A DNA stretch of 51,759 nucleotides from Escherichia phage vB_EcoD_Fulano1, in sequence record OL539459.1. The stretch is one strand, 5' to 3'. Below are positions 1-51,759 of the stretch, piece after piece (positions within the stretch are counted from its first letter, which is position 1; the number at the start of each line of letters is the position of its first letter). The notes under the pieces were generated by a model. The model was not told the origin of the DNA and did not search any database. It was given only the letters and a program-made list of their open reading frames with translations. The position numbers and the translations under genes were made by a program.

Positions 1-49
1 TGCCTGCAATTTGTCTATAATGATGCTTTGTTGTAAAGGAGGGCGCATT

Positions 50-571
50 ATGGCTAAAAACGTTGAGCCAGCAGTAAAGGCTTGCAATTTTAAAAAACTA
101 TATAATAAGCAATATGGCGATATTGCAAAAATGACAAAGGCGCACAAGTACACGCCGGAACAGGTATTTGATCTGGCTGTACGTTACTTTACGTGGGCGG
201 AGGAAAACCATATACAGGCTGCGGAAACGGCATCCTTTCAGGGTGACGTATACGAAAGCAAGATTCACAAGCCGCGAGTGTTCACCTTAAACGGATTCCG
301 ATTATTCGCTGGCCTTTCTGCTTCCGTACTTGAAAAATGGCGACGTGAGCCAGGATTCAGCGATGTTATGGACTTTATCGACGGCGTTGTTTACGAGCAA
401 AAATTCCAGCTTGCTGCAAACAATATTGTTAACGCCGGATTCATTGGTAAGGAGATCGGCATTGAAAAGCCAGCTACCGTTACCATTGAGAATAACACAA
501 GCGCCAGCGTTGACGCTGTAACGGCGGAGGAAGTCAAAGAGGCGGTAATTGACATTCTGGAGAAGATATAA
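50..571 (+). CDS. terminase small subunit (T1-like)
   Basis: ORF track 11..571 trimmed to ATG 50 behind RBS AAGGAGGG (36-43); stop overlaps start of large terminase (ATGA at 571); size and position typical of TerS. Confidence 0.5.
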   Translation: MAKNVEPAVKACNFKKLYNKQYGDIAKMTKAHKYTPEQVFDLAVRYFTWAEENHIQAAETASFQGDVYESKIHKPRVFTLNGFRLFAGLSASVLEKWRREPGFSDVMDFIDGVVYEQKFQLAANNIVNAGFIGKEIGIEKPATVTIENNTSASVDAVTAEEVKEAVIDILEKI

Positions 572-2139
572 TGCTGATTTGGGAAGACTTAACAGCGGCG
601 CAAAAACGCGCCGTTAAGGAAATGAGCGAATATTCATTCGAAAAGATGATCCGCATTTGGTTTCAATTATTGCAAGGTCAGAAATTCTTAGGAAACTGGC
701 ATTTTAGCTACCTATGCAGCGAAGTTGAAAAAATCATCAAAGGAGAGTCACAGAATGTAATTTTCAACATAACGCCAGGCAGCGGTAAAACAGAGATATT
801 CTCGATCCATATGTCACCTTATGCGTCATTGAAAAGTAAGAAGGTGAGAAATCTCAATTTGTCGTTTAGTGATGGCCTTGTCCAGCAGAATAGCAACCGC
901 ATCAAAGAGATTATTGGTTCTCCAGAATGGCAGGAGCTATGGCCTGGAAAGCTGGCAAAGGCGAGCGCAAAGGATTTGATTGTAACCGATGGCGGCAAGG
1001 TTAAATTGCAAGTTAACTCGCGTTCTATCGGTGGTCAGGTTACTGGTCTGCGTGGAGGCTACATGGACGATGGCTTTACTGGTATGCTGGTTCTTGATGA
1101 TCCAGACAAGCCGGATGACATGCTTTCTAAGGTGAAGCGCGAAGCCGGACACATGCGCCTAAAGAACACGGTTCGATCGCGTCGAATGAAGGACACCACG
1201 CCAATTGTGATGGTTCAGCAACGCCTACACGTCAATGATTCAACATGGTTCATGACAAACGGAGGTATGGGCGGCATCCAGTTTAAGGTGGTTAGTATTC
1301 CGGCGCTCGTTACTAAGGAATATCGCGAAACTCTTCCTGATTGGTTAAGGCATGAGTTTGATCGCGATGTTTTGTCCAGCAAGCCAGTAATGATTGATGG
1401 AGTTGCTCATTATTCATTCTGGCCTGCTAAGGAAAGCGCGGAGGAATTACTTGCACTTCGCAATGCTGATCCGTACACGTTCGCTAGTCAGTATCAGCAA
1501 CAGCCTGTTGCGCTTGGCGGTAACGTGTTTAAAACAGAGTGGTTTCAGTATTACGGCAGCAGCGAGAAATGCACGCTACCAAAACCGGATCGCTTTGAAT
1601 ATACATTTATCACGGTTGATACCGCACAGAAAACAGGGGAGCTTAACGACTACTCCGTGATCTGTTATTGGGGGATGTATAAAGATCGCGTTTACTTCAT
1701 TGATGGTGTTCGCGGAAAATGGGAAGCACCAGACCTTGAGACTAATTTTGTTGCGTTCGTTAATCAGTGCTGGAAGCGCAATAAAGAATGCGGAACGTTG
1801 CGAAGGATTCATGTTGAAGATAAATCGTCTGGCACTGGTTTGATTCAGAGTGCAGCGAAAAAAATAATGATCAAGATCAATCCCGTTCAGCGTGATAAAG
1901 ACAAGGTTACTCGCGCAATGGACGCAGCGCCAGTAATGCGCGCCGGACGCGTAGCACTTCCAGAATCGCATCATATGCTGGCTGAGATACTTGCGGAGGT
2001 TGCGGCTTTTGCTTATGATGATTCAGCGCCACACGATGATATTGTGGATACTATAATTGACGCTGTAAACATTGAGCTTAACCTTGCTGATGATGCCGTT
2101 GGTCGAATGAAAAAATTGGCAGGTTTGCGGAACAAATAG
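571..2139 (+). CDS. terminase large subunit
   Basis: 522 aa; P-loop PGSGKT near N-terminus; acidic C-terminal half (DDSAPHDDIVDT) consistent with nuclease domain; first large gene of structural module. Confidence 0.8.
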   Translation: MLIWEDLTAAQKRAVKEMSEYSFEKMIRIWFQLLQGQKFLGNWHFSYLCSEVEKIIKGESQNVIFNITPGSGKTEIFSIHMSPYASLKSKKVRNLNLSFSDGLVQQNSNRIKEIIGSPEWQELWPGKLAKASAKDLIVTDGGKVKLQVNSRSIGGQVTGLRGGYMDDGFTGMLVLDDPDKPDDMLSKVKREAGHMRLKNTVRSRRMKDTTPIVMVQQRLHVNDSTWFMTNGGMGGIQFKVVSIPALVTKEYRETLPDWLRHEFDRDVLSSKPVMIDGVAHYSFWPAKESAEELLALRNADPYTFASQYQQQPVALGGNVFKTEWFQYYGSSEKCTLPKPDRFEYTFITVDTAQKTGELNDYSVICYWGMYKDRVYFIDGVRGKWEAPDLETNFVAFVNQCWKRNKECGTLRRIHVEDKSSGTGLIQSAAKKIMIKINPVQRDKDKVTRAMDAAPVMRAGRVALPESHHMLAEILAEVAAFAYDDSAPHDDIVDTIIDAVNIELNLADDAVGRMKKLAGLRNK

Positions 2140-2153
2140 CACGAATCGACAAA
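2136..2153 (+). promoter_or_regulatory. recurrent element, variant ATAGCACGAATCGACAAA
   Basis: overlaps TerL stop TAG; TATATAAT follows. Confidence 0.3.
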
Positions 2154-2168
2154 CCAATATATAATCAA

Positions 2169-2193
2169 AGGCTGGTGAATCCAGCCTTTTTTA
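2169..2193 (+). terminator. intrinsic terminator
   Basis: stem AGGCTGG/CCAGCCT, loop TGAAT, T-run. Confidence 0.6.
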
Positions 2194-2207
2194 TTGGAGG
2201 AAAGATA

Positions 2208-3488
2208 ATGAGTAAATCACGAATCGTTAAGGCTGATGGCTATAACGAGATCTTTAAAGGCGAGAATTGCAAATCGCGAGTAGAGCAACCATTCTACATG
2301 CAATCAATGCCATACAAGACACTTGCTGACTTTTACGAAAAAGACGGCCTGGCAAAAAGGGTTATTGACGTAGTACCAGAGGAAATGGTTTCCCCTGGCT
2401 TCACGGTTGACGGCGTGGCAGACGAGGCAGCATTCCGTTCTTTGTGGGATGAGAAGCGATTGAATGCAAAAATTATTGATGCGCTTTGCTGGTCGCGTTT
2501 GTTTGGCGGATCTGCAATCATTGCTCTTGTTCAGGATGGGCGGGCGCTCAAATCACCTGTAAAGCCTGGTGCCACGCTGGAAGACGTGCGCGTTTACGAT
2601 CGTTATCAGATTCGCGTTGAAGCGCGAGAAACAAATCCCCGCAAGGTTCGCTATGGTGAGCCAGTGCTTTACACTGTAACGCCAGGAGGAGACTTGCCGG
2701 AATACCAGGTACACTACACGCGCGTTTGCATTATCGACGGTGAGCGGATACCTAACGCAAAGCGACGCAGCAATGACGGCTGGGGTGAGTCAGTTCTTAA
2801 CAAGCGGCTTGTTGAGGCTATTGTTGATTATAACTATTGTGAAACATTAGCTACGCAATTATTGCGAAGAAAACAACAGGCAGTATGGAAGGCCAAAGGT
2901 CTTGCTGACTTGTGCGATGATGAGGAGGGTGTTAGCGCGGCACGCTTGAGACTTGCGCAGGTTGACGACGAGGGCGGCGTTGGCAAGGCCATTGGTATTG
3001 ATGCTGAGGATGAGGAATATGATGTTCTTAACTCTGACATTAGCGGCGTTGATTCTTTTCTGGAAAAGAAAATGGATCGCATCGTTTCCCTTTCAGGTAT
3101 TCATGAAATCATCCTGAAAAATAAAAACGTTGGCGGAGTTAGCGCAAGCCAAAACACGGCGCTTGAAACATTCTATAAACTTATTGAGCGAAAACGCGTC
3201 GAGGATTACAAGCCTATCCTTGAATTTCTATTGCCGTTCATCATTAGTGAGCAGGAATGGAGCATTGAGTTTTCACCTTTGAGCGTACCTAGCGATAAAG
3301 ATCAGGCTGAAATTCTGAATAAGAATATCGACTCAATCAGCAAGGCTATTGATGGTCAGTTCCTTGATGTTGAAGAAGCGCGCGACACGTTGCGAGCAAT
3401 CGCACCAAGCGTTAAACTAAAGGACACCAATAAAATCAAGCTGCCGGAGCCAACTGAGCCGGAGCCAGGCACACAGGGGAATGAGTAA
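2208..3488 (+). CDS. portal protein
   Basis: ORF track 2175..3488 trimmed to ATG 2208 behind GGAGG (2196-2200); ~430 aa gene directly after terminase, acidic C-terminus; position-based call. Confidence 0.65.
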   Translation: MSKSRIVKADGYNEIFKGENCKSRVEQPFYMQSMPYKTLADFYEKDGLAKRVIDVVPEEMVSPGFTVDGVADEAAFRSLWDEKRLNAKIIDALCWSRLFGGSAIIALVQDGRALKSPVKPGATLEDVRVYDRYQIRVEARETNPRKVRYGEPVLYTVTPGGDLPEYQVHYTRVCIIDGERIPNAKRRSNDGWGESVLNKRLVEAIVDYNYCETLATQLLRRKQQAVWKAKGLADLCDDEEGVSAARLRLAQVDDEGGVGKAIGIDAEDEEYDVLNSDISGVDSFLEKKMDRIVSLSGIHEIILKNKNVGGVSASQNTALETFYKLIERKRVEDYKPILEFLLPFIISEQEWSIEFSPLSVPSDKDQAEILNKNIDSISKAIDGQFLDVEEARDTLRAIAPSVKLKDTNKIKLPEPTEPEPGTQGNE

Positions 3489-4252
3489 TGAAAGTGAAGG
3501 GCGTCGTTAAACAATGGCGCTTTCCTGAAGCAAGCGAGCGGCAATTTAGCCGCTCAATTCAGGAGGCAATTAGAGAACTTGTAGTTCTCATGCGCAAGCG
3601 AACAAAAGCGATGAAGTTTGATGCAACAGATAATGAGATCAACAGCGCAGAAGATGAAATTAACAGCCTGGCAACTGACCTTATAGCTGGCATTGTTTCA
3701 ACTCTTCCCGCAATCGCGTTGACAATTTATAAATTCAATGCGAAGCAGTTTATCAATGTTGCCAAGTCAACTGGCGGAAAGGATAATACGGCGGTAATTG
3801 TTTTGATCGCGGTTGGCGCTAACGCTAACGAGGACTGGTATCAGACGCTATACGGTCAATGGCACGGGCTTACAGAATCATCGCTAAGGAAGTTATTCAC
3901 AAACATTGTTTCTGATTGGTCAACAAACATTCGAAATGCAAACTTTCGCGGAAGCAATGATAAACAGGTTAATGATCTTGCAGAAAAGAGATTTGCTGTT
4001 TATAGCTCTTGGGGTAAAACGAGATCAGAAAACATTATCGGCGCGTGGAATAGTCGCCTGATGCGCCAGCGCCTTTATGATGCTAAGGTGACTCATTATT
4101 TCTGGCATGGAATGTTAGATGATAGAGAGCGATTGCAGCATGTGTTATGGGAAGGTAAAAGAATAGCGCTTGATGCAATTCATGATTTCCCTGGTGAGCC
4201 GTGGGGTTGCCGTTGCTGGGCGATTCCAGATTGGAATAATAAAGGAGAGTAA
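3488..4252 (+). CDS. head morphogenesis / minor capsid protein (SPP1 gp7 / Mu F-like)
   Basis: 254 aa, start overlaps portal stop (TAATG); position after portal. Confidence 0.5.
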   Translation: MKVKGVVKQWRFPEASERQFSRSIQEAIRELVVLMRKRTKAMKFDATDNEINSAEDEINSLATDLIAGIVSTLPAIALTIYKFNAKQFINVAKSTGGKDNTAVIVLIAVGANANEDWYQTLYGQWHGLTESSLRKLFTNIVSDWSTNIRNANFRGSNDKQVNDLAEKRFAVYSSWGKTRSENIIGAWNSRLMRQRLYDAKVTHYFWHGMLDDRERLQHVLWEGKRIALDAIHDFPGEPWGCRCWAIPDWNNKGE

Positions 4253-4255
4253 TTA

Positions 4256-5368
4256 ATGAAGGCAAAACAAAGATTTGATAGCGTCCAGGTTAAGGCGCAT
4301 TTTGATGATAATGGCTTTTTAGTGGATCGCCCAATTGTGGCGCGAATTGGTTTGCAGGAGTACCGCACACCGTATGGAATCAGACGAGAGTTCCGACCAG
4401 CGTCAGAAGTGTTTAAGGCGGATTCGCTTGCTACGTTCGCAGGCAAGCCGATCACTATCGGTCACGTCACAGTGACGCCAGATAATGCGGATCAGGTTGT
4501 TGTTGGTTCATGCGCTGGTGCTGGTGTTCCAAATGGTGTTGGCGTTGAAGTTCCGTTAAGTATTTACTCAAAGCGAGCAATTGAGAGCGCAAAAAAGAAA
4601 GACACGGCGGAAATTTCAGTTGGTTACACATCAATTGATATTGATAAACCAGGTTGGGGTAATAATAAAACTGGCGATTACTTGTTTGAGGAAGACATTA
4701 AGGAAGACTGGAAGCCTGATTCCCCTGATTGGGTTAAATTTGACGCCATTCAGACGAATATCCGTGTTAATCACATTGCACTTGTCTTTCGTGGTCGTGC
4801 TGGCATTGCCAAATTAAATCTTGATAGTGAACAAGATTTTCCGTATAGTGACGAGGTTCTAAATGACAAAGGAGATGAGGAAATGACAGTAAAAATTAAA
4901 CTTGATGGCGCGGTAGAATTTGATGTTCCAAAGGCCGTTGCTGATCATATTGAGGCGTTAAAGGCAGATGCAAAAGCTGCAACAGAAAAAGCTGATGGCC
5001 TTGAGGCCGAGCGCGACGCCCTGAAAACTAAAGTCGATGGCATTCCGGCGCAGATTGCAGAAGCTGTTAAGAAGGCAAAGACTGACGCAGAAGAGCACGC
5101 CAAGCTAGTTGCAGATGCAACTGAAATTGGCATCAAGTGTGACGGCTTGGATGCTAAAGCGATCAAAGTTGCTTACGTCAAAGAAGTCACTGGCGCTGAT
5201 ATTTCAGAAAAAGCCGATGCATATATTGAAACAGCTTTTGACCTTGCGAAGCAGTCTGATAAAATGGCGGCGCAGCGTAAATCTGTTAAGGGCGATTCTT
5301 TCGGGTCTGGCAAGAATGAAAAAACCGACTCCCTTGATCCGACTGCGCGTTTGAAAAAACTTAAATAA
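4256..5368 (+). CDS. putative capsid scaffold-like protein
   Basis: 370 aa; globular N-terminal half followed by long Ala/Lys/Glu-rich coiled-coil-like C-terminal half; lies between head morphogenesis gene and capsid gene. Confidence 0.45.
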   Translation: MKAKQRFDSVQVKAHFDDNGFLVDRPIVARIGLQEYRTPYGIRREFRPASEVFKADSLATFAGKPITIGHVTVTPDNADQVVVGSCAGAGVPNGVGVEVPLSIYSKRAIESAKKKDTAEISVGYTSIDIDKPGWGNNKTGDYLFEEDIKEDWKPDSPDWVKFDAIQTNIRVNHIALVFRGRAGIAKLNLDSEQDFPYSDEVLNDKGDEEMTVKIKLDGAVEFDVPKAVADHIEALKADAKAATEKADGLEAERDALKTKVDGIPAQIAEAVKKAKTDAEEHAKLVADATEIGIKCDGLDAKAIKVAYVKEVTGADISEKADAYIETAFDLAKQSDKMAAQRKSVKGDSFGSGKNEKTDSLDPTARLKKLK

Positions 5369-5380
5369 GGAGAAATAAAC

Positions 5381-5893
5381 ATGGCTACAATTGGAGCAAG
5401 TTATTTTGCTGTAATGTCTCGTGCGTTACCTGGTCAGGTTTCTGACACTTCAGCTTATAATATTGATGGCGCTTGTGTTCTTGAGAATGCGGCAGGCAAT
5501 CAGAATCAGTCTGTTTTTGTTGGTGTGGCGGTCCAGCATGGCGGCGTTGATGCGATGGGTAATAAACTGATCAAGCCTATGGCGGCAAGCGGCAAGGCTT
5601 ACGGTGTTGCAATTCGATCCCACTTCCAGACGACTTCGGCTGACGGTCGAATGATTTATGAGTCTGGCGGCGGAATCAACGTAATGACTGAGGGGCGTGT
5701 TTGGATGTTGGCTAAAGACGCTTCCGCGCCAGCGTTCGGCACTACAATCAAGCTGTCTAATGATGGTCAGGTTGATACAGGGTCTGGCACTATCGAAACA
5801 AACTGGATCGCAACTGGTGACTTTACCGAGTTTCAAGACTTGAAGCTGGTAGAGGTTCAGGTGCAAAAAGTTCCGGCAGTTTCTGCTGGTTAA
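5381..5893 (+). CDS. capsid-associated structural protein, paralog 1 (decoration-like)
   Basis: 170 aa; shares motifs VGVAV and GRVWxL...DAxAPxxG...G(D/N)WIxTG with the next gene; RBS AAGGAG upstream. Confidence 0.4.
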   Translation: MATIGASYFAVMSRALPGQVSDTSAYNIDGACVLENAAGNQNQSVFVGVAVQHGGVDAMGNKLIKPMAASGKAYGVAIRSHFQTTSADGRMIYESGGGINVMTEGRVWMLAKDASAPAFGTTIKLSNDGQVDTGSGTIETNWIATGDFTEFQDLKLVEVQVQKVPAVSAG

Positions 5894-5900
5894 TAAATAT

Positions 5901-5924
5901 GGCGCTCACTGAGCGCCTTTTTTA
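5901..5924 (+). terminator. intrinsic terminator
   Basis: stem GGCGCTC/GAGCGCC then T6. Confidence 0.7.
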
Positions 5925-5938
5925 TATTTGGAGTTATC

Positions 5939-6373
5939 ATGAGTGATTATTCAGTCATTGTTGGCGCTGAGTCGCCAGGGTGCATGGTCGATTCTTCAAT
6001 AATGGTGATTAACGGATCTTTCGTGTGCGGAGATGAATTTATTGAGCCAGGTAAGATTGTGCGACTATCACATATAACAAGTGGATACAAAATAGCAAGT
6101 GTTAATGGGGATCTTGTTATTGGCGTGGCGGTAAGGCCACCGGACTCGTGTATATATGAGGAAGGAGATCCAGTTAATGTAGCAAGTCTAGGCAGGGTGT
6201 GGTGCTTAACGCCTGAGAGAGATGCTCCAGAATACGGAGATAAGGTGTTTGTAACGCAAGATGGTGATGCGTCATACAGTGAAGGCGACTTACTGAGCGG
6301 TTGGATCTTTACTGGCGAACATGTAAAGGTTGATCATGATTCATATATTGTCGGGGTAAGCATTAGCGCATAA
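5939..6373 (+). CDS. capsid-associated structural protein, paralog 2
   Basis: 144 aa; paralogous to 5381..5893 (IGVAV, LGRVWCL, GWIFTGE); preceded by terminator and RBS. Confidence 0.4.
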   Translation: MSDYSVIVGAESPGCMVDSSIMVINGSFVCGDEFIEPGKIVRLSHITSGYKIASVNGDLVIGVAVRPPDSCIYEEGDPVNVASLGRVWCLTPERDAPEYGDKVFVTQDGDASYSEGDLLSGWIFTGEHVKVDHDSYIVGVSISA

Positions 6374-6392
6374 CACAAAATTATGTTGCACG

Positions 6393-6410
6393 TTTAACAA
6401 AAAATGCTAT
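6393..6410 (-). promoter_or_regulatory. recurrent element (reverse orientation) TTTAACAAAAAATGCTAT
   Basis: upstream of major capsid gene but antisense to it. Confidence 0.3.
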
Positions 6411-6456
6411 CATTGGGGCGTTACATACTAACAGCCTTTATATATGGAGGAAGAAA

Positions 6457-7431
6457 ATGGAAAAAGAAAAATTTGATCAGCTAGATGCGGATATTGTTTC
6501 TAGCCATCTGGCTACTCGCGGCGTTAAGGGTGATGCTTCTGATATGGGTATCTGGACGGCGCAAGAGCTTCACAAGATCCGCTCAACTGCTTACGAGAAA
6601 GAGTATCCGGCAGGTTCAGCGCTTCGTGTGTTCCCTGTAACTAATGAGCTTTCTGATACTGATAAGACTTTTGAATATCAGATGTTTGACAAGGTTGGTT
6701 ACGCAAAAATTATCGCTGATTACACCGACGATCTGCCAACTGTTGACGCTTTAATGTCAAGCGAGTTTGGCAAGGTGTTCCGCCTGGGTAACGCGTTCTT
6801 GATCTCCATTGACGAAATCAAGGCTGGTCAGCGCACTGGTAAGAGCCTTTCCACTCGCAAGGCAAACGCAGCGCAAAACGCTCATGATCAGGAAGTTAAC
6901 CGCCTGGTGTTTAAGGGTTCAAAGCCGCATAAGATTATTTCGGTGTTTGAACACCCTAACCTGACAAAGATCGTGTCAACTGGATGGTTGAGCAACGATG
7001 AGAACACCAAGTTCCCCGAGACGGCTTCGGACGATCTTGAAAAGGCGATCGAAACCATCGAGAAGATCACGAATGGTCAGCACCGCGCAACCAATATCCT
7101 GATCCCGCCGTCAATGCGCAAGGTTCTTTCCGTTCGAATGGAAAACACCACTGAAAGTTATCTGGAATACTTCCAGAAACAAAACAGCGGAATCACCATC
7201 GACTCAATCGCAGAGCTTGAGGATATTGATGGCACTGGAACGAAAGGTTGCCTGGTATATGAGAAAGACCCGATGAACATGTCGATCGAAATTCCAGAAG
7301 CATTTAACATGCTTCCTGCGCAACCAAAAGATCTGCATTTCAAAGTTCCGTGTACTTCAAAATGTACTGGCCTGACGATTTACCGTCCGTTTACGCTAGT
7401 TCTTATTACTGGCTTGAAAAAATCAGGTTAA
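6457..7431 (+). CDS. major capsid protein
   Basis: 324 aa; RBS GGAGGA; followed by strong terminator; position and size typical of T1-like major capsid protein. Confidence 0.7.
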   Translation: MEKEKFDQLDADIVSSHLATRGVKGDASDMGIWTAQELHKIRSTAYEKEYPAGSALRVFPVTNELSDTDKTFEYQMFDKVGYAKIIADYTDDLPTVDALMSSEFGKVFRLGNAFLISIDEIKAGQRTGKSLSTRKANAAQNAHDQEVNRLVFKGSKPHKIISVFEHPNLTKIVSTGWLSNDENTKFPETASDDLEKAIETIEKITNGQHRATNILIPPSMRKVLSVRMENTTESYLEYFQKQNSGITIDSIAELEDIDGTGTKGCLVYEKDPMNMSIEIPEAFNMLPAQPKDLHFKVPCTSKCTGLTIYRPFTLVLITGLKKSG

Positions 7432-7444
7432 TCGTATAACATTG

Positions 7445-7474
7445 GGGAATCCTTAACTGGATTCCCTTTTTTTA
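7445..7474 (+). terminator. intrinsic terminator after major capsid gene
   Basis: stem GGGAATCC/GGATTCCC then T7. Confidence 0.75.
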
Positions 7475-7488
7475 TTGGAGGTTATGAA

Positions 7489-7761
7489 ATGGCTAAAGAA
7501 AAAACTGTAACGCTAAAGGTTTCCGGCGTGTGCCTTATCATTGTTGATGGTGAGCATTATCATCCAGGCAAAGAGTTTGACGTAGAAGAATCAAAATTGA
7601 AAACAAGCGCGTTTGAATATCTAATTGCAAAAGGCGATCTGGAGGTTAAAGACAACTCCGCATTGAACGAAGAAATCAAACAGAGCGCAGCAAGCAAACG
7701 TAAAAAAGATCCGCGAGAGGGCAAGAGCAAAGCCGAACTTGAAGACGGCGGCATCTATTAA
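7489..7761 (+). CDS. hypothetical protein
   Basis: 90 aa ORF bracketed by terminators, RBS GGAGG. Confidence 0.45.
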
Positions 7762-7766
7762 TAAAG

Positions 7767-7790
7767 AGGGCGCTTATAGCGCCCTTTGTC
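7767..7790 (+). terminator. terminator-like hairpin
   Basis: stem AGGGCGC/GCGCCCT, weak U-tract TTTGTC. Confidence 0.4.
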
Positions 7791-7808
7791 ATATCTGGAG
7801 GAAACACA

Positions 7809-8225
7809 ATGGTTGATGAATTTTTCACTGACGCAGAAATCACGCAGCAAATCGTGAAATTAGCGCCACCGATGAAACAGATTGATCCAGATTTAATGGT
7901 GGCATGGATTGATCTGGCAAAGGAATTTGTTTGCAAGAAGCGGTTTAAAGAATCATATCCTAAAGCGGTTGCTCTTTATACGTTGCACCTTATGACGCTT
8001 GACGGAGCTATGAAGCAAGAGGGGGAAAGCGTAGAGAGTTACTCACGGCGCGTGGCGTCATTTTCCCTGACTGGTGAATTTAGCCAGACATTTGATCGCG
8101 TGTCCGGCGATTCAAGCGGAAAAGAGATCAGGCAAACCCCGTGGGGTAAAATGTATGAGACGTTAAATAGAAAAAAAGGCGGTGGATTTGGCCTTGTGAC
8201 TGGATTTCGGAGGCGCTGCAAATGA
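7809..8225 (+). CDS. putative head-tail adaptor
   Basis: 138 aa, RBS GGAGG, first of four translationally coupled genes between capsid and major tail. Confidence 0.45.
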
Positions 8226-8593
8226 ACTATAACGAGATCGCAAGAATGGCAACCGAAGGAATTAACTTCTTTAGTGATAGCGACGGTGAGTTTAAGTGCA
8301 TAACGCAGCGTGGAAGCGTTGAAATCATCGGAGGCGAAGAAGTAGAAAAGCCAGAGATTAGTGTAATGATTAAGGGTTTAATTAGATCACCCAAAGTCCG
8401 AGAGGTTGACGGCGAGACAATACGAGTAACCGATAAGTTGGGAGTTTTTAACAATAAAGTTGAAATTAAGAACGGGTATCATATTGATGTTGATGGTGAA
8501 TTATATGTTGTAGTTGAAGCAAGACCAATCAGACAAACCAATGTCACAGTTGCTTATCGGCCTATTTTGAGAAGGATTTCCGTGCATGGCTAA
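8222..8593 (+). CDS. putative head-tail joining protein
   Basis: 123 aa, start overlaps previous stop (ATGA). Confidence 0.4.
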
Positions 8594-9029
8594 AAACTAC
8601 ACGATAAGGGAATTTCACGGCAACATTGATGCGTGGATAAACGCCGTTGATAGTGGACTAAAAGATTGCGTGGAATTGTTCGCCGAAAAAGTACACACAG
8701 ATTTGGTTAAGCGTTCTCCGGTAGATACTGGTCGTTACCGTGGAAACTGGCAGGTAACAGCAAATAAGCCGCCATTGTATGCGCTTAACCAGTACGATAA
8801 GCACGGAGACAAAACGATCGCGGAAGGCAAGCGCGCCATATACGCGATTTTACGAGGTGGCGGCGCAGTAAGAGCCATTTATTTTTCTAACATGCTTATT
8901 TATGCTAACGCGCTTGAGTACGGTCATTCAAAACAAGCGCCAGCGGGTGTTCTTGGGATTGTAGCGGTTAAGTTGAGATCTTATATGGCTGAAGCAATAA
9001 AAGAGTCGAGGGCTAAAAATGCACTATGA
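8586..9029 (+). CDS. tail completion protein (HK97 gp10-like)
   Basis: 147 aa; motif PVDTGRYRGNW typical of HK97 gp10 family. Confidence 0.55.
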   Translation: MAKNYTIREFHGNIDAWINAVDSGLKDCVELFAEKVHTDLVKRSPVDTGRYRGNWQVTANKPPLYALNQYDKHGDKTIAEGKRAIYAILRGGGAVRAIYFSNMLIYANALEYGHSKQAPAGVLGIVAVKLRSYMAEAIKESRAKNAL

Positions 9030-9417
9030 ATTAATGCTATCGGCGCGTAAGGCGCTGGCGACTGAATACGAAAGCAGATTCATGATCGCTTATGAAAACG
9101 TAGAGTTTACGCCACCTGGTGACGGTTCGCCGTGGTTGAAGTTTGACTATGCCGAAGTTGATACAGAATACTTGTCATTGGATCGAAAATGCGTTTCTTA
9201 TATCGGAATGATTCAGGTTGGCATTGTGTTTCCACCAGGTTACGGAACTGACAGGCCGCGCGTTCTCGCTAAAGAGATTGCGCAATTCTTTTACGATGGT
9301 AAAATGCTGGAGCATGGTTATATATATGAGGGTGCAAGAGTTCACAAGCCGCTCAAGAGTGAAAGCGGATGGCTTCTCCCTATAAGGTTTTATGTTCGAA
9401 TTGAAACAAAGGAGTAA
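9019..9417 (+). CDS. putative tail terminator protein
   Basis: 132 aa, immediately upstream of major tail gene. Confidence 0.4.
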   Translation: MHYELMLSARKALATEYESRFMIAYENVEFTPPGDGSPWLKFDYAEVDTEYLSLDRKCVSYIGMIQVGIVFPPGYGTDRPRVLAKEIAQFFYDGKMLEHGYIYEGARVHKPLKSESGWLLPIRFYVRIETKE

Positions 9418-9422
9418 AAATT

Positions 9423-10085
9423 ATGCATTTACCAAATGGATCGCAAATTTTCGTTGAGAGCAATCGCGGAAGCGAAATCCAAGCAACAGCAGTGTCAAAC
9501 GCCAAAGATCCTGTTTTCACTGTTGCATCTGGCGGCACTGCGTACAAGAAAGGTGATTATGTGATCATCACTGCGTCTTCTTGGGGTAAGCTGATTGATC
9601 GTGTTATGCGTGTAAAGGCTAACGGTGAAGAAACAAGCGTGACTCTTGAAGGTGTAGATACTACTGATCAGAACGTTTTCCCGACTGGCGGTACTGCATC
9701 TTTTGCCAAAATTGATGCATGGACTGAGATCCCTTGCGTTCAGGATTTGTCGCAGGACGGCGGCGAACAGCAATACTACACTTATCAGTGTTTGGCAGAC
9801 GATCAGGAACAGCAGTTACCTACCTATAAGAGCGCCGTTTCTCTTACCTACACTTTTGCGCACGAATACGATAACGCGATCTATCCGCTATTGCGTTCAG
9901 CAGATGAATCAGGCGCTGTAACGGCGCTTCGCATGTATGTACCAAAAGCAAAAGAGATGCGTTGCTGGGCTGGTGTCCTTTCGTTTAACGAAATCCCGCA
10001 GACCACAGTTAACGAAATGGAAACCGTTTCCCTGTCTGTATCCCTGAAAGGTCGATTCACCTTCCTACCTTCTCAAGTAGCATAA
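9423..10085 (+). CDS. major tail protein
   Basis: 220 aa, RBS AAGGAG, followed by strong terminator; position before chaperone/tape-measure genes. Confidence 0.65.
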   Translation: MHLPNGSQIFVESNRGSEIQATAVSNAKDPVFTVASGGTAYKKGDYVIITASSWGKLIDRVMRVKANGEETSVTLEGVDTTDQNVFPTGGTASFAKIDAWTEIPCVQDLSQDGGEQQYYTYQCLADDQEQQLPTYKSAVSLTYTFAHEYDNAIYPLLRSADESGAVTALRMYVPKAKEMRCWAGVLSFNEIPQTTVNEMETVSLSVSLKGRFTFLPSQVA

Positions 10086-10090
10086 TCACA

Positions 10091-10114
10091 AGGGGCGTTG
10101 CGCCCCTTTTTTTG
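10091..10114 (+). terminator. intrinsic terminator after major tail gene
   Basis: stem GGGGCG/CGCCCC then T7. Confidence 0.75.
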
Positions 10115-10152
10115 TTACTGTACAATCATGCTACACGATTCATAATCAATTC

Positions 10153-10171
10153 TTTTAACAAAAAGTGCTAT
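10153..10171 (-). promoter_or_regulatory. recurrent element (reverse orientation) TTTTAACAAAAAGTGCTAT
   Basis: between major-tail terminator and chaperone RBS; antisense to flanking genes. Confidence 0.3.
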
Positions 10172-10184
10172 CAAGGAGAAAGAA

Positions 10185-10502
10185 ATGTCAAAAATGAAAT
10201 TGACGATTGGGCCGCTTCCTGACTTTAAATTACCAGTGAAATTTGCAATGCCTAACGGAGAAGATCAAACAATTATCTTCACAGTTCGCCACCGCAAAAC
10301 AAGTGAGATTCACGAGCGCTACACGTCAGATACTCCAATGAGAGATGTTGAAATGATCACCTTCCTTGCTTCAGGTTGGAATCTTGATGATGAATTTAAC
10401 GAAGAAAATATTAAACAGCTTCTTGATTACTACCCAGCAACAGCAATCGGATTAACTAGCGCATACATGAAAGCGCTTGCGGGGCAGCGAGTAAAAAACT
10501 AA
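10185..10502 (+). CDS. tail assembly chaperone (lambda G-like)
   Basis: 105 aa between major tail and tape measure genes; ends VKN-stop inside slippery heptamer. Confidence 0.7.
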   Translation: MSKMKLTIGPLPDFKLPVKFAMPNGEDQTIIFTVRHRKTSEIHERYTSDTPMRDVEMITFLASGWNLDDEFNEENIKQLLDYYPATAIGLTSAYMKALAGQRVKN

Positions 10503-10813
10503 AAAGGGCGGTTTACCTGTTTTATCAGAAACCGCCGACAGATGCAGAGCTTGAGGCCGTTGGCCTTACAAGGGCAGACTATGAAGGAGAAGATCCGCCA
10601 GAGGTTATATTTGATGAAAGCATGATGCAATCATGGGATATATTTTGCGCAATGAAAACGCAATGGAGATGTTCTGGCGGTGGCGCTTACGGATTTGATT
10701 ATAATGTCTTGCCTATGCTTTTTGAGATTTACAAGGTTGAGGATCGCGAGATGGCGCTAAACGACTTGCGAATCATGGAGCAAAAAGCACTTGAAATGAT
10801 GCATTCAAAATAA
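10185..10813 (+). CDS. tail assembly chaperone GT-like fusion via -1 frameshift
   Basis: slippery A_AAA_AAC at 10493-10499 in 0-frame; -1 frame is open from 10499 to stop 10811-10813. Confidence 0.6.
10493..10499 (+). promoter_or_regulatory. -1 programmed ribosomal frameshift slippery heptamer AAAAAAC
   Basis: X_XXY_YYZ in frame with chaperone codons AAA-AAC immediately before stop TAA. Confidence 0.6.
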
Positions 10814-10833
10814 GCGCCTACGGGCGCTTTTTT
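10812..10833 (+). terminator. intrinsic terminator
   Basis: stem AAGCGCC/GGCGCTT then T-run; overlaps stop of GT frame. Confidence 0.65.
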
Positions 10834-10852
10834 ATTACCTGGAGGATTAATA

Positions 10853-13525
10853 ATGTCAGAACAATACGCAGGTTTGACGCTTGGGGTTGACGTTTCTCAA
10901 CTCAACAATGCTGTAAAGTCTTTGCAGCAATTCAAGAAGGCAAACGACGACGCAAAGGGGAGCGTTGAGAGTTTTGTTGATTCAGAGGTTGTTGCAAGAC
11001 AAAGAGCCAAACAACTGGCTGAGGAATTGGCAAAGCAGAAGCAAGAATTTAAAGCAATTCAGTCGGCAATAGATCCGACAGCAAGCAAAATGGATAAGTT
11101 GCGCCAGGCTGCGACACAGCTTGATGCGCTTTGGAAAAAAGGAATTGTGCCGGATGATACATTCTTTGAGTTAGGATCAATTCTTGAGACGCAGCAAAAC
11201 AAACTGATCGCAACTAAAAAGGCGCTAACTGAAGAAGGTCGCGCGGCGCTTGAGGAAGCAAAGAATAAAGCCAGGGCAGAGGCTGAGGCCAGAAAGTTCA
11301 TTGCGGCATTGCAGGCGCAAGCTGAAGCAGCCGGAAAAAGCAAGTCTGAATTGCTGGAAATGAAAGCGGCACAGCTTGGAGTTAGCCAAGAGGCGGCGCC
11401 TTACATCGCAAGACTGAAAGAGCAGGAAAAGCAGATTCAAAAACTTGGGATTTCTATGGGGCAGTACAAGCAAGCAATGGCGCAATTGCCAATGCAGATC
11501 ACTGACGTTGTTACTTCTCTTGCTTCAGGTATGCCAGTATGGTTGATCGCAATCCAGCAGGGCGGGCAAATCAAGGACTCATTTGGCGGTGTTGCTAACA
11601 CGTTTAAAGCGCTAATGACATTTGTCACGCCTTTAAGTGTAGGAATGACGGCGCTGACTGGTGCGCTTGGTTATGCTGCATATAATGCATACAAAGCAAA
11701 TGCGCAACTGAAGGAGATCACAAAAACCGTTCAGGAGGCAACTGGTCTTTCTGGTGATTTTGCGGAGCGGATTGCAACTGGAATCCAGGCGCTATCTGAC
11801 AAGACAGGTGAGAGCGCCGACAATCTGGCAAAGGCATACATAAGCACTAAGGATGGAGCAACCGAGGCCATACAAAAACTAGTCGATGTTGGATTTACCT
11901 ATGACGAAGCAAAGGCAAAAGTAAACGAATACAAAAACGCATCAAGTTTTGTAAGTCTTAACAATGAAATTGCTGATCACAAAAACAAAGTTCTTGAGCT
12001 TGGCGATTCATGGTATGCGGTCTTAAAAGCAAAACGTGATTATGCTTCACCGTCCGGCGGGCTGTTGGGGAAAGAGCTTGGTTATGTGAATCCAATGCTG
12101 CAATTTGCGAAGAACACCTATGAGGATATAGGAAAGATTGTAAAAGATGCGAATAAGGATATGGCGGAACGAGCAGCACGCATCGACAGAGAAAACCTTT
12201 CCTTAAACAGAGTTCGAGCGGCGCAAGAGGCTTTAAACAAAGCCATAGAGGATCAGAAGAACGTAGCAAGGACAGCAGACGAAGAGTTGAAGAAGCGCGC
12301 GGCTGAGAACGTGGAGTTCAGGCGAAAAGAGCTTGAAGAGGCGAAGAAGGCGCAGCAGCAAAAGGAAAAAGTTGGTGGAGTTGTAAAAGCACCAACAGAG
12401 CAGCTTGATAAGGAGCTATATGTTCTCAAGGCGCAACTTGAAACGCTGAAAGAGCACAGAACTGTAAATGATGTTATTTCACGCCAGAGGAAATCTTTGT
12501 GGAGCATTGAAAAGCAGATCCAGATCCTTGAGGAAGCGCAAAGTAAACGAAAGCTGACAAAAGCGGAACAGGCGTTACTAAACGAGCAAAAAGCAGTTAT
12601 TGCTATGGCAAAAGAAAAGGCAGAGATAGGCGATCAGATTGTTTTGCAACAGAGAAAGAACAAGCAATACCAGGAAGGGCTTAAATTCATTCAGCAAACA
12701 TCAGATGCTATTGACGCTATGAACTTGCGACAGTCTGGAGCTACAGATCTGCAAATCCAGCGAGAGCTTGAGTTGAAGAAGTTGCGAACTGATTATGTTG
12801 CTGGCGGCGGTAGTATCGACGATGAAATTTATCAGCAGATGGAAGCAAAGCTGAAGGAGTATTACGCCACTGAGGATCAACTTAGAAATAACTGGATTGC
12901 AGGAGCAAAGAACGCATGGGAGGTTTACGGACAAGATGCAATGGATATGTACGGCAACGTGCAAGATATTGCAAGCGAGGCGCTCAACGGTCTAACCAAC
13001 CAAATGGCTACATTCCTTGCAACAGGTAAGGCAAATTTTAAGAGCTTCGCAACGTCAATCATCCAAATGATTATTCAGATGATCACAAAGATGGTTATCT
13101 TTAATGCCATATCTGGTGCGATTGGCGGTGACACTTGGACGATTGGAAGCCTTCTTAAAAATGTTGGATTTGCAACTGGTGGATACACTGGAGACGGCGG
13201 CAAGTATGAGCCAGCAGGTGTTGTTCATAAAGGCGAGTTTGTCATGACTAAGGAGGCCACGAAGCGGATCGGAGTTGGAAATCTTTACAAAATGATGCGC
13301 GGTTATGCAAATGGCGGCGTTGTTGGTGGATCTTCATACACTGGCGGCGGCGTTTCATCTGGAGCCACAAATCTTAATATTGGCGGGATCAGCGTTGATA
13401 TTAACAACGGAAGCGATCCGAAAGGGTTGGAGACTGGCGTAAAAATGATTTTCACTGATATGATTAAGCGTTCCTGTACGCAGGGTGGGGAAGTTTACGA
13501 ATTTGTTATGTCTAAGCGGGGGTGA
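10853..13525 (+). CDS. tape measure protein
   Basis: 890 aa, coiled-coil-rich N-terminal half, hydrophobic Gly-rich segment near C-terminus; lambda-like position. Confidence 0.85.
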
Positions 13526-13878
13526 TAGTGAAACTTGAGCAATTCAAATGGTGTACGCAAACGCAAGGAGGTGGCGGCACTATGACCACATCAAATAACG
13601 ACAGGGAAATCTCATTTGGTAATGGTTACACGCAGGTTGCGTCAGGAGGGTTTAACACTGTACGCAGGGAGTTTTCCATTGTATATGTGGGTAATGATTA
13701 CCGAGATGTTGTTGACTTCCTGAATGGTCACAGGTTGAAGCCGTTTTTATGGTTTATGCCTGACGGTCAACCAGGTCTATTCAGGGTGAAATCTGGTAGT
13801 GTTGGATTAACTCCAATATCAGCAACCGTTCAGGAAGTGAAAGCAACATTTACTGAGCAATTTACATCAATGCAATAA
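13522..13878 (+). CDS. minor tail protein (lambda M-like)
   Basis: 118 aa, GTG start overlapping tape-measure stop; first gene after tape measure. Confidence 0.6.
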
Positions 13879-13882
13879 TTCA

Positions 13883-13906
13883 AGCCGCCTTTGTGCGGCT
13901 TTTTTA
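13883..13906 (+). terminator. intrinsic terminator
   Basis: stem AAGCCGC/GCGGCTT then T-run. Confidence 0.7.
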
Positions 13907-13939
13907 TTGATGATACAATGTACGAAAGGAGGTGCAATT

Positions 13940-14701
13940 ATGGCTAATGAAACAACAGGTCGCGCGGATCTTGAAAATTGTCTGCAAAGCCTTTACCCTG
14001 GCGAGATTATCACGCTAATTGAAATTGACGGAACAAAGTTTGGCGCAAACATTTACCGCATACACAATGAGAACATCTCATACACTGCGGAAGAATTATT
14101 GCAGGCGCGAGAAACTGGAGTTCTTCCGCCGAAAGAGATTACATTCCGTGGCGAGGTTTACGGCGCGCGCCCATTCGGAATATCTGGAATCAACTTCACA
14201 AGCAACGGAAAGGCTGATAAGCCACAATTGATACTATCAAACCTTGATAGCCAGGTGAGCGCGATGATTCGCAACTTTAACGGCATGATGCAAGCAAAGG
14301 TTACAATCTGGATCACGCCAGCGGAATTAATGGGGAAAGATGGCAGCATTAAAGATGGAGCCTCAAGAAAGCTGGTTTACTACATTGAGCGCCCAAGCCA
14401 TTACAATAGAATGATGGCGAAATTTGACCTGACATCGCCTTATGATATGGATGGGATAATGATTCCTCCGCGAATAACTCAAAGCGTTTGTTATTGGGCG
14501 CAGCGTGGATGGTATCGAAGCGGAAAAGGTTGCGGATACAATGGATCGCGAATGTTTGACAAAGACAACAATCCTGTAACCGATCCATCTCAAGACTTTT
14601 GCGCCGGAACTGTAACAGCGTGCAAACTTCGTTTTGGTGCAGATAAGCAGCTTGATTTTGGCGGCGCACCAGTAGCAAGCCTGTTAAGGAGAAATCAGTG
14701 A
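13940..14701 (+). CDS. minor tail protein (lambda L-like)
   Basis: trimmed to ATG 13940 behind AAGGAGG; N-terminal LYPGEIITLIEIDG and several Cys in C-terminal half. Confidence 0.65.
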   Translation: MANETTGRADLENCLQSLYPGEIITLIEIDGTKFGANIYRIHNENISYTAEELLQARETGVLPPKEITFRGEVYGARPFGISGINFTSNGKADKPQLILSNLDSQVSAMIRNFNGMMQAKVTIWITPAELMGKDGSIKDGASRKLVYYIERPSHYNRMMAKFDLTSPYDMDGIMIPPRITQSVCYWAQRGWYRSGKGCGYNGSRMFDKDNNPVTDPSQDFCAGTVTACKLRFGADKQLDFGGAPVASLLRRNQ

Positions 14702-15432
14702 TGATTAGTGCAAAGATAAAACTTGAAATAATGCAGCACGTAAAAGATGAATACCCGCGCGAGGCGTGCGGGGTTATCACTCAAAAATCACGCGTGCAAA
14801 AATACCACCGCATAACCAACGTGCATGATGATCCTGAAAATAATTTTGAGATGAACGCAATTGAATACGTTGAGGCTTGTGAAAGTGGCGAGCTTATTGC
14901 TGTTGTGCATAGCCACACTGGAGACGGGGCAAGTACAATTCCAAGCGCCCATGATACATGCATGTGTGATGAGATGGGTGTTTCATGGGTTATTGTGTCA
15001 TGGCCCGAAGGTGATATGAGAATCATTGAGCCTGAATCTCGTCCTCTGATTGGTCGCCCGTGGTCGCTTGGGGCGTATGATTGCTGGGGGCTTATTATGG
15101 CATGGCATAAGCAACATGGCGTTATCCTGAATGATTTCAGGAAACCATATGAATGGTGGAAGCCTGAGCACGGCGAAAATCTTTACCAGGAGAATTATCT
15201 GAAAGAGGGTTTTGTTGAAACAGGAGAGCCGCCAAAACCTGGTGATATGGTTATCTTTCAGCTTTCCGCGCCAGTGTGGAATCATGCAGGCATTTATCTT
15301 GGAAACAATCAGTTGCTTCATCATGCCTTTGGCAAGTTGTCAAGGGTTGATTTGTATTCTGGATGGTATCAGGAACATGCAAAAATGGTTTGTAGACATA
15401 AGGATCTGAAATATGACTTTGAAGGTAATTAA
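14698..15432 (+). CDS. tail assembly protein (lambda K-like; JAMM/MPN + NlpC/P60)
   Basis: JAMM motif HSHTGDGASTIPSAHD followed by NlpC/P60-like Cys (YDCWGL) and His. Confidence 0.75.
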   Translation: MMISAKIKLEIMQHVKDEYPREACGVITQKSRVQKYHRITNVHDDPENNFEMNAIEYVEACESGELIAVVHSHTGDGASTIPSAHDTCMCDEMGVSWVIVSWPEGDMRIIEPESRPLIGRPWSLGAYDCWGLIMAWHKQHGVILNDFRKPYEWWKPEHGENLYQENYLKEGFVETGEPPKPGDMVIFQLSAPVWNHAGIYLGNNQLLHHAFGKLSRVDLYSGWYQEHAKMVCRHKDLKYDFEGN

Positions 15433-16009
15433 ATTATCTGGATCTTTAGGCCGAAGATTTGGAGTATTTCATAAGCTGGCTGTTGATTCATACCCCGAAG
15501 CAATACGCGCATTATCTTCGCAGGTGGAAGGATTCAAGGACTACATGCAAAGCGAAGTAGGATCGCGAATGCGTTACGCTGTATTTGTTGACGGTAATAA
15601 TGTAGGGCAGCACGATGAAAAAGCGTGGCAATGTGCAAAGGAAGTGAGGATTATTCCAATCCCAACAGGTTCAAAGTCTGGCGGGTTGTTTCAGGTTGTT
15701 CTTGGCGCGGTTATTATGGCGACTGCATTTTTCACTGGCGGCGCTTCACTTGCGTTGATGGGTGCTTTTGCATCGTCTGCTTTCATGATGGGTGGAGCAA
15801 TGGTACTTGGCGGAGTAATGCAAATGATTTCACCGCAGCAAGGCGGATCAAGATTGTCCTCGCAGTCAGCAGAAAACAAACCGTCTTATGCTTTCGGTGG
15901 CGCTGTTAACACAACGGCAGCAGGATACCCAATACCATTGCCATATGGTCAAAGGACAGTTGGGGGAGCTATCTGGTCGGCTGGCAGCTATGCAGAAGAT
16001 AATGCTTAA
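15413..16009 (+). CDS. tail assembly protein (lambda I-like)
   Basis: 198 aa; region KSGGLFQVVLGA...MVLGGVMQM resembles lambda gpI. Confidence 0.7.
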   Translation: MTLKVIKLSGSLGRRFGVFHKLAVDSYPEAIRALSSQVEGFKDYMQSEVGSRMRYAVFVDGNNVGQHDEKAWQCAKEVRIIPIPTGSKSGGLFQVVLGAVIMATAFFTGGASLALMGAFASSAFMMGGAMVLGGVMQMISPQQGGSRLSSQSAENKPSYAFGGAVNTTAAGYPIPLPYGQRTVGGAIWSAGSYAEDNA

Positions 16010-16019
16010 TATAAAAGAG

Positions 16020-16046
16020 TCGCGCGTTGCGCGGCTTTTTTTTTGC
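16020..16046 (+). terminator. intrinsic terminator
   Basis: GC stem CGCGC/GCGCG then T9. Confidence 0.7.
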
Positions 16047-16089
16047 CCGTATAATTCAACAAATCAAATAGCACAAAAGGTGAAAAAGC

Positions 16090-19000
16090 ATGGCTGAAAA
16101 TATGATAACTGGCAGTAAGGGTGGATCATCAAAACCTTATGTGCCGAAAGAGATGGAAGATAACCTGATCTCAATCAACAAAATCAAAATCCTTCTTGCC
16201 GTTTCCGATGGTGAGTGCGATCCAGATTTCACGCTTCGCGATCTGTATCTCGATGATGTTCCGGTAATTGCAGATGATGGAACTGTTAACTATCAGGGTG
16301 TGAAAGCTGAATTTCGACCTGGAACGCAGACGCAAGATTACATCCAGGGGTTTACTGACACATCAAGCGAAGTGACGCTGGCGCGTGACATTACGACAAC
16401 AAATCCTTATGTAATTTCCGTAACCAACAAAACATTATCGGCTATCAGAATCAAAATGCTAATGCCAACAGGCATTAAGCAAGAGGATAACGGCGATCTT
16501 GTCGGCGTTAAGGTTACTTATGCTGTTGATATGGCTGTTGACGGAGACTCTTACAAAGAAGTATTGCGAGACACTATCGAAGGTAAAACGCGATCAGGTT
16601 ACGACAGAAGCAGAAGGATTGACCTTCCGGAATTTAATGATCGCGTATTACTTAGGGTTAGAAGGGTTACGGCAGACAGCACATCCTCTCGTGTTACTGA
16701 TCTGATTAAACTACAAAGTTACGCTGAGGTTATTGATGCAAAATTCCGTTATCCTCTGACTGGTCTTGTATACGTTGAATTTGACAGTGAGTTGTTCCCT
16801 AACCAGATCCCTAACATTTCAATCAAGAAGAAATGGAAGTTGATTAATGTTCCTAGCAATTACGATCCGGTAATGCGAGAGTATCACGGTTCATGGGATG
16901 GTACGTTCAAGAAAGCGTGGTCGAACAATCCGGCGTGGGTACTTTATGACATTATCACAAACCAGCGATACGGATTAGATCAGCGAGAGCTTGGTGTACA
17001 GGTTGATAAATGGAGTCTTTACGAAGCGGCGCAATACTGCGATCAGAAAGTTCCTGACGGGAAAGGCGGTACAGAGCCGCGTTATCTATGCGACGTTGTG
17101 ATTCAAAGCCAGATTGAGGCTTATCAGCTTATTCGTGATATTTGCTCAATCTTCAGAGGCATGAGCTTTTGGAATGGAGAGAGCTTGTCAATCGTCATTG
17201 ATAAGCCGCGCGATCCGTCGTACATCTTCACAAATGACAATGTTGTTGATGGTGATTTTCAGTACACAACAGCAAGTGAAAAGAGCATGTACACGCAGTG
17301 CAACGTGACGTTCGATGACGAACAAAACATGTATCAACAGGACGTAGAGGGTGTATTCGACACAGAGGCCGCATTGCGATTTGGATACAATCCTACAAGC
17401 ATAACCGCGATCGGATGTACACGCAGGAGTGAGGCTAATCGGCGCGGTCGATGGATACTAAAAACCAACTTGCGCAGCACTACGGTAAACTTTGCTACTG
17501 GACTGGAAGGCATGATCCCATCAATAGGTGATGTGATTGCTATTGCTGACAACTTTCACAGCAGCAACCTTAAGTTAAACCTATCAGGGCGAGTGATGGA
17601 AGTTTCCGGCTTGCAGGTATTCGTTCCGTTTAAGATTGATGCTAGACCAGGTGATTTCATTATCATCAACAAGCCGGACGGAAAGCCAGTTAAGCGCACA
17701 ATCTCAAAAGTAAGCGGTGACGGAAAAACCATTGAGCTAAACATAGGGTTTGGATTTGAAGTTAAACCGGACACGGTTTTTGCAATCGACCGCACTGATA
17801 TTGCATTGCAGCAATACGTTGTAACGAGTATCGGCAAAGGTGATGATGATGATGAATTTACATACTCCATCACGGCTGTTGAATATGACCCGAACAAATA
17901 CGACGAGATTGATTATGGAGTAAATATTGACGACAGGCCAACTTCAATTGTCCAGCCTGACACAATGGCAGCGCCTGAAAATGTGCAAATATCCTCATAC
18001 TCGCGAATTGTCCAGGGTGCAAGCGTTGAAACAATGGTTGTGTCGTGGGATAAAGTACCTTACGCATCGCTGTATGAAATGCAATGGCGAAAAGGTGATG
18101 GCAACTGGCTGAATACACCACAGACCGCAAACAAAGAAATTGAGGTTGAAGGTATTTATTCAGGAAACTACCAGGTAAGGGTTAGATCTGTTTCTGCTTC
18201 AGGTTCGACTTCTCCGTGGTCCAGAATTGTAACAGCCTCACTGACAGGTAAGGTAGGAGAGCCAGGCGCTCCAGTTAACTTAACCGCATCCGACAATGAG
18301 GTGTTTGGCATTCGTGTTAAGTGGGGGATGCCAGAAGGGAGCGGAGACACGGCATACATTGAACTTCATCAGTCGCCAGATGGAACAGCGGAAAACTCAA
18401 GCCTGTTAACGCTGATCCCATATCCACAATATGAATACTGGCACGGTACGCTTCCGGCTGGTCATGTTGTATGGTATCGGATCAGGAGCGTAGACAAGAT
18501 CGGCAACGTTTCCGGTTGGACTGATTTTGTTAGAGGTATGGCTTCAGATGATGTTGAGGCTGTTTTAGGAGATATTCTTGATAAGATTTTTGATACTGAA
18601 GCAGGTCAGGATCTGAAAGAGAACGCCATTGACAGTGCAAACAAGATAAAGGACCAGGCGCAAGCAATCATCCAGAATGCTCTTGCTAATGATGCTGATA
18701 TTAAGTGGACGCGAGTACAAAACGGAAAGAGAAAGGCTGAATATGGTCACGCTCTTGAGCTTATCGCCACAGAGACTGAGGCGCGAGTTACGCAGATTGA
18801 AGAATTGAGGGCGTCAATCGACGAGGATATTGTTTCAAGCATAAAGACAGTGCAGGAGGCTATCGCCACAGAATCTGAAACGCGAGCAACTCAAATAAAT
18901 GCTTTGGATTCAAAATTCACAACTGAAATTGACGGTGTAAAACGCGATACAGCCGCAAGCATTAATCAAGTGAATCAAACCATTGCCAATGAGTCAGAAG

Positions 19001-19668
19001 CGCGCGCGCAGGCCGTTAACGCGCTTGATGCGAAGTTCACAAAGGAGATCGAAGATTTAAACGGAGTCATTAAGACTGAGGTTGAGGCTAACATCTCTGA
19101 AGTGAAACAGGCTATCGCTAACGAGACAGAGGCAAGGGTACAGGCTGACCAGGCGTTAACAGCTAAGTTTGGAGACGTTGAATCTGCATTAGCTCAAAAA
19201 CTTGATTCATGGGCTGGCGTATCGTCTGTTGGTGCTAAATACTCAATGAAACTTGGGTTAACTTACAACGGGCAGAAGTACAGCGCAGGAATGGTAATGC
19301 AGCTTTCGCAGAGTTCATCCGGCCTTATCTCGCAAATCTTGTTTGACGCGAACAGGTTCGCGATTATGACTAGCTCGACTGGCGGAACGTTTACTTTGCC
19401 TTTTGTTGTTGAAAACAACCAGGTTTTCATTAATAGCCTGTTAGTTAAAAACGGTTCAATCACAAATGCTATGATCGGTAATTATATTCAGTCGAATAAC
19501 TTTGTTGCCAATCAGCAGGGTTGGAGGCTGGATAAAAGCGGAAGATTTGAGAACTACGGTTCTACATCTGGAGAAGGGGCCATGAAGTTGACAAATGAAA
19601 CGATAAGTGTACGAGACGCAAACGGGCGCTTGCGTGTTCAGATTGGTAGGCTTACTGGTACGTGGTAA
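16090..19668 (+). CDS. host specificity protein J-like central tail fibre
   Basis: 1192 aa, lambda J-like position; C-terminal periodic repeats (ETEARxxQ...ALxAKF). Confidence 0.85.
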   Translation: MAENMITGSKGGSSKPYVPKEMEDNLISINKIKILLAVSDGECDPDFTLRDLYLDDVPVIADDGTVNYQGVKAEFRPGTQTQDYIQGFTDTSSEVTLARDITTTNPYVISVTNKTLSAIRIKMLMPTGIKQEDNGDLVGVKVTYAVDMAVDGDSYKEVLRDTIEGKTRSGYDRSRRIDLPEFNDRVLLRVRRVTADSTSSRVTDLIKLQSYAEVIDAKFRYPLTGLVYVEFDSELFPNQIPNISIKKKWKLINVPSNYDPVMREYHGSWDGTFKKAWSNNPAWVLYDIITNQRYGLDQRELGVQVDKWSLYEAAQYCDQKVPDGKGGTEPRYLCDVVIQSQIEAYQLIRDICSIFRGMSFWNGESLSIVIDKPRDPSYIFTNDNVVDGDFQYTTASEKSMYTQCNVTFDDEQNMYQQDVEGVFDTEAALRFGYNPTSITAIGCTRRSEANRRGRWILKTNLRSTTVNFATGLEGMIPSIGDVIAIADNFHSSNLKLNLSGRVMEVSGLQVFVPFKIDARPGDFIIINKPDGKPVKRTISKVSGDGKTIELNIGFGFEVKPDTVFAIDRTDIALQQYVVTSIGKGDDDDEFTYSITAVEYDPNKYDEIDYGVNIDDRPTSIVQPDTMAAPENVQISSYSRIVQGASVETMVVSWDKVPYASLYEMQWRKGDGNWLNTPQTANKEIEVEGIYSGNYQVRVRSVSASGSTSPWSRIVTASLTGKVGEPGAPVNLTASDNEVFGIRVKWGMPEGSGDTAYIELHQSPDGTAENSSLLTLIPYPQYEYWHGTLPAGHVVWYRIRSVDKIGNVSGWTDFVRGMASDDVEAVLGDILDKIFDTEAGQDLKENAIDSANKIKDQAQAIIQNALANDADIKWTRVQNGKRKAEYGHALELIATETEARVTQIEELRASIDEDIVSSIKTVQEAIATESETRATQINALDSKFTTEIDGVKRDTAASINQVNQTIANESEARAQAVNALDAKFTKEIEDLNGVIKTEVEANISEVKQAIANETEARVQADQALTAKFGDVESALAQKLDSWAGVSSVGAKYSMKLGLTYNGQKYSAGMVMQLSQSSSGLISQILFDANRFAIMTSSTGGTFTLPFVVENNQVFINSLLVKNGSITNAMIGNYIQSNNFVANQQGWRLDKSGRFENYGSTSGEGAMKLTNETISVRDANGRLRVQIGRLTGTW

Positions 19669-19675
19669 AATCAAA

Positions 19676-19700
19676 GCGGGGCATTTGCCCCGCATTTATG
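19676..19700 (+). terminator. terminator-like hairpin after J gene
   Basis: stem GCGGGG/CCCCGC, weak ATTTAT tract. Confidence 0.4.
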
Positions 19701-19711
19701 GAGGTTTAATA

Positions 19712-20017
19712 ATGGCTGAATATGGTGTTTCAACGTGGGATGCTAACGGGAAGTATAACAACTACGGAATCAAGCCAGTTTCCGTTGTTGGTGTCATTAG
19801 CCTTGCGGCTGGTCAGACAAGCGGATCGTGGAGCTTTAGCATTCCAAGTGGTTTTAAGGTTGGGTATGTTGTTTCGCTTGATGAGGGTGCTAGAGGGGTT
19901 GGAAGGGAAATAGTAGCATCTGGAAACACAATAAGAATCAGTCCTACATCTTCAGTTGGTGCAAATAGATATTCTTCTTCAAAGTGTGAGTTAGTTGTTT
20001 TTCTTGAGAGGGCTTAA
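19712..20017 (+). CDS. hypothetical tail-associated protein
   Basis: trimmed to ATG 19712 behind GGAGG; begins MAEYG like next gene. Confidence 0.35.
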   Translation: MAEYGVSTWDANGKYNNYGIKPVSVVGVISLAAGQTSGSWSFSIPSGFKVGYVVSLDEGARGVGREIVASGNTIRISPTSSVGANRYSSSKCELVVFLERA

Positions 20018-20018
20018 A

Positions 20019-20657
20019 ATGGCTGAATATGGAGCAATGTTATCTTTATCAAATGGGAATCCATTTATCACACCAAAATCAACGCCATTTTGCTTATATG
20101 GCAAGTACACTTATTCATCTTCTGGCACTTCTGCCTATCATAGCGCAAGCGCAAATATACCATTGAATCAATCTTATCCATGTATGGCATTTATAAAAAC
20201 AACAAACACACAGCAGCCAACTGCATTAATAGCTTACAGGAATGGTGGCAACATTTATGTAAACGGAGGCAATCCATACGGGCAATCATTTACAATGACT
20301 GTTTATATATTTGCCATATTCCCTCAAACTCTACCCAAATATGGTATGGCTATATGGGATGCAAGCGGCAAGTTGGTTTTAACTAATGAAAGCAGGGTGC
20401 TAACAGATCTTGTTACAATTGGTACTCCTGGTTCTTCAGGTGGAACGAATATAGATCAAACGTTATCTGGTTCTTATGCCGTTTGCCCGTCAAGGCTTGG
20501 TGCGGTTGTAGGCATGGGGGCTTCTGATATATACACATCATGCAGGTATAATGGTTCAAGCACAAGGATAGGTGCAGCAAGGACAACGCCAGGAACAGGA
20601 TCTATAACAAATAACGGAAATTCAATAATTGCAATAAAGACTGATATTTACGACTAA
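20019..20657 (+). CDS. hypothetical Ser/Thr/Gly-rich protein (fibre-like)
   Basis: trimmed to ATG 20019; begins MAEYG and contains internal copy of the WDAxGK module. Confidence 0.35.
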   Translation: MAEYGAMLSLSNGNPFITPKSTPFCLYGKYTYSSSGTSAYHSASANIPLNQSYPCMAFIKTTNTQQPTALIAYRNGGNIYVNGGNPYGQSFTMTVYIFAIFPQTLPKYGMAIWDASGKLVLTNESRVLTDLVTIGTPGSSGGTNIDQTLSGSYAVCPSRLGAVVGMGASDIYTSCRYNGSSTRIGAARTTPGTGSITNNGNSIIAIKTDIYD

Positions 20658-20660
20658 TGA

Positions 20661-20690
20661 AAAAGGGGCTTTCGCCCCTTTATTTTTATT
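20661..20690. terminator. bidirectional intrinsic terminator
   Basis: A-run, stem GGGGC/GCCCC, T-run; between convergent genes. Confidence 0.7.
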
Positions 20691-20917
20691 TACAGACTGC
20701 AATCAGCGTTTTTAAAGTTATCAATACTTACCCACTGAAAATTAAACGGATAGCCAGCCTTAACAAGAGTGCGGTCGCCAACTCGTTTCACTCCGAAAAT
20801 AGCAACTGAATACTGCATTCCGCTATTTTCATAAATAGCCGTGCATTCACGTTTAGGCATATTTGCGCACCCAGTCAGGGTTACGGCTGCAATCAAAACG
20901 GCGATTAACTTTTTCAT
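20690..20917 (-). CDS. cor: lipoprotein, Cor-like superinfection exclusion candidate
   Basis: 75 aa, signal peptide MKKLIAVLIAAVTLTGC with lipobox, RBS AAGGAG; located after tail fibre genes as for cor in T1/phi80-type phages. Confidence 0.5.
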   Translation of the reverse strand: MKKLIAVLIAAVTLTGCANMPKRECTAIYENSGMQYSVAIFGVKRVGDRTLVKAGYPFNFQWVSIDNFKNADCSL

Positions 20918-20973
20918 GTTGGTGTCTCCTTAGTTGTTGTTGGTTGCAACTATACACGATCTTGCGGTGGGCG

Positions 20974-20991
20974 TTTAGCAAAAAGTGCTAT
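20974..20991 (-). promoter_or_regulatory. recurrent element upstream of Cor-like gene
   Basis: on minus strand ATAGCACTTTTTGCTAAA then ~21 nt then TATAGT then RBS then ATG 20917. Confidence 0.45.
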
Positions 20992-21160
20992 TCTTGTTCT
21001 TTTTGTTATCCGGCGTTCTCAAATCTGCGGAGTCTTAAATTTAGCTCAAAAAGTGAACAACAATAGAGCGCAATACATACAGATAAATATATACATACAT
21101 ATAAATCAATAAGTTAGCAGTATATATATTCATGTTTGTTCTTTATTGTTATCTATGTTT

Positions 21161-21224
21161 TGTGTGATTTTGTGTGTCTGGTGATTTTTCTGTGATTATG
21201 CATGTGTCAGTGGTTATGTGTGTC
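21161..21224. repeat. phased TGTG/GTGATT short direct repeats (~10 bp period)
   Basis: TGTGTGATTT TGTGTGTCTG GTGATTTTTC TGTGATTATG CATGTGTCAG TGGTTATGTG TGTC. Confidence 0.5.
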
Positions 21225-21360
21225 TATATATCTATATCCGGCGCAAATTGAGGAACAAGAGAACAAAAAGACAACAAAGATATTTATCAATCACTTACAT
21301 GTAAGTTTTGTTATCAAAGCTGGCTAGAACGTTGCTAGAACAGAAAAAACAAAATAACTA

Positions 21361-21388
21361 TTGACTAAACGCATCAAATAGCTACAAT
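21361..21388 (+). promoter_or_regulatory. sigma70-like promoter TTGACT-16-TACAAT for recombination operon
   Basis: TTGACT 21361-21366, TACAAT 21383-21388, about 30 nt before ATG 21418. Confidence 0.55.
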
Positions 21389-21417
21389 GCAGACATACCA
21401 ACCAATGAGGGCAAATC

Positions 21418-22479
21418 ATGAATAAGTTTATGGCGTACACCAGCGAAGAAATGAGCAATGAGCTTTATCACGATCCAGAAGCGTGGACGGCTGATTATGT
21501 TAGCGGTTCAAGCCTGGCAGAGATTTACAGCACATGCCCGGCAGCGTGGAAGTTCAAGCCGCGTGACGACAAGAGCAAGGCGCTAGTTTTTGGTACGCAG
21601 TCGCATACCAACTTTGAAAGCAAGGAGCTTTTCGAAAAAACCTATCGCCGTGCGCCAGCACCAGAAGACTTTAAGGATCTGATAACCAGCCAAACGGCGC
21701 TTGCTGCAAAGCTGAAATCATTTGGCCTGAAAGGTACAACCGGAAAGACTTATCCCGAACTTATAAAAATGATGGTTGACTGCGGAGAAGACCTTAACGT
21801 CATGTGGTTAATCGACATGATCGCAGAAAGTCAGGCCAGGGCCGATGGGGTTCAGTTAATAGAGTCTAAAGATTACGATTCGTGCGTGGCAATGCGCCAG
21901 GTTCTGGAATCAATACCGGAACATAACGCATGTATGAATAGCAAGACGGCACAACGTGAATTATCGTTGTTCGGTGAAATTAACGGCGTAAAAGTCAAAG
22001 TGCGATGCGATCACGTTGACGTAACAAAGAACGTCACAGCAACGCTGATTGATGGTTACGATGAAAAAGGTCATCCGATTTGCCGCGATATTATTTATCC
22101 AGAGGCCATTGTGATCACAGACTACAAAACTACAATGAGCGCGAATCCGGCTGAGTTTATGCGCCTGGCTTACAATCACGGCTATTATTTGAAAATGGCG
22201 TTGCAATGTGATTTATTCAGAAAAGCGTATCCAGAAGAAAAGCGACCTATAGTTGTGCGACTGTTAGCGCAAGAGAAGAAAGAGCCTTATTTGCCGTTGG
22301 CTTTCCGCATGAACAGCGAGCAATTGAAGATCGGGCGCATTCAGTACATGAGCGTAATTAACCAGTTTGCCATGTGCCAGCAACATGACGTTTGGCCTTC
22401 GTATTCAAACGGCGAGCCGGAGGTTTGCCTTGATACTCCTGACTGGGTGCGACGCCAGTTTAAGCAATATCTTATTTAA
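21418..22479 (+). CDS. recombination exonuclease (PD-(D/E)xK family)
   Basis: 353 aa; motif VITDYKT; first gene of exo-Erf-SSB operon behind TTGACT-16-TACAAT promoter. Confidence 0.55.
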   Translation: MNKFMAYTSEEMSNELYHDPEAWTADYVSGSSLAEIYSTCPAAWKFKPRDDKSKALVFGTQSHTNFESKELFEKTYRRAPAPEDFKDLITSQTALAAKLKSFGLKGTTGKTYPELIKMMVDCGEDLNVMWLIDMIAESQARADGVQLIESKDYDSCVAMRQVLESIPEHNACMNSKTAQRELSLFGEINGVKVKVRCDHVDVTKNVTATLIDGYDEKGHPICRDIIYPEAIVITDYKTTMSANPAEFMRLAYNHGYYLKMALQCDLFRKAYPEEKRPIVVRLLAQEKKEPYLPLAFRMNSEQLKIGRIQYMSVINQFAMCQQHDVWPSYSNGEPEVCLDTPDWVRRQFKQYLI

Positions 22480-22560
22480 ACAGCACAAATAGCTAAACAA
22501 ATGAAAAATGCGGTGTTATAATTCACCGCATAAGTTAACAACAAGCGTAAGGAAATAAAC

Positions 22561-22839
22561 ATGGAAAACAAACAAGTGTCAGAGGTGGCAGTTCATATCA
22601 ATAATTTTGCAACTGGCATGGCTATGTTGCTTCGTGACTTTGTAGCGCCGCTTGATCCAACGGCAGGCGCAGAAGAAATGGAGTACATCAGAAAAGTAAT
22701 GGATGCAGTCGATAACGTCGTACTTGTTGCAACAATGAGCGAAGACAACGAGGAAGCAATCAAGGCGGTAAAAGAAAGTTCTGATCGCATGATGGAAAAT
22801 CTGATTAAATTACACACCAAAGAAGAAACAAAACATTAA
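22561..22839 (+). CDS. hypothetical acidic protein
   Basis: 92 aa, Asp/Glu-rich, between exonuclease and erf. Confidence 0.4.
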   Translation: MENKQVSEVAVHINNFATGMAMLLRDFVAPLDPTAGAEEMEYIRKVMDAVDNVVLVATMSEDNEEAIKAVKESSDRMMENLIKLHTKEETKH

Positions 22840-22848
22840 CAGCAATAA

Positions 22849-22864
22849 GGCGGCGAAAGCCGCC
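22849..22864 (+). other. GC hairpin with GAAA tetraloop (no T-run)
   Basis: GGCGGC-GAAA-GCCGCC between 22561..22839 and erf. Confidence 0.4.
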
Positions 22865-22884
22865 ATTAATTACGGGAATTAATC

Positions 22885-23541
22885 ATGAAACTATCAGAGC
22901 AATTCGACAAGGTTTTACCAGCACTGCATAAGGCGCGTAGTTTGTTTGTAAAAGTGAAGAAGGATAAGCAAAACACGCACCTTAAAAACCGTTACGCGAC
23001 ACTTGATGCCGTACTTGATGCAATCACTCCAGCATTGAATGATAACGAGCTAATGTTGATGCAGGACATGATTGAAAGCGAACAACCTAACAGAATCAAG
23101 GTTGAGACAACAGTTCTTCATGTTTCCGGTCAGTGGGTGAAATTCTACGCAGAGCTACCAATAGTTAAAAACGATCCTCAAGGTGTAGGATCTGCATTCA
23201 CATACGCGCGTCGTTATGCAGCAGCCGCAGCATTTGGCTTAAGCCAGGCAGACGATGACGCACAGATTGCCGTTAAATCTGCAAACGACTGGAAACGTGA
23301 CATTGAGAAATGCGAAAGCGTAAACGAATTACAAGAAGTGCTTAAATCAGCATGGAAGGCAAGCGATCCGGCAAGCAAACAGGTAATTAAAGAGCATTAC
23401 GAAAAACGCAAGGCAGAGCTTGAGATAGGCAAAGCACGAGGATTTAATCCAGCGCAACCAAAGAAAAATCTTGCCTCGCCAGAAGTTGACACAAAAAACG
23501 ACGAGCAAGTAAAATCACAAAGTATCACTGATTTTGAATAA
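22885..23541 (+). CDS. erf: Erf-family single-strand annealing protein
   Basis: motif [24 protein letters not shown] matches the conserved core of P22 Erf-family proteins. Confidence 0.65.
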
Positions 23542-23585
23542 TTGACATGGGGCGCTTGCGCCCATTTCTTACAGGAGTATAAAAC

Positions 23586-24047
23586 ATGCATATTATTACT
23601 GGTGAGATCCGAAAAGAGCCGCGAGTAAAGCAAATGCCTAACGGCAGCACACTTTATGTGGTTGAACTTTCAGAGCGATACAAAGATAAAGATGGAAACT
23701 GGCAATATACAAACTACAGTTTCTTTTTTAATGCAAAAACTGACGGACTTAATGGTTTGTATGCTGAGGCGTTCCAGGTTGGCAAGGTTATTTCTGTTTC
23801 TTGTGACACCCTGCGCATTGAAACGCGAGAATACAACGGAAATCTGTATTCAAGTTTAATGCCAGGAGGATTTGCAAATCTTATCTTCAGTCAGCGCGGG
23901 GAAAGCCAGCAACAATATCAGCAGCGAACGCAAGGAGGATGGGGACAACCACAACAACAGAATCAACCGCAACAACCGCAACAACCGCAACAGCCAAGAC
24001 AAAGCAATCAGCCTCCTATGGACTTTGACGACGACATCCCCTTCTGA
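23586..24047 (+). CDS. ssb: single-stranded DNA-binding protein
   Basis: OB-fold-sized N-terminal domain, Gln/Pro-rich linker and C-terminal DFDDDIPF identical to the canonical SSB acidic tail. Confidence 0.9.
   Translation: MHIITGEIRKEPRVKQMPNGSTLYVVELSERYKDKDGNWQYTNYSFFFNAKTDGLNGLYAEAFQVGKVISVSCDTLRIETREYNGNLYSSLMPGGFANLIFSQRGESQQQYQQRTQGGWGQPQQQNQPQQPQQPQQPRQSNQPPMDFDDDIPF
23964..23990 (+). repeat. perfect 9-bp tandem repeat (CAACCGCAA)x3 inside ssb linker
   Basis: three exact copies encode QPQQPQQPQ. Confidence 0.8.
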
Positions 24048-24052
24048 TCAAC

Positions 24053-24076
24053 AAAGGGGCATTACGCCCCTTTTTC
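24053..24076. terminator. bidirectional intrinsic terminator
   Basis: stem GGGGC/GCCCC then T5; between ssb and convergent leftward gene. Confidence 0.7.
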
Positions 24077-24319
24077 ACTTTCAGCCATTCCAAGAACAGC
24101 AATCACCTTAACAGCAATTCTCTTTGCGAGTTCAGTTTGATGAGCGTTAAGTTTTCCAGTGGTCATTATTGACAGCATTCCGCTCATACTTCCAAGCCCG
24201 TTAAAATCTGACATTGCCGATTTCATAATTGATATTGGTGAGTGACCCTCACCAGCTATTGTGTGCGCTCTCTCTGAAAGGTCTTTAACTACCTGATCAA
24301 TTCCTTCACTTTTCGTCAT
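24062..24319 (-). CDS. hypothetical protein
   Basis: 85 aa ORF, last gene of leftward block. Confidence 0.35.
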   Translation of the reverse strand: MTKSEGIDQVVKDLSERAHTIAGEGHSPISIMKSAMSDFNGLGSMSGMLSIMTTGKLNAHQTELAKRIAVKVIAVLGMAESEKGA

Positions 24320-24797
24320 TTGCTTTTCCTTCAGGAGTTGATTGCTGTCCTGGCATTACAGGCCACGGGCTAATTGATTCCCTTTCTGCTACTGGCTTTT
24401 CAGGTTCAATTCCTAAAAACTTTCCTACAAAATCACCAACAAAATTTGAGCTATCGCTTACATAAACATGCATCCTGTCTAGATCTGCAACAGTAACGCT
24501 ATTTGGTGCGATCATGATCCTCTGTTGGTGAAAACCGATATACATCACATTAGCCGGACGCTCAAGAGTTCCCATATTTGGCGCAATTACGCCCATTATC
24601 CAACAATAATGAATGTTGCCATCAAGCGGCTCACATCCAGCGTTAAGCCAGTTTACTTTCTGGTGTGGGAATGCCATTGATGAATCAGTAGCATCACGCC
24701 GCAACGACCATTTAACGCCTCCAATCTCAATGATTTGTTTTGGCCTCATTCCGTTGAATTGAGTCACGCCAGCGCCATTTTGATTAATGTTTTGCAT
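24306..24797 (-). CDS. hypothetical protein
   Basis: 163 aa ORF, no motif recognised. Confidence 0.4.
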   Translation of the reverse strand: MQNINQNGAGVTQFNGMRPKQIIEIGGVKWSLRRDATDSSMAFPHQKVNWLNAGCEPLDGNIHYCWIMGVIAPNMGTLERPANVMYIGFHQQRIMIAPNSVTVADLDRMHVYVSDSSNFVGDFVGKFLGIEPEKPVAERESISPWPVMPGQQSTPEGKANDEK

Positions 24798-24811
24798 ATC
24801 GGTTCACCTTG

Positions 24812-25135
24812 TTACATTGATTTCATTTTACGCAATGCGCAGATACAAGCGGCAGCAAGATCGGTTAATTCTTTCTCAATGCCATGATGCGAGCCGTCTG
24901 CCTTTTCGGTCATTAGCTCTTTGTACTCCATTTCTACAATCGACATTAAGCCGCCAGACTTGTCAATGTGCGCGTCCCAGGTCTTAGGATAGTGCTTAGT
25001 TCTTTCAATAACACTTCCCATAACTGCATCATGTTCATGATCTCGATCATAATCTTTATCATGGCCATTTCCTCCAATTACTACTCGCGGCAAATGCACG
25101 CGCGGTAAATGATAGCCAGCGACAAGAATTTTCAT
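24812..25135 (-). CDS. hypothetical His-rich protein
   Basis: 107 aa, HLPRVHLPRV repeat and HDKDYDRDHEHD cluster; RBS AAGGGGA; terminator immediately upstream. Confidence 0.4.
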   Translation of the reverse strand: MKILVAGYHLPRVHLPRVVIGGNGHDKDYDRDHEHDAVMGSVIERTKHYPKTWDAHIDKSGGLMSIVEMEYKELMTEKADGSHHGIEKELTDLAAACICALRKMKSM

Positions 25136-25150
25136 GAGTATATCCCCTTA

Positions 25151-25176
25151 TAAAAAAGCGCCCCGAAAGGCGCTTG
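25151..25176 (-). terminator. intrinsic terminator (minus strand)
   Basis: minus strand AGCGCCTTTCGGGGCGCT then T6; between glycine-rich ORF and next gene. Confidence 0.6.
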
Positions 25177-25181
25177 GTTTA

Positions 25182-25559
25182 TTAGCAGCCGCAACAGCCA
25201 GTAGGCGGAGTCTGCGGAGTAGGCAACTTGAAGTTTACCAATTGCTCTACCTGGTTGATTTTGCAATTCAGTGCGGCTGTCTGGTTTGCCTGAGATAGAG
25301 CAAATCGCGCCTCCTGCAACTGAGCTTTCATATCGCAAATCAAAACAGCCTGAGAATCAGCAAACTGTTGGCGCATCAGATCTCGCGTTGCATTGCCTTG
25401 TCGCTCAATATTCAGGTTTGTCTCACAGCAACATCTCTCCGATGCAATTTGTGCCTGATAGGAACGCTCAAGAGCATTAACATCAGCAGCATTAATCGCA
25501 GCAACTGTCTGGTTAGTACCGCTAACAATCGCGGTATTCAGTCCGGCGAAACCTTGCAC
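25182..25559 (-). CDS. glycine-rich / Cys-cluster protein; true start unresolved (frame open to 25889)
   Basis: ORF track gives GTG 25559; same frame stays open and codon-periodic upstream to stop at 25890-25892, with RBS AAGAGGA (25869-25875) but no in-frame ATG/GTG/TTG. Confidence 0.4.
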   Translation of the reverse strand: MQGFAGLNTAIVSGTNQTVAAINAADVNALERSYQAQIASERCCCETNLNIERQGNATRDLMRQQFADSQAVLICDMKAQLQEARFALSQANQTAALNCKINQVEQLVNFKLPTPQTPPTGCCGC

Positions 25560-25992
25560 CGATGCAAGCAGGTTTTGCGTATTCTGGCTGGTAATGCCGT
25601 TAAAGGTTGATGCGGCGGAGCGCTCAACGGTAAGGTTTGTGGAGTTTTGGCCTTGCAGAGTTTGCAGCCCCAGGTTGTTTACGCCTGTCTGGATGTTATT
25701 AATACCATCAAGAACAGCGTTAGCACCGACAGCAACAGCAGCACCATCACCACCATAACCACCACGACCATTAAAGCCGTTACCAAACCATGACCCAATC
25801 AGGCCGCCAACAGCACCGCCAAGACCAGCCGCGCCAGCTTCGCCACCAAAACCACCACCAAGTAAATTCCTCTTTGACGTTAAAAAAAATTAAAAAAGTT
25901 TGCAACATTTATGTTACGACAAAGAGTATGCGCCAAATTACCAGGAATAGATATGAAACATTTGTAAGCGATATGTCAGCAAATGGCATAAA

Positions 25993-26024
25993 GACGAAAA
26001 AAGGCGCAGCCGTAGCCGCGCCTT
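25993..26024 (-). terminator. intrinsic terminator after side tail fibre gene
   Basis: minus strand stem AAGGCGC/GCGCCTT then T6. Confidence 0.6.
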
Positions 26025-26038
26025 GTGATTATTTTTTG

Positions 26039-27898
26039 TTAACTCTCAAGAGTTGTAGGCTTGTTGATCAATGCAGAAACAGCCGCTTTCAGTTCTTCAA
26101 CCTCCTTTTCAAGTTTTGATATTCTTTCTTTGTTTTCAACGTCACGCGCACGTAGAGCCTTTATTGCAGCTAGACCATCCATCAGCAGCGGATTAATGTC
26201 AAGAGTCATAATTCCAGATACAGAATCGCTATGAACATACTCCCTATCTATCATCATGGCATCTTGAGCTATTATTCCGCGTCTTGCGCTCCTTTCGTTG
26301 CTATCAAATGTATACCTAAATAATTTGAAGTTCATCCTTGATATATTATCAAGCGCGCATTCAACATTAAGATTTCCTTTAACATCTTTGAATCTAATAT
26401 CAGACGTTCCAGACTTCTGTAATGTGTTCCACGGCGTAGTTGTTTTTGCTACCTTCGGATCTCCTGTATTGTTATATCTAGTGTATGCATTCCCTGCCGT
26501 ATCAATCCAGAATTGAAATATCCTGTATTTATCATAGGATGATTGAAAACCGCCTCCATTTGTAGCAGCCCACGTAGTAAGACCTTCATTATCACTTATA
26601 AACTGACATCCGGAGTTTGTTATATCATTAGCAAGGTTTTTTACTTGACCAACTCCATATTTTGATGCTACAGGATGCCAAACCCAACCACTCCACCTCC
26701 ACGAATCAGAAACCTTGTCATAACTCCTTGAATAGTAAGATGGATCGTCAATAGGGTAATAATATTGATTTGCCTGTTCCGATCCGTTTGCTGTGGAGCT
26801 TGTAACCAGAAGAACACCGGCTTTTTGTACTGGATAGTTATTTTGAGGAGTTGCGTTAGCATTTGCACCCTGATAGTAATAACCAAAATTACTATAACCA
26901 TATAAGTCATTTAGGTTTCCGCTTAATACACCTCTTTGCTGCCTCATTAAATTTAGGTTGTCTCTTACCGACTCGACTGATTTTGATCCTGTTCCTCCTT
27001 TGCTTATCGGCAAAGCTATATCACTCTGTGATGTAGAATCCCACACACCCCAATTGCCATCATTTTTTACAAAAATTCGTTTTGTTCCATCAGCACTTGA
27101 AACAGCAGTCTCTCCAGATGCACCAGTGCCCTGCACCAACCTGTCTACGCTTAGGTTTTTTCTTGCTTCACCTTTATCTGCAACATCGCTAAGGTTGTTG
27201 TTTTTGTTAAGCATATTTTCCGGATTTATGCTATCTGCATATTCTTTCGCCTTATCTTCAGAAGCCTTAGCGGCATTTTTTGATGTCAGGGCGTCAGAAG
27301 CAGATCTGGCAGCTTCGCTTTTGCTTGTATTAGCCGCGATTTCAGAGTTTTTTGCATTAGTCTCTGACGCCTTTGCTGCGATCTTGCTCGCGTTGGCTGC
27401 GTTTTCTGACTCTTTGGCTTTAGTCTCTGACGCTTTTGCTTCGTTCTTTGAATTAAGCGCATCAGAGGCAGATCTTGCTGCGGCATCCTTACTTTGATTC
27501 GCAGACGCTGCGTTTTCTTCCACCTGTTTAGCCAAATCCTGATAATGCTTCCAATCAAACGTCTTAAAAAATTCCAGCGCTTCCCCGATCTCTGATTCTT
27601 TACTCTGATAGTAGCGCAATGTTTCAGCTACATCTTGAGCAAGCCCATCAACAGTTATTGAGTCATGAAGCAAGATTGCGTAATTTGAGCGAGTAACTAC
27701 CGCACCTCCAGTTGTAATTGCACGAATGCTTGTATCGTTGATAACTTCAGTTATTACAGCGATTTGTAACGGCTGAGTTAAGAATACAATGGTCGCACCA
27801 GGGCGAATGAGTGTTAGTTGCTCTCGCCATTTTGTGTCGTATCCAGTGATATAACCTTGTGCGTCCATTGACGCTTGTCCGGTTCTGTAAATTGCCAT
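26039..27898 (-). CDS. side tail fibre protein with C-terminal intramolecular chaperone-like domain
   Basis: trimmed to ATG 27898 behind GGGAGA; Ala/Ser/Lys repeat shaft, Trp/Tyr-rich distal domain, C-terminal coiled coil. Confidence 0.6.
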   Translation of the reverse strand: MAIYRTGQASMDAQGYITGYDTKWREQLTLIRPGATIVFLTQPLQIAVITEVINDTSIRAITTGGAVVTRSNYAILLHDSITVDGLAQDVAETLRYYQSKESEIGEALEFFKTFDWKHYQDLAKQVEENAASANQSKDAAARSASDALNSKNEAKASETKAKESENAANASKIAAKASETNAKNSEIAANTSKSEAARSASDALTSKNAAKASEDKAKEYADSINPENMLNKNNNLSDVADKGEARKNLSVDRLVQGTGASGETAVSSADGTKRIFVKNDGNWGVWDSTSQSDIALPISKGGTGSKSVESVRDNLNLMRQQRGVLSGNLNDLYGYSNFGYYYQGANANATPQNNYPVQKAGVLLVTSSTANGSEQANQYYYPIDDPSYYSRSYDKVSDSWRWSGWVWHPVASKYGVGQVKNLANDITNSGCQFISDNEGLTTWAATNGGGFQSSYDKYRIFQFWIDTAGNAYTRYNNTGDPKVAKTTTPWNTLQKSGTSDIRFKDVKGNLNVECALDNISRMNFKLFRYTFDSNERSARRGIIAQDAMMIDREYVHSDSVSGIMTLDINPLLMDGLAAIKALRARDVENKERISKLEKEVEELKAAVSALINKPTTLES

Positions 27899-27951
27899 GC
27901 GTTTTCTCCCATGTTGCATGTTAATGTCAATGCAGATAATAGCATTTGCTA

Positions 27952-27980
27952 AGGCCAAAAAAAACCCCGCAATGCGGGGT
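27952..27980 (-). terminator. intrinsic terminator (minus strand)
   Basis: minus strand CCCCGC-ATT-GCGGGG then T9. Confidence 0.75.
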
Positions 27981-27996
27981 AAAGTAGCAGTGACAT

Positions 27997-28929
27997 TTAG
28001 AGAAGTGATTCAGGCTTGTAAACCTTTCTCTCCATCCCTTGCCTGTAATTATCATTAATCGGCATCATAATTTCAAGTCCTCTTTCCTCTGCGGCAATGA
28101 TCGAGTCACGGTCTGTACTCTTACAGACAACTCTCATTCTTCTGTTTCCCTTATACCTGTAAGCCACAATCTCAATGTTAGTTGCATCAAAGCAGGCCCA
28201 AACCTCTTGACCAGTTGCAAGGTGAATATGTTGCGCATCAATCCAGTCAACGCAAAGATAGATCGTCTTATCGGTGCTTCCTGTTCTCACAACCGACCCG
28301 CGCGTGTAGTCCTTTGCGAGAAAAGACTGTTTACCATCTTCATCAATGAAAAGCACATTGCACATTTCATCATCAATATCATCGGAATGCACCAGGTAAC
28401 ATGGTAACGCGTGAATGTATCGACCATCTTTAACGCCGCATTCATAATAACCATTTTCAGGAGGATATATCCCTTCATAGGTGCTTAACGGCGTGCGATC
28501 AAATTTTAGTGTTTTTGACATAACGCGCTCGCAGCATTCATGGCTTGCCTGCTTCCCAAACGAATAACCAGAATCACGAGATACTCTCTTATTTGCCTTG
28601 ATCCTATAGTCCTGCGGAACTTTTCCAAGAAAGCGGCCCAAAATATTGATCACTTCGCTGTAAGGTTCTCCGGTTAGCTTCATGATCCAACCAATTCCAG
28701 TATCGTTTCCGCACACATTGCAGATAGCGCCGCCGTCGCCTTTTTTATCTCCAAGTTTATCAGTCCATCTAAAGCGATCCTTTCCGCCGCAGTGGGGGCA
28801 AGATTGATGCTTGCCGTTAAAAACTTCATTTGGAAGACCACAAATACTTTGTAGCGCCTCACGCCATAATCCCTGCATATATGGGAGAACATCTTCCTTT
28901 TGATAAACCATAAAGTTTTCGTTATTCAT
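27997..28929 (-). CDS. putative DNA primase (zinc-ribbon containing)
   Basis: trimmed to ATG 28929 behind GAGGTG; Cys cluster CPHCGGKDRFRW...CNVCG; acidic stretch HSDDIDDE. Confidence 0.45.
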   Translation of the reverse strand: MNNENFMVYQKEDVLPYMQGLWREALQSICGLPNEVFNGKHQSCPHCGGKDRFRWTDKLGDKKGDGGAICNVCGNDTGIGWIMKLTGEPYSEVINILGRFLGKVPQDYRIKANKRVSRDSGYSFGKQASHECCERVMSKTLKFDRTPLSTYEGIYPPENGYYECGVKDGRYIHALPCYLVHSDDIDDEMCNVLFIDEDGKQSFLAKDYTRGSVVRTGSTDKTIYLCVDWIDAQHIHLATGQEVWACFDATNIEIVAYRYKGNRRMRVVCKSTDRDSIIAAEERGLEIMMPINDNYRQGMERKVYKPESLL

Positions 28930-28984
28930 ATACACCTCAAACAAAAAAGCCTGACAGATGATAACATCATGCCAGGCATTGTTT

Positions 28985-29458
28985 TTAGCAATTAGTGCTT
29001 TCAGGTTTATACAGGAATCCGCCAGGTTCATAATCTGACATTCTTACCACTCGCAACATTTCACGCTTATCACATCTCTTTGTGAGCGGTTTGCCATTGG
29101 AATCAAATCGCAGGTCTGGACGACAGAATGATGCGCGATAGCCTTGACATCCATATTTTTTGTAATCGTTATGCACCTTTTGAGCGCCAGCGGCTGAAAT
29201 CATACCACGAACGCGCCACTGATTTACAGTTTGCTGGCTAACGTTAAGACGTTTTGCCATTGCTGACACGCTTCCGTAATACTCAATAAGGATGTCAAGT
29301 CGCGCTTTTAGTCCGGCGCGCACTTCATCTTTTAAAACATAGTATCCCGTAGGGCGCTTGCGCTTCTTCTTGTCCTTGCCTCTTCGAGTTCCGTTATTGC
29401 CATTAATTGTGCGCTTGTCAATCTTTCCTGTTGATACTGCGATTCGTTGCTCTTTCAT
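28985..29458 (-). CDS. HTH DNA-binding protein (putative regulator)
   Basis: 157 aa; basic N-terminus RRGKDKKKRKRP; helix-turn-helix-like MAKRLNVSQQTVNQWR; divergent from helicase gene. Confidence 0.5.
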   Translation of the reverse strand: MKEQRIAVSTGKIDKRTINGNNGTRRGKDKKKRKRPTGYYVLKDEVRAGLKARLDILIEYYGSVSAMAKRLNVSQQTVNQWRVRGMISAAGAQKVHNDYKKYGCQGYRASFCRPDLRFDSNGKPLTKRCDKREMLRVVRMSDYEPGGFLYKPESTNC

Positions 29459-29471
29459 TATTCATTCTCCA

Positions 29472-29518
29472 ATAGCATTTTTTGTTAAACGATGATTTAA
29501 TGATTGTGTATTATACAC
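29472..29518 (+). promoter_or_regulatory. helicase promoter region: recurrent element plus 13-bp palindrome GTGTATTATACAC
   Basis: ATAGCATTTTTTGTTAAAC 29472-29490; perfect palindrome 29506-29518 overlapping -10-like TATTAT. Confidence 0.45.
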
Positions 29519-29547
29519 GCCAAATGGCATTACTCAAAGGTTTTAGA

Positions 29548-31593
29548 ATGATTCCAAACATTGAAAAGCAAATATCAGCACTTGGTGAAGCGGTAATTAA
29601 ATCCATTCAGGAGCGATTCACTGTTGGAGAGATTGTGCCTTACCCTTACCAGTGCGTTGCATACGCTGAGATCGCAAAGCGTATGAAAAATTATGAGCAT
29701 CCATTCTTTGTTAAAGCGTCGGTATCGGCTGGCAAAACATTGATGTTTGCAATGGTTGCTCACCAGTGCCGTAAAATGGGCTTGAAAATGATGGTCCTTG
29801 CTCGCCAGGCTGAGATTGTGGATCAGGATTCTGAAGAGATAACAAATCTTGGCGTGCCGAACTCTATCTATTGTGCAGGACTGAAGACAAAAAGCGCATA
29901 CTTTCCGATCGTTGTTGGTTCTGAGGGAACTGTAGTTAATGGACTGTTTAAAGCGCTTGGCGACTATGTTCCGCACGTTATCGGGATTGACGAGTGTCAC
30001 CAGGTGGATTGGGAAGACCTTGCCGACGCAATAGAGAAAGACGAATCATTTTTACAAATGACGACGAAGAAAGGCGAAAAAGTACCAAATCCAGATTATG
30101 ACATAACAAAGGGAAGCAGGAACAGAAATACAGAGTTCCTGATTGGTGAGGATGGCTTGCCAATGGAGGGAACAGGCCGCACACAATACACTGTCATTAT
30201 CATGGAAATGATGCGACGTTGCAGGAAAGCATATGGCCATGAACTGCGCATATTTGGCATGACTGGATCGGAGTTTCGCGGTGTAGTCCCAATACTGGTA
30301 GAAGATAAAAAGCAGAAAGGATTTTGGCGTGAACAGGTTACTAATATTGACACCAACTACCTGATCAAGTTCGGTTCTGTTGTTCCGACTAATTTTGGCG
30401 ACGTTGGCGATCTCGGGTATGACCTTTCAGAGTTTGAGGCATCAAGCGAGGATGGCGTTGCAGACTTTGACGCTAAAACGCTTCGTAGGATGGAACAAAA
30501 AATTCATGAAGAAGCGACCATGACAAAGCGCATCATGGCGAAAGTGCACGAGATCTGTAAAAACCGTAACGGTGTACTTGTGACATGTGCAGGCGAAAGG
30601 CACTGTAAAGAGGCAGCGGCAGCATTGCCACCTGGAACGACTTACAGGATCATTACTGGTAAGACTGGAGATAACCAGCGAAAGGAGTGGTTGAAAGAAG
30701 CATACGAGGGGAAGGTTAAATACATCTTCCAGGTGCAGGCGCTAACTACTGGCGTTAACGTGCCGTTTTGGGATACGTCTGTTATTCTGCGTAAGATTGG
30801 ATCTCTTACGTTGCTGATTCAGCTTTTAGGGCGCGGAATGCGACTACTTAAGAAGTGGCATAAGGAGCAAGGATTCCAGAAAGATGATCATCTCGTCATG
30901 GATTTTTCAGGAACGATGGACGAGCTAGGGGAGCTTTATTTTGATCCGATACTGGAACAGGCGCAGCATCAGAAGCGATTCAGAAATGGTAAAGATCCGA
31001 AGCCTTGTCCTGTTTGCGGAACTCTTAACAGCTATTATGCTCGTCGTTGTATGCACGTAGACGAAAACGGCAACAGATGCGAGTGGTTCTTTAAATTCAG
31101 GACATGTGATGATCAGATTGACCCGCGCACTAAAAAGATTATTCATCGCGGTTGCGGAACGAAGAATGATATTGCGGCCAGGGTATGCAGACATTGCGAC
31201 ATGTCATTGATTGACCCCAACGAGAAGTTAAGCGGAAAGCACTACACAAAAAACGACTGGTTCCAAGTGCAATCTTTCGCGGTTAACATGACGAAAAACC
31301 AGAAAGGGATAATATTTAATTATGAGCTTTCCGATGGCATAGATACTTTCAAGGCGAGAGAGATATTTTTCCCTGAATCTGAAAGCCAAATTTGTCGCGC
31401 AAAATGGCGAAGCGTTGCTCTTAAGCACATACCAGATCGCCGTGTCGCTGGCATGGTCGCGAGCTATCGTAATGCACGAAAAATAATGCAGTATGTGAAT
31501 CACATTATGCCACCATCGCGCGTTACTCACCGCAAGACTAGCAAGGGCGAAGATAATTTGTACAAGAAGGAATTTAATTATGGCAATGACTGA
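29548..31593 (+). CDS. SF2 DNA helicase (DEAH-like)
   Basis: Walker A SVSAGKT, motif II GIDECHQV, C-terminal Cys clusters; start ATG 29548 (RBS AAAGG) chosen, ATG 29524 possible. Confidence 0.7.
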   Translation: MIPNIEKQISALGEAVIKSIQERFTVGEIVPYPYQCVAYAEIAKRMKNYEHPFFVKASVSAGKTLMFAMVAHQCRKMGLKMMVLARQAEIVDQDSEEITNLGVPNSIYCAGLKTKSAYFPIVVGSEGTVVNGLFKALGDYVPHVIGIDECHQVDWEDLADAIEKDESFLQMTTKKGEKVPNPDYDITKGSRNRNTEFLIGEDGLPMEGTGRTQYTVIIMEMMRRCRKAYGHELRIFGMTGSEFRGVVPILVEDKKQKGFWREQVTNIDTNYLIKFGSVVPTNFGDVGDLGYDLSEFEASSEDGVADFDAKTLRRMEQKIHEEATMTKRIMAKVHEICKNRNGVLVTCAGERHCKEAAAALPPGTTYRIITGKTGDNQRKEWLKEAYEGKVKYIFQVQALTTGVNVPFWDTSVILRKIGSLTLLIQLLGRGMRLLKKWHKEQGFQKDDHLVMDFSGTMDELGELYFDPILEQAQHQKRFRNGKDPKPCPVCGTLNSYYARRCMHVDENGNRCEWFFKFRTCDDQIDPRTKKIIHRGCGTKNDIAARVCRHCDMSLIDPNEKLSGKHYTKNDWFQVQSFAVNMTKNQKGIIFNYELSDGIDTFKAREIFFPESESQICRAKWRSVALKHIPDRRVAGMVASYRNARKIMQYVNHIMPPSRVTHRKTSKGEDNLYKKEFNYGND

Positions 31594-31999
31594 TAAAGGC
31601 GATTATCTGGAGTTTTACGAAAGAGATCCGACAGATACACTAAAAGAAGAATCGCACCAGATAGGCGCGTTTCAATGGGTAACTTATGCTCATCCTGAAT
31701 TACTGGCATGGCATACGAAAAACGAGGGCGACAAGGGGATCGCCACCGCAATGATGGATCAGCAAGCTGGGCTTGTTAAGGGCGTAAGTGATTTTATCAT
31801 CCTGATTGGATTAAAAGGTCGTTACCCGTTCGCGGCAATTGAGATGAAGCGCGTCAATAAGTCCGGCAAGGGTAAGGCTTCACCAGTCAGCAAGGACCAA
31901 AAAGCCTTCTTGCGTCGTGTGCGTGAGCTTGGCGGATTCGCTGCCGTAACATACGGATATAAGCAATTCATGATCGCGGTAGAATACATGATGAAATAG
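31580..31999 (+). CDS. VRR-NUC domain nuclease
   Basis: 139 aa; PD-(D/E)xK-like core GVSDFIILIG ... AIEMK. Confidence 0.55.
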   Translation: MAMTDKGDYLEFYERDPTDTLKEESHQIGAFQWVTYAHPELLAWHTKNEGDKGIATAMMDQQAGLVKGVSDFIILIGLKGRYPFAAIEMKRVNKSGKGKASPVSKDQKAFLRRVRELGGFAAVTYGYKQFMIAVEYMMK

Positions 32000-32015
32000 C
32001 ACTTTTTGTTAAAAC
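31996..32015 (+). promoter_or_regulatory. recurrent element ATAGCACTTTTTGTTAAAAC
   Basis: overlaps stop TAG of 31580..31999; hairpin 32017-32034 then CATAAT 32034-32039. Confidence 0.45.
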
Positions 32016-32073
32016 AGGCGCGAAGGATTGCGCCATAATAACACCAGTTCAACAAGCAACAGGTAATTAAGAA

Positions 32074-32775
32074 ATGAGCAAAGAAACTGAAGTGACATTT
32101 GAACAAATAGAACGCGAAACATTCATTGGCAATGCTCTTGCTACTGGTGGTCATTACCAGGCTGTTAAACCAAATCAATATTTCAAAGTGACTGGCAACC
32201 GCTATAACGGCAGCAATACGCCGGACATTGTGCGCGATTTGTGGTCTACTCCGTATGAGCTTGTCGCATGGATGGAAAGCGAATACGGTGATTATGACAT
32301 CGACGCGGCGGCGAGCAAAGAAAATGCCGTATGTGAAAAATTCTACAGCAAGGAAACAAATTGCTTAAAGCGTTGGTGGGGTAGTAATAAGCATATCTGG
32401 CTTAATCCACCGTACAGCAATATTACGCCTTTTGTTAAGAAGGCGATTGAGCAAATGGAACACAACAACCAGATCGACATACTGTTACCTTGCGACACAT
32501 CAACAGGATGGTTTTATGAAGCGCAACAGCGCGCAGCGGAAATCATCTGGATCACTGGAGAAGTTTACCAGGAGGACGGAACAGAATATTCCCGCACAGG
32601 ACGCCTTGCGTTTACCTCGGCTCTTACAGGTAAACCAGTGCAGGGCAACAACAAAGGAAGCGTTATTTTCATCATGCGCGAACTTAAAGAAGGTGAGCAG
32701 CAGAAAACGCGATACGTTAAAATCAGCGACATTTGCCCTTCGGTGGCAGACCGTCGCGCACGGAAACGGAGCTAA
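32074..32775 (+). CDS. dam: DNA N6-adenine methyltransferase (phage Dam-like)
   Basis: 233 aa; catalytic motif WLNPPYSN (NPPY). Confidence 0.75.
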   Translation: MSKETEVTFEQIERETFIGNALATGGHYQAVKPNQYFKVTGNRYNGSNTPDIVRDLWSTPYELVAWMESEYGDYDIDAAASKENAVCEKFYSKETNCLKRWWGSNKHIWLNPPYSNITPFVKKAIEQMEHNNQIDILLPCDTSTGWFYEAQQRAAEIIWITGEVYQEDGTEYSRTGRLAFTSALTGKPVQGNNKGSVIFIMRELKEGEQQKTRYVKISDICPSVADRRARKRS

Positions 32776-32779
32776 AACC

Positions 32780-33037
32780 ATGCAGAAAGAAAGAAGAGTT
32801 TTACTTAATGAAGATGGCGAATTTCTTTTGTATCGCGCTATGGTATGCGATGCAATTGATAAAAACCCTAACGTGAAAAAGATGATTGATTGCGATCCGT
32901 GGGAATTTTCAAGCGCATTAGATATGAGCTTTGAGGAGACAAAAAAACTCCCGCTTGAAAAATGGCACGAACAAATCAGAAATGACATGCAAGAATTTGT
33001 CGATTCTTGGAATTTTCAGAACGGAATGATCCACTAA
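32780..33037 (+). CDS. hypothetical protein
   Basis: ORF track 32432..33037 trimmed to ATG 32780 to remove overlap with dam. Confidence 0.4.
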   Translation: MQKERRVLLNEDGEFLLYRAMVCDAIDKNPNVKKMIDCDPWEFSSALDMSFEETKKLPLEKWHEQIRNDMQEFVDSWNFQNGMIH

Positions 33038-33056
33038 TAGCACTTTTTGTTAAAAC
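33037..33056 (+). promoter_or_regulatory. recurrent element ATAGCACTTTTTGTTAAAAC
   Basis: directly after stop TAA 33035-33037; hairpin 33057-33075 then CATAAT 33075-33080. Confidence 0.45.
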
Positions 33057-33112
33057 GCCCGGCCTTGTGTCGGGCATAATTATTTCATCAAAACGAACAA
33101 GAGGAAAACAAA

Positions 33113-33292
33113 ATGGTTGTTTACGATCCACGCGCTTTTAAAATTGCTCAAGAAGTTTCACGCGAATCTGTTGCTGGCGGTTCGGTTAACGGCTATCAGT
33201 TTGATTGGTCGGCAGCAATGACCTTGCTTAAGGTTGCATATGGTCACGCGCCAATTGAAACAGCGGAGGAATATTATAAGCATGAAGGTTGA
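33113..33292 (+). CDS. hypothetical small protein
   Basis: 59 aa ORF not in track; RBS AAGAGGA; downstream of recurrent element plus hairpin. Confidence 0.3.
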   Translation: MVVYDPRAFKIAQEVSRESVAGGSVNGYQFDWSAAMTLLKVAYGHAPIETAEEYYKHEG

Positions 33293-33524
33293 ACAAGGTA
33301 GGCAGGCTGTATGGGATCACGCAAAGGAATGCGGGATCGCAGAAGACATATCCAGGATAGCGGAATATTTTGATATTGCTGACATAAGCATTATCAGCGG
33401 CGACAAAATGACATTTCTCAATGAACGCCCGCGCAAGATGCATCGCGTCCCAGCAATACCAACAAAGATTGATTTCAAAGAGGCTATGGCGAAAATTCGC
33501 GAGCCGCGAAAATACTACAAATGA
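33282..33524 (+). CDS. hypothetical protein
   Basis: ORF track 33234..33524 trimmed to ATG 33282 behind GGAGG. Confidence 0.35.
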   Translation: MKVEQGRQAVWDHAKECGIAEDISRIAEYFDIADISIISGDKMTFLNERPRKMHRVPAIPTKIDFKEAMAKIREPRKYYK

Positions 33525-33622
33525 GGATTATTATCATGTGGCGTTTGTTACTTTTGCCCTTACCTGTTATGATGGCGATCTCTATTGTATATGTTGTCAT
33601 AATGAGATAAGGAGAATTTTTG

Positions 33623-34753
33623 ATGAAGCAAATCAAAATCACAGATGAACAATTTATCAATGAGCGCAAGCAGGGAAAGACATATAAGCAGATCGCTAAT
33701 GAATATGGCATGAACGTTCGCAGCATTGAGCGCCGCGCGGCACGATTAGCAAAGCAAGGTAAAGTTACAACCATCGGATCACCTGGTTTTGGTGTTACTG
33801 GAGAATCAAAGCTAATTGATAAAGATGGCAATGTGGTTATGACATGGATTAAGACAAGTAAGGACCGCGAACAGTTAGAAGCATTAATGCAGGCCGCTAT
33901 GGATGCATTTAGCGAAGAAGTTCCTCGACTTGATCCACAGCCAGAATCACAAAAGGATTATAGCGAGACGTTATCACTGTATCCGATCTTTGACATGCAC
34001 TTGGGCGCAATGGCGCATAAGCATGAATGCGGCGAGAATTGGGATACAGCAACAGCAGAGCGCGTAATGAATAATTTCATTGATTATTCCATCCAGTGCG
34101 CACCTGATAGTGAGAATGCTGTTTTGCTGATTGGCGGTGATATGCTTCACAGTGACGGACTGGAAGCGGTAACACCTGCAAGCGGTCACGTATTGGATCA
34201 AGATAGTCGATACGCAAAGCTTGTTTATGTTGCCATCCGGTCAGTGCGTCGAGCAATTACAAAGCTGTTATCAAAACACAAAAACGTCGAGATTCAGATC
34301 ATTGAAGGCAACCACGACCAAAGCGGCATGATCTGGTTGCGCGCAGCAATGGCGGCAGCATATGAGAATGAGCCACGAGTGCATGTTGATGTGTCTCCGC
34401 GAGTAGTTCATCACACACAATATGGCAAAACGTTCCTGGCATACCATCACGGGCATACTATCCGCAAACCTGAAACATTGCTAATGATGTGCGCGGCAGA
34501 CTGGCGCGAAGACTTCGGCAATTCAAAAATGATGTATGCTCACGTAGGGCACTGGCATCATCAAACAGTAACTGAAACAAGCCTGGGCATTGTTGAAGTG
34601 CATAGCACTATGGCGGCAAAAGATGCATATGCTGCGCGCGGTGGATGGCGTTCTCGTCGCCGTGCGGCTGTTATTGTTTATGATAAAGAATACGGAGAAG
34701 TAGGGCGATTTATGCATTATCCAGAAATGGCCGATCGAACTTTTAATTATTAA
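33623..34753 (+). CDS. HTH domain + calcineurin-like metallophosphoesterase
   Basis: N-terminal HTH-like KTYKQIANEYGMNVRSIERRAARL; phosphoesterase motifs DMH, GGDMLHSD, GNHD, GHWHH; ATG 33623 behind AAGGAG. Confidence 0.6.
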   Translation: MKQIKITDEQFINERKQGKTYKQIANEYGMNVRSIERRAARLAKQGKVTTIGSPGFGVTGESKLIDKDGNVVMTWIKTSKDREQLEALMQAAMDAFSEEVPRLDPQPESQKDYSETLSLYPIFDMHLGAMAHKHECGENWDTATAERVMNNFIDYSIQCAPDSENAVLLIGGDMLHSDGLEAVTPASGHVLDQDSRYAKLVYVAIRSVRRAITKLLSKHKNVEIQIIEGNHDQSGMIWLRAAMAAAYENEPRVHVDVSPRVVHHTQYGKTFLAYHHGHTIRKPETLLMMCAADWREDFGNSKMMYAHVGHWHHQTVTETSLGIVEVHSTMAAKDAYAARGGWRSRRRAAVIVYDKEYGEVGRFMHYPEMADRTFNY

Positions 34754-34781
34754 AATATCAATATAAATCATCAATTTAATT

Positions 34782-34812
34782 GGGCGTGGCATTTTGCTTC
34801 GCCCTTTTTTTA
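34782..34812 (+). terminator. intrinsic terminator before lysis cassette
   Basis: stem GGGCG/CGCCC then T8. Confidence 0.55.
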
Positions 34813-34884
34813 TTCCTTTTTGTGCGTTCAATGGTTAGGATACAATCAATTAATTGTTGACTTTTATCTACAGGAGATCTAATC

Positions 34885-35100
34885 ATGAAAGATTTTTTAA
34901 ACGCTGCAACTTCCGGCACTGGCGGCGCGTCAATCACTGGCGCGGTAACTGGTCAAACAACTATTGCAATAGCCAGCTTCGTTTTGATGGCTGCATTTGG
35001 TATGTGGGGAGCTTATCTTCGCTGGCGTGATAGTAAGGCGCTACGTGACGCGCTTGAATGCGGTGATATTAAGAAAGCTATTGAGATCAGAGGTAAATAA
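34885..35100 (+). CDS. holin
   Basis: 71 aa, hydrophobic helices, charged C-terminus, directly upstream of endolysin with ATGA overlap. Confidence 0.55.
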
Positions 35101-35588
35101 TGAGTATAAAACAAAGAGTGACCGCTGCGGCTTTTGGCGTTGCTCTTGCCCTTACTTCTCCGCTACTGGAGGAAATAGAAGGAGTAAAACATAAGCCGTA
35201 CAAAGATATTGCTGGGATATGGACGGTTTGCGCCGGAATAACTGGACCTGACGTAATACCAAGTAAAACGTACACACAGAGAGAGTGCGATGCGCTACTG
35301 GCAAAGCATATCAAGATCGCAAAGGATGAAGTTGATAAACGTGTGAAGGTTGAGATTCCTGATACAATGCGCGCGGCAATGTATTCATTCACATACAATG
35401 CTGGCACTGGTGCTTTCAGAAATTCAACCATGCTTAAGCTGATTAATAAAGGACGTTACATGGAAGCGTGCGATCAGTTATGGCGATGGACAAAATACAC
35501 CAATCCAAAAACAGGAAAGAAAGAAACGTCTAAAGGACTGCGCAACCGCCGCGCTGTGGAATTTAAATATTGCATTAAGGATCTGTAA
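35100..35588 (+). CDS. endolysin (lysozyme, probable SAR type)
   Basis: catalytic triad E-x8-D-x5-T ([16 protein letters not shown]); N-terminal hydrophobic Gly/Ala-rich segment resembles signal-anchor-release domain. Confidence 0.8.
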
Positions 35589-35590
35589 TT

Positions 35591-35989
35591 ATGAGAAAGC
35601 TATCAGCAATCGCGATCGCTGTTATTTTGTCTGGATGTTCAAGCGTTATGCCACTGACCGGATTAATCGGTAGTAAGCCGGAAATCACAGCACAGGCAGG
35701 AGCGGAGAACGTAAAGCAGACCGTTGGCGTTACCGCAAAGCAGGACACCAGCACGAAACAGGAAACTACAATAAAGGAATCTGCGGTTGATAAGGTGGAC
35801 ACTTCCAGCAAGAAGGATTTCACTACGTCAACCATTCAGGCTAACACCATCAAGGCCGATAAAATCCAGGTCGTGCAGGGGGAGCAAAGGAAGTGGTACG
35901 ATCCTATAATCTATTGCGCTGCAATTTTCAGTGGTCTTTTGACTATGCTTTACTTTTCCTACCGCAAAGATAACAAAAAGGAGGCTTAA
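35591..35989 (+). CDS. unimolecular spanin (u-spanin)
   Basis: lipoprotein signal MRKLSAIAIAVILSGC plus C-terminal transmembrane helix; architecture of the T1 gp11 u-spanin. Confidence 0.7.
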   Translation: MRKLSAIAIAVILSGCSSVMPLTGLIGSKPEITAQAGAENVKQTVGVTAKQDTSTKQETTIKESAVDKVDTSSKKDFTTSTIQANTIKADKIQVVQGEQRKWYDPIIYCAAIFSGLLTMLYFSYRKDNKKEA

Positions 35990-36004
35990 CGCCTCCTTTG
36001 TTAT
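35980..36004. terminator. bidirectional terminator after lysis cassette
   Basis: stem GGAGGC/GCCTCC, T-rich on both sides. Confidence 0.55.
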
Positions 36005-36243
36005 TCGATACGCTTTACAGTAACCAACAAAACGCCGTCCTCATCACACAAATTATGCTCTGATATGTTAAACGCTCGCATGTCAGAATGAATGAGCGTT
36101 AACATTGCGTGCATGAAGTCGCCATGTGAGATTTGAGAAGTAGCGCAAAACTTAAGAATTTCATCTATCAGTTTACTTTCCATGATTTTCATGATAACCA
36201 AGTTTAGCCTCTGCTTGTTCTCTTGCCATAATTGCATCATCAA
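36001..36243 (-). CDS. hypothetical protein
   Basis: 80 aa ORF, overlaps 3' end of HNH gene. Confidence 0.3.
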   Translation of the reverse strand: MMMQLWQENKQRLNLVIMKIMESKLIDEILKFCATSQISHGDFMHAMLTLIHSDMRAFNISEHNLCDEDGVLLVTVKRIE

Positions 36244-36646
36244 TGCTTGAAAATAATCCTAAATGAATACTCTTACCTTTATCATATATGGTTGCATGCC
36301 ATTTTTTTTCTTTCTTCCTCCAGCACACTCCAACCCTACCAGATTTATTTCTTTTTAGTAGAGATACGTTTTTGCTGTTCTCTAATCTTGATGCAAGCCT
36401 TAAATTTTCAATCCTGTTATCCAACCTATTGTGCCATATATGATCTATCTCCATTCCTTCTGGTATTTTTCCATTGTGCATTTCCCATATTATCCTATGC
36501 GCCAAAAGCAATACACCATTATACCTTATTCTTACATAGCCATTTTTATCTACACATCCAGCAACGCTTCCTGGCTTTGCTTTTCCCCTTCTGTTTCTCC
36601 ATCTCAATATTCCATTGTCATATATAAATATTTTATTCCAATCCAT
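36173..36646 (-). CDS. HNH homing endonuclease (HNH + AP2-like domain), copy 1
   Basis: motifs HRIIWEMHNG, IDHIWHNRLDNRIENLRL and AP2-like C-terminal segment. Confidence 0.75.
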   Translation of the reverse strand: MDWNKIFIYDNGILRWRNRRGKAKPGSVAGCVDKNGYVRIRYNGVLLLAHRIIWEMHNGKIPEGMEIDHIWHNRLDNRIENLRLASRLENSKNVSLLKRNKSGRVGVCWRKKEKKWHATIYDKGKSIHLGLFSSIDDAIMAREQAEAKLGYHENHGK

Positions 36647-37025
36647 ATCTTTTCCTTAGAGCTTCTATTTGTTGTCTATTAGCATTTGACGTAAACAATT
36701 CTTCATCGCTCATTTCTCCGATCCTTAAAACATCCCTTACCCATTCGTTTTGCATACCTTCCAGGCTGTAAAGTTCAAACGAGAATGGGCGATTTGCTGA
36801 TCCTTTCTTACACCAGAACTTTCCACCAACTCCATCAAGATAACCAGCGGTCATCATTCTTGAGCAAAATTCTTTTGAAACGGCAGTTGCAAACATCCTC
36901 GGCGTAAATCCTGCGGCCCTTGCGAGCCGCTCACATTCTCTATGCTGAAATATAAATTTCGCTATATGTTGACGTGTAAAATAGTCAAAGGATTCGCACC
37001 ACCTATATAGGTCAAGAATAAACAA
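36633..37025 (-). CDS. hypothetical protein
   Basis: 130 aa ORF wedged between two HNH genes. Confidence 0.4.
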   Translation of the reverse strand: MFILDLYRWCESFDYFTRQHIAKFIFQHRECERLARAAGFTPRMFATAVSKEFCSRMMTAGYLDGVGGKFWCKKGSANRPFSFELYSLEGMQNEWVRDVLRIGEMSDEELFTSNANRQQIEALRKRYGLE

Positions 37026-37028
37026 AAC

Positions 37029-37502
37029 TTATCCCCCGTGATTTTTGTGATAGCCAAGTTTTTCTTCTGCTAGTTTTCTTGCGTCTATAGCGTCACTTAT
37101 ATCTAAAAATCTCCCAAGATGTTTTATTCCATTATCTGTCTTTATCTGCGCCTTCCACTTGCCAGAGTAATTATCAAAGTAAACGCCAGTTACACCAGAT
37201 CTATTATTTTTTGATCTTGATTTGTTTTTACTATTCTCCTTGCATGTTACAAGCCTCAAGTTTTCTATCCTGTTATCGGTTCTTATGTGATTTATGTGAT
37301 CTATCTGCATTCCATCAGGAATATCTCCGTTAAACATTTCCCAAACTATCCTATGCACTCTCCTGAATCTATATCCTACATTAACCTGCAAGTATCCATC
37401 AGGTAGCATCCTACCAGCAGGCTCTCCAGCCTTGACGCGACCATAACTACGCTTCCAACGAAGTATTCCATTGTCATAATCAAAAACATCATGCCAATTC
37501 AT
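37029..37502 (-). CDS. HNH homing endonuclease, copy 2
   Basis: paralog of copy 1: NGILRW, HRIVWEMFNG, IDHINH...DNRIENLRL. Confidence 0.75.
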   Translation of the reverse strand: MNWHDVFDYDNGILRWKRSYGRVKAGEPAGRMLPDGYLQVNVGYRFRRVHRIVWEMFNGDIPDGMQIDHINHIRTDNRIENLRLVTCKENSKNKSRSKNNRSGVTGVYFDNYSGKWKAQIKTDNGIKHLGRFLDISDAIDARKLAEEKLGYHKNHGG

Positions 37503-37506
37503 AAAG

Positions 37507-39090
37507 TTACCCCAGCAATGTTGGATTTACGAAAACAACGCCATTAATCACACAAATATAATTTCTTTCTTCAAGCATCGGCAGCAGTTGCGTTTCCATA
37601 CGCTTCATTACGCCAGCCTGACCAACAAACGGCTTAACTTTTCGTGCAGCCTCATATATGGCGCGCACATTCAAGATCCCCTTGTTAGCCTTACCGTGTC
37701 GAGTGATAATCTCGATTAGTTTACCCATTTCAGCATCATCACCAGCATAGCCAGAAGCGTTTGCGGCGCTAATGTATGTTTTGCTCAACTCGCTAAACAT
37801 CAGTAGTGCTTCCTGAACGGTTTCAACCTCAATCTCTTTCGACTTTTGAGGGTATCCGCCAGGATTAAACCAATTGCGGATAGTGTGCAAAACCGAAGCA
37901 ATTCTGATCACCTGCTTATCCATTTTGCCAAGCGCGCCGCGCAGCATTGTATGAGAATACTTTCCGCCATCGGCAAGGTGCGGTTCCATCTCCTGACGAG
38001 CCATGTTAAGCACTCGCATTGCTGATTTGCTGATCTTAAGCTGGATGTTTGATTCGCTCATTATGTTATGGATCAGCTTAAAATATTGGCTTTTCAGTTC
38101 TCCATCAACAGGCTCATAAGTCGAATCACCGTTATCATCAACAAACTTTCGACGACCTAAAAATGATTCCTCACGCACAAGCAAATAACGCTCACTTACA
38201 CCGATACCGCGTGATCCTGCGTCCATGATGGCATTGATTGTTTCATCCTGGGCAATTACCGCCATGCAGCCAAGAGCTTTAAAACTCATATTGTTGTCAG
38301 CGTTTGCACGAGCTATAGAAACATGACCATGATCCCATGCTTTTAGCACAAGTTCGCTGTTTGTTTTGCGTTCGCTATTGGCATATGTCAGGCCTAAAAG
38401 GCTGTTAATACTCGTTGCCTCGTCTGAAATTACAGCAAAGTTACCCTGGCGATTGTTGATTCTTGCAAGTCCTTCAGGCGTGGTGTCTGAAACAGGGAAA
38501 ACAATGTCACACATCTTTTCCAGCTTTTCTTCAAGATCTTCTTTCTCCTGGTATAGCGATTCCATATCAGCGCCAGATCGCTCGCTTTTCATCTCTTTTG
38601 CAAGACCTGCCAACTTTGCCTGAATCTTTTTTCGTTCCTTCTTTCGCTGATCATTAATTCTTTCTACCTCAGCAACCATAGGAGCAAGTGCCAGGCTGTT
38701 AACGGCAGATTTACCAGTTGAAGGAGGCTGACTTGTAACAACGTAAAGAGCAGTTGGTTGATCCGTTCCGTGATACTCAACCGTGAAGCGTCCAAGCATT
38801 GCAGCAGACACGCAGCCGATAAAATGCATATATGCCGATGATTCAGGGAACTGAACTGATCGAGCAATGTTGCGCGCCAACTTACCAACAACATCAACAT
38901 CATTGCCAAGAGAAATTATAGGGTAGCGATCGTTTCCGTTATTAACATCATTAACCTCACCCCAAAAGCTGGACGATTGACGGTATCCGTTTGCCTGAAT
39001 GGACACGCGCACCGGAGATAATCCTTGTGCATCAGCTAATTCGATAATTTGTTTTGGTGTTAGTTTATTGGTTTCAAACGAAAAATTCAT
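37507..39090 (-). CDS. P-loop NTPase (putative replication/helicase-like ATPase)
   Basis: 527 aa; Walker A PPSTGKS, Walker B-like VISDEATS; function not resolved. Confidence 0.4.
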   Translation of the reverse strand: MNFSFETNKLTPKQIIELADAQGLSPVRVSIQANGYRQSSSFWGEVNDVNNGNDRYPIISLGNDVDVVGKLARNIARSVQFPESSAYMHFIGCVSAAMLGRFTVEYHGTDQPTALYVVTSQPPSTGKSAVNSLALAPMVAEVERINDQRKKERKKIQAKLAGLAKEMKSERSGADMESLYQEKEDLEEKLEKMCDIVFPVSDTTPEGLARINNRQGNFAVISDEATSINSLLGLTYANSERKTNSELVLKAWDHGHVSIARANADNNMSFKALGCMAVIAQDETINAIMDAGSRGIGVSERYLLVREESFLGRRKFVDDNGDSTYEPVDGELKSQYFKLIHNIMSESNIQLKISKSAMRVLNMARQEMEPHLADGGKYSHTMLRGALGKMDKQVIRIASVLHTIRNWFNPGGYPQKSKEIEVETVQEALLMFSELSKTYISAANASGYAGDDAEMGKLIEIITRHGKANKGILNVRAIYEAARKVKPFVGQAGVMKRMETQLLPMLEERNYICVINGVVFVNPTLLG

Positions 39091-39143
39091 TGATGATAAC
39101 TCCTTTTTTGATGCGGCAATAATACCGCACCAATGCTACCCGC

Positions 39144-39162
39144 ATTTAACAAAAAATGCTAT
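39144..39162 (-). promoter_or_regulatory. recurrent element ATAGCATTTTTTGTTAAAT
   Basis: overlaps stop TAG of HNH copy 3; hairpin with TATTAT loop; then RBS AAAAGGAG and ATG 39090. Confidence 0.45.
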
Positions 39163-39659
39163 ACGCCATGATTCTTGTGAAATGAGAAATCTTTCTGAGC
39201 TGTTTTTCTGGCAGTTTCTGCTTCATGTATCGACTCATACCGCCCTAAACTTACGTTTTTACCATTAATTTGAATTTGTGCCCTCCACTTTCCAGTTTGT
39301 TTGCAGAATGTAACTCCAGTCACCCCGCTTGAATTATTTATCTGAACAGACTTGTTCATATTGTTTTCAAGCCTTGTTACCAGCCTTAGATTTTCAATCC
39401 TGTTGTCTGCGCGATTGTGGTTAATGTGATCAACCTCCATGTTTGGCGGAATGTCTCCATTGTGCATAATCCAAACAATTCTATGCGCCAGGTATTTCCT
39501 GCCAAAAATACCAATAGAAATATACCCATTACCTTTTTCGCAGCCAGCTATGAAACCTATTTTATTCTTCTTTCCTGTATTGACCCTCCATATCAAATAT
39601 CCATCTTTGTATTCAAACAGCCTCAAAAGTATTTCGCTTGAAATTTTGCAGTTGCACAT
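39159..39659 (-). CDS. HNH homing endonuclease, copy 3
   Basis: HRIVWIMHNG, VDHINHNRADNRIENLRL, AP2-like tail; RBS GGAGGG. Confidence 0.75.
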   Translation of the reverse strand: MCNCKISSEILLRLFEYKDGYLIWRVNTGKKNKIGFIAGCEKGNGYISIGIFGRKYLAHRIVWIMHNGDIPPNMEVDHINHNRADNRIENLRLVTRLENNMNKSVQINNSSGVTGVTFCKQTGKWRAQIQINGKNVSLGRYESIHEAETARKTAQKDFSFHKNHGV

Positions 39660-40006
39660 TCGAAACCCTCCTCGCAGCGATATAGAGTAAAGCGATCACC
39701 TTGTTCATCGTAAACATACCCAGCAACAGCGCCAAGCACTCTACCACTTTCCACTTGATACCTATTTCCTTGCTTGAAAGTTTTCTTAACGCTAAGAGAA
39801 TGGTCAACGTAAGTGCAAAGTATTGTTTTTGTCTTGATGTGACGATAGTCAGACTCAACAACGTTTTGCCACTTGCTACCCTTTGTAATGCTCTTTACCT
39901 GGAATTGTTCCAACTCGATCACATCATCGCTACCAGCAATTTTTTCGTATACAGCTTTATAACGACCGTCCATCAAAACGTTGGTTTTATTGCAGATAAC
40001 TTTCAT
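39623..40006 (-). CDS. hypothetical protein
   Basis: 127 aa, RBS AAAGGAG; promoter-like element upstream. Confidence 0.4.
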   Translation of the reverse strand: MKVICNKTNVLMDGRYKAVYEKIAGSDDVIELEQFQVKSITKGSKWQNVVESDYRHIKTKTILCTYVDHSLSVKKTFKQGNRYQVESGRVLGAVAGYVYDEQGDRFTLYRCEEGFECATAKFQAKYF

Positions 40007-40062
40007 CGTTTATTTCTCCTTTCGTTTCGGTGAAGTGATTATGCCAGGCTTTTACACCTGGC

Positions 40063-40081
40063 TTTTAACAAAAAGTGCTAT
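40063..40081 (-). promoter_or_regulatory. recurrent element ATAGCACTTTTTGTTAAAA
   Basis: overlaps stop TAG of methyltransferase gene; hairpin GCCAGG..CCTGGC then CATAAT then ATG 40006. Confidence 0.45.
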
Positions 40082-40788
40082 TTTGCGTTAGCTTCAAAGA
40101 CTGCGCGGGCAAAACCGCGCGGGGTTAGGGAGCGGATCATCTTTGTGCGAGATGATTTTCCGCCAGTTTTGGCCCAGCCTGGATTATCTTTGTCATTCTC
40201 TTTCGGCAGGATTAAAGCGCGCGGAGGAATAACAAATCCGTTTCCAGTCCAAAGGCATGTTTTCTTAAAGTACCGATCCCGCGCCGGAATAATATCAGGG
40301 AAGTCGGGATGCTTATCATCTTCCGGCAGATAGCCAGCATAATCGCACGGATGGAACGTATAATCAGGCTTACGCCATAACGTTGACAGCTTGCCTACAG
40401 GATTTTCGATCATGTAAGGAACGCCGAAATAATCAGCGATATGCGCCGCGATTCTGCAAGTGTCGGCGGCCTCATCCTGGAAAGAGGGATTCTCAAGGCG
40501 TTTTTTGGACCAATGGCGAGATCCGCTATTTGCAAGGTCAGTGCACGGCGGAAATGCCATAATGAAATCAGGCTTACCCCAATTTTCAAGTTTTGCGGTA
40601 TATTTGAATAGCTCATCAATCCACACATTAACGTAAAAAATATTATCATGGATTATGCGCACTGATTGGTAATCTCCGTGATCGGCATCATCGTAATTAA
40701 AGCAAATGCATTTATATCCAGCATCAGCCCAATCTTTAACGGCTTTACCAGATCCATCAAACAAAGAGAATATTAAACCTTTATACAT
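40078..40788 (-). CDS. DNA cytosine-5 methyltransferase (Dcm-like)
   Basis: motif I LFDGSG, motif IV FPPCTD, motif VI ENPVG. Confidence 0.6.
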   Translation of the reverse strand: MYKGLIFSLFDGSGKAVKDWADAGYKCICFNYDDADHGDYQSVRIIHDNIFYVNVWIDELFKYTAKLENWGKPDFIMAFPPCTDLANSGSRHWSKKRLENPSFQDEAADTCRIAAHIADYFGVPYMIENPVGKLSTLWRKPDYTFHPCDYAGYLPEDDKHPDFPDIIPARDRYFKKTCLWTGNGFVIPPRALILPKENDKDNPGWAKTGGKSSRTKMIRSLTPRGFARAVFEANAK

Positions 40789-40797
40789 TTCATCACC

Positions 40798-41022
40798 TCA
40801 AAACGGAAAGCATCTAGGACAGTTCGGATCAAAATTGCAACCACAATCATTAACAATCATAGTTGGATCTGCAAATGCAGCGCCGCATTCATGGTCCATA
40901 TCCATTTCACCCAACGCATCATCAAGCGTCCTGATTTTATATGCCACTTCAAGCGCTGCCTCTTTATTTAATCCGGCATCTTCAGCCATTTGCAGGCGCT
41001 CAAAAAATCCGTCCTGACTCAT
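40798..41022 (-). CDS. hypothetical Cys-rich protein
   Basis: 74 aa, C-terminal CGCNFDPNCPRC. Confidence 0.35.
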   Translation of the reverse strand: MSQDGFFERLQMAEDAGLNKEAALEVAYKIRTLDDALGEMDMDHECGAAFADPTMIVNDCGCNFDPNCPRCFPF

Positions 41023-41024
41023 TT

Positions 41025-41129
41025 CATAAACTCCTTGACAACAACCAGAATAATAACAAGACCAGCAGTGACAACCAAAAGACCAGCAAGGCCAATCATC
41101 ACTCCAAATAAAATATCAAGAAATTTCAT
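41025..41129 (-). CDS. hypothetical single-TM peptide
   Basis: 34 aa ORF not in track; RBS AAGGTG. Confidence 0.25.
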
Positions 41130-41179
41130 CATTATTATCACCTTTATTTAAAGGGAGGCGAAAACCTCCCATTGATTAA

Positions 41180-41407
41180 TCAGACAGCCTTCCAGCTTTC
41201 AATAAACATGCTGTTTTCTTCCAGCAGTTTAATCAATTCTTCGCGCGTGTATTTGCGGATTTTACTACCTGGATGCGATCCAACAACAAACACACCTTTA
41301 CCGCTCGTGATTGTTAACTGGTTGATTCCACAAGATTTATCCATCTTAATGGCGACGCGGTGATGTGCATCAACAGTGTGCATGATGTTAGTGACTTTAG
41401 CTTTCAT
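41180..41407 (-). CDS. hypothetical protein
   Basis: ORF track 41180..41470 trimmed to ATG 41407 behind GAGGA. Confidence 0.35.
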   Translation of the reverse strand: MKAKVTNIMHTVDAHHRVAIKMDKSCGINQLTITSGKGVFVVGSHPGSKIRKYTREELIKLLEENSMFIESWKAV

Positions 41408-41462
41408 TATGCAATCCTCATTATATTTGGTGTGGTAACTATACCAAGTTTTCGAAATATTG

Positions 41463-41480
41463 TTTAACAATTCGTGCTAT
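41463..41480 (-). promoter_or_regulatory. recurrent element, GAATT variant ATAGCACGAATTGTTAAA
   Basis: ~21 nt upstream of TATAGT; TATAAT + GAGGA precede ATG 41407. Confidence 0.4.
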
Positions 41481-41581
41481 CAGTTGAAATAGCTATGGCG
41501 CTTTGCTCGCTTTCCATCTCCGCCATAATGATCATTTGCAACAGCTACCATCCAGGCATTATGGAATATTATTAGCTTCAT

Positions 41582-41860
41582 CTAATTAATACCCACCACG
41601 TTAAAACTTACAGCTTTTGTTCTAAACACATACGCTTCAACAGCATCACCAAATACACGAATTTTTCCATAGCCGTACTGCGCATTCATATTTCGCCAAA
41701 CCGTCCTGTTAGAGCAGAGCGCGCTACCAGTCTTAATAAGCGTATCCATCTCTTTTCTTAGATCGCGATAGTCCAGCCAGAATCTAAAGGCACGCTGTTT
41801 AATTCGCGCCGCCTTGATTTTTTCTCTTGCGCTATTGAAATCATTCTTTTCGTATGCCAT
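41582..41860 (-). CDS. hypothetical protein
   Basis: 92 aa ORF in leftward early block. Confidence 0.35.
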   Translation of the reverse strand: MAYEKNDFNSAREKIKAARIKQRAFRFWLDYRDLRKEMDTLIKTGSALCSNRTVWRNMNAQYGYGKIRVFGDAVEAYVFRTKAVSFNVVGIN

Positions 41861-42057
41861 TAAATGATCTCCATGTATGTTTCAAAGCCATTTAACTTGA
41901 ACAGGCCGTTTTCACATTTGCGCACGTTCCAAGTTAGCCCTGAGTGGTACGCCTCCATATCATCAAGGTCAATGGTGATTTCAGCACCTTTCTTAAAGAT
42001 TCCTTTCTCGTGAGTGGTGTCACGCTGTACAACTTTAACATCAACTTGATTTTCCAT
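41860..42057 (-). CDS. hypothetical protein
   Basis: 65 aa, RBS GAGGA, downstream of recurrent element. Confidence 0.35.
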   Translation of the reverse strand: MENQVDVKVVQRDTTHEKGIFKKGAEITIDLDDMEAYHSGLTWNVRKCENGLFKLNGFETYMEII

Positions 42058-42113
42058 TTTTAAATCCTCGTTCGTTGTCGATGCGCATAATATACCAATC
42101 AGAGGCGCATCGG

Positions 42114-42132
42114 TTTTAACAAAAAGTGCTAT
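42114..42132 (-). promoter_or_regulatory. recurrent element ATAGCACTTTTTGTTAAAA
   Basis: adjacent to stop of 42133..42399; hairpin 42079-42112 with TATATTAT loop; then ATG 42057. Confidence 0.45.
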
Positions 42133-42399
42133 TTAGTCCATGAATTCGATTTCGCGCTCGCCAGTTAACGGATCTACAAGCCAGAATCCGAGCGGCTCAC
42201 CGTAAACACCGCCATAGAATCCAAGCGCCGCCAGATCTTCACCGTTAACAAATACCAGATCACCGCTACGGCTTACGTGAGACACGTTAACGATAACCGG
42301 AAATGTGCGGTTTTTAAATGCAGGCCGCAGGGCGTAACACCCGTTATTGAGCAAACGTGCTTTGCGCTTAACTGGAATAGGTGCATTGATTCGCGCCAT
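42133..42399 (-). CDS. hypothetical protein
   Basis: 88 aa, stop overlaps recurrent element. Confidence 0.35.
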   Translation of the reverse strand: MARINAPIPVKRKARLLNNGCYALRPAFKNRTFPVIVNVSHVSRSGDLVFVNGEDLAALGFYGGVYGEPLGFWLVDPLTGEREIEFMD

Positions 42400-42412
42400 C
42401 TTTGTTTCTCCT

Positions 42413-42658
42413 TCATTGTTGATCGTGTTTAACGGCCATCAGAACATCACAGGACTCGTTAATAAATTTTGCCATGCGCTTATCATCACCAGCAGGGATT
42501 AGCGCGTTAAACTCGCGTTTGCTACTGAATACCGTCACTTTATGAAACGATGCGAACGGCATCGACGGGAACTCGACTGTTTGCGTCAAGATCCGCAATC
42601 CCATCTTTTTGGCCCTTACCTGGGCCTCAGCGAGTTCAAAATCCACTTCATTAATCAT
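42413..42658 (-). CDS. hypothetical protein
   Basis: 81 aa ORF. Confidence 0.35.
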   Translation of the reverse strand: MINEVDFELAEAQVRAKKMGLRILTQTVEFPSMPFASFHKVTVFSSKREFNALIPAGDDKRMAKFINESCDVLMAVKHDQQ

Positions 42659-42927
42659 TTCTTGATCTCCTCAGCAATAAACTTCAGGACTTTGCGCAAA
42701 AACACTTCATTATTGATGGTCGCTGGCAATTCCTCTTTCACTTCTTGCGGCAGGTAAACGTTGCCATGCCAGGTTAAGCAATCGTAGTTGATACGATAAG
42801 AGCAAAGCCACTCGCAATCGTTATCCGCTTCCCAAATGCAGAGTTGCAGAACATCACCGAAATCCTCAACAGTCAGATCCAGACCGTGACGCTTTGCAAA
42901 GTTGAAAGTGGTTTTGCTGATGTTCAT
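42655..42927 (-). CDS. hypothetical protein
   Basis: 90 aa ORF. Confidence 0.35.
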   Translation of the reverse strand: MNISKTTFNFAKRHGLDLTVEDFGDVLQLCIWEADNDCEWLCSYRINYDCLTWHGNVYLPQEVKEELPATINNEVFLRKVLKFIAEEIKK

Positions 42928-42975
42928 TGCTATCTCCTGATGGCTATCTCGTTTCGATGAGATAACTATACCAGG

Positions 42976-43212
42976 TTATTCCGATCGCGCTTTAACAAAA
43001 AGTGCTATTTGCTGACTGGTCATTATTCCATCTATTCCATTAATCAGGAATAACAGGAATAATTCATTCGCGATCACCTGGATTGTGAGACTTTGAGTTT
43101 GATCAATTTTAATCAGTTGATTAACTTTTTGTGTGGAGGGGATAGAGAAACGCGGCCCTCTTGCGTCCTTTCCAGCAATCCTGGCGCGCGCATCTGTTAT
43201 TTCTGTTCCCAA
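42976..43212 (-). CDS. questionable ORF (may be non-coding leader)
   Basis: 78 aa; contains dyad repeat 43022-43063 and recurrent element 42991-43008. Confidence 0.2.
   Translation of the reverse strand: MGTEITDARARIAGKDARGPRFSIPSTQKVNQLIKIDQTQSLTIQVIANELFLLFLINGIDGIMTSQQIALFVKARSE
42991..43008 (-). promoter_or_regulatory. recurrent element ATAGCACTTTTTGTTAAA
   Basis: ~70 nt upstream of ATG 42927; not at a stop codon here. Confidence 0.35.
43022..43063. repeat. dyad-symmetric element with ATTCC/GGAAT half-sites
   Basis: ATTATTCC (43022-43029), ATTCC (43034-43038), centre ATTAAT, GGAAT (43047-43051), GGAATAAT (43056-43063). Confidence 0.5.
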
Positions 43213-43549
43213 TGTTATCTCAAATAAGCCTCCGCACTTTTAGATAACAGAAACGGCGTTCATCAACAAAAAGAACAAAATAAAATTTATATATATACCC
43301 ATAAAATCAATAAGTTAGTTATATATGTATTTATATTTGTTATTTACTGTTATGCTTGTTCTGTGGGTATGTGGTGGGTGTTGATGATTCCTTCATTTAA
43401 CATTTGTACTTTTTATGCGGTTATATATATAGATTTTGCGGCATTATCGAGACAACCAGTGAACGAGATTGAACGAGCTTTAAAATCAATCACTTGCGCG
43501 CAATTTTGTTATCGCGTCAAAAAAAGATGTTATTAGAACGAAAAATCAG

Positions 43550-43578
43550 TTGACTACCTGGCTGTGAGTATTGATAAT
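43550..43578 (+). promoter_or_regulatory. sigma70-like promoter TTGACT-17-GATAAT for rightward early operon
   Basis: TTGACT 43550-43555, GATAAT 43573-43578, 33 nt before ATG 43611. Confidence 0.55.
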
Positions 43579-43610
43579 GCACGCAGACAAAACGAAAAGG
43601 GAGACAGCAC

Positions 43611-43910
43611 ATGACAAAAATGCTTGCAATAAACCGAAAACTTGAAGTGAAAGAGATGTCACAAGATGATATTGATGATTTGGCGCGCGGCATGACAACA
43701 GGTTACATGCGGAGAATTGTCAATCACTTGATTAACTCTGAACGAAATAAGGCCGTATACATCAGCATAAATCACGCTGGAGGGAATGCTGCATCAATGC
43801 GACAGATGATTAACAACGTGGCAAAAGAGTTAAATGTTGATGTTAAGACGTTTGTTGTTGATGGATTCCTGGGCCTGGTAATACTTGAAGTTAACGAAGC
43901 GTTTGCATAA
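43611..43910 (+). CDS. hypothetical early protein
   Basis: 99 aa, first gene behind TTGACT-17-GATAAT promoter, RBS AAGGGAG. Confidence 0.4.
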   Translation: MTKMLAINRKLEVKEMSQDDIDDLARGMTTGYMRRIVNHLINSERNKAVYISINHAGGNAASMRQMINNVAKELNVDVKTFVVDGFLGLVILEVNEAFA

Positions 43911-43921
43911 GGAGTAAGAGA

Positions 43922-44383
43922 ATGGAGCAAGAATTTATTAACCGCGCGGCATTTTGCGACACGTTGCGAGATATTGGAAGGGCTATCGGTAGCGGTGAGC
44001 GAGAAACCGTATTTATGCCTGAAATCTACCTGAGAAGTCGAGTTGAGGGGGGCGACGCAATTACAGCATCGTACATGCGCCAGGTGGTCAACCGTGTGCC
44101 AGAAGTAAAGCAAAAAGGCGTGATCAGCATTAAGCGAAAGGTGACTGATGAGGGTGATGGCTTTGTGTTTACGCTCACTGAAGCCAAAAGCAAGCCTCGC
44201 GTGCTGACTGGAGACGATATAGCGAAACTTGAAATCAAGTGGCGAGCAAAGTTTATTGCTCAACTTCTGAAAACCCAGCCGAGAATCAGCGACCTGGAAG
44301 GCGAGCGCCTGGAGGGTGCGGCAATCGCACTTGAGAGAATGAATGAAATGCTCAACGAGATGGTAAAGGTGGGGGATGAATAG
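43922..44383 (+). CDS. hypothetical protein
   Basis: 153 aa, RBS AAGGAG. Confidence 0.4.
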   Translation: MEQEFINRAAFCDTLRDIGRAIGSGERETVFMPEIYLRSRVEGGDAITASYMRQVVNRVPEVKQKGVISIKRKVTDEGDGFVFTLTEAKSKPRVLTGDDIAKLEIKWRAKFIAQLLKTQPRISDLEGERLEGAAIALERMNEMLNEMVKVGDE

Positions 44384-44649
44384 TGAATAAGGCATTAATT
44401 GGAGTTTTGATTGCAATTGCTACCCTGACCGGATGCGAAAAGGCATCTGAATCAACGGTAGTCGTAGGCGTGGAGTCAGATTTTAAAGTCGGTCGCCTGT
44501 TTACTGTTGATGGATGCACTGCGTACCGATTCTATGATAACGGTCACGCGATCTATTACACCAACTGCAAGGGCACGACTAGCTGGGAAGTGTCGAAAAG
44601 CAACGGCAAGGTAACGACAACAGAACATATGACAGTGGAGACAAAATAG
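44383..44649 (+). CDS. lipoprotein (signal peptide near-identical to Cor-like gene)
   Basis: GTG start overlapping previous stop; MNKALIGVLIAIATLTGC lipobox. Confidence 0.5.
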   Translation: MNKALIGVLIAIATLTGCEKASESTVVVGVESDFKVGRLFTVDGCTAYRFYDNGHAIYYTNCKGTTSWEVSKSNGKVTTTEHMTVETK

Positions 44650-44665
44650 CACTTTTTGTTAAAAC
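44646..44665 (+). promoter_or_regulatory. recurrent element ATAGCACTTTTTGTTAAAAC
   Basis: overlaps stop TAG of lipoprotein gene; CATAAT 44684-44689. Confidence 0.45.
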
Positions 44666-44744
44666 TCAAAAACGATAACCAGGCATAATAAATCACATAG
44701 GGCGGCACGGCGTCGCCCAGTTAAACCAATCAGGAGAAAGCACC

Positions 44745-45638
44745 ATGTTAAAACTTGCTGACATTAAATTCCCGATCACTTTCGAATCTCGTGGCGTTGG
44801 TCATTACATTTTTACAGATGAGAAAACATGCCATAACGTTTGGTTGCACAGCGATAAGCCAAGCCCATCAAAAATGGAGATTCAGCACTTCATTGATGCG
44901 CATAATCAGCACTACAACTCAATCCGTGACTACGGCTACGCAATGCCAGGCTACACATGCTTGCACTACAAGCCATATAAGGGCCAGGTGTTACCAGTGC
45001 GCTCACCGGAACGCGCAGAGATTCCGATGGTCAATATGAAAACCTGCGACTACAAAAAGCTGTGGTGCTTAAGTCTGGACAATATCAAGTATCCGATCAC
45101 GTTCCACACGACTGGTAAGTCAACGATTCGCTACACATCGCGCGACAATGGCGTTTATAGCGATGGTACGAAATCAGAGTTGAAAGTTGATTTCTTTGTC
45201 AACGGTCACAACAAATTCAATCCGCACAACGAAGAGGATAAAGTGTACTACGTGGAAGATATTACAAAACACTTGTTTGGCGAAACTCCATTCGGCGGCG
45301 GGAAGACGTCAATTCAAAAAATCATTGGCGAGGAGATCCACAAGGCAGCCGCTGAAATGAAAGCACCAGGAGGCTGGCGTATTGATAAGAGCGCAATTTC
45401 CTATCAAGAAATCGTAACGCAGGGCGCTATTGAAGACATGCCAGTTGCCGCCACGCTAAAAGGCGTTCAGCTTGATGACGGCGTGTGGTATGAATTAACG
45501 GCTAAGCCAAAGACGATCGAGATTCATGATGATGTTGTTATTCTTCTGCTTCATTACGGTAGCGCAAAAAACCGTGCCGTTGCGGGTGAGATTAGCATCA
45601 AGCGCGGAACGATGGTTAAGTGGAAGGTTAAGGTGTAA
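44745..45638 (+). CDS. hypothetical protein with internal tandem duplication
   Basis: 297 aa; LADIKFPITFESRG and LDNIKYPITFHTTG repeat units. Confidence 0.45.
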   Translation: MLKLADIKFPITFESRGVGHYIFTDEKTCHNVWLHSDKPSPSKMEIQHFIDAHNQHYNSIRDYGYAMPGYTCLHYKPYKGQVLPVRSPERAEIPMVNMKTCDYKKLWCLSLDNIKYPITFHTTGKSTIRYTSRDNGVYSDGTKSELKVDFFVNGHNKFNPHNEEDKVYYVEDITKHLFGETPFGGGKTSIQKIIGEEIHKAAAEMKAPGGWRIDKSAISYQEIVTQGAIEDMPVAATLKGVQLDDGVWYELTAKPKTIEIHDDVVILLLHYGSAKNRAVAGEISIKRGTMVKWKVKV

Positions 45639-45658
45639 ATAGCACGAATTGTTAAAAC
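45639..45658 (+). promoter_or_regulatory. recurrent element, GAATT variant ATAGCACGAATTGTTAAAAC
   Basis: follows stop TAA; TATAAT 45676-45681 in loop of GGCC stem. Confidence 0.45.
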
Positions 45659-45711
45659 TCAAATGTGGGGCCAGGTATAATGGCCTCACTTTCAACGAAG
45701 GAGATAAAACG

Positions 45712-45916
45712 ATGTACATTATCAAGAAGATGAAATGCGTTTCCGTTAATTATTGTTGTGCTGGAATGTTCAAGCCTAGCGAAATCTATACGGCGCAAAA
45801 ACTGAATCTTTTTACGTGAGCAATAGTAAGGGGCATCGCATGTTCCTGAACGGCGGCGAAGGCACTAAGGTTATGGCACACGCTATGGTAATGGCTGAAT
45901 TTGAGGAGGTGAAATA
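45712..45916 (+). pseudogene. frameshifted paralog of 45917..46150
   Basis: ORF 45712..45819 (35 aa) and -1 frame 45780..45916 together align to the downstream protein; frames meet at A5 run 45797-45801. Confidence 0.35.
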
Positions 45917-46150
45917 ATGATCATCGAAAACAACTTTCTTTGCGTTAAGAGCAATCGACCATTCTTCACGCCTGGCAAGGTGTACCAGGGCAAGAAGGAC
46001 ACAAGAGATGGTCACTCTTATCATGTTCACTGCAACAACGGATACAAGTTTTACCTCAACGGTAATAATGGAACTGAGATTGTTGCGTTTGAAAACGTAA
46101 TTGCCGAGTTCGAGCAGATTACAGACGCGGAATTTGAGGAAGTGAAATAA
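45917..46150 (+). CDS. hypothetical protein
   Basis: 77 aa, RBS GAGGAGG. Confidence 0.4.
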   Translation: MIIENNFLCVKSNRPFFTPGKVYQGKKDTRDGHSYHVHCNNGYKFYLNGNNGTEIVAFENVIAEFEQITDAEFEEVK

Positions 46151-46152
46151 TC

Positions 46153-46362
46153 ATGGATCAGAACAAAACAGCAAAATATAAATTCACTGACGACTACGGA
46201 GACACTATCGACGTTTATCAGCGTGGGAATCAGATCTTTATCGATGGCACTTTCGAATATGGCCGGATGCCAGACTTTCGGGGAATACTTTCGGCAGATA
46301 GCGCGCGACGCATGGCGAACGTGTTAAATAAACTGGCGGCAAAGATTGAGGCGATGCAATGA
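46153..46362 (+). CDS. hypothetical protein
   Basis: 69 aa ORF. Confidence 0.4.
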   Translation: MDQNKTAKYKFTDDYGDTIDVYQRGNQIFIDGTFEYGRMPDFRGILSADSARRMANVLNKLAAKIEAMQ

Positions 46363-46898
46363 AAAAATACACTTTCGAACTATGGGGCAATAAGTACGAA
46401 TTTACGACAAGCAAGCCTATTGTTGTGTGCGATCTCGACGGCACGCTATCGGACGGATCGCATCGTTTGCATTTGCTGCCAAATGAAAACTTGCACCTTA
46501 CGGAATCGTGGCGCGAGTTTAACAGGGCCGCCGCCGGAGATTCACCGATTAAAAGCACTATCGCGGTTATTAACGGTTTATGGGTGTCGGGATTTGCCAT
46601 CGTCATCTTGACCGGACGCAGCGACGAGGTTCGCTATGAAACCTGCAAATGGTTGAATGAGAACGGCGTGAAGTTTGACGAAATCATCATGCGCCGCCAG
46701 GAGGACAACCGAAAGGATACTGTTATTAAAGAAGAAGCCTTGCGCGCTATTGGCCTGGACAATATTGTTTGCGCCTTTGACGATTCGCCGAGCGTGGTTA
46801 AGCACTTCCGCAGCTTGGGGATCACAACCTATCAGGTCACGGAATACGACAAGCCACACGCTCACATACAATCTCACGGCGTGGATGAATTGAAATGA
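46359..46898 (+). CDS. HAD-family phosphatase (polynucleotide 3'-phosphatase-like)
   Basis: motif I VVCDLDGTL, motif II ILTGRS, motif IV FDDSPS. Confidence 0.6.
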   Translation: MKKYTFELWGNKYEFTTSKPIVVCDLDGTLSDGSHRLHLLPNENLHLTESWREFNRAAAGDSPIKSTIAVINGLWVSGFAIVILTGRSDEVRYETCKWLNENGVKFDEIIMRRQEDNRKDTVIKEEALRAIGLDNIVCAFDDSPSVVKHFRSLGITTYQVTEYDKPHAHIQSHGVDELK

Positions 46899-47056
46899 CC
46901 TGGTTACTTTTAATCTTTGTCACAAGTTACAATTCCGCCGCTATTGAATCGCAAGAGTTCCACGGCGAATCAAGATGCCAGGAAGCACGAAAACAAGTTG
47001 TTCTCCACATGTCAGATAGTGGGAAAGATGTAACAGCGCTATGCGTTCGTAAATAG
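46895..47056 (+). CDS. hypothetical small protein
   Basis: 53 aa ORF not in track, ATGA overlap with phosphatase stop, hydrophobic N-terminus. Confidence 0.25.
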   Translation: MTWLLLIFVTSYNSAAIESQEFHGESRCQEARKQVVLHMSDSGKDVTALCVRK

Positions 47057-47072
47057 CACTTTTTGCAAAAAC
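47053..47072 (+). promoter_or_regulatory. recurrent element ATAGCACTTTTTGCAAAAAC
   Basis: overlaps stop TAG of small ORF; TATAGT 47091-47096 in hairpin loop. Confidence 0.4.
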
Positions 47073-47127
47073 ACATTATCGGGCTTGCGGTATAGTAAGC
47101 CCATCGACAACAAGCGAGGATTAAATC

Positions 47128-47391
47128 ATGGTTAATAAAGTTGAGTTTTTCAAAGCGGTAGACAAGATTGACGGCGCGCCAAGTTTCTTTGCTATCCATT
47201 CCATTGACGGCGAAGACGTTGCATACAACGTGATTAGTCGAGACGGTATATCAAAACTTAGTGACCTGGTGGGTTATATTGTGGCAAACGGGAAATGTGC
47301 ATGGCCCGATTCGCCACGAGAGCCGCGCCGCCGCGACATGCAAAATCCAGTCCTGCTTTACACGCTGGTAATTGAAGGAGTCAACAAATGA
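47128..47391 (+). CDS. hypothetical protein
   Basis: 87 aa ORF behind recurrent element. Confidence 0.35.
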   Translation: MVNKVEFFKAVDKIDGAPSFFAIHSIDGEDVAYNVISRDGISKLSDLVGYIVANGKCAWPDSPREPRRRDMQNPVLLYTLVIEGVNK

Positions 47392-47588
47392 TTTGGTTAC
47401 TTGTATTTTTGGTGGTTTTCTTTTATATTTCAGGCTTATTCATCTTCCGTGCGCTGGTGAAAACATGCGATTGCACGGATAAAGATCAGCCTCTTGTTCT
47501 GATGTTCTGGTTTGTGTGGTTTTGGGTTGTGTGGTTTTGGGTTGCGCTTTATCAGATTGTACGGGATAAAAGCGGATTCAAGTGGTGA
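47388..47588 (+). CDS. small membrane protein (Trp/Phe-rich)
   Basis: 66 aa, two hydrophobic segments, FWFVWFWVVWFWV from DNA direct repeat 47508-47540. Confidence 0.4.
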   Translation: MIWLLVFLVVFFYISGLFIFRALVKTCDCTDKDQPLVLMFWFVWFWVVWFWVALYQIVRDKSGFKW

Positions 47589-47782
47589 TTCTTACTATAG
47601 CGCATTCACGCAGTGCGCTATGTTGAGATAACAACATGAGATCATGAAGATGCGAAACTTCGAAAAAATCGTATCCAAAAAGAAGCGATACAGCTACCAC
47701 GAGCACCAAGAGATGAATCAACGCTATCGCAATAAGCGCCAGCGCAAAGGTAAACATTCCGGTAAACATGGAGAAAATCAAT

Positions 47783-48373
47783 ATGAAACGAGACATTATC
47801 ATCCTTAACGGACCGCCAGGAGTTGGCAAAGATACGCTTGCCGCATACTTAACGGGCCATCGTTACGCAGCGGTTAAAGCGTCGTTTAAACAGCCGATGT
47901 TTGATATTGCATTCTCCATGCTTGGCGTTTACAGATATGACGAGTTCATTGATCTGTATAACGACCGCGAGCAGAAAGAAAAGCCTCAAGCAATCTTGCA
48001 AGGCAAGTCTCCGCGACAATTCATGATTTGGATTAGTGAAGAAGTCATGAAGCCAGCTTTTGGCGAGCAATATTTTGGGAATCGCATGGTTGAGCAGGTA
48101 CACGAGATGTACAGAGATTTAGCTGTTGTAATTAGTGATGGAGGATTCCCTGAAGAAATCAAGCCGCTCGTTAAGGCAGGCCATGAAGTTCACATTTGCC
48201 GACTGCATCGCGAAGGATTCACGTTTGATGGCGATTCGCGAAACTATATTGACCTGAGCGGATACCATTACCGAGTCAAGCATTACGACTTCACAATGAC
48301 TGATGGCGAGCCAGAAAAGACTGTTGATGAGATCATCAAAACGGTGCAGTGGAAACACACAAAGATTAAATAG
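47783..48373 (+). CDS. P-loop kinase (nucleotide/polynucleotide kinase-like)
   Basis: Walker A ILNGPPGVGKDT; ORF track 47768 trimmed to ATG 47783 behind GGAG. Confidence 0.55.
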   Translation: MKRDIIILNGPPGVGKDTLAAYLTGHRYAAVKASFKQPMFDIAFSMLGVYRYDEFIDLYNDREQKEKPQAILQGKSPRQFMIWISEEVMKPAFGEQYFGNRMVEQVHEMYRDLAVVISDGGFPEEIKPLVKAGHEVHICRLHREGFTFDGDSRNYIDLSGYHYRVKHYDFTMTDGEPEKTVDEIIKTVQWKHTKIK

Positions 48374-48389
48374 CACGAATTGCTAAAAG
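48370..48389 (+). promoter_or_regulatory. recurrent element, GAATT variant ATAGCACGAATTGCTAAAAG
   Basis: overlaps kinase stop TAG; hairpin then TATAAT. Confidence 0.45.
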
Positions 48390-48443
48390 CGGGGCGCAAT
48401 GCCTCGCTATAATGCAAACACCAATCAACGAGAGGAAACAATC

Positions 48444-48848
48444 ATGGTAGAGTTAAACGACATTCGCGTAGGCACAAAATTTCGCGTAACCTGGGTATAT
48501 GATGAGCGATGCGGCATTCGCAAAGGTGAGATTGTAACGGCTTCCGATCGTTATATCGGATCGTTAAAAGAGTTTAACCGACCACGCATCAAGAATGGCT
48601 ATATCATTACTCGACGACTTGGCTTTGATCATTATTGCGTAGTGGCAACTCAAGGCGTTTTGATTGAGCTTAAGCGAATCAGCGATCATCGCGGCTGCCA
48701 TGTTAAGACAATGAAAACACCATTTCAGCGAGCGCGATACGATGCGCGACGTATGCGCCGACTTGCGCGCAATGCGATCAAGTTCAAAAAGCCTGGTAAT
48801 GATTTTTACGTCATGTACAAGGGGATTGCGCGAAATGCTGGGAAATAA
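48444..48848 (+). CDS. hypothetical protein
   Basis: trimmed to ATG 48444 behind GAGAGGA. Confidence 0.4.
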   Translation: MVELNDIRVGTKFRVTWVYDERCGIRKGEIVTASDRYIGSLKEFNRPRIKNGYIITRRLGFDHYCVVATQGVLIELKRISDHRGCHVKTMKTPFQRARYDARRMRRLARNAIKFKKPGNDFYVMYKGIARNAGK

Positions 48849-48947
48849 CAACAACGCAACAAATCAAAAGCCGCCATTTGATTTTCATGAAATCATGATT
48901 GTGTTATTCTTGATTCTCTTAGTTATTTATTCAGTGAGGGCCGCACT

Positions 48948-49211
48948 ATGGTTTTTAACGCACTAAAACGAATCTTTAAACCTGAATACCGGATCGTTGC
49001 TTGCACAGAATGCAAGATTTATTACCTGCAACGCCGCCGCGTTATTAGTGGCGATTGGGAATATCTGACGGATGATGCTTTCGGCTTTTGGGCTATGGAG
49101 TTCAATAGCTACAGCGAAGCGCGTGAGTACGCTAAAAAGTTGCACAAGTTCAGACCTTACAAGCTGCGTTTGCTGGTTGTCAAAAAATGCGATGTGTTGG
49201 ATCACGAATGA
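48948..49211 (+). CDS. hypothetical protein
   Basis: 87 aa ORF. Confidence 0.35.
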   Translation: MVFNALKRIFKPEYRIVACTECKIYYLQRRRVISGDWEYLTDDAFGFWAMEFNSYSEAREYAKKLHKFRPYKLRLLVVKKCDVLDHE

Positions 49212-49387
49212 AAAGAGTAATTATCATTTTTATTGCCATTATCGCTGGTTGCTACCTGGCTTATAATTATAGCGGCATTGTTGAGTCAATCGGCAGGTTG
49301 ATTATCTTCATGGCTGGCGGGTATGCTGGCTATTATGATGGATTCGAAAACGGAAAGCGTTACATGCTTACCGGAAAAAAGAAGTAA
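49208..49387 (+). CDS. small membrane protein / possible lipoprotein
   Basis: ATGA overlap at 49208; MKRVIIIFIAIIAGC resembles signal peptide with lipobox. Confidence 0.35.
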   Translation: MKRVIIIFIAIIAGCYLAYNYSGIVESIGRLIIFMAGGYAGYYDGFENGKRYMLTGKKK

Positions 49388-49430
49388 TGTTAACCGCGCC
49401 GCTTCGGTGGCGCTAAAAGGAGGAAACAAA

Positions 49431-49718
49431 ATGGCTAAAAGCAATCGTAAAATGTTGATTAACGCATTCGAAAAGGCGGCGCTTGAGCGTGGTTGGAATG
49501 ACTCATTTCACACAGCAAACTGTATCCGCCGTTACGGATTCAAGAATTGCCGATCCTGGGCGCGTCAAATGGCTTCATGGTATGATCTTGATGCGCATTA
49601 CCTTGATATGGATTGCGCCCTGGTTGAAATGATTGAGCAGGCAGCATTAGAGGATCGACCATTAACGCAATCTGATTTTGACGATTTTGTGCGCGATGAA
49701 ATCTATTACATGAGCTAA
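49431..49718 (+). CDS. hypothetical protein
   Basis: trimmed to ATG 49431 behind AAAGGAGG. Confidence 0.4.
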   Translation: MAKSNRKMLINAFEKAALERGWNDSFHTANCIRRYGFKNCRSWARQMASWYDLDAHYLDMDCALVEMIEQAALEDRPLTQSDFDDFVRDEIYYMS

Positions 49719-49737
49719 TAGCACTTTTTGTTAAAAC
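49718..49737 (+). promoter_or_regulatory. recurrent element ATAGCACTTTTTGTTAAAAC
   Basis: directly after stop TAA of 49431..49718. Confidence 0.4.
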
Positions 49738-49793
49738 TTCCGCGAGGGCATTTGTTAAAGTGTCCTCATTGAAGCGAAACAGAGGAAATAAAA

Positions 49794-50006
49794 ATGAAAA
49801 TTCGAATCACCAGGGTTGACATTGACCGTAACGACGGAAGCATTACCCTTGAGCAATGCGGATTCAAAGTTGGTGACATTGTAGAGGTTGACGGATTCTT
49901 TCGCGATGGTTCTTACTGCGTGTTAGCAATCCGAAACACAGAAGAAATTCGAATCGGTGATAACATCGGCGTAAACCATGACGAATGCGAGGTAGTAGAA
50001 GAATGA
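49794..50006 (+). CDS. hypothetical protein
   Basis: 70 aa, RBS GAGGAA. Confidence 0.35.
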   Translation: MKIRITRVDIDRNDGSITLEQCGFKVGDIVEVDGFFRDGSYCVLAIRNTEEIRIGDNIGVNHDECEVVEE

Positions 50007-50236
50007 TCACGATTAACCTGTCAGAGCAGCAAGCAGCACAGATTATGCGTCATATTTCCGTAATGGGTATTGATGGTGATTTCTCTGAAGTGGTGAAGCA
50101 GATTTATCGCCAACTTGCGCCAGCATCAACAATGGCGTCTGAGGTTGCAGTATGGCGTCACGAGGCAGGATACACGCAAAGGATGATTGAAGACTGGAAG
50201 CGCAAAAACGAGACTGCGGAGGATGCAGGATTATGA
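50003..50236 (+). CDS. hypothetical protein
   Basis: ATGA overlap with previous stop. Confidence 0.35.
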   Translation: MITINLSEQQAAQIMRHISVMGIDGDFSEVVKQIYRQLAPASTMASEVAVWRHEAGYTQRMIEDWKRKNETAEDAGL

Positions 50237-50547
50237 TTTACATTCACTACTACCAGATCGGGACAAACGAAAACAAGCATGATCGCAGAGCAATTTGTGA
50301 CACGCTCGAAGATGCGAAAGCACAGCAACGCGTTTTGGGTGGTGTAATTCAGGCTTTTGAGCCAGTGGAAGACATAGAGCACAGAGAGCATTTGAAAGAG
50401 ATTGTTGTTGATGAAATTTCATCACTAATCGACGACATGACAAATCACGGTCCTGGTTCTCCGTGGGAAGAAGCTGGATCGACGGAGTGGGATTGCGCTA
50501 AAGTTGCAACTCTTAACAACTTTCGTGAGTTGCTCGACGATTTTTAA
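50233..50547 (+). CDS. hypothetical acidic protein
   Basis: 104 aa, ATGA overlap. Confidence 0.4.
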   Translation: MIYIHYYQIGTNENKHDRRAICDTLEDAKAQQRVLGGVIQAFEPVEDIEHREHLKEIVVDEISSLIDDMTNHGPGSPWEEAGSTEWDCAKVATLNNFRELLDDF

Positions 50548-50617
50548 TTAAAATTGAATGCCTTATACAGCGAACAGGACGCATTTTGACGAGGCATTTT
50601 TTAGGTAAGGTGATTCA

Positions 50618-50746
50618 ATGGATAACTACATAAAACCGTCGCAGTGGTGCGCACAGATGCAAGAGGAAGCATTAGAACGAGGCGACACTGAAACGGCAAT
50701 GCACTATTTCGAAATGTACAACTTGTGGAAGGGTAGAGGTCTGTAA
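50618..50746 (+). CDS. hypothetical small protein
   Basis: 42 aa ORF not in track, RBS AAGGTGA, stop overlaps next start. Confidence 0.25.
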   Translation: MDNYIKPSQWCAQMQEEALERGDTETAMHYFEMYNLWKGRGL

Positions 50747-50976
50747 TGTTTGGAATGAACGAGGCACAATTCAACGCTGCAAAACGCCAGGCTAAGAAGT
50801 GCGGAGAGGCAATGAAGGCGGATGTTGAAAAGCGCGGAAAGTATGTTGATGAAGTTATGAAGGGCATTATTGCCGAACATTATCAGCCAGTTTCGCCAAT
50901 GCTGACAATTACCCAATTCATCTGGTTGTGTGGTTATCTTCGTGGGCGATGGGGAAACGCATTTGACCGCGAATGA
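50746..50976 (+). CDS. hypothetical protein
   Basis: 76 aa ORF. Confidence 0.35.
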   Translation: MFGMNEAQFNAAKRQAKKCGEAMKADVEKRGKYVDEVMKGIIAEHYQPVSPMLTITQFIWLCGYLRGRWGNAFDRE

Positions 50977-51005
50977 TTGACAACGATTTACTGATTGGTT
51001 AACAT
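50977..51005 (+). promoter_or_regulatory. sigma70-like promoter TTGACA-17-TAACAT
   Basis: consensus -35 with 17-nt spacer, directly after stop of 50746..50976. Confidence 0.45.
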
Positions 51006-51122
51006 CTTCGGTGTTTACATAAGAGCGGCGTTAGTGCCGAACGGGTGGCGCGGTTGCCACGCAACAACGGCGATATGCAGGTTTTTACCGTAATACGTAT
51101 CGCCTTTTTTATAGGTGAATAT

Positions 51123-51356
51123 ATGGAAAAGTACAAATTAACTTTCATGTTTAATAGTATGGTGATGAATCCCTTAAATGGTTACGCTTGCAATAGCTTT
51201 TCTGTTACCGTGAATGAGGATGAAATTGATGATGATGGCAAATTCATTCGAATTGGTGAATACTTGTACCCAGTTCACAATATCAATTGCATCAAACGCG
51301 AGATTGTAAAAGATGAAGTACAAAGTAAAGCTGACGATCAGGCGAATGGGGCGTAA
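51123..51356 (+). CDS. hypothetical protein
   Basis: ORF track 51045..51356 trimmed to ATG 51123 behind AGGTGA; upstream part spans hairpin plus T-run. Confidence 0.35.
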   Translation: MEKYKLTFMFNSMVMNPLNGYACNSFSVTVNEDEIDDDGKFIRIGEYLYPVHNINCIKREIVKDEVQSKADDQANGA

Positions 51357-51501
51357 TTGCCAGTCATGTAGGCAGGATTTTGAATGCGAGATTTCAGCGC
51401 AAAATCCTGTTGACGCGATTCAATGTGCTAAAGTTATATCAGGTGCAGATCCAGAGACGCATCAATTTTCAATAAATTTTGTAAGGGAAGTATCATGTTA
51501 A
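51346..51501 (+). CDS. hypothetical Cys-rich small protein
   Basis: ORF track 51313..51501 trimmed to ATG 51346 to limit overlap. Confidence 0.2.
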   Translation: MGRNCQSCRQDFECEISAQNPVDAIQCAKVISGADPETHQFSINFVREVSC

Positions 51502-51728
51502 ACTTAATTTCTGCTTTTGTTATTGGTTTTGTTTTTGCTGTGATTATTCTGCTTATCGCGTCGGAAAAGATTTGCAAATTTCTTGCTAAGAACGGGAAGT
51601 TTGCAAGCGCGACATGGAATAACAAGATGCAGCGATGGGATGTGCGCGGTCACTATCTGACGATTGGTAGCAGAATCCATCAGCATCTGAAGAATCAAGA
51701 AGATGAAAAAGTAAAATACAAGTGTTGA
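51495..51728 (+). CDS. small membrane protein
   Basis: 77 aa, hydrophobic N-terminal helix; followed by terminator. Confidence 0.35.
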   Translation: MLNLISAFVIGFVFAVIILLIASEKICKFLAKNGKFASATWNNKMQRWDVRGHYLTIGSRIHQHLKNQEDEKVKYKC

Positions 51729-51735
51729 ACAACTA

Positions 51736-51758
51736 CCCGCCAAATGGCGGGTTTTTTA
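51736..51758 (+). terminator. intrinsic terminator
   Basis: stem CCCGCC/GGCGGG, loop AAAT, then T6. Confidence 0.75.
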
Positions 51759-51759
51759 T

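What the first reader, a model, noticed from the sequence alone, without database searches (positions are those of the whole stretch)
21090..21400. Divergent control region A is homologous to a second region 22 kb away (43290-43600)
Both regions lie between a leftward gene start (cor-like 20917; ORF 43212) and a rightward operon (21418; 43611). Shared blocks in the same order and spacing: AAATCAATAAGTTAG (21103-21117 and 43304-43318) in an AT-rich tract; GT-rich phased repeats; ATCAATCACTT + short palindrome + TTTTGTTATC (21287-21316 and 43485-43513); a TAGAACG segment; and a TTGACT -35 with TACAAT/GATAAT -10. This looks like a duplicated early promoter/operator or origin-like module driving two separate early operons.
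Basis: seen in the sequence. Interest (0 to 1): 0.7.

Follow-up and report, generated by a model that had tools for sequence, protein, structure and literature searches.

The report
Duplicated IHF-site early control module
This T1-like coliphage carries two related ~425-bp non-coding modules, each ending in a strong host-type promoter and built around two consensus binding sites for the DNA-bending host protein IHF, the most easily melted DNA in the genome and arrays of short repeats. They are most likely paired early-gene control regions and are also the best candidates yet for the family's unidentified replication origins.

Summary
Region A (21050-21420) and region B (43250-43615) align at 66% identity over 297 columns (blastn E 9e-25). 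The local alignment score is 71, against 12±1.6 for dinucleotide shuffles and 19±3.8 for shuffles that keep local composition. No other place in the window scores above 26.

The window is a complete Hanrivervirus genome (Drexlerviridae, T1-like). The homology extends to about 425 bp in each copy: A 20991-21417 and B 43185-43610.

Each module contains, in order:
- phased TGTT(A/C)T arrays
- TA tract, IHF1, TA tract (the two least stable 60-100-bp stretches in the genome)
- a second array and a variable GT-rich spacer
- inverted arrays, then IHF2
- an A-rich tract and TTGACT-16/17-TAnAAT

The A/B pair exists in four subfamilies (T1, TLS, Rtp, Rogue1). The repeat motif differs between lineages, but the order of elements is kept. 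IHF2 is helically phased with the -35 hexamer in 39 of 44 relatives and is inverted in the T1 group.

The short palindrome is not conserved, and ORF 43212 is probably spurious. The T1 pac-equivalent lies just left of module B, outside the shared part.

Best reading: paired IHF-shaped early promoter control regions. A dual replication origin is the main rival, and the two are not mutually exclusive. All function is inferred.

The parts
20974..20991 (-). Copy of the T1-family 21-nt direct repeat (ATAGCACTTTTTGCTAAA, perfect dyad TAGCA-N5-TGCTA). It faces the cor gene (start 20917) and flanks module A on the left. It is not part of the A/B homology.
20991..21020 (+). Module A, left array: TTGTTC / TTGTTAT / CGTTCT units 9-10 bp apart
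21053..21066 (-). Module A, inverted units (GAACAACAA)
21083..21132 (+). Module A core: TA tract, IHF1 (AATCAATAAGTTA, 21104-21116), TA tract. 21073-21132 is the second least stable 60-bp stretch in the genome (z 4.3).
21133..21161 (+). Module A, central array: TGTTC 21137, TGTTA 21147, TGTTT 21156
21162..21224 (+). Module A, GT-rich spacer. Its sequence and length vary among relatives (30-bp indels; a 220-bp insertion in phage 2019SD1).
21225..21279 (-). Module A: third TA tract, conserved GGCGCAAAT, then inverted array GAACAAG / GAACAAA / GACAACA
21285..21297 (+). Module A, IHF2 (TATCAATCACTTA). The inferred bend centre is 77 bp upstream of the -35 hexamer.
21293..21306 (.). 14-bp palindrome ACTTACATGTAAGT. 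It is not conserved and is probably incidental.
21306..21356 (+). Module A: TTTTGTTATC unit, TAGAACG/TAGAACAG units and an A-rich UP-like tract
21361..21388 (+). Promoter P_A: TTGACT, 16 nt, TACAAT. It drives recE (ATG 21418), a 92-aa ORF, erf and ssb.
42991..43008 (-). 21-nt direct repeat copy facing the first leftward gene (start 42927)
43023..43130 (.). B-only insert: inverted repeat TTATTCC...GGAATAA (43023-43062) and the segment that aligns with T1 genome position 1 (pac; about 43085-43110). It includes a further IHF consensus on the minus strand (43110-43122).
43192..43281 (+). Module B: left array (TGTTA 43195, TGTTC 43204, TGTTA 43213), followed by inverted units (GATAACA 43243, AGAACAA 43272)
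43284..43335 (+). Module B core: TA tract, IHF1 (AATCAATAAGTTA, 43305-43317), TA tract. 43277-43336 is the least stable 60-bp stretch in the genome (z 4.9).
43336..43363 (+). Module B, central array: TGTTA 43338, TGTTA 43348, TGTTC 43357
43364..43419 (+). Module B, GT-rich/variable spacer. In most relatives the similarity to this window's B stops at about 43377 (mosaic breakpoint).
43420..43478 (-). Module B: third TA tract and inverted units (GACAACC, GTGAACG, TTGAACG)
43484..43496 (+). Module B, IHF2 (AATCAATCACTTG). The inferred bend centre is 67 bp upstream of the -35 hexamer.
43504..43547 (+). Module B: TTTTGTTATC, TGTTAT, TAGAACG units and an A-rich tract
43550..43578 (+). Promoter P_B: TTGACT, 17 nt, GATAAT. 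It drives the rightward block of small early genes (ATG 43611).

Best explanation
A and B are two paralogous copies of a ~425-bp cis-acting control module that is conserved across the family Drexlerviridae.

Proposed mechanism, all inferred:
1. On infection, host RNA polymerase with sigma-70 fires the promoter at the right end of each module. P_A expresses the recE-erf-ssb recombination genes. P_B expresses the block of small early genes.
2. Host IHF binds IHF2, about 110 bp upstream of the inferred start site and on a fixed face of the helix. It folds the upstream DNA back towards the polymerase.
3. IHF1, embedded in the easily melted TA core, adds a second sharp bend. The whole module becomes a compact nucleoprotein complex.
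4. The phased 6-7-bp arrays that bracket the core and IHF2 are docking sites for an unidentified, lineage-specific and presumably phage-encoded protein. This protein tunes or shuts off both early promoters together.

Shown here: the homology, the consensus matches, the conservation pattern, the helical phasing, the low duplex stability and the lineage-specific arrays. Inferred: IHF binding, promoter timing and the role of the arrays.
For: - Homology far above chance.
- Promoters match 10 of 12 consensus positions. TTGAC is kept in 44 of 45 RecE-linked loci. The TLS counterparts are two of the only three sigma-70 promoters predicted by the TLS authors.
- The IHF core consensus occurs twice per module, against 0.08-0.09 expected from shuffles of the module itself (P ~0.005 each). 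Genome-wide there are 12 matches against 4.8±2.1 expected.
- Phylogenetic footprint of IHF2: ATCA and (C)TTA are invariant while the N positions vary. This holds in 20 distinct Tempevirinae sequences and in 12 distinct T1-group sequences, where the site is inverted.
- The distance from the inferred bend centre to the -35 hexamer is 77-80 bp (forward sites), 66-67 bp (inverted sites) and 67 bp in module B. These differ by about one helical turn. 39 of 44 loci have the site.
- The TA/IHF1 cores rank first and second for lowest duplex stability at both 60 and 100 bp.
- TGTTATC and TTGTTCT cluster only in A and B: 11 of their 28 occurrences lie in 1.7% of the genome.
- T1 uses TGTAACA instead (5 copies in its modules, 0 elsewhere) with the same order and orientation of elements.
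- In T1, TLS, Rtp and Rogue1 the best within-genome match of the A-equivalent is the B-equivalent, at 35-83 against a median of 11.
- In this window, T1 and Rtp, the A and B copies of one genome are more alike than A is to the A-equivalent of another subfamily. This points to a shared trans-acting factor or to gene conversion.
Against: - No experimental transcription start, IHF-binding or timing data were found for any T1-like phage.
- The third early sigma-70 promoter (minus strand, 29537-29510, upstream of the Cro-like regulator and primase) has no such module. The module is therefore not needed for basal early promoter activity.
- The best-conserved part of the module lies 150-400 bp upstream of the promoter, which is unusually far for a promoter element in a compact phage genome.
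- In Rogue1 the right end of module A carries a direct-repeat-type promoter rather than TTGACT.
- IHF1 is only a degenerate match in T1, TLS-A and Rogue1.
- The protein that binds the arrays is unidentified. The one recognisable HTH regulator shows no co-variation with the array motif.
Confidence: 0.45

Rival explanations
1. The distal ~250 bp of each module (arrays, TA core with IHF1, arrays) is a replication origin, giving the phage two related origins or an origin plus a cis-enhancer. An unidentified lineage-specific initiator reads the arrays, IHF bends the DNA, and the TA core melts to let the phage helicase and primase load. The adjacent promoter provides transcriptional activation. This reading is compatible with the promoter function described above.
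For: - The cores are the least stable DNA in the genome.
- Phased short repeats occur in direct and inverted sets on both sides of the core and nowhere else. They co-vary with lineage in both copies.
- The distal half is the part best conserved between A and B and across genera.
- Its spacing to the promoter half is flexible, with 30-220-bp indels.
- The third early promoter lacks the module.
- The phage encodes a primase and two helicases, yet no origin is known. The TLS authors looked for one and did not find it.
- There is precedent for two origins in a pac-type siphovirus: SPP1 oriL and oriR are 32.1 kb apart.
Against: - No initiator-type domain (lambda O, SPP1 G38P, RepA) was found in the 20 replication and early proteins scanned.
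- There is no DnaA box with one mismatch or fewer and no GATC cluster.
- The units are only 6-7 bp, shorter than classical iterons.
- No plasmid carries a related sequence.
- GC skew simply follows transcription direction.
- A leftward fork from A would meet the tail genes head-on.
Confidence: 0.33
2. The modules are terminase recognition (pac-type) regions. The arrays bind the small terminase subunit and IHF bends the DNA, as at lambda cosB or P1 pac. B is the working pac site and A is a secondary or vestigial one.
For: - The T1 and TLS records start, at or near their mapped pac sites, inside the B-equivalent intergenic region.
- B carries extra IHF consensus sites and inverted repeats next to the pac-equivalent.
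Against: - T1 position 1 aligns to about 43085-43110. That lies in a B-only insert, 80-100 bp left of where the A/B homology begins.
- A sits mid-genome, and restriction analysis of TLS shows a single submolar pac fragment.
- Both modules keep a promoter with an IHF site phased to it, which a pac role does not explain.
Confidence: 0.05
3. The similarity is a relic of an old duplication, kept alike by gene conversion through the phage's own RecE/Erf system. Only the promoters are functional. The IHF matches, TA tracts and arrays have no specific role.
For: A and B copies within a genome are more alike than A copies from different subfamilies, as gene conversion would produce. The phage encodes an efficient recombination system.
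Against: - The order of elements is kept across four subfamilies even though the repeat motif itself has changed.
- Variation in IHF2 is confined to the non-consensus positions, and helical phase is kept after the site is inverted.
- These are signs of selection rather than drift.
Confidence: 0.07

Closest known systems
IHF-stimulated phage early promoters (lambda pL with its upstream IHF sites; Mu Pe) - from my own knowledge
   Same: A strong sigma-70 early promoter of a phage with one or two IHF sites in the upstream 80-200 bp, flanked by A/T-rich DNA. The bend is thought to bring upstream DNA to the polymerase.
   Different: Here the sites lie further upstream (about -110 and -290). They are flanked by arrays of a lineage-specific repeat, and the whole unit is duplicated 22 kb apart. 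IHF dependence has not been tested.
ilvPG upstream activating sequence of E. coli (IHF site inside a supercoiling-destabilised A/T-rich region) - from my own knowledge
   Same: An IHF site embedded in the locally least stable DNA upstream of a sigma-70 promoter. This offers a way for IHF binding to shift duplex opening towards the -10 region.
   Different: The destabilised core here is about 290 bp from the start site rather than about 90 bp, and a second IHF site lies in between.
SPP1 oriL/oriR (PMC3561973); P4 ori/crr (my own knowledge)
   Same: Two related cis-elements tens of kilobases (SPP1) or kilobases (P4) apart in one phage genome. Each has short repeats for the initiator next to A/T-rich DNA.
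   Different: No homologue of G38P or of the P4 alpha origin-binding domain was detected. Replication from these sites is unproven.
Iteron origins that use IHF (pSC101, R6K gamma) - from my own knowledge
   Same: An IHF site between an A/T-rich unwinding region and arrays of directly repeated protein sites, with inverted copies overlapping a nearby promoter.
   Different: The units are 6-7 bp rather than 18-22 bp. There is no DnaA box and no Rep gene downstream.
Promoters P01 and P51 predicted in phage TLS (PMC11447400, Suppl. Table S1)
   Same: These are the orthologous promoters of modules B and A in TLS.
   Different: That paper lists only the -35/-10 strings. It does not mention the upstream homology, the IHF sites, the TA cores or the arrays, and it states that no origin-like repeats were found.

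Membership tests
E. coli IHF binding site | 13-bp core WATCAANNNNTTR | tested here: met
   Exact matches at 21104, 21285, 43305 and 43484, all on the + strand. Two per module against 0.08-0.09 expected from module shuffles.
E. coli IHF binding site | A/T-rich tract 5' of the core (H'-type sites; my own knowledge) | tested here: met
   IHF1 in both modules is preceded by about 20 bp of TA-rich DNA. IHF2 is preceded by A-rich DNA.
E. coli IHF binding site | Selection on consensus positions only | tested here: met
   In the entropy profile, ATCA and TTA are invariant and the N positions vary, in both the forward and the inverted groups.
E. coli IHF binding site | Binding and bending by IHF protein | not testable with these tools
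   Needs gel shift, footprinting or ChIP.
Sigma-70 promoter | -35 and -10 hexamers with a 16-18-nt spacer | tested here: met
   TTGACT/16/TACAAT and TTGACT/17/GATAAT, each 10 of 12. Conserved in relatives.
Sigma-70 promoter | Mapped transcription start, early timing | not testable with these tools
   No transcript data found.
Iteron-type replication origin | A/T-rich DNA unwinding element | tested here: met
   The two cores are the least stable 60- and 100-bp stretches of the genome, z 4.3-4.9.
Iteron-type replication origin | Arrays of repeated initiator-binding sites | tested here: inconclusive
   Phased 6-7-bp units are confined to A and B. They are shorter than classical iterons and their binder is unknown.
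Iteron-type replication origin | Cognate origin-binding initiator encoded by the replicon | tested here: not met
   No lambda O, G38P or Rep domain in the 20 proteins scanned. Only a primase, a DUF3987 helicase, an SF2 helicase and a Cro-like HTH were found.
Iteron-type replication origin | DnaA boxes (present in many but not all such origins) | tested here: not met
   No TTWTNCACA with one mismatch or fewer in either region.
Iteron-type replication origin | Initiation of replication at the site | not testable with these tools
   Needs marker-frequency analysis, 2D gels or origin cloning.
pac / terminase recognition site | Coincides with the packaging start (genome end) | tested here: not met
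   T1 position 1 aligns to about 43085-43110, left of the shared module. Module A is internal.
T1-family 21-nt direct repeat (TLS paper) | Consensus aaATAGCACnnnTTGnTAAAA | tested here: not met
   The window has 19 copies. One flanks each module on the minus strand (20974-20991; 42991-43008), but none of the shared A/B blocks matches the consensus.

The most novel reading that the evidence does not exclude
The distal block of each module (lineage-specific arrays on both sides of an IHF site set in the genome's most meltable DNA) is the replication origin of T1-like phages, for which I found no published identification. It would be present as two co-evolving copies, comparable to SPP1 oriL/oriR or P4 ori/crr, and read by an initiator that has not yet been recognised among the phage's proteins.
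Probability: 0.3. Interest if true: 0.65.

Novelty: new variant of a known kind. Interest (0 to 1): 0.5.

Why it matters
T1 is one of the classic T phages, and its relatives are common in phage therapy collections and as fermentation contaminants. In the literature I could search, their origin of replication and the control of their early genes are not described. The 2024 TLS re-annotation states that no origin-like repeats were found.

This analysis gives defined, testable targets:
- four IHF sites
- two unwinding-prone cores
- a set of repeat arrays whose motif changes with lineage, which predicts an unknown DNA-binding protein

It also predicts that IHF is a host factor for this family.

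The work is entirely computational, and the element types (IHF sites, sigma-70 promoters, A/T-rich cores) are familiar. The surprise is therefore moderate.

Tried and rejected
- **15-mer scan of IMG/VR.** The scan for AAATCAATAAGTTAG returned mostly unrelated contigs by chance and was not used.
- **pac hypothesis.** Rejected for the shared module, because T1 position 1 aligns to a B-only insert.
- **Host replication/recombination motifs.** No DnaA boxes, Chi sites or GATC clusters.
- **Other databases.** No Rfam family and no plasmid homologue.
- **Palindrome as a conserved hairpin.** It decays among close relatives and is absent elsewhere.
- **Cro-like HTH (28985-29458, minus strand) as the array binder.** Its recognition-helix differences do not track the array motif across the window, TLS, T1 and Rtp. 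The family-wide 21-nt dyad repeat is a better target for it.
- **DUF3987 helicase as a lineage-specific binder.** It is uniformly conserved, with no swapped domain.
- **First genes flanking module B as binders.** They are not homologous between lineages.
- **Presence/absence screen across five genomes.** It pointed to the 92-aa ORF 22561-22839, but that protein is acidic and helical, so it is unlikely to bind DNA.
- **A-tract phasing as a sign of intrinsic curvature.** High in the proximal half of A (z 5.5) but unremarkable in B (z 2.5), so it is not a shared property.
- **GC skew.** It follows transcription direction only.
- **Papers not held by the library.** The Rtp genome paper could not be retrieved, and I did not look up the 2004 T1 genome paper. 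Either may mention these regions.

Full report
**What the window is.** The region around A is 94-97% identical to Shigella phage pSf-1, Escherichia phage KarlJaspers and other Hanrivervirus genomes (Drexlerviridae, Tempevirinae). The window is a whole T1-like genome opened at the small terminase gene. Region A lies between the cor gene (20690-20917, minus strand) and recE (21418), which is followed by erf and ssb. Region B lies between a leftward block of small genes and a rightward block of small early genes that includes kinases.

**Checking the observation.**
- The two regions align at 66% identity over 297 columns (blastn E 9e-25). Nothing else in the window comes close.
- The local alignment score is 71, against 12.2±1.6 for dinucleotide shuffles and 19±3.8 for shuffles that keep composition in 20-bp blocks.
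- Every other 366-bp window of the genome, on either strand, scores 26 or less.
- The similarity is therefore homology, not composition. It runs further left than stated, giving modules of about 425 bp: A 20991-21417 and B 43185-43610.

**Anatomy.** Both exact shared blocks match the core consensus for E. coli IHF, WATCAANNNNTTR:
- IHF1: AATCAATAAGTTA at 21104 and 43305
- IHF2: TATCAATCACTTA at 21285 and AATCAATCACTTG at 43484

Two matches per module compare with 0.08-0.09 expected from shuffles of the module itself.

IHF1 sits between TA tracts. These cores are the two least stable 60-bp and 100-bp stretches of the genome (z 4.3-4.9).

Around them lie arrays of TGTT(A/C)T units spaced 9-10 bp apart, in forward sets (20995/21004/21014; 21137/21147/21156; 43195/43204/43213; 43338/43348/43357) and in inverted sets. 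TGTTATC and TTGTTCT cluster nowhere else in the genome.

A GT-rich spacer separates a distal half from a proximal half. The proximal half holds a third TA tract, inverted units, IHF2, TTTTGTTATC, an A-rich tract and a promoter matching 10 of 12 consensus positions.

**Left flanks.** Each module has, to its left and on the minus strand, one copy of the family's 21-nt direct repeat facing the leftward gene (20974-20991; 42991-43008). No sigma-70-type promoter faces left.

ORF 42976-43212 is unlikely to be a gene. It has no PHROG hit, it contains that repeat, and BEK7 annotates nothing there. Region B therefore spans 42928-43610.

Between the direct repeat and the module, B has a ~175-bp insert that is absent from A. 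It contains an inverted repeat (TTATTCC...GGAATAA, 43023-43062). It is homologous to the part of T1 that contains genome position 1, the pac end; the equivalent in this window is about 43085-43110.

**Comparative evidence.**
- I recovered 45 RecE-linked loci with 62-99% protein identity. Their upstream regions keep the same order of elements.
- IHF2 shows a clean footprint: ATCA and (C)TTA are invariant and the N positions vary. In the T1 group the site is on the opposite strand.
- The distance from the inferred bend centre to the -35 hexamer is 77-80 bp for forward sites, 66-67 bp for inverted sites and 67 bp in module B. These steps equal about one helical turn. 39 of 44 loci carry the site.
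- The palindrome after IHF2 decays among close relatives.
- The GT-rich spacer takes 30-bp indels and, in phage 2019SD1, a 220-bp insertion. Most relatives share only the left half of this window's B, up to about 43377, yet their right halves keep the same layout.
- In T1, TLS, Rtp and Rogue1 (four subfamilies) the best within-genome match of the A-equivalent is the B-equivalent, at 35-83 against a median of 11.
- In this window, T1 and Rtp, A resembles B of the same genome more than it resembles A of another subfamily.
- The repeat motif is lineage-specific. T1 has TGTAACA/TGTTACA five times in its modules and nowhere else, and Rtp and Rogue1 use GTAAC/GTATAC. The order and orientation of the sets are the same.
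- This pattern points to a phage-encoded protein that reads both copies, to gene conversion between them, or to both.

**Literature.** The 2024 TLS paper reports that no origin-like repeats were found. It also reports that only three sigma-70 promoters could be predicted. Its supplementary table shows that two of these are the TLS counterparts of P_B and P_A. The third lies upstream of the Cro-like regulator and primase.

The window equivalent of that third promoter (minus strand, 29537-29510) has no module. Searches combining T1, Drexlerviridae, IHF, origin and transcriptome found nothing further. The Rtp genome paper is not held by the library, and I did not look up the 2004 T1 genome paper.

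**Interpretation.** The proximal half is most simply an IHF-assisted early promoter. The constant helical phase of IHF2 through an inversion ties that site to the promoter.

The distal half is harder to assign. It is the best-conserved part, it is separable from the promoter half, it is absent from the third early promoter, and it has the anatomy of an origin (meltable core, IHF site, flanking repeat arrays). However, no initiator-type protein, DnaA box or plasmid relative was found.

I rate a purely transcriptional control role at 0.45 and an origin role at 0.33. An origin role could coexist with the promoter function. A pac role is unlikely because the pac-equivalent lies outside the shared sequence. 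Neutral decay of an old duplication is unlikely given the footprints.

**Novelty.** The component types are familiar. What I did not find described is their combination as a duplicated, co-evolving module across a whole phage family. I file it as a new variant of known kinds (IHF-dependent phage promoter; dual phage origins such as SPP1 oriL/oriR).

Noticed in passing
window, 19 sites, e.g. 20974-20991(-), 22480-22497(+), 29472-29489(+), 42991-43008(-), 45639-45656(+); also T1 (L003), TLS (L004), Rtp (L172), Rogue1 (L173): The 21-nt direct repeat that the TLS paper lists as an open question occurs 19 times here (0.7 expected). It is a dyad, TAGCA-N5-TG(C/T)TA, with 0-1 mismatch between half-sites in 17 of 19 copies. 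Its consensus is the same in five genomes of four subfamilies. A -10-like hexamer follows 19-21 nt after the repeat, which puts the dyad centre about 41 bp upstream of the inferred start. That is the geometry of a class II activator site. The conserved Cro-like HTH protein (28985-29458, minus strand), made from an early sigma-70 promoter, is an obvious candidate activator.
   Followed up: partly
window, downstream of the direct repeats, e.g. 22508-22531, 45669-45685, 47081-47102, 42078-42111: In many direct-repeat promoters the -10-like hexamer lies in the loop of, or directly next to, a GC-rich inverted repeat whose sequence differs from copy to copy (e.g. GCGGTGttataattCACCGC, GGGCTTgcggtatagtAAGCCC). 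Stems of 5 bp or more occur in 74% of copies against 33% of random 48-mers, and stems of 6 bp or more in 37% against 11%. Function unknown.
   Followed up: partly
window 29472-29537: The early promoter of the Cro-like regulator (minus strand: -35 at 29537-29532, -10 at 29515-29510) and the direct-repeat promoter of the helicase (repeat at 29472-29489, -10-like at 29509-29514) overlap face to face. The repeat lies at about +15 to +30 of the regulator's own transcript. One protein bound there could switch on the helicase gene and repress its own gene.
   Followed up: no
window 43023-43130: This is a B-only segment homologous to the T1 region that contains genome position 1 (pac). It holds a nested inverted repeat TTATTCC-ATC-TATTCC...GGAATA-ACA-GGAATAA, the dyad TAATCA-GT-TGATTA and an IHF consensus on the minus strand (43110-43122). 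It is a candidate packaging start for this phage.
   Followed up: partly
L167 2458-2677 (Shigella phage 2019SD1, MT360681): A ~220-bp insertion sits inside the GT-rich spacer of module A in this relative. Its content was not examined.
   Followed up: no
window 34844-34870: A further IHF consensus (AATCAATTAATTG) directly abuts a TTGACT hexamer upstream of the ORF starting at 34885, in one of the least stable stretches of the genome. This may be another IHF-linked promoter.
   Followed up: no
GenBank records MG0656xx ('Campylobacter phage A1xx'): About 20 records labelled as Campylobacter jejuni phages are 94-96% identical to this coliphage over region A and the structural genes. The host label is probably wrong, or the records come from contaminating T1-like coliphages.
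   Followed up: no
window 22561-22839(+): A 92-aa acidic, helical ORF lies between recE and erf. It is present in TLS (36% identity) but absent from T1, Rtp and Rogue1, and it has no family match. In the TLS RefSeq record its counterpart is labelled a tape measure protein, which is probably wrong.
   Followed up: partly

What the first reader, a model, noticed from the sequence alone, without database searches (positions are those of the whole stretch)
21161..21224. Helically phased TGTG/GTGATT repeats next to an AT-rich tract in control region A
Six to seven short repeats recur with about a 10-bp period, preceded by TATATATATT and ATACATACATATA tracts. Region B has a weaker counterpart (CTGTGGGTATGTGGTGGGTG, about 43350-43375). 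Phased repeats next to AT-rich DNA are typical of bent DNA, iterons or factor-binding arrays.
Basis: seen in the sequence. Interest (0 to 1): 0.45.

Follow-up and report, generated by a model that had tools for sequence, protein, structure and literature searches.

The report
Variable G/T-rich stretch in phage control region
The GTG/GTGATT repeats are real, but they are a partly conserved, partly drifting G/T-rich stretch inside a larger non-coding module (very AT-rich core, IHF-like sites, TTGTT repeats, early promoter) that occurs twice in every T1-like phage genome examined and whose function, promoter control or replication origin, is still unknown.

Summary
The window is a T1-like coliphage (Drexlerviridae, Hanrivervirus). 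21161-21224 has 10 GTG in 64 nt, the genome maximum (mean 0.7), with a period of about 9.5 bp, and it lies beside AT-rich tracts. Region B has a homologous counterpart.

- Two curvature calculations find nothing unusual in the array.
- No iteron-length repeats and no DnaA boxes are present.
- The dense array exists only within the genus. Collinear relatives keep G/T-richness at that position but not the sequence, and Rtp lacks the stretch altogether.
- Among close relatives the left half (21156-21190; TGTGTGATT, TGGTGATTTTT) is constrained. The right half drifts at the synonymous rate.

The stronger result is the context. The array sits in a module of about 330 bp present twice (regions A and B). 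The module's AT cores are the two least stable duplex segments of the genome here and in T1, TLS, Rtp and Samwise. Cores co-evolve within genomes. Perfect IHF-consensus sites, TTGTT/AACAA blocks and a near-consensus sigma-70 promoter flank each core.

Best reading: a linker or contact segment of an early-promoter control module (about 0.42). Main rival: the unmapped replication origins of T1-like phages (about 0.28).

The parts
21156..21190 (+). Left half of the G/T array. It holds TGTGTGATT (21161-21169) and TGGTGATTTTT (21179-21189).
   Evidence: Pairwise difference among 9 close relatives is 0.052, below every 35-column block of exoVIII third codon positions (minimum 0.062). Both words recur in the same order in the common Hanrivervirus region B allele. 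GGTGATTT is kept at the same alignment column in lineages L008-L012.
21191..21224 (+). Right half of the G/T array, read as decayed local duplications. GTGGTTATGTGTGTCT (21210-21225) is an 88% copy of GTGATTTTGTGTGTCT (21164-21179).
   Evidence: Pairwise difference is 0.138, equal to the synonymous-site level of 0.131. L006 and L007 carry a 2-nt indel. The duplicate pairs are D4 and D5.
21075..21133 (.). AT-rich TATATA core of module A, one of the two least stable duplex segments of the genome.
   Evidence: By nearest-neighbour free energy, windows 21083-21132 (50 bp) and 21071-21170 (100 bp) rank second in the genome, about 4 SD from the mean. TA-step density is in the top two. The equivalent position is least stable in all 45 relatives.
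21104..21116 (+). IHF-consensus site 1, AATCAATAAGTTA, inside the AT core.
   Evidence: It is a perfect match to WATCAANNNNTTR. The 14-mer AATCAATAAGTTAG is identical in region B at 43305. Pairwise difference among close relatives is 0.017.
21134..21153 (+). Composite TTGTT block, TTTGTTCTTTATTGTTATC. A second direct copy lies at 20994-21010.
   Evidence: TGTTATC is enriched 36-fold and TTGTTCT 33-fold in A+B against the rest of the genome. The TTGTT columns are invariant across 13 Tempevirinae sequences.
20994..21010 (+). Upstream copy of the composite TTGTT block, TTGTTCTTTTTGTTATC.
21047..21066 (-). Inverted AACAA block, CAAAAAGTGAACAACAATAG.
   Evidence: Inverted repeats I3 and I6. It coincides with a predicted curvature peak at 21031-61.
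21225..21243 (.). TATATATCTATAT followed by CCGGCG, which closes the array.
   Evidence: Pairwise difference is 0.017-0.037. It is conserved across A and B modules and across genera.
21250..21281 (-). AACAA direct repeats with an 8-11-bp period (GAACAAGAGAACAAAAAGACAACAAAG), the inverted counterpart of the TTGTT blocks.
   Evidence: Tandem Repeats Finder reports period 11 x2 at 21257-21278. Its columns are conserved across Tempevirinae. T1 has allele-specific equivalents, GTTAC x2 and GATTAACAC x3. It lies on the curvature peak at 21244-74.
21285..21297 (+). IHF-consensus site 2, TATCAATCACTTA, about 104 bp upstream of the predicted transcription start. It overlaps the palindrome CTTACATGTAAG (21294-21305).
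   Evidence: Consensus match. Region B has AATCAATCACTTG at 43484. ATCA...CTTA is conserved across the subfamily. Pairwise difference is 0.017.
21305..21315 (+). GTTTTGTTATC block.
   Evidence: Exact TTTTGTTATC also occurs at 21001 and 43504. Conserved.
21337..21360 (+). A-rich, UP-element-like stretch just upstream of the -35 hexamer.
   Evidence: Pairwise difference is 0.032. Conserved columns.
21361..21388 (+). Sigma-70 promoter TTGACT-16-TACAAT driving exoVIII-erf-ssb.
   Evidence: It is the only 10/12 match in the region. TTGAC and TA.AAT are invariant in 13 relatives. TLS authors predict a promoter P51 before the orthologous recE (PMC11447400).
43263..43335 (.). AT core of module B, with IHF-consensus site 1 at 43305-43317.
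   Evidence: It is the least stable 50/100/200-bp window of the genome. It aligns with module A.
43356..43420 (+).
   Evidence: G+T is 0.75. Homology is shown. A mosaic breakpoint lies at about 43377.
43460..43496 (+). TGAACGAG x2 (10-bp period, 43460-43477) followed by IHF-consensus site 2 (43484-43496) in module B.
43550..43578 (+). Sigma-70 promoter TTGACT-17-GATAAT of the rightward early operon.
20974..20991 (-). Copy of the family's 21-nt intergenic repeat (ATAGCACTTTTTGCTAAA), facing cor. It is adjacent to the module, not part of the array.
   Evidence: The window has 19 copies against 0.7 expected. The repeat is described for TLS in PMC11447400.

Best explanation
The GTG/GTGATT array is the G/T-rich segment of a conserved non-coding module of about 330 bp that precedes an early host-RNA-polymerase promoter. 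It is not a set of iterons and not a bent-DNA element. From left to right the module has TTGTT blocks, a TATATA core with an IHF-consensus site, a second TTGTT block, the G/T stretch, TATATAT-CCGGCG, inverted AACAA direct repeats, a second IHF-consensus site near -104, an A-rich UP-like tract and a near-consensus sigma-70 promoter. The module occurs twice. Copy A lies before exoVIII-erf-ssb. Copy B lies beside the packaging (pac) region, before the rightward early operon. Shown here: only the left 35 bp of the array (TGTGTGATT ... TGGTGATTTTT) is under constraint. The right 34 bp are recent duplicates drifting at the neutral rate, and they create most of the apparent 9.5-bp periodicity. Inferred: IHF bends the DNA at the two flanking sites, and a sequence-specific protein binds the TTGTT/AACAA blocks and perhaps the two GTGAT words. 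That protein is most likely phage-encoded, for example the Cro-like regulator at 28985-29458 (- strand). The TG/CA-rich, easily deformed array serves as linker or contact DNA in a wrapped complex. This complex would set the activity and timing of the promoter 170-240 bp downstream.
For: Position relative to the promoter is fixed. The G/T-rich maximum lies near -284 and the least stable 50 bp at -330 to -366 from the exoVIII ATG across the relatives. Constraint among close relatives is graded: IHF sites, TATATAT, the UP-like tract and the promoter differ by 0.017-0.03, the array's left half by 0.052 and its right half by 0.138, against 0.131 at synonymous sites. TTGTT/AACAA columns and the promoter hexamers are invariant across 13 Tempevirinae sequences, while the array varies in sequence and length. 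TGTTATC and TTGTTCT are 33-36-fold enriched in A+B. Four perfect IHF-consensus sites sit at homologous positions of A and B. A and B are paralogous, and their cores resemble each other more than they resemble orthologues in other subfamilies. That pattern is expected for sites read by one co-evolving factor. A Cro-like helix-turn-helix protein is encoded in the genome. The TTTTTGTTA word is shared with the 19-copy promoter-associated 21-nt repeat. [quoted passage not shown] TG/CA-step density is the genome maximum, which fits deformable DNA.
Against: No binding, transcription or timing data exist for any of these sites. The AT core lies about 250 bp upstream of the -35 hexamer, far for a conventional upstream activator. 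The exact IHF consensus is limited to this genus and a few neighbours. IHF1-IHF2 spacing varies from 179 to 182 bp, and array length varies by tens of bp between lineages, so strict helical phasing of a loop is not maintained. Rtp has the twin cores but no array, and its region A core lies about 60 nt from the promoter. The window's own region B lacks the GTGAT words. An extreme AT core with flanking repeats is at least as typical of origins as of promoters.
Confidence: 0.42

Rival explanations
1. The two modules are the replication origins of T1-like phages, or a bipartite ori plus enhancer. The TATATA core is the unwinding element, IHF assists opening, and the TTGTT/AACAA and GTGAT words bind a phage initiator. 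The unstructured G/T-rich strand next to the core is where the phage helicase and primase load. Transcription from the adjacent early promoter supplies negative supercoiling behind the polymerase.
For: The AT cores of A and B are the two least stable duplex segments in the window, TLS and T1, Rtp and Samwise, that is 5 of 5 genomes across three subfamilies. An IHF consensus lies inside the core. Short repeats in both orientations flank it. The single strand of 21040-21300 folds less well than shuffles (z=+2.0). A and B cores evolve in concert. The family encodes its own primase and helicases, yet published analyses report no origin (PMC11447400; PMC7718038). From my own knowledge, not tested here: SPP1 (oriL/oriR) and P4 (ori/crr) use two related cis sites, and R6K gamma ori has IHF sites on both sides of its iterons.
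Against: No DnaA boxes occur in A or B. No iteron-length repeats are present. No initiator gene is adjacent, and the primase, regulator and helicase lie about 8 kb away. The module always travels with a promoter at fixed distance, and the most conserved parts are promoter-proximal. GC skew simply follows gene orientation. There is no experimental mapping.
Confidence: 0.28
2. The array itself is a specific binding array. Three to four [T/G]GTGAT[T] words are recognised by a genus-specific protein, in the manner of iterons or operators.
For: Three GTGAT occur in 29 nt, where the array's own base composition predicts about 0.16 in the whole array (my arithmetic; counts). In KarlJaspers the only non-coding clusters of 3 or more GTGAT are the region A and region B arrays. 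The common region B allele keeps 3-4 GTGAT at the same positions in KarlJaspers, aalborv, slyngel and the more distant BEK7. GTGAT#1 is invariant, and the left half is constrained.
Against: GTGAT#3 and GTGGT#4 vary freely (0.19-0.26). The window's own region B allele has no GTGAT. Spacings are irregular at 17, 11 and 18 nt. Other genera lack the words. The words are not clustered elsewhere in the genome.
Confidence: 0.15
3. The array is intrinsically curved DNA, formed by helically phased tracts, that acts structurally on the promoter or the AT core.
For: T-tracts lie at 21158, 21167 and 21184. The array has a periodicity of about 9.5 bp. Moderately high predicted curvature is seen for windows that extend into the right flank, 97th-99th percentile.
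Against: The array is not an outlier in the wedge model. The peaks are at 21031-61 and 21244-74, in the flanks (parameters recalled from memory). The phased A-tract score is ordinary at 10.5 and 11 bp and at most the 95th percentile at 10.0 bp. A 9.5-bp period drifts out of phase with B-DNA over six repeats. Region B shows no periodicity.
Confidence: 0.05
4. The array is functionless low-complexity DNA, a slippage and duplication product tolerated between functional blocks.
For: The right half evolves at the synonymous rate and carries an indel. Sequence and length are not conserved between genera. The stretch is absent in Rtp. Internal duplicates are visible.
Against: The left half is more conserved than any synonymous-site block. 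G+T of 0.75-0.89 is kept at the same distance from exoVIII across Tempevirinae despite sequence turnover. Two words are shared with the region B arrays of the genus.
Confidence: 0.1

Closest known systems
Lambdoid OL/OR twin operator regions (own knowledge)
   Same: Two paralogous non-coding control regions lie kilobases apart, each ahead of an early promoter. Their short repeated sites co-vary between phage lineages, and a Cro-type helix-turn-helix protein is encoded in the genome.
   Different: No 17-bp palindromic operators overlap the -35 or -10 hexamers here. The repeats lie 30-400 bp upstream. An extreme AT core and IHF-consensus sites are included. The phage is virulent, and binding by the Cro-like protein is untested.
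Iteron origins with IHF sites: R6K gamma ori, pSC101 ori, lambda ori (own knowledge)
   Same: An AT-rich, easily melted segment lies next to short direct repeats. IHF-consensus sites flank the repeat zone, as ihf1 and ihf2 do in R6K gamma. A promoter follows.
   Different: There are no 17-22-bp iterons, no DnaA boxes and no adjacent rep gene. The repeats are 5-9-nt words, irregularly spaced and poorly conserved.
Two-site phage replication elements: SPP1 oriL/oriR and P4 ori/crr (own knowledge)
   Same: Two related cis elements lie far apart in one headful-packaging or small phage genome. The phage encodes a primase with a T7/P4-type zinc ribbon (PF08273).
   Different: No initiator protein or binding data are known for T1-like phages. 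The primase here lacks the P4 alpha helicase and DNA-binding domains (344 aa). The resemblance of TTGTTCT to the P4 TGTTCACC iteron is a recollection, not a test.
ilvPG UAS1 with IHF, a supercoiling-induced duplex destabilisation relay (own knowledge)
   Same: An IHF site sits inside the most easily melted AT-rich DNA upstream of a sigma-70 promoter. Such a site could transmit destabilisation to the -10 hexamer.
   Different: The destabilised core here is about 285 bp from the start site, far more than the roughly -92 in ilvPG. A second IHF site and repeat blocks lie in between.
21-nt intergenic direct repeat of T1-like phages (German et al. 2024, PMC11447400)
   Same: It is found in the same genomes. 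Copies flank both modules (20974-20991 and 42991-43008). It shares the word TTTTTGTTA with the module's TTGTT blocks.
   Different: The array does not match the consensus aaATAGCACnnnTTGnTAAAA. That repeat sits about 76 nt before start codons in the direction of transcription, whereas the array lies 190-260 nt upstream of exoVIII.

Membership tests
Iteron-type replication origin | Three or more direct repeats of about 17-22 bp with a conserved sequence | tested here: not met
   Tandem Repeats Finder finds only a 10-nt unit x1.9 and an 11-nt unit x2. The best longer pair is 16 nt at 88%. Units are not conserved among relatives.
Iteron-type replication origin | An adjacent AT-rich DNA unwinding element | tested here: met
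   21083-21132 and 43287-43336 are the two least stable 50-bp windows of the genome. The same holds in T1, TLS, Rtp and Samwise.
Iteron-type replication origin | DnaA boxes (TTWTNCACA) in or beside the repeats | tested here: not met
   The genome has 4 matches, none in A or B, against 7.6 expected by chance.
Iteron-type replication origin | An initiator (rep) gene adjacent to or containing the repeats | tested here: not met
   The neighbours are cor and exoVIII. The primase, Cro-like regulator and helicase lie about 8 kb away.
Iteron-type replication origin | Initiation of DNA synthesis at the site | not testable with these tools
   This needs marker-frequency or nascent-strand mapping. The literature reports the origin as not found.
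Intrinsically curved DNA (phased A-tracts) | A/T tracts of 4 or more bases repeated in phase with the 10-11-bp helix | tested here: not met
   The array has only three T-tracts, with starts 9 and 17 nt apart. The phasing score is ordinary at 10.5 and 11 bp and at most the 95th percentile at 10.0 bp.
Intrinsically curved DNA (phased A-tracts) | Predicted helix-axis curvature that is an outlier for the genome | tested here: not met
   In the wedge model the peaks are in the flanks (21031-61 and 21244-74, 99.85th percentile), not in 21161-21224. The parameters were recalled from memory, so this is indicative only.
IHF binding site | Core WATCAANNNNTTR with an AT-rich tract 5' of it | tested here: met
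   21104-21116, 21285-21297, 43305-43317 and 43484-43496 are perfect matches. The genome has 12 against 4.8 expected. AT-rich 5' flanks are visible. These sites flank the array and are not part of it.
IHF binding site | Actual binding and bending by IHF | not testable with these tools
   This needs gel-shift or footprinting assays. The exact consensus is limited to this genus and a few neighbours.
UP element of a sigma-70 promoter | An A/T-rich tract at -40 to -60 | tested here: not met
   The array lies about 170-240 bp upstream of the predicted start. The A-rich tract at 21337-21360 does fit this position.
pac (packaging initiation) site of T1-like phages | Similarity to the mapped pac region of TLS or T1, or to the homologous stretch of this window (43030-43190) | tested here: not met
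   Local alignment scores are not above shuffles (p=0.07-0.27). TLS pac maps about 215 bp to the left of the region B AT core.
T1-like 21-nt intergenic repeat | A match to aaATAGCACnnnTTGnTAAAA | tested here: not met
   The window has 19 copies, none inside 21156-21224. The nearest is at 20974-20991 on the - strand.
Structured RNA or small ORF | An Rfam match, a stable fold or a conserved reading frame | tested here: not met
   There is no Rfam hit in region A. The fold is weaker than shuffles. A 2-nt indel in L006 and L007 breaks ORF 21202-21327.

The most novel reading that the evidence does not exclude
The twin paralogous AT-core modules (A at about 21.1 kb and B at about 43.3 kb, with the G/T array as the flank of A) are the long-unidentified replication origins of T1-like phages (Drexlerviridae). 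They would be DnaA-independent and IHF-assisted, activated by the adjacent early promoter and recognised by a phage factor that co-evolves with both copies. The G/T-rich, unstructured strand would be the loading or priming zone.
Probability: 0.25. Interest if true: 0.7.

Novelty: new member of a known kind. Interest (0 to 1): 0.4.

Why it matters
T1 is one of the seven classical T phages, yet the papers read here report no identified replication origin for T1-like phages and predict promoters only in silico. I know of no mapping of either. This check shows that the eye-catching repeats are a minor, partly drifting component. It also points to a sharply defined pair of conserved non-coding modules, the two least stable DNA segments in every genome examined, as the obvious candidates for early-promoter control or for the origins. 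That turns an open question into a few cheap experiments, such as marker frequency, transcription-start mapping and IHF or regulator footprints. It is also useful for engineering Drexlerviridae phages used in therapy and biocontrol. Annotators should stop calling small ORFs in these regions.

Tried and rejected
- **pac-like site:** the array does not resemble the mapped TLS or T1 pac regions, or the window's homologous stretch, beyond chance.
- **DnaA-dependent origin:** no DnaA boxes lie in A or B.
- **CRP sites:** the TGTGA half-sites have no TCACA partner at the 6-nt spacing (read).
- **Curvature:** two independent calculations give ordinary values for the array.
- **Z-DNA:** the alternating purine-pyrimidine runs are only 6-10 bp long, too short by established knowledge.
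- **Cruciform or hairpin:** inverted repeats are at most about 72-82% complementary over 17-29 nt, and the single strand folds worse than shuffles.
- **Structured RNA:** there is no Rfam hit.
- **Small protein:** ORF 21202-21327 is frameshifted in L006 and L007.
- **Internal promoter in the AT core or array:** none meets the scan criteria on either strand.
- **T7-type primase sites:** GTGTC occurs 3 times in A, but region B has none, so this was dropped.
- **Host or plasmid origin of the sequence:** there is no match in E. coli genomes or plasmids.
- **Relatives of the gene after region B:** a search with that protein found none, and an exact-pattern scan for the region B block recovered only TLS.
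- **Literature:** searches for T1-like transcriptomes, origin mapping or the P4 iteron sequence gave nothing usable. The Rtp genome paper is not held.

Full report
**Identity and setting.** The window is a complete or near-complete genome of a T1-like virulent coliphage. The 551 bp around the finding are 96.7% identical to Shigella phage pSf-1 (Drexlerviridae, Tempevirinae, Hanrivervirus), and 57 phage records match at 90% or more. The finding lies in a 500-bp intergenic region, called A here (20918-21417). Region A sits between the leftward cor superinfection-exclusion gene (20690-20917) and the rightward exoVIII-erf-ssb operon, which starts at 21418. Region B (about 43190-43610) separates two divergent clusters of small early genes.

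**The observation.** The array is real and exceptional in composition.
- 21161-21224 holds 10 GTG and 8 TGTG in 64 nt, the maxima of the genome on either strand (means 0.70 and 0.16).
- It has the highest TG/CA-step density in the genome.
- It lies in the most G+T-rich 100 nt of the genome (0.79). Array composition is A .10, C .07, G .30, T .52.
- Spacings between GTG clusters are 10, 8, 11, 12, 6 and 9 nt. Fourier power peaks at 9.5 bp rather than 10.5, so the helical phasing is only approximate.
- Tandem Repeats Finder recognises just TTTTGTGTGA x1.9. The longer similarities are two duplicate pairs, 21158-77 with 21186-205 and 21164-79 with 21210-25.
- The region B counterpart, at 43361-43380, is truly homologous (p=0.006) but is not periodic.

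**The three suggested readings.**
- Curvature. A wedge-model path places the predicted bends in the flanking A-tract blocks (21031-61 and 21244-74), not in the array (parameters recalled from memory). A parameter-free phased A-tract score is ordinary.
- Iterons. There are no 17-22-bp units, no DnaA boxes and no neighbouring initiator gene.
- Conservation. ExoVIII was used to fetch 45 collinear loci. The dense GTG array is confined to relatives with 97% or more ExoVIII identity. Lineages at 74-80% retain 2-5 GTG, and sequence and length both change. Rtp and Samwise have no such array.
- G+T-richness of 0.75-0.89 does persist, mostly about 284 nt (273-345) before the exoVIII ATG, in most Tempevirinae lineages, falling to 0.72-0.78 in some.
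- Among nine close relatives the array splits into two parts. The left half (21156-21190) differs by 0.052 per site, below every block of exoVIII third codon positions. The right half (21191-21224) differs by 0.138, the synonymous level, and carries a 2-nt indel.
- The left half holds TGTGTGATT and TGGTGATTTTT. Both recur in the same order in the common Hanrivervirus region B allele, which has 3-4 GTGAT (KarlJaspers, aalborv, slyngel, BEK7). The window's own region B is a rarer allele without them.
- GGTGATTT is also kept at the same alignment column in neighbouring lineages.
- The array therefore has a short constrained core plus a drifting tail of recent duplicates.

**The larger structure.** Regions A and B align over about 350 bp. 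They share, in order:
- TGTTATC;
- a TATATA core containing AATCAATAAGTTAG, identical in both and a perfect IHF consensus;
- TTTGTT.TTTA.TGTTAT;
- the G/T stretch;
- TATATAT followed by (C)GGCG;
- direct repeats of an AAC-containing word with a 10-11-bp period;
- a second perfect IHF consensus, AATCAATCACTT;
- TTTTGTTATC;
- an A-rich tract;
- a near-consensus sigma-70 promoter, TTGACT-16-TACAAT in A and TTGACT-17-GATAAT in B.

TGTTATC and TTGTTCT are 33-36-fold enriched in A+B. The TTGTT/AACAA blocks alternate in orientation, and they are the invariant columns across the subfamily.

The AT cores of B and A are the two least stable 50-, 100- and 200-bp duplex windows of the genome, about 4-4.7 SD from the mean. 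The same is true of TLS and T1, Rtp and the Klebsiella phage Samwise. That is five of five genomes across three subfamilies.

Within a genome the A and B cores are more alike than A orthologues are across subfamilies. Rtp A-B is 86% identical (z 21), and the window's A-B has z 14. This is concerted evolution. T1 and Rtp use GTAAC/GTTAC-type words where this phage uses TTGTT. The module has no match in E. coli genomes or plasmids, no Rfam hit and no conserved ORF. As single-stranded DNA it is less structured than shuffles.

**Relation to packaging.** The T1 and TLS records both open inside region B. The TLS pac site was mapped 5,882 bp from a HindIII site, which lies at 5876. That puts pac about 215 bp to the left of the region B AT core. 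The SU57 paper also places pac in this untranslated region. Pac lies outside the part shared with region A, and the array does not resemble it.

**Mechanism.** What is shown: the anatomy, the graded constraint, the extreme duplex instability, the duplication and the concerted evolution. What is inferred: the function.

I favour an upstream control module for the early host-polymerase promoters (0.42).
- The module keeps a fixed distance to a conserved promoter.
- Its most conserved parts are promoter-proximal.
- IHF site 2 sits near -104.
- A Cro-like helix-turn-helix protein is encoded in the genome.
- The word TTTTTGTTA is shared with the 19-copy promoter-associated 21-nt repeat (PMC11447400).

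In this reading the array is a deformable, partly contacted linker between the two IHF sites.

The main rival (0.28) is that the modules are the family's unidentified origins. The extreme AT core, the IHF site within it, the flanking repeats, the unstructured strand, the presence of two copies and the absence of any reported origin all fit. Against it, there are no DnaA boxes, no iterons and no adjacent initiator gene. The two readings are not exclusive.

Lesser rivals are a GTGAT-specific binding array (0.15), functionless low-complexity DNA (0.10) and bent DNA (0.05).

**Verdict.** The array is a new member of a known kind of phage control region. The twin AT-core modules are the more interesting object and are readily testable.

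Noticed in passing
window, 19 sites, e.g. 20974-20991(-), 42991-43008(-), 29472-29489(+), 31996-32013(+), 44646-44663(+): The 21-nt intergenic repeat described for TLS (ATAGCACnnnTTGnTAAA) occurs 19 times against 0.7 expected, mostly in the direction of transcription. One copy faces leftward from each of regions A and B. Two copies (6393 and 10154, - strand) lie antisense in the late region. Its function is listed as an open question in PMC11447400.
   Followed up: partly
window 43377; loci L048, L070-L072: A mosaic breakpoint lies inside region B. Most Hanrivervirus records match only 43190-43377, and just 4 records share the right half and the downstream gene. The short direct repeats before IHF site 2 differ between alleles: TGAACGAG x2 here and GTCAAC-type in KarlJaspers. 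They may co-vary with the first downstream gene.
   Followed up: partly
window 43030-43190; TLS (L050) 49800-120; T1 (L049) 48740-120; Samwise (L074) 3334-3967: The stretch homologous to the mapped TLS/T1 pac region contains GATT/GATTTGATT-type short repeats (GGATTGTGAGACTTTGAGTTTGATCAATTTTAATCAGTTGATTAAC here). In this genus it is overlapped by an annotated ORF of 71-78 aa (42976-43212, - strand), which may be spurious.
   Followed up: partly
window 21294-21305 and 43494-43503: Perfect palindromes of different sequence overlap the 3' end of IHF-consensus site 2 at the same module position: CTTACATGTAAG in A and TTGCGCGCAA in B. They are not conserved in more distant relatives.
   Followed up: partly
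window 21323-21341: GCTAGAAC is directly repeated 11 bp apart, between the TTTTGTTATC block and the UP-like tract. Region B has a single TAGAAC at the aligned position.
   Followed up: no
window 47495-47545: The most G+T-rich 64 nt of the genome (0.86) is a 15-nt tandem duplication (GTTTGTGTGGTTTTGG / GTTGTGTGGTTTTGG). It lies in what appears to be coding sequence and is unrelated to regions A and B.
   Followed up: no
phage records MG0656xx: Eighteen to twenty records labelled 'Campylobacter phage', with host given as C. jejuni, are 93-95% identical to this coliphage across regions A and B. Mislabelling or carry-over of a T1-like coliphage seems likely.
   Followed up: no
window, whole: The IHF core consensus WATCAANNNNTTR occurs 12 times against 4.8 expected (0 of 100 shuffles reach 12). 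Besides the four module sites, two more flank region B on the - strand (43110 and 43721).
   Followed up: no
window 27997-29031(-), 28985-29458(-), 29554-31593(+): The replication gene cluster consists of a primase with a T7/P4-type zinc ribbon (PF08273), a 157-aa protein with a P22-Cro/XPH1-like helix-turn-helix, and an SF2 helicase transcribed divergently. The Cro-like protein is the obvious candidate to test on the TTGTT blocks.
   Followed up: partly

Follow-up and report, generated by a model that had tools for sequence, protein, structure and literature searches.

The window analysed here, a stretch of 51,759 nucleotides from Escherichia phage vB_EcoD_Fulano1 (OL539459.1), represents a T1-like coliphage genome (Drexlerviridae, Hanrivervirus-like) that contains 18 copies of a conserved cassette (Table 1). 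The cassette comprises, in this order, a 20-mer (ATAGCACTTTTTGTTAAAAC), a variable spacer of 17-18 nt without information content, followed by a TATAAT-like hexamer and a C-rich discriminator; the CA thereafter is conserved, and so is the leader of ~25 nt that includes the Shine-Dalgarno sequence and runs to the start codon.

A repeated promoter-like cassette

At a threshold of ≤3 mismatches, the 20-mer occurs 14 times in the window, with the hexamer 17-18 nt 3' of it, as opposed to 0.01 expected occurrences; the number of cassettes rises to 18 once all copies are counted. The 20-mer is not palindromic, and its GCAC is invariant (2 bits per position). Sixteen of the 18 cassettes share their orientation with the next gene, and the other two are reversed in the late region. 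Of 14 cassettes measured, 13 have their start codon 72-81 nt from the 20-mer and one, at 44646, has it at 99 nt; the intergenic space of ~75 nt is nearly all taken up by conserved signals. The sequence 5' of the 20-mer belongs to the preceding gene, and no other -10/-35 pair is present upstream of the hairpins described below.

The same organization is present in related phages, where 1.19 Mb of DNA yielded 559 cassettes whose hexamer, at a fixed offset, is TATAGT, CATAAT, TATTAT, or TATAAT. The cassette profile has a G at -14 (80%), a C at -1 (76%), and an A at +1 (83%), the conserved C/A lying 7 nt downstream of the hexamer. This numbering counts from a predicted, not a mapped, start, which would be the conserved C(-1)A(+1) and would place the hexamer at -12 to -7; mapped 5' or 3' transcript ends of T1-like phages (including Term-seq and RNA-seq data) were not found in the literature searched. 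The fixed distance to the conserved motif, the G at -14, and the downstream C/A support the view that the hexamers, described as -10-like in an earlier note on this DNA, would behave as true -10 elements. The canonical sigma-70 layout is absent, because the TTG of TTGTTA is separated from the hexamer by 22 bp, not 16-18 bp; a generic sigma-70 scan lists only one of all the cassettes (22494-22522).

Table 1. Cassettes of the window, with their predicted -10 hexamers and hairpins (z, folding z-score)
Position	Strand	Feature and context	20-mer	Hexamer	Hairpin
6391..6410	-	Marbox-like 20-mer, reversed versus + strand late genes; also kept in T1 and KpV522	ATAGCATTTTTTGTTAAACG	None at cassette distance
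10121..10171	-	Reversed within late block; directed into + strand terminator 10090-10108	10152-10171	TAGCAT 10128-10133	None significant
20942..20991	-	5' of cor-like lipoprotein gene; no co-directional upstream gene	20972-20991	TATAGT 20949-20954	None
22480..22531	+	3' of exonuclease VIII gene	One-mismatch marbox ACAGCACAAATAGCTAAACA	TATAAT 22517-22522	Class B, 22508-22531; z -4.5
28939..29001	-	Between Cro-like regulator gene and primase gene	28982-29001	TATCAT 28958-28963	28949-28977, hexamer in loop, followed by T run; z -5.2
29472..29521	+	5' of helicase gene, divergent from regulator gene		TATTAT 29509-29514	Weak 5-bp hairpin only, 29506-29518
31996..32046	+	5' of dam-like methylase gene		CATAAT 32034-32039	Class A, 32017-32034, fills spacer; z -3.2
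33037..33087	+			CATAAT 33075-33080, then T-rich	Class A, 33057-33075, one G·U pair; z -2.6
39108..39162	-	5' of 527-aa helicase gene		TATTAT 39119-39124	Class B, 39108-39133, hexamer spans loop and stem; z -4.3
40031..40081	-	Stop codon of upstream methylase gene falls within 20-mer		CATAAT 40038-40043	Class A, 40043-40062; z -4.3
41431..41480	-		GAA variant	TATAGT 41438-41443	Weak 5-bp hairpin only, 41433-41446
42079..42132	-			TATATT 42089-42094	Class B, 42079-42112, 8-bp outer stem, 18-nt loop with hexamer; z -3.2
42943..43008	-			TATAGT 42965-42970	42943-42966, discriminator and leader
44646..44718	+			CATAAT 44684-44689	No spacer hairpin; GC hairpin in leader, 44700-44718
45639..45689	+	17-nt spacer	GAA variant	TATAAT 45676-45681	Class B, 45665-45689; z -4.0
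47053..47103	+			TATAGT 47091-47096	Class B, 47081-47102; z -4.1
48370..48420	+		GAA variant	TATAAT 48408-48413	Class A, 48388-48408; z -3.1
49718..49774	+			TAAAGT 49756-49761	Class B, 49737-49774, core 49744-49767; z -5.2

Hairpins at two positions within the cassette

GC hairpins are present in 11 of the 18 cassettes of the window and, folded as RNA and compared with dinucleotide shuffles, have z-scores between -2.6 and -5.2. The seven hairpin sites cited in the earlier note all exist in the sequence as described and all fall in cassettes; the stem at 45665-45689 reaches 9 bp and is longer than given there. The earlier note recognized neither the common cassette nor the conserved 20-mer behind every case. 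Four hairpins are absent from it: 28949-28977 and 40043-40062 on the minus strand, and 48388-48408 and 49737-49774 on the plus strand.

The axes of the hairpins are distributed bimodally and occupy only two positions. Class A hairpins begin 0-2 nt 3' of the 20-mer and lie wholly in the spacer, their last base being the first base of the hexamer. The two cases in which a hairpin had been reported to precede the hexamer (32017-32034 and 33057-33075) are real and of this kind, each ending on the C of CATAAT. In class B, which begins 5-12 nt 3' of the 20-mer, the spacer pairs with the discriminator and the hexamer is located in or beside the loop, as in the hairpin at 22508-22531, where the arms ATGCGGTG and CACCGCAT enclose a loop that holds the hexamer (TTATAATT). 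Stems comprise 5-12 bp and loops 4-18 nt. Because the short intergenic space is filled with conserved signals, a hairpin would fit into it in only these two ways.

Taken alone, a TAnnnT in the loop of any stem of 5 bp or more is nothing unusual, because coding sequence contains it too; the regularity of the hairpins becomes significant once they are anchored on the repeated cassette. Among 186 non-redundant cassettes of related phages, 90 (48%) fold better than 95% of their shuffles, where 5% are expected, which bears out the earlier contention that the pattern is too regular for chance. The probability that the hairpins are fortuitous inverted repeats in GC-rich spacers, for which the generic hairpins in coding DNA might speak, is negligible, since the shuffle tests refute chance and the bimodal stem positions, the covariation, and the slide controls are likewise contrary to it.

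In covariation alignments, which were drawn from sequences preselected for folding on the respective axis, 95.6% of the cells are paired, compared with 64% after shuffling; the second figure is 77% versus 58%. Orthologous cassettes carry different stems in the same place, with three different stem sequences among the orthologues of cassette 39108..39162 and five among those of cassette 28939..29001, the orthologue of which in T1 carries a terminator annotation. The presence of a hairpin is concordant between diverged orthologues (p 0.01). Stems are kept in the relatives with compensatory changes, the point on which the earlier note had let its pattern stand or fall.

Strand bias and the upstream gene

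Several signatures distinguish the two strands. The sense fold is better than the antisense fold in 62 cassettes, whereas the reverse is true for 25 (p 2e-7); mismatches in the stems are G·T in 27 cases versus A·C in 8; and GNRA or UNCG tetraloops occur 10 times in the sense but never in the antisense strand. The combination of these features argues for an RNA structure formed by one strand, not for a two-strand cruciform. In class A alone, the energy difference between sense and antisense is not significant, so that its assignment to the sense strand rests on the tetraloops.

These signatures speak against the suggestion of the earlier note that a DNA hairpin occludes the -10 element. In such a case, the inverted repeat would extrude as a hairpin or cruciform in supercoiled DNA and leave the -10 hidden or single-stranded, which would render the promoters sensitive to supercoiling. 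The inverted repeats do lie around or directly beside the -10 at fixed positions, the arms of class B take in the discriminator, which melts at initiation, and termination explains class B poorly because these hairpins mostly lack a U tract. Control at the DNA level is nevertheless distinctly improbable: the G·T mismatches would be A·C on the complementary strand, the favourable loops and the more stable fold belong to the sense RNA, such short stems with loops of up to 18 nt are unfavourable for cruciform extrusion, and the -10 lies outside the class A hairpins altogether. Moreover, the hairpins track a co-directional upstream gene, which a device intrinsic to the promoter DNA would not need.

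The link to the upstream gene is evident from the relatives, where 79 of 127 cassettes located directly 3' of a co-directional ORF have a hairpin, compared with 12 of 53 others (Fisher p 1.4e-6). There are exceptions in both directions, since a hairpin is missing from 38% of the cassettes that follow a gene and present in 23% of those without an upstream ORF. In the window, none of the four cassettes that lack a co-directional upstream gene has a strong hairpin. GC-rich stem-loops that lie directly 3' of a gene in the sense RNA share this trait with terminators, and the GenBank record of T1 lists four cassette hairpins as rho-independent terminators. The U tract is clear at 28949-28977, which has the appearance of a full intrinsic terminator enclosing a putative promoter. 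The tails of class A are moderately U-rich (mean 3.2 T in 8 nt; at least 5 T in 6 of 37), whereas those of class B average 1.1 T in 8 nt, with no T in 24 of 53 and fewer than 5 in 49 of 53. Class B hairpins are not canonical intrinsic terminators.

The hairpins might instead terminate transcription of the opposite strand, on which each precedes GTTTTAACAAAAAG (the complement of the 20-mer); they would then keep antisense transcripts from running through the early gene clusters. A terminator scan lists 32034-32017 and 22531-22508 as terminator-like on the minus strand, and in class A, where the two orientations differ little in fold stability, the hairpins almost adjoin the 20-mer; some stems reach AAAAC/GTTTT, as in bidirectional terminators. 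This function is improbable, because the tetraloops and G·U pairs favour the sense strand, the distance of class B hairpins from the 20-mer means that the antisense T-run is not adjacent, and the hairpins accompany an upstream gene on the same strand.

The second proposal of the earlier note, that the transcript made from the cassette begins with the hairpin and is stabilized or processed through it, does not agree with the predicted start. Stem-loops at the 5' end are known to stabilize mRNAs, and two cassettes of the window (at 44646 and 43008) have hairpins that extend into the leader. The -10 profile of the hexamer and the conserved C/A 7 nt downstream, however, place the predicted start at or beyond the 3' arm in both classes, with the 5' arms at -30 to -14 and absent from such a transcript; an alternative -10/-35 pair is lacking further upstream, where the preceding gene is located. 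A 5' hairpin of this kind is therefore highly improbable.

It is probable, in our judgement, that the hexamers are the -10 elements of an activator-dependent promoter cassette repeated about 18 times and that the hairpins are terminator-like structures of the upstream transcript. The hairpins would then play no part in promoter recognition. The RNA hairpin would form as transcription arrives from the upstream gene and, as an intrinsic terminator or terminator-like 3' hairpin, could stop, pause, or protect the upstream transcript; it could also shield the promoter from read-through. Transcripts initiated at the cassette's own +1 would lack the 5' arm and hence be unaffected by the hairpin.

The 20-mer as a probable marbox and its relation to known systems

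The binding sites of MarA, SoxS, and Rob follow the consensus gcannwwntgnnaaa, for which a class II arrangement has been defined (PMC12052159), and consist of an A site (GCAC) and a B site (CAAA), the centre lying at -41.5 (PMC9638938). In 17 cassettes, the 20-mer fits the E. coli marbox consensus, with YAAA as the B site, at all 15 positions, and in one it has a single mismatch. Exact matches to the consensus number 18 in the window (1.6 expected) and 15-20 each in T1, grams, and KpV522, whereas an unrelated phage of equal size has 2. The box is in forward orientation and overlaps the -35 region, the 20-mer being placed at about -50 to -31. Its core is separated from the hexamer by 20 nt, the distance also seen for micF in the E. 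coli K-12 sequence (19 nt in a minority of cassettes), and the phage GCAC occupies -47 to -44 relative to the predicted start, where Rob contacts -47G and -45A in micF. A poor -35 combined with a good -10 is likewise typical of class II; the cassettes have TTGTTA at the distance given above and a hexamer with G at -14. Judged by its sequence, the cassette thus appears to be built like a sigma-70 promoter of the activator-dependent class II type, of which micF is an example. Host Rob, MarA, or SoxS is the most probable activator, the alternative being an unrecognized phage protein of equal specificity. Neither a link between the phage repeat and the marbox nor a virulent phage that exploits the MarA/SoxS/Rob regulon was found in the literature searched.

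The 20-mer corresponds to a 21-nt intergenic direct repeat of the T1-like phages TLS, T1, Rtp, and Rogue1 (consensus aaATAGCACnnnTTGnTAAAA), whose function was left open as stoperator, enhancer, or UP-like element (PMC11447400). Following these readings, the 20-mer might serve not as a host marbox but as an UP element or as a site bound by an activator or repressor that the phage encodes, and the hairpins might be unrelated terminators. We regard this as unlikely but worth serious consideration. Conservation at positions such as A(-48) and T(-40) is stricter in the phage than the host consensus would demand, which leaves room for a different binder, and the phage encodes a Cro/YdaS-type HTH regulator beside two cassettes. 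By contrast, the invariant GCAC is not explained by an A/T-rich UP element, the absence of a palindrome is unlike the sites of dimeric Cro-type proteins, and the full match to the marbox coincides with the exact spacing of micF. An AraC-type protein was detected neither among the 21 of ~77 phage ORFs scanned with Pfam nor by tblastn.

The cassettes resemble the middle promoters of phage T4, in which a MotA box centred at -30 replaces the -35 and is served by T4's own MotA/AsiA, in that both form a class of phage promoters with a good -10 and an activator box at a fixed distance in place of the -35. The box of the cassette, however, corresponds to the host marbox and has its centre at about -40.5, and the Pfam scan of 21 ORFs and tblastn revealed no activator of the phage's own. 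The hairpin promoters of the virion RNA polymerase of phage N4 and cruciform-regulated promoters also have an inverted repeat at the promoter, but these are DNA structures with defined short loops that involve a phage polymerase. The stems of the cassettes vary and show RNA-type wobble in one orientation, their loops are strand-asymmetric, and a phage RNA polymerase gene is not annotated in grams, T1, KpV522, or TLS.

The "transcripton" layout proposed for T1, with its rho-independent terminators (NC_005833), likewise has GC stem-loops directly 3' of genes. The cassettes differ from it in that most class B hairpins lack a U tract and that the terminator-like hairpin overlaps the next predicted promoter, whose -10 contributes to the tail in class A and is located in the loop in class B.

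The similarity to the 21-nt repeats extends to identical sequences, including the T, G, and A sub-variants, and to their intergenic location along the direction of transcription, ~76 nt 5' of start codons. A fixed -10 hexamer, hairpins, and a marbox are not mentioned in that study (PMC11447400), and two copies in the window differ from its repeats in being reversed inside late genes. With class II MarA/SoxS/Rob/RamA promoters such as micF (PMC9178005, PMC9638938, PMC8811837, PMC12052159), the cassettes share an asymmetric box (GCAC-8 nt-AAA) in forward orientation that overlaps a poor -35, has its centre near -41 and its core 20 nt from the -10, and is combined with a good -10. Whereas the boxes of the host are degenerate and single, the phage has consensus copies that number 15-20 in 50 kb and are each joined to a conserved leader.

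A repeated cassette upstream of early genes

Between 22000 and 30000, the window is 95% identical to Escherichia phages grams, damhaus, JakobBernoulli, and others (megablast). Because of this match and the classification of grams (Drexlerviridae, Tempevirinae, Hanrivervirus), the window represents the genome of a T1-like virulent siphovirus. The + strand carries the late structural genes from ~500 to 20700. From ~20700 to the end of the window, several clusters on both strands contain the early and DNA-metabolism genes. About 20 GenBank records named 'Campylobacter phage' (e.g., MG065636 and MG065649) are ~93% identical to this coliphage across 8 kb and are probably T1-like contaminants or mislabelled.

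The earlier note described -10-like hexamers in or next to the loops of GC-stemmed hairpins, and every site it cited is present as described. When eleven sites, including four that it did not list, were folded as RNA in 40-nt segments, z-scores ranged from -2.6 to -5.2. Stems of ≥5 bp whose loop contains TAnnnT also turn up in coding DNA in a plain scan, so the bare pattern is not rare; the regularity that the note considered too great for chance arises from the cassette in which the hairpins are embedded. The observation thus stands, and its interpretation is right only in part.

The examples have in common a 20-mer, ATAGCACTTTTTGTTAAAAC, located immediately upstream of each hairpin. Copies at ≤3 mismatches number 14 (0.01 expected), and looser searches give 18; the first example of the note, with the box ACAGCACAAATAGCTAAACA, is one of the 18. 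The 20-mer is followed by 18 nt of variable sequence (17 in five copies in the window), a TATAAT-family hexamer, ~31 nt, and a start codon, which lies 72–81 nt from the 20-mer in 13 of the 14 measured cassettes and 99 nt away at 44646. A scanned set of 1.19 Mb, comprising 120 IMG/VR loci (19-mer scan), the window, and three reference genomes, contains 559 cassettes (493 unique, 186 non-redundant). Hexamers at the fixed offset include TATAGT (105), CATAAT (79), TATTAT (63), and TATAAT (23). Numbered from the predicted transcription start, the column profile shows G at -14 (80%), C at -1 (76%), and A at +1 (83%), with zero information from -30 to -15. One exact 19-mer copy is located on a viral contig of 174,436 bp (locus L020, IMGVR_UViG_648019609_000001); T1-like genomes are far smaller.

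A canonical -35 element of a normal sigma-70 promoter was rejected, with TTGTTA 22 bp and TTAAAA 19 bp from the hexamer. A generic promoter scan generally does not list the cassette promoters, because the TTG sits 22 bp from the hexamer. The leader is conserved between paralogous cassettes from +1 to +25 (CATCGAAACGAA..GAGGA, or a second type, CACACCAAC), and the whole promoter-plus-leader unit appears to have been duplicated or homogenised as a module.

Position and conservation of the hairpins

In a fold test of cassette offsets 17–60, with box and hexamer held fixed in the shuffles, 90 of the 186 non-redundant cassettes (48%) were more stable than 95% of the shuffled sequences. The hairpin axes form two groups. 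Class A hairpins (n = 37–39, varying with the folding call) have a GC stem of 6–8 bp and a loop of 4–5 nt; they occupy the entire 18-nt spacer and end at the first base of the hexamer. In class B (n = 51–53, again depending on the folding call), the loop holds the first half of the hexamer, and the 3' part of the spacer pairs with a stretch that runs from the end of the hexamer through the discriminator to the first transcribed bases. Only spacer and discriminator are freely variable within the ~75-nt intergenic space, which confines a hairpin of 18–25 nt to these elements; packing would be the simplest account of a hexamer in or next to the loop.

Pairing in relatives, which the earlier note had proposed to check by covariation, exceeds that of shuffles. 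In the in-register subsets, 95.6% of the cells are paired in class A (64% shuffled), with both sides changed in 6 of 7 pairs, and 77% in class B (58% shuffled), against 20–44% in slid controls; since folding was the criterion for picking these subsets, the shuffle test and the comparison of orthologues are the unbiased tests. Between phages, the cassettes that precede one and the same gene have differing stems in an identical place, such as GTGCGG/CCGCAT, GTTGACC/GGTCAAC, and GTTGCCG/CGGCAAC in the helicase cassette and five different terminator stems in the regulator-primase cassette. The members of orthologue cluster 4 are shifted in register, and their stems were compared as sequences rather than column-wise. 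Hairpin presence was concordant in 65 of 98 orthologue pairs with <60% identity at variable positions (51 expected, p = 0.01).

Hairpins, reversed boxes, and neighbouring features in the window
Position	Strand	Feature	Remarks
32017-32034		Class A hairpin	
33057-33075		Class A hairpin	
40043-40062	-	Class A hairpin	Not in earlier note
48388-48408		Class A hairpin	Not in earlier note
22508-22531		Class B hairpin	
28949-28977	-	Class B hairpin	Not in earlier note
39108-39133		Class B hairpin	
42079-42112		Class B hairpin	
45665-45689		Class B hairpin	
47081-47102		Class B hairpin	
49737-49774		Class B hairpin	Not in earlier note
28939-29001	-	Cassette with full intrinsic terminator (hairpin 28949-28977)	Between Cro-like regulator gene and primase gene; cassette -10 (TATCAT) in loop
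44700-44718		GC hairpin in leader	Cassette without spacer hairpin
42943-42966	-	GC hairpin from discriminator and leader	Cassette without spacer hairpin
24053-24073, 25156-25175, 35977-35999		Symmetric A-tract/GC hairpin/T-tract	At convergent gene junctions; look like ordinary bidirectional terminators, separate from cassette hairpins
6391-6410	-	Reversed marbox cassette in + strand late-gene block	No -10 at cassette distance; overlaps possible + strand promoter TTGCAC-16-TGcTATCAT ahead of major capsid gene
10152-10171	-	Reversed marbox cassette in + strand late-gene block	Directed into + strand terminator 10090-10108; antisense RNA of ~40 nt possible
37029-37502	-	ORF with HNH_3 plus AP2 domains	Resembles homing endonucleases
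39159-39659	-	ORF with HNH_3 plus AP2 domains	Resembles homing endonucleases; stop codon overlaps 20-mer 39143-39162

Probable RNA hairpins of the upstream transcript

Of the two strands folded as RNA, the sense strand is the more stable in 62 cassettes and the antisense strand in 25 (p = 2e-7). The counts for class B alone are 39 versus 12, and in class A alone the difference is not significant. Mismatches inside stems are G·T or T·G in 27 cases versus A·C or C·A in 8, and GNRA or UNCG accounts for 10 of 25 four-base loops in sense and none in antisense. These wobble, tetraloop, and energy signatures fit an RNA transcribed in gene direction. A cruciform needs both strands and does not agree with such strand-asymmetric signatures, and an occlusion of the -10 by hairpin formation in the DNA, as the earlier note had considered, is not favoured. 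The other proposal of the note, a hairpin at the 5' end of the cassette's own transcript, is not favoured either, because the predicted start falls at or beyond the 3' arm, so that hairpin RNA would form only from transcription arriving from upstream. In agreement with such an origin, 79 of 127 cassettes directly behind a co-directional ORF have a hairpin, compared with 12 of the 53 others (p = 1.4e-6). The window cassettes at 6410, 10171, 20991, and 29472 have neither a co-directional upstream gene nor a strong hairpin. The two reversed boxes in the late block (6391-6410 and 10152-10171), each with a conserved counterpart in T1 and KpV522, might serve to repress or time the late genes.

Rho-independent terminators are annotated on cassette hairpins four times in the GenBank record of T1 and once in that of KpV522. 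With U supplied by the hexamer itself, class A tails are moderately rich in U, and some stems run into AAAAC/GTTTT, as bidirectional terminators do. Class B hairpins are mostly followed by ATCGAAACGA, without U, except at the regulator-primase site, where the terminator is complete and its loop holds the hexamer; this arrangement is kept in five orthologues with differing stems. For class B, possible roles are pausing of the polymerase, protection of the upstream message at its 3' end, or capping of a processed downstream message at its 5' end.

The 20-mer as a putative marbox

The marbox, the host binding site of MarA, SoxS, and Rob, has the MarA consensus 5'-gcannwwntgnnaaa-3' according to Grainger and co-workers (PMC12052159). 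The core of the 20-mer, GCACTTTTTGTTAAA, matches it at 15 of 15 positions, and the GAA, TAA, and AAA variants fit as well. Exact matches number 18 in the window (1.6 expected), 15–20 in T1, grams, and KpV522, and 2 in an unrelated 49-kb Vibrio myophage (OZ195772), which served as a negative control for these counts only; it was discarded as a natural experiment, being an unrelated myovirus with only a helicase segment in common. The 20-mer also fits 19 of 20 positions of the older 20-bp marbox consensus, AYnGCACnnWnnRYYAAAYn. Class II marbox promoters have a good -10, a poor -35, and a forward box that overlaps the -35. The centre of this box lies between -36 and -55 (PMC12052159). By its sequence and its predicted position, the 20-mer reads as a marbox of a class II promoter, and we infer that host Rob, MarA, or SoxS would bind and activate the cassette promoters. 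An UP element was rejected, as it leaves the invariant GCAC unexplained.

The annotated phage 'transcriptional regulator' was dismissed as a MarA-like activator, having a Cro/YdaS-type HTH instead. Pfam detected no AraC-type HTH in 21 of ~77 phage ORFs (the regulator and 20 further), and the best E-value in a tblastn search of four T1-like genomes with MarA and SoxS sequences was only 0.6. The literature searched contained no link of T1-like phages to MarA/SoxS/Rob or the marbox and no mapped transcript ends for these phages; PMC2787020 offered nothing useful on class II spacing, and a study of the daunorubicin sensitivity of Drexlerviridae had no bearing on the question.

The cassette as a whole is, on predicted features, a class II promoter that depends on an activator and overlaps with a terminator-like hairpin. 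We tentatively propose, as a possibility short of probable, that T1-like phages place most early and DNA-metabolism genes on ~18 consensus class II marbox promoters and entrust early transcription to Rob, MarA, and SoxS, the stress activators of the host, which would be titrated during genome replication; an RNA hairpin joined to each promoter would stop or cap the transcript coming in from upstream, rendering the genome a chain of insulated units of 1–3 genes. The T1-like phages belong to the classic coliphages and are very common. If Rob, MarA, or SoxS do bind and activate in this class II geometry, a virulent phage would depend on, and possibly sponge, regulators of antibiotic and stress resistance, and phage susceptibility would be linked to drug exposure. 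The compact design rule, a terminator-like hairpin nested in the next promoter with the -10 in its loop or as its tail, would help in annotating T1-like genomes and in building synthetic insulated expression units.

The literature already covers the repeat and some of the terminators; neither the identification of the repeat as a marbox nor the family-wide rule of nesting was found in it. A re-annotation of phage TLS in 2024 reported the 20-mer as a 21-nt direct repeat, aaATAGCACnnnTTGnTAAAA, with 18 intergenic copies ~76 nt ahead of start codons and further occurrences in T1, Rtp, and Rogue1; the authors suggested stoperators, enhancer sites, or UP-like elements, counted its function among the open questions, and named neither the hexamer nor the hairpins (PMC11447400). 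Among host promoters, micF has a marbox with A site GCAC and B site CAAA, centred at -41.5 (PMC9638938). In the E. coli K-12 sequence, GCACTGAATGTCAAA of micF is followed after 20 nt by TAGAAT, and the core-to-hexamer gap of the phage cassette is likewise 20 nt. With the conserved A, the predicted start, taken as +1, the GCAC of the phage cassette occupies -47 to -44; in its complex with micF, Rob contacts -47G and -45A. The MarA site of xseA/guaB (reverse complement GCATTTTTTGCAAAA) is nearly identical to variants of the phage 20-mer.

What the first reader, a model, noticed from the sequence alone, without database searches (positions are those of the whole stretch)
24062..25135. Unexplained leftward three-gene block between ssb and the side tail fibre
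ORFs 24812..25135 (His-rich, HLPRVHLPRV repeat), 24306..24797 and 24062..24319 lie downstream of the glycine-rich ORF, separated from it by a terminator (25151-25176), and end at the bidirectional terminator shared with ssb. None matches a motif I can name. Their position next to the fibre gene is compatible with fibre-accessory or host-range functions, or with a moron-like insertion.
Basis: inference. Interest (0 to 1): 0.5.

Follow-up and report, generated by a model that had tools for sequence, protein, structure and literature searches.

The report
Mobile four-gene phage accessory cassette
The three small leftward genes are real. They are the tail end of a four-gene accessory operon of unknown function that hops between unrelated virulent phages, so they are not fibre helpers, and only one of them has a weak link to a known enzyme family (MazG/HisE nucleotide pyrophosphatases).

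Summary
I call them A (107 aa), B (163 aa) and C (85 aa). All are under purifying selection: dN/dS is 0.04 for B, 0.055 for C and 0.15 for the core of A.

They are not an independent three-gene block. With the upstream glycine-rich gene D they form a four-gene cassette, D-hairpin-A-B-C. Order and internal hairpin are kept in Hanrivervirus/Tlsvirus, Seurat/Nonagvirus, Eiauvirus, Sashavirus, Segzyvirus, an Aeromonas phage, PY100-like myoviruses and a 74-kb rIIB/PolA phage.

T1 lacks the cassette at the same stf/ssb junction. Its position differs between hosts: after the fibre, after capsid genes, between terminase and portal, or inside replication genes. It does not co-vary with fibre alleles. 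This supports a moron-like insertion and argues against a fibre accessory.

In this genome D has lost its start codon through a private 26-bp deletion. Function remains unknown.

The parts
24062..24319 (-). Gene C: an 85-aa orphan protein, the last gene of the cassette.
   Evidence: ORF. It matches phrog_7239 over 1-85 with E 2.7e-43. dN/dS is 0.055. Homologues follow B in all lineages. There is no significant Pfam or PDB match.
24306..24797 (-). Gene B: a 163-aa orphan alpha/beta protein. Its C-terminal tail (about residues 135-163) is disordered and holds a conserved P-[WFY]-P motif.
24812..25135 (-). Gene A: a 107-aa protein with a variable N-terminal tail and a conserved three-helix core.
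   Evidence: ORF. It matches phrog_9157 with E 9e-49. Alignment is A1. The AF2 core, residues 33-106, has pLDDT 87-95.
25082..25111 (-). The HLPRVHLPRV repeat in A, residues 9-18. It is part of a fast-evolving N-terminal region that carries 2-3 [LM]P[RHK][VI] units, followed by a His/Asp-rich stretch.
   Evidence: Sequence. Homologues carry 2-3 such units and up to HHHHHYHHGHH. dN/dS for residues 1-38 is 0.52.
24815..25030 (-). The MazG/HisE-like helical core of A, residues 36-107. The EXXE motif (E70, E73) is at 24917..24928 and the EXXD motif (E89, D92) is at 24860..24871.
25156..25175 (-). Intra-operon GC-rich hairpin with a T-run, between the stop of D and the ribosome-binding site of A. 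It acts as an attenuator or an RNA-stabilising element.
   Evidence: Found. A hairpin sits at the same place in 8 diverged lineages and is annotated as a terminator in phage Sasha. The T-run and the start of A are about 20 nt apart, which leaves no room for a promoter.
25182..25860 (-). Gene D, glycine-zipper and Q/N-rich, about 233 aa in relatives. It is the first gene of the cassette. Here it has no start codon because of a 26-bp deletion with its junction at 25861|25860.
   Evidence: Translation. Alignment to JLBYU09, KarlJaspers and JakobBernoulli shows the loss of ATGTCAGATATGACTTTACTCCCTAC. The junction is absent from 51 relatives and from IMG/VR. D alignment is A6. dN/dS is 0.05.
25862..26000 (-). 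Conserved leader upstream of D. It holds the ribosome-binding site of D (25866..25874) and probably the cassette promoter.
   Evidence: The region is nearly invariant among 4 relatives. No consensus sigma-70 site was scored there, so the promoter is inferred.
26001..26024 (-). Terminator of the side tail fibre gene. It marks the upstream boundary of the cassette.
   Evidence: 10-bp stem, 7 GC pairs, T-run.
24053..24073 (.). Hairpin shared by ssb (plus strand) and C (minus strand). It marks the downstream boundary of the cassette.
   Evidence: scores it as a terminator on the plus strand only. The stop codon of C, 24062..24064, lies in the loop.

Best explanation
ORFs A, B and C are the promoter-distal three genes of a self-contained four-gene accessory operon, D-hairpin-A-B-C, that moves horizontally among virulent phages of Enterobacterales and Aeromonas. 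In Hanriverviruses it sits as a moron-type insertion between the side-tail-fibre terminator and the ssb terminator.

How it is expressed (inferred from the layout). Transcription starts upstream of D. A conserved GC-rich hairpin after D lets only part of it continue, so D is made in excess and A, B and C are made at lower levels, translationally coupled.

What the proteins are.
- A is most likely a divergent all-alpha (MazG/HisE-type) nucleoside-triphosphate pyrophosphohydrolase. Four invariant acidic residues, E70, E73, E89 and D92, lie on an antiparallel helical hairpin and would hold Mg2+ to cleave the alpha-beta phosphoanhydride of an unidentified nucleotide. It carries a fast-evolving tail with [LM]P[RHK][VI] repeats and a His/Asp-rich stretch.
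- B is a constrained orphan alpha/beta protein with a disordered tail holding a P-[WFY]-P motif. It is the gene most tightly linked to D, so it is probably D's binding partner.
- C is a small orphan protein.

Where it acts (inferred). The cassette is dispensable and independent of virion type, so it most likely works inside the infected cell against the host or competing phages, for example in counter-defence or superinfection exclusion. It is unlikely to act on the fibre.

Status of each step. Shown: the genes are real, they form a four-gene cassette, the cassette is mobile, and it is not linked to the fibre. Moderately supported: the fold of A. Inferred only: enzymatic activity, B-D pairing, attenuation, and the biological role.

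In this genome D is knocked out by a private deletion, so only A, B and C can be made.
For: Cassette unity.
- The order D, A, B, C holds in nearly all of 46 loci and in annotated records of CAjan, eiAU-183, GottfriedDienst, YenM_22, Sasha, Segz_1, phiWae15 and PY100.
- It also holds in a 73.8-kb rIIB/PolA contig.
- The Yersinia gp31 is a divergent A (hhalign probability 94.6%).
- A hairpin between D and A is conserved in 8 lineages.

Insertion and mobility.
- T1 lacks the cassette at the homologous junction.
- Terminators lie on both sides.
- The position in the genome differs between lineages.
- No homologue of B occurs in 185,579 bacterial and archaeal species genomes.

Dispensability.
- D has lost its start here.
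- D has a nonsense codon in JakobBernoulli.
- A D::B fusion with loss of A exists (P0089).
- Only remnants of C remain in Tls.
- Only D and B are present in L050.

Selection. dN/dS is 0.04-0.15 for B, C, D and the core of A.

Fold of A. From the DSSP helices 62-80 and 83-106, E73 and E89 lie about 7 and 6 residues from the turn, and E70 and D92 about 10 and 9 residues, so the pairs face each other.

Not fibre-linked. Stf identity is 28-82% or the gene is absent, while D, B and C are 95-100% identical.
Against: - The assignment of A to the MazG family is sub-threshold. No member reaches Pfam's gathering score.
- Profile searches against PDB sequences are not significant (2p06 E 0.24-0.7).
- No promoter was detected upstream of D.
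- In five siphovirus lineages the cassette does sit right after the fibre or tail genes, so late co-expression with virion genes remains possible.
- Nothing identifies a substrate or a target, or shows that B binds D.
- The PADLOC scan gave only non-significant hits, E >= 0.0068, but PADLOC holds defence systems, not anti-defence proteins.
Confidence: 0.55

Rival explanations
1. Fibre or virion accessory module. D is an abundant fibrous virion or assembly protein, and A, B and C are low-abundance chaperones or maturation factors for D or for the side tail fibre. The arrangement would resemble pilus and tail operons, where a hairpin follows the major subunit gene.
For: - The cassette directly follows the lateral fibre or tail gene in Hanrivervirus, Tlsvirus, Seurat/Nonagvirus and Eiauvirus.
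- In T5-like Epseptimavirus an Stf homologue with an S74 C-terminus is followed by remnants of D.
- D is Gly/Q/N/T/A-rich and looks like a coiled coil. Most lineages have Cys clusters (CCCE, C-terminal GCC) that could cross-link chains.
- The conserved hairpin implies much more D than A, B and C.
Against: - The cassette is far from tail genes in the PY100 myovirus, at 10-12 kb against structural genes at 21-42 kb.
- In Sasha it lies between TerL/HNH and portal, in Segz_1 after the capsid genes, and in the 74-kb contig among replication genes.
- It therefore occurs with at least two tail types, sipho and myo, and probably also in an N4-like podovirus.
- It does not co-vary with the fibre allele.
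- The window's fibre has its own S74 intramolecular chaperone domain.
- T1 makes fibres without the cassette.
- The D in L048 has no Cys at all.
Confidence: 0.17
2. Membrane-directed exclusion or lysis-timing module. D inserts into or perturbs the inner membrane through its N-terminal glycine zipper, to block superinfecting DNA entry or to tune lysis. B shields that hydrophobic segment before insertion, and A and C regulate the process.
For: - D has an invariant N-terminus, M-[ST]-D-M-x-L-[LI]-P, followed by 2-11 GxxxGxxxG motifs with KD19 hydrophobicity of 1.1-1.65.
- The D profile aligns weakly (E 0.15) with the influenza HA2 fusion peptide plus coiled coil.
- D and B are the minimal co-occurring pair.
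- In the 74-kb phage the cassette lies next to rIIB-type membrane and exclusion genes.
- The cassette is dispensable and patchy in distribution, as exclusion genes are.
Against: - The HA2 match is not significant.
- Hydrophobicity is below that of ordinary transmembrane helices.
- D has no signal peptide or lipobox.
- No part matches any known Sie, Imm, Cor, Llp, holin or spanin family.
- A role for a pyrophosphohydrolase-like subunit is not obvious.
- In this genome D is dead while A, B and C stay intact.
Confidence: 0.18
3. The ORFs are decaying or non-functional filler between convergent transcription units.
For: The cassette is often damaged. D has no start here. D has a nonsense codon in JakobBernoulli. 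D::B fusions exist. Only remnants of C remain in Tls and in several MG0656xx records.
Against: - Purifying selection is strong (dN/dS 0.04-0.15).
- All three have intact ribosome-binding sites.
- The reading frames are conserved at 30-60% protein identity across families of phages.
- The deletion in D is private to this genome.
Confidence: 0.03

Closest known systems
All-alpha NTP pyrophosphohydrolases (MazG PF03819; HisE/PRA-PH PF01503; AF_0060-like, PDB 2p06; DCTPP1)
   Different: No member reaches Pfam's gathering score. Only three helices are modelled where four or five are expected. A carries an N-terminal tail with proline-basic repeats and poly-His that I do not know from this superfamily. 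It is always encoded in a fixed operon with three orphan genes. No activity is known.
Morons of tailed phages: autonomous promoter-gene-terminator units inserted between conserved genes, as defined for lambdoid phages (my knowledge)
   Same: The cassette is present or absent at an otherwise syntenic junction when T1 is compared with Hanrivervirus. It is bracketed by terminators, is dispensable, and is shared by unrelated phages at different sites.
   Different: It has four co-adapted genes with an internal attenuator, where a typical moron has one or two. It occurs in strictly virulent phages and not in prophages (no hit in bacterial genomes). Its promoter was not demonstrated. The GC content of A-B-C (43.0%) equals that of the genome (43.9%), and only D differs (49.9%).
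Tail fibre assembly proteins and chaperones (Tfa, gp38, S74 intramolecular chaperones)
   Same: In several siphoviruses the cassette sits immediately downstream of a lateral tail fibre gene.
   Different: There is no sequence or fold similarity. It is not linked to fibres in other lineages and does not co-vary with the fibre's C-terminus. The fibre in this window already has an S74 domain.
T6SS Eag (DUF1795) chaperones bound to glycine-zipper transmembrane segments of effectors. This is an analogy only.

Membership tests
MazG/HisE all-alpha NTP pyrophosphohydrolase superfamily (gene A) | An EXXE motif, a spacer of 12-28 residues and an EXXD acidic motif for Mg2+ binding | tested here: met
   E70-Y-K-E73, 15 residues, then E89-L-T-D92. 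All four residues are invariant in 28 homologues. The Yersinia homologue keeps E-x-x-E and E-L-T-E. The L048 homologue keeps MEYQE and ELTD, while E68 is lost.
MazG/HisE all-alpha NTP pyrophosphohydrolase superfamily (gene A) | A significant match to the family profile, at Pfam's gathering score | tested here: not met
   The window protein has no hit. Among homologues the best MazG score is 18.1 bits against a cut-off of 22, and the best PRA-PH E-value is 4.4e-4, with scores of about 15.5 bits against 21.3. Of 28 members, 8 and 3 give sub-threshold hits.
MazG/HisE all-alpha NTP pyrophosphohydrolase superfamily (gene A) | A four-helix-bundle fold resembling solved members | tested here: inconclusive
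MazG/HisE all-alpha NTP pyrophosphohydrolase superfamily (gene A) | Mg2+-dependent hydrolysis of (d)NTP to (d)NMP and PPi | not testable with these tools
   This needs a biochemical assay.
Moron-type accessory insertion | Present or absent at an otherwise conserved junction in related genomes | tested here: met
   In T1 the order is ssb ST27, bidirectional terminator, fibre ST26, with no homologues of D, A, B or C. Hanriverviruses carry about 1.95 kb more at this junction.
Moron-type accessory insertion | Its own terminator and its own promoter | tested here: inconclusive
   Terminators lie at 26024..26001 and 24053..24073, with an internal hairpin at 25175..25156. No sigma-70 consensus site was found in the conserved leader 25862..26000.
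Moron-type accessory insertion | Found in unrelated phages at different genomic positions (horizontal mobility) | tested here: met
Tail fibre chaperone or assembly protein | Homology to Tfa, gp38 or S74 families, or obligatory linkage and co-variation with a fibre gene | tested here: not met
   No family hits. The cassette is unlinked to fibres in Sasha, Segz_1, PY100 and L048. Stf varies while the cassette stays constant.
Known anti-phage defence system proteins (PADLOC) | A match to a defence-system profile | tested here: not met
   Only non-significant hits, E >= 0.0068.

The most novel reading that the evidence does not exclude
D-A-B-C is an undescribed multi-component phage system carried by sipho-, myo- and probably N4-like virulent phages. 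It would consist of an abundant glycine-zipper coiled-coil protein (D) with a dedicated partner of novel fold (B), a MazG-like nucleotide-hydrolysing subunit with a metal-binding poly-His tail (A), and a small adaptor (C). It would act in the infected cell as a new kind of superinfection-exclusion or counter-defence device.
Probability: 0.3. Interest if true: 0.65.

Novelty: new variant of a known kind. Interest (0 to 1): 0.4.

Why it matters
This does not bear on a long-standing question, but it is a clean, testable unit. It is a four-gene operon with conserved internal regulation that is shared by very different virulent coliphages, Salmonella, Yersinia, Edwardsiella and Aeromonas phages, including BASEL collection members Bas06, Bas07 and Bas21. 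It is absent from bacteria, and no function is assigned to any part.

Treating the genes as one cassette corrects scattered annotations such as 'TerL', 'matrix protein', 'sugar-binding protein', 'tail fiber protein' and 'transcriptional regulator'. It also points deletion and complementation experiments at the right unit.

If it proves to be a counter-defence or exclusion system, it would add a new family with a MazG-like component. If it proves to be housekeeping nucleotide sanitation plus orphan genes, it is ordinary.

Tried and rejected
- Pfam, NCBIfam, PADLOC and PDB-sequence searches with the single proteins gave nothing significant.
- Profile-against-PDB searches for A, B, C and D gave only noise. 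The hits were PA2G4, the coiled-coil neck of a C-type lectin, a dockerin-like hit for C at E 0.28, and HA2 for D at E 0.15.
- I first read B as a Cys/His metalloenzyme from the close alignment. I dropped that when the wider alignment showed these residues are not conserved.
- P0166, a 1971-aa 'homologue' of B, is a tandem-repeat artefact.
- Literature searches (BASEL papers, accessory-gene screens, eiAU, Henu8, the Zorya/Druantia paper, the Fulano1 announcement) found no functional data.
- The PY100 virion-proteome paper is not held.
- The 'TerL' label on B is an annotation artefact. It sits on an 89-aa fragment of B in phage herni, whose record begins and ends within this cassette.
- I considered D as an i-spanin-like or collagen-like cystine-knot protein. 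I set that aside because the Cys residues are missing in L048 and T1-type phages have their own spanin (my knowledge).

Full report
**Identity of the window.** The region is about 95% identical in nucleotide sequence to Hanriverviruses (Drexlerviridae, Tempevirinae) such as JLBYU09, JakobBernoulli (Bas07) and damhaus. Proteins identical in length and cluster, FULANO1_32 and FULANO1_33, come from a 51,759-bp contig, which is the length of this window. The window is therefore probably Escherichia phage vB_EcoD_Fulano1, known only from a genome announcement (PMC9119101).

**Checking the observation.** I call them A (24812..25135, 107 aa), B (24306..24797, 163 aa) and C (24062..24319, 85 aa).
- Each has a Shine-Dalgarno sequence. 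B and C overlap by 14 nt, and A and B are 14 nt apart.
- HLPRVHLPRV is residues 9-18 of A.
- The hairpin between the glycine-rich gene and A (25175..25156) and the hairpin shared with ssb (24053..24073) are both found. The second scores as a terminator only on the plus strand, and the stop codon of C lies in its loop.

These are real genes.
- Each matches a PHROG family of unknown function over its full length.
- tblastn finds them in 114, 139 and 161 phage records.
- Nei-Gojobori dN/dS among 9-10 close relatives is 0.04 for B, 0.055 for C and 0.39 for A. Within A it is 0.52 for residues 1-38 and 0.15 for residues 39-107.

**The unit has four genes, not three.** In every annotated relative the three genes are preceded, on the same strand, by a glycine-rich gene of about 233 aa (phrog_9288). 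I call it D. The order D, A, B, C recurs in many lineages:
- Seuratvirus CAjan, gp21-24
- Seuratvirus GottfriedDienst, where D is fragmented
- Eiauvirus, gp08-11
- Yersinia phage vB_YenM_22, gp30-33
- Sashavirus, gp07-10
- Segzyvirus, gp24-27
- Aeromonas phage phiWae15
- PY100, ORF29-32
- a 73.8-kb contig, L048

A tblastn survey of 46 fetched loci shows the same order almost without exception. The Yersinia gene in the A position is too diverged for BLAST, but hhalign recognises it with 94.6% probability.

A GC-rich hairpin, usually followed by a T-run and then the ribosome-binding site of A, lies between D and A in all eight lineages examined. This holds even though the proteins are only 35-60% identical. 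The annotators of phage Sasha independently mark it as a terminator.

In the window, about 20 nt separate the hairpin's T-run from the start of A, which leaves no room for a promoter. A, B and C must therefore be transcribed by read-through from upstream of D. This last step is inference.

**It is an insertion, mobile and dispensable.** T1 has ssb (ST27), a bidirectional terminator and the tail fibre gene (ST26) directly adjacent, and it has no homologue of D, A, B or C. In the window the cassette fills the roughly 1.95 kb between the fibre terminator (26024..26001) and the ssb hairpin.

Elsewhere the cassette sits in different places:
- between TerL/HNH and portal in Sasha
- after the capsid genes in Segz_1
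- in an island 10 kb from the structural genes of the PY100 myovirus, converging on dam-ssb
- inside a co-oriented block with rIIB, AAA+/DUF2201, a Dda-like helicase, PolA and dCTP deaminase in L048. I read L048 as N4-like, which is my inference.

No homologue of B exists in one genome from each of 185,579 bacterial and archaeal species. An exhaustive profile search of 1.84 billion proteins returns only 48 cluster representatives. All are single-domain proteins of 130-210 aa or shorter fragments, apart from one repeat artefact.

Natural damage to the cassette is common:
- a nonsense codon in the D of JakobBernoulli
- a D::B fusion with loss of A in the Seurat/WildeMaa lineage (P0089)
- remnants of C only in Tls
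- a locus with only D and B, L050

**Link to the fibre.** Adjacency to a lateral fibre holds for Hanrivervirus/Tlsvirus, Seurat/Nonagvirus and Eiauvirus. In T5-like Epseptimaviruses an Stf homologue is followed by decayed fragments of D. Against a fibre role, the cassette occurs away from fibres in at least four other lineages, and with at least two tail morphologies (sipho and myo), probably also in an N4-like podovirus. Among Hanriverviruses the Stf gene varies from 28 to 82% identity or is replaced, while D, B and C remain 95-100% identical. A fibre chaperone or host-range factor would be expected to co-vary with the fibre.

**Gene A.** The alignment of 28 homologues shows two parts.
- The N-terminal part is variable. 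It has 2-3 [LM]P[RHK][VI] units followed by a His/Asp/Glu-rich stretch, up to HHHHHYHHGHH.
- The core is conserved, with invariant R45, P50, W53, E68, E70, Y71, E73, E89, D92 and the run LAAAC.
- E70-x-x-E73, 15 residues, then E89-x-x-D92 is the acidic signature of all-alpha NTP pyrophosphohydrolases (my knowledge of the family).

The AlphaFold model has a confident three-helix core, residues 33-47, 62-80 and 83-106. From those boundaries the two acidic pairs lie at matching heights on the antiparallel hairpin.

Of 28 homologues, 8 give sub-threshold Pfam hits to PRA-PH and 3 to MazG, all on this segment, and none reaches the gathering score. Profile searches of PDB sequences are not significant. 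Two sets of GenBank annotators call the protein 'putative pyrophosphatase'.

My reading is that A is probably a divergent MazG/HisE-like enzyme, with a probability of about 0.6. Membership is not established.

The close alignment suggested conserved Cys and His residues, but the wide alignment removes them. What remains is G27, L32, G69, E79, P81, F89, Y112, F123 and a P-[WFY]-P motif in the acidic tail. That pattern looks like a binding or structural protein more than an enzyme.

B is the gene most tightly associated with D, as the D+B-only locus and the D::B fusions show.

**Gene C.** It has no informative match. The conserved positions are R17, D38, G55, Q61, R67 and K71. One annotator's label of 'transcriptional regulator' has no support that I could find.

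**Gene D.** It has an invariant N-terminus, M-[ST]-D-M-x-L-[LI]-P. This is followed by a glycine-zipper segment with 2-11 GxxxGxxxG motifs and KD19 hydrophobicity of 1.1-1.65, then a Q/N/T/A-rich region. Most lineages have an ERCCCET motif and some end in GCC. The L048 version has no Cys at all.

The only profile hint is a non-significant alignment (E 0.15) of the N-terminus to the influenza HA2 fusion peptide and coiled coil. I treat that as an analogy suggesting membrane activity and nothing more.

**State of the cassette in this genome.** Compared with JLBYU09, KarlJaspers and JakobBernoulli, the window lacks 26 bp (ATGTCAGATATGACTTTACTCCCTAC), with the junction at 25861|25860. The deletion removes the start codon of D and its conserved N-terminus. 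The first in-frame start left is a GTG at 25559, which would give a 125-aa C-terminal fragment.

The junction sequence occurs in none of 51 relatives in the phage collection and nowhere in IMG/VR. The lesion is therefore private to this genome. It may be recent, acquired during laboratory propagation, or an assembly error. A, B and C are intact.

**Verdict.**
- The three ORFs are the distal part of a conserved, mobile, dispensable four-gene operon, present only in virulent phages and uncharacterised.
- One component is plausibly a MazG-like pyrophosphohydrolase. The other three are orphans, and one of them has no detectable fold relative.
- I rate the mechanistic picture beyond that as inference: an intracellular role directed at the host or at competing phages, a D-B core, and attenuated expression of A, B and C.
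- Interest is moderate (0.4). It is a well-delimited unknown worth a knockout, not a surprise.

Noticed in passing
window 25860-25886 (minus strand): The glycine-rich gene D has lost its ATG and first 8 codons through a 26-bp deletion that is private to this genome. The retained ribosome-binding site (25866..25874) now faces an out-of-frame TTG at 25861, which opens a 20-aa hydrophobic ORF, MVVVLVAKLARLVLAVLLAA.
   Followed up: yes
L001 (JakobBernoulli, MZ501079) about 5100-5200; L004/L006; P0089: D is damaged independently in several relatives. JakobBernoulli has a CAA-to-TAA nonsense codon. D is fragmented in GottfriedDienst. The Seurat/WildeMaa lineage has a D(N-half)::B(C-half) fusion with loss of A.
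   Followed up: partly
L050 2026-3638 (Logan SRR33471210_37861): This is a minimal variant. A 364-aa D-like protein with an extra Pro/Arg/Tyr-rich N-terminal extension is followed by B only, with no A and no C. It suggests that D and B are the core pair of the cassette.
   Followed up: partly
L004 8859-9062 (CAjan gp25); L011 7204-7368 (Sasha, unannotated): A fifth small Cys-rich gene (MC..CCLG.PATQ..) follows C in Seuratvirus and Sashavirus. It is absent from the window.
   Followed up: no
L007 2650-5340 (Salmonella phage polluks, T5-like): polluks_39 is a homologue of the window's side tail fibre and includes the S74 C-terminal chaperone domain. It is followed by frame-broken remnants of D and no A-B-C. 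The fibre and D appear to have been transferred together into T5-like phages, after which D decayed.
   Followed up: partly
GenBank records herni, JLBYU09/41, Salmonella phage 36, phiE31-2: B is annotated as 'TerL' or 'matrix protein', C as 'transcriptional regulator', and D as 'sugar-binding protein' or 'tail fiber protein'. None of these labels is supported here. 'TerL' appears on an 89-aa fragment of B in herni, whose record begins and ends within the cassette.
   Followed up: partly
phage collection records MG0656xx ('Campylobacter phage A16a', 'C4', 'A118' and others): Nineteen records labelled Campylobacter jejuni phages are about 95% identical to E. coli Hanriverviruses in this region, so the host label looks doubtful. 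A 'Chlamydia trachomatis' protein, CRI74227.1, is a member of A's 90%-identity cluster and comes from a contig of about 51 kb, so it is probably a phage contaminant.
   Followed up: no
window 26039-27958 (minus strand): The side tail fibre has an N-terminal region of KASE/NAKxSE-type repeats and a C-terminal S74-like intramolecular chaperone segment. Its allele varies widely among relatives that are otherwise about 95% identical.
   Followed up: no

What the first reader, a model, noticed from the sequence alone, without database searches (positions are those of the whole stretch)
25182..25892. Glycine-rich ORF with a C-terminal Cys cluster and no canonical start codon, isolated between two terminators
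On the minus strand the frame is open from the stop at 25890-25892 to 25182 (about 236 codons). The first ~45 codons are glycine-rich with GGT/GGC periodicity (GGGFGGEAGAAGLGGAVGGLIGSWFGNGFNGRGGYGGDG), followed by a Gln/Asn/Thr-rich region and ERCCCE ... TGCCGC at the C-terminus. A strong RBS (AAGAGGA, 25869-25875) sits at the right distance, but the frame has no ATG/GTG/TTG until GTG 25559. The +1 frame has TTG 7 nt after the RBS but stops after 20 hydrophobic codons. Options: non-canonical initiation, frameshift at the 5' end, sequencing indel, or recent pseudogenisation. Composition suggests a secreted or fibre-associated glycine-zipper protein or a bacteriocin-like peptide, but no homology could be assessed.
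Basis: partly seen in the sequence, partly recalled or inferred. Interest (0 to 1): 0.7.

Follow-up and report, generated by a model that had tools for sequence, protein, structure and literature searches.

The report
Conserved phage gene missing its start
The start-less glycine-rich reading frame is a conserved phage accessory gene of unknown function that, in this genome only, has lost 26 bases holding its ATG and first nine codons, so it is most likely a very recent dead copy, not a new way of starting translation.

Summary
On the minus strand, 25892-25182 is an open 235-codon frame with a Shine-Dalgarno site and no ATG/GTG/TTG before GTG 25559, and it lies between two terminator-like hairpins.

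The cause is ordinary. All 17 distinct close relatives I inspected (Hanrivervirus and related Tempevirinae, Drexlerviridae) read TTTACT-ATG-TCR-GAT-ATG-ACT-TTA-CTC-CCT-ACT-GGT... after the same ribosome-binding site. The window lacks exactly 26 nt (ATGTCAGATATGACTTTACTCCCTAC), which removes the ATG and the conserved N-terminus MSDMTLLPT. The remaining 223 codons compared differ from phage aaroes by 9 synonymous and 0 non-synonymous changes. Family dN/dS is 0.01-0.12, so the loss is very recent.

The intact gene is phrog_9288, about 233 aa and uncharacterised. It has a glycine-zipper N-terminus, a long helical region, a nearly invariant CCC motif and a Pro-rich C-terminus ending in Cys. It is the first gene of a mobile four-gene cassette of unknown function. 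Other phages carry independent disruptions: a nonsense codon in JakobBernoulli, in-frame stops in T5-like phages, a deletion fusion, a frameshift in Salmonella phage 36 that may be a sequencing error, and a rearrangement in 2019SD1 that may be a misassembly.

I found no support for non-canonical initiation, recoding or a bacteriocin. Interest is low. The uncharacterised cassette is the only moderately interesting residue.

The parts
25182..25892 (-). Open frame described by the finding: upstream in-frame TAA, 235 sense codons, TAA stop. Codons from 25859 onward are the remnant of the phrog_9288 gene.
25860..25861 (-). Deletion junction. Relatives carry 26 nt (ATGTCAGATATGACTTTACTCCCTAC: start codon plus codons for SDMTLLPT) between these two bases.
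   Evidence: The junction sequence is absent from IMG/VR and JGI metagenome contigs. The intact junction is present in 4 IMG/VR contigs.
25868..25874 (-). Shine-Dalgarno AAGAGGA, retained and identical in all relatives.
25799..25861 (-). Accidental neo-ORF in the +1 frame. TTG begins six bases after the SD and is followed by 19 more hydrophobic codons (MVVVLVAKLARLVLAVLLAA) and TGA. This is where ribosomes loaded at the SD would most likely go.
   Evidence: the spacing is read directly; that ribosomes use it is inference
25557..25559 (-). First canonical start codon (GTG) in the glycine-rich frame, giving a 125-aa C-terminal fragment. No SD-like sequence lies upstream.
25425..25433 (-). CCC motif (TGT TGC TGT), nearly invariant across the whole family.
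25185..25199 (-). C-terminal GCCGC. It is conserved in the enterobacterial subfamily and absent from many distant members.
26001..26024 (-). Terminator-like hairpin after the lateral tail fibre gene.
25156..25175 (-). Terminator-like hairpin directly after the glycine-rich ORF. A terminator is annotated at the equivalent place in phage Sasha.
25882..25897 (-). T6-AA-T8 tract between a possible -35 (TTGCAA) and a weak -10 (TAACGT). The run lengths vary among relatives.
   Evidence: the promoter assignment is inference, and the consensus scan found no promoter
24812..25135 (-). Cassette gene B (107 aa, phrog_9157), a weak match to all-alpha NTP pyrophosphatases.
24306..24797 (-). Cassette gene C (163 aa, phrog_8329), the most conserved member. 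It has a confident beta-rich model with no known structural relative.
24062..24319 (-). Cassette gene D (85 aa, phrog_7239).

Best explanation
The ORF is the orthologue of aaroes_76 / pSf-1 gp92 (phrog_9288, VOG6476). In the lineage or stock from which this genome was sequenced, a 26-bp deletion just downstream of the ribosome-binding site removed the ATG and the first nine codons (MSDMTLLPT).

The transcription unit survives: the conserved upstream region, the SD and the terminator. Ribosomes recruited by the SD now meet TTG/GTG codons in the +1 frame. They would make a 20-residue hydrophobic peptide and stop. The glycine-rich frame has no usable start, so the 233-aa protein is not made, or only in traces. 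The allele is a null, or at best a severe hypomorph.

The event is very recent, because the remaining codons carry no non-synonymous change.

The intact protein is inferred, not shown, to be a membrane-associated accessory protein of infected cells. It has a short conserved N-terminal peptide, an uncharged glycine-zipper segment (a true hydrophobic transmembrane helix occupies this place in distant homologues), a long helical domain with an invariant CCC motif, and a Pro-rich Cys-tipped tail. It works with three co-inherited genes (B, C, D) in a mobile cassette that can evidently be lost.
For: **Shown**
- The 26-nt gap lies exactly at the start codon in alignments with aaroes, JakobBernoulli and pSf-1.
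- All 17 distinct close relatives keep the ATG-TCR-GAT-ATG... sequence.
- All 24 full-length megablast hits listed span 918-933 nt against 901 nt in the window.
- The N-terminus M-S/T-D-M-x-L-L/I-P is nearly invariant in 81 homologues and in the wider family. The profile aligns from residue 1 in most of 122 representative clusters.
- Purifying selection is strong: dN/dS is 0.01-0.12 among copies. Window versus aaroes shows 9 synonymous and 0 non-synonymous differences over 223 codons.
- The +1 frame TTG ORF stops after 20 codons.
- There is no second copy in the window.
- The gene can be lost, as other copies show. JakobBernoulli has Q78 changed to a stop. Salmonella phage 36 has a frameshift. 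Shigella phage 2019SD1 has a rearrangement. T5-like polluks and L038 have in-frame stops. P0121 is a G::C deletion fusion found on 11 contigs.

**Architecture**
- AF2 predicts residues 1-53 as disordered and residues 54-218 as helix.
- Residues 17-40 are uncharged, with a mean Kyte-Doolittle hydropathy of 1.19.
- Distant homologues carry GGMMVLLFLILILEYG at that position.

**Cassette synteny:**
Against: - No reads are available, so an assembly or consensus error cannot be excluded.
- The complete lack of decay is also what continued expression would produce, although 9 differences is a small sample.
- The deletion has no clean microhomology. TACT...TACT slippage would give 27 nt, not 26.
- The frameshift in phage 36 may be a sequencing error, because gene C is also frameshifted in that record.
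- Membrane association and an intracellular role are inferences from composition and from the weak NTP-pyrophosphatase signal in neighbour B (E = 0.007).
- No heptad periodicity supports a coiled coil.
Confidence: 0.72

Rival explanations
1. Assembly or sequencing artefact. The phage really carries the intact gene, and the 26 nt were lost in consensus building or are deleted in only part of the sequenced population.
For: The junction is unique among all public sequences searched. The rest of the gene is perfectly preserved. The region is flanked by short repeats (TTTACT twice, TACT three times) and GGT repeats, as read.
Against: Typical sequencing errors are 1-2 nt homopolymer indels, not a 26-nt loss in non-homopolymer sequence. 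The neighbouring homopolymers (T6, T8) and genes B, C and D are all in order. Comparable natural lesions exist in relatives.
Confidence: 0.15
2. The protein is still made by an unconventional route. Candidates are initiation at a non-canonical codon in frame; TTG initiation in the +1 frame followed by a -1 shift in the GGT-GGT-GGT-TTT-GG run; or transcriptional or replicative slippage in the T8 run (T8 to T7), which would put the upstream ATG 25908 in frame and give MLQTFLIFLTSKRNLL-GGGFGG...
For: The SD is retained. There are no non-synonymous changes or stops in 225 codons. By direct reading, loss of one T in the T8 run joins ATG 25908 to the glycine-rich frame. In aaroes and several relatives that ATG happens to be in frame with the gene.
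Against: The in-frame codons near the SD (AGG AAT TTA CTT) are not known initiators. No X XXY YYZ heptamer lies in the 63-nt overlap (read). ATG 25908 has no SD. It lies upstream of the likely promoter, and in pSf-1 and JakobBernoulli it is out of frame because the T-runs differ, so it is not a conserved start. Any product would lack the nearly invariant MSDMTLLP peptide. The arrangement occurs in this one genome, so selection cannot have shaped it.
Confidence: 0.07
3. A shortened protein of 125 aa starting at GTG 25559 is the functional product in this phage. It would be the C-terminal half with the CCC motif and the Cys tail.
For: It is the only canonical ORF left in that frame. The BASEL annotators called the equivalent fragment a CDS in JakobBernoulli, where a nonsense codon splits the gene.
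Against: No SD-like sequence precedes GTG 25559. In intact relatives this codon is an internal valine. The fragment lacks the N-terminal peptide and the glycine-zipper segment, both conserved family-wide.
Confidence: 0.04

Closest known systems
Escherichia phage aaroes gene aaroes_76 (QHR65791.1), Shigella phage pSf-1 gp92 (AGI61475.1) and their Hanrivervirus orthologues (phrog_9288, VOG6476)
   Same: Same locus, same RBS, same flanking terminators and neighbours. The 223 codons compared are 100% (aaroes) and about 99% (pSf-1) identical at the protein level.
   Different: Those genes start with ATG and encode MSDMTLLPT before the glycine run. The window lacks these 26 nt. No member of the family has a known function.
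Escherichia phage JakobBernoulli (Bas07) bas07_0035/0034, annotated 'hypothetical protein' plus 'putative sugar-binding protein'
   Same: It is another copy of the same gene that is broken in a sequenced isolate, and the downstream half is annotated from the same internal GTG.
   Different: The lesion there is a nonsense codon (Q78 to stop) and the start is intact. I found no evidence for the 'sugar-binding' label (no Pfam, NCBIfam or PDB match).
Glycine-zipper membrane segments (Pfam Gly-zipper_Omp PF13488, Gly-zipper_YMGG PF13441)
   Same: An uncharged G/A/L/V/I stretch with GxxxG spacing (AGAAGLGGAVGGLIGSWFG). A distant homologue gives sub-threshold hits to both models.
   Different: The window protein and its close relatives give no hit even at E < 1. 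Those Pfam families are short outer-membrane or lipoprotein-associated domains, not 230-aa helical proteins.
Class II microcins / double-glycine-leader bacteriocins (e.g. colicin V)
   Same: Gly-rich composition, a GG dipeptide about 11 residues from the N-terminus, and C-terminal cysteines. The resemblance is recalled from general knowledge and is a lead only.
   Different: The protein is about 233 aa rather than under 10 kDa. The leader-like peptide is too short. There is a 165-residue helical domain. No bacteriocin family is matched, and no transporter or immunity gene is adjacent.
Rz-type i-spanins
   Same: An N-terminal membrane-type segment is followed by a long helical region containing conserved cysteines, with a Pro-rich end. 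This is a similarity of architecture only, from general knowledge.
   Different: It is not in a lysis cassette and has no o-spanin partner. No spanin PHROG is matched at E < 0.01. The gene can be lost or disrupted in otherwise complete phage genomes.

Membership tests
phrog_9288 / VOG6476 (uncharacterised phage protein family) | Significant match to the family profile | tested here: met
   E = 9.8e-117 over profile positions 10-234. 214 homologous clusters.
phrog_9288 / VOG6476 | Full-length product beginning with the conserved M-S/T-D-M-x-L-L/I-P peptide at an ATG behind the SD | tested here: not met
   The window lacks profile positions 1-9 and any in-frame start. The motif is nearly invariant in the family.
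phrog_9288 / VOG6476 | CCC-x-T-N-x-N-I-E-R-Q core and LICD motif | tested here: met
   ERCCCETNLNIERQ and LICD are present. The columns are invariant or nearly invariant.
phrog_9288 / VOG6476 | Synteny with phrog_9157, phrog_8329 and phrog_7239 immediately downstream | tested here: met
Programmed -1 ribosomal frameshift site | Slippery heptamer X XXY YYZ in the overlap of the two frames, conserved among relatives | tested here: not met
   No such heptamer lies in 25861-25799 (read). The two-frame arrangement exists only in this genome.
Class II microcin / double-glycine bacteriocin | Small precursor, 15-24 aa GG leader, bacteriocin family match, and a linked export or immunity gene | tested here: not met
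   Relatives are 233 aa. No Pfam bacteriocin hit. The neighbours are PHROGs of unknown function, not transporters.
Pfam glycine-zipper domains (PF13488, PF13441) | Profile match above the gathering score | tested here: not met
   No hit at E < 1 for the window protein or aaroes. A distant homologue scores 14-15 bits against cut-offs of 25-29.
Tape measure protein (phrog_167) | Significant full-length match and a position within the tail operon | tested here: not met
   E = 0.006-0.0095 to about 130 of 1555 profile positions, in a compositionally biased region.
Virion structural / fibre protein | Detected in purified virions | not testable with these tools
   I found no proteomic data in the literature searches. 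The cassette lies next to tail-fibre genes in some phages but next to terminase or head genes in others.

The most novel reading that the evidence does not exclude
The G-B-C-D unit is an uncharacterised, horizontally mobile phage accessory system. G is a Gly-zipper/CCC membrane protein, B a putative MazG/HisE-like NTP pyrophosphatase, C a protein with a new beta-rich fold, and D a small helical protein. Its first gene would be costly under some propagation conditions and therefore repeatedly knocked out. The window's 26-bp start deletion would be one fresh instance of that counter-selection. A still more exotic reading is that the start-less ORF is rescued by recoding or by slippage in the T8 run. 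That is not excluded, but I put it at about 5% or less.
Probability: 0.25. Interest if true: 0.5.

Novelty: new member of a known kind. Interest (0 to 1): 0.2.

Why it matters
For annotation, this ORF should be recorded as a disrupted copy (pseudogene) of the phrog_9288 family. It should not be called a gene with an exotic start, and the internal GTG should not be annotated as a 125-aa protein.

For biology, the case adds a natural null allele to a conserved but uncharacterised four-gene cassette. The cassette is shared by Drexlerviridae, Queuovirinae, Sashavirus-like, Yersinia and metagenomic siphoviruses. Together with the other broken copies, it shows that the first gene can be lost, and it provides a ready isogenic contrast (this phage versus aaroes-like relatives) for finding out what the cassette does.

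It opens no long-standing question and does not challenge current views of translation initiation.

Tried and rejected
- **Family and domain searches.** Pfam, NCBIfam, PADLOC, PDB sequence and profile searches, and Rfam on the ORF and its surroundings gave nothing above threshold.
- **Structure of G.** AF2 gives one long helix at pLDDT 61. Foldseek against PDB gave no hits, and a single helix is uninformative for fold search.
- **Coiled-coil test.** Fourier analysis of hydrophobicity found no heptad signal beyond shuffles, so I do not call it a coiled coil.
- **Truncated product.** Exact look-up of the 125-aa product found no record.
- **Deletion junction.** A search in IMG/VR and JGI metagenomes found none.
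- **Literature.** Searches for virion proteomics of related phages were unproductive.
- **Promoter scan.** No sigma-70 consensus site was found. The TTGCAA-N17-TAACGT assignment is by eye only.
- **G-B fusion.** An apparent G-B fusion in L020-L025 came from my own ORF-extension script. A stop follows ...PPAS, so I rejected it.
- **Other readings considered and rejected.** Bacteriocin, tape measure fragment and spanin (see the membership tests).

Full report
**1.

Reading the minus strand and translating 25892-25182 gives an upstream TAA, 235 sense codons and a TAA. The sequence begins FFLTSKRNLLGGGFGGEAGAAGLGGAVGGLIGSWFGNGFNGRGGYGGDG. It contains ERCCCE and ends TGCCGC.

The mechanical ORF list shows that the first ATG/GTG/TTG in this frame is GTG 25559, giving 125 aa. 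The TTG that begins six bases after the AAGAGGA motif is in the +1 frame and stops after 20 hydrophobic codons.

Terminator-like hairpins lie at 26024-26001 and 25175-25156 on the minus strand. The frame is not a chance ORF. It matches phrog_9288 at E = 1e-116.

**2. What happened to the start codon.**

The window is a Hanrivervirus-like phage (Drexlerviridae, Tempevirinae). The region matches 68 phage records. The 24 full-length matches listed span 918-933 nt against 901 nt in the window.

I aligned the 5' end with aaroes, JakobBernoulli and pSf-1. The sequence is identical through the SD and TTTACT. The relatives then have a 26-nt block, ATGTCAGATATGACTTTACTCCCTAC, that the window lacks. Identity resumes at TGGTGGTGGTTTTGG.

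The block is the ATG plus the codons for SDMTLLPT. In relatives the gene is a 231-234-aa CDS (aaroes_76, pSf1_0092 and others). All 17 distinct close relatives inspected carry the block.

The deletion junction sequence occurs nowhere in IMG/VR or the JGI metagenome contigs. The intact junction is found in four IMG/VR contigs.

A TACT...TACT slippage would delete 27 nt, so the observed 26 nt needs either an extra T or a non-homologous event. Because 26 is not a multiple of three, the upstream ATG at 25908 is also out of frame. That ATG happens to be in frame with the gene in aaroes.

**3. Is the gene real and constrained?**

Yes. There are 214 homologous clusters of about 230 aa. A profile search of 1.84 billion representatives finds 122 clusters, mostly 200-290 aa and aligned from residue 1.

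The N-terminal peptide M-S/T-D-M-x-L-L/I-P, the glycine-rich segment, QGFxGLN, CCCxT...I..EG.ATR and LCDAKAKI...ASQxAQT are conserved across the family.

Among Hanrivervirus copies dN/dS is 0.01-0.12. The window differs from aaroes by 9 synonymous and 0 non-synonymous substitutions over 223 codons. The gene has been under purifying selection essentially up to the present, so the deletion is very recent. It could have arisen during isolation or propagation, or it could be an artefact that I cannot exclude without reads.

**4. Consequence in this genome (inference).**

The SD now faces TTG-GTG-GTG in the +1 frame. The in-frame codons AGG AAT TTA CTT are not initiators. The overlap of the two frames has no X XXY YYZ site. 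GTG 25559 has no SD. The start-less layout is unique to this genome, so selection cannot have shaped it as a recoding device.

The simplest reading is a null allele plus an accidental 20-aa hydrophobic micropeptide. One rescue route cannot be formally excluded. Loss of one T in the T8 run (25889-25882) would join ATG 25908 to the frame. However, that ATG has no SD and lies upstream of the only plausible promoter. It is out of frame in pSf-1 and JakobBernoulli, where the T-runs differ.

**5. The gene can be lost.**

Independent lesions occur elsewhere:
- Q78 to stop in JakobBernoulli, which explains its split annotation.
- A 1-nt frameshift near codon 30 in Salmonella phage 36. Gene C is also frameshifted in that record, so this may be a sequencing error.
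- A rearrangement in Shigella phage 2019SD1 that fuses the tail-fibre C-terminus to TLLPTGGG.... This may be a misassembly in that record.
- In-frame stops in T5-like Epseptimavirus copies.
- A G::C deletion fusion at an IER microhomology, found on 11 contigs (P0121), and frameshifted C-termini in P0122 and P0124.

**6. What the intact protein looks like.**

AF2 with 81 homologues gives a disordered Gly-rich segment at residues 1-53, one helix at 54-218 and a Pro-rich tail, with mean pLDDT 61. There are no PDB fold or sequence matches.

Residues 17-40 are uncharged, with a mean Kyte-Doolittle hydropathy of 1.19. I found no heptad periodicity, so I do not call it a coiled coil.

Distant homologues (phrog_9288 at E = 1e-8 to 4e-11, and phrog_16490) have a true hydrophobic helix, GGMMVLLFLILILEYG, where the enterobacterial proteins have the glycine zipper. 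They repeat the CCC motif.

I therefore infer a membrane-inserting or membrane-associated protein. This is inference only.

**7. Context.**

The gene is the first of a four-gene set: G, then B (107 aa, phrog_9157), C (163 aa, phrog_8329) and D (85 aa, phrog_7239).

The set is syntenic in Tempevirinae, Seuratvirus/Nonagvirus, Sashavirus, Yersinia phages and a low-GC metagenomic phage. It lies in different genomic neighbourhoods in each.

B weakly resembles all-alpha NTP pyrophosphatases: 2p06 at E = 0.007 and HisE at E = 0.17, with the ExxE...ExxD motif aligned. One GenBank record already labels it 'putative pyrophosphatase'. C has a confident model with no structural relative.

The cassette is a coherent, mobile unit of unknown function. 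This is the only part of the locus with some discovery value.

**8. Comparison with known kinds.**

It is a defective member of a catalogued but uncharacterised PHROG. Three other readings fail:
- It is not a bacteriocin, on size, domain content and neighbours.
- It is not a tape-measure fragment. The only match is weak and compositionally biased.
- It is not a spanin. It is not in a lysis cassette and has no matching profile.

**9. Verdict.**

The feature is real and its cause is ordinary: a recent start-removing deletion in a conserved accessory gene. Interest is low (0.2). The residual novelty lies in the unknown function of the G-B-C-D cassette and its repeated decay.

Noticed in passing
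window 24062-25892 (minus strand); L049, L051, L052, L056, L040: A four-gene cassette is conserved in order across several unrelated siphovirus groups but is inserted in different genomic neighbourhoods. Its members are phrog_9288, 9157, 8329 and 7239, all of unknown function.
   Followed up: partly
window 24812-25135 (minus strand): Gene B gives weak profile matches to all-alpha NTP pyrophosphatases (AF_0060 2p06, HisE 1yvw), with ExxE...ExxD aligned. Several homologues carry poly-His tracts such as HHHHHYHHGHH.
   Followed up: partly
[not shown]
   Followed up: partly
window 25799-25861 (minus strand): The deletion creates a new 20-codon ORF (MVVVLVAKLARLVLAVLLAA) whose TTG begins six bases after the strong SD. 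This is a transmembrane-like micropeptide that relatives do not encode behind an SD.
   Followed up: no
L002 (JakobBernoulli, MZ501079.1) 1642-2346: The gene carries a nonsense codon (Q78 to stop). This is why the record annotates two CDSs, one of them labelled 'putative sugar-binding protein'. I found no support for that label.
   Followed up: yes
L036 (Shigella phage 2019SD1, MT360681.1) 3900-5000: The locus is rearranged. The tail-fibre C-terminus is fused in frame to ...TLLPTGGGFGG..., the gene is then frameshifted, B is missing, and C and D are on the other strand.
   Followed up: partly
L008 (Salmonella phage 36, NC_029071.1): Both G and C are frameshifted in this record, which suggests sequencing errors in it and not necessarily biology.
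   Followed up: no
one search hits H13, H14, H19, H20 (MG0656xx): Nineteen 'Campylobacter phage' GenBank records match this locus. Those listed are 92-93% identical, and the one inspected is flagged UNVERIFIED. They match an E. coli/Shigella Hanrivervirus locus, so the host labels are probably wrong.
   Followed up: no
window 25882-25897 (minus strand) and the same place in L001-L003: The two T-runs upstream of the SD differ in length among relatives (T6/T8, T7/T8, T8/T7). This changes the frame of an upstream ATG and the spacer of a possible TTGCAA...TAACGT promoter.
   Followed up: partly
window 23586-24047 (plus strand): The SSB-like ORF, convergent with the cassette, has a Q/P-rich repeat (QPQQPQQPQQPRQ) near its C-terminus. 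The equivalent place in aaroes is annotated as a repeat_region.
   Followed up: no
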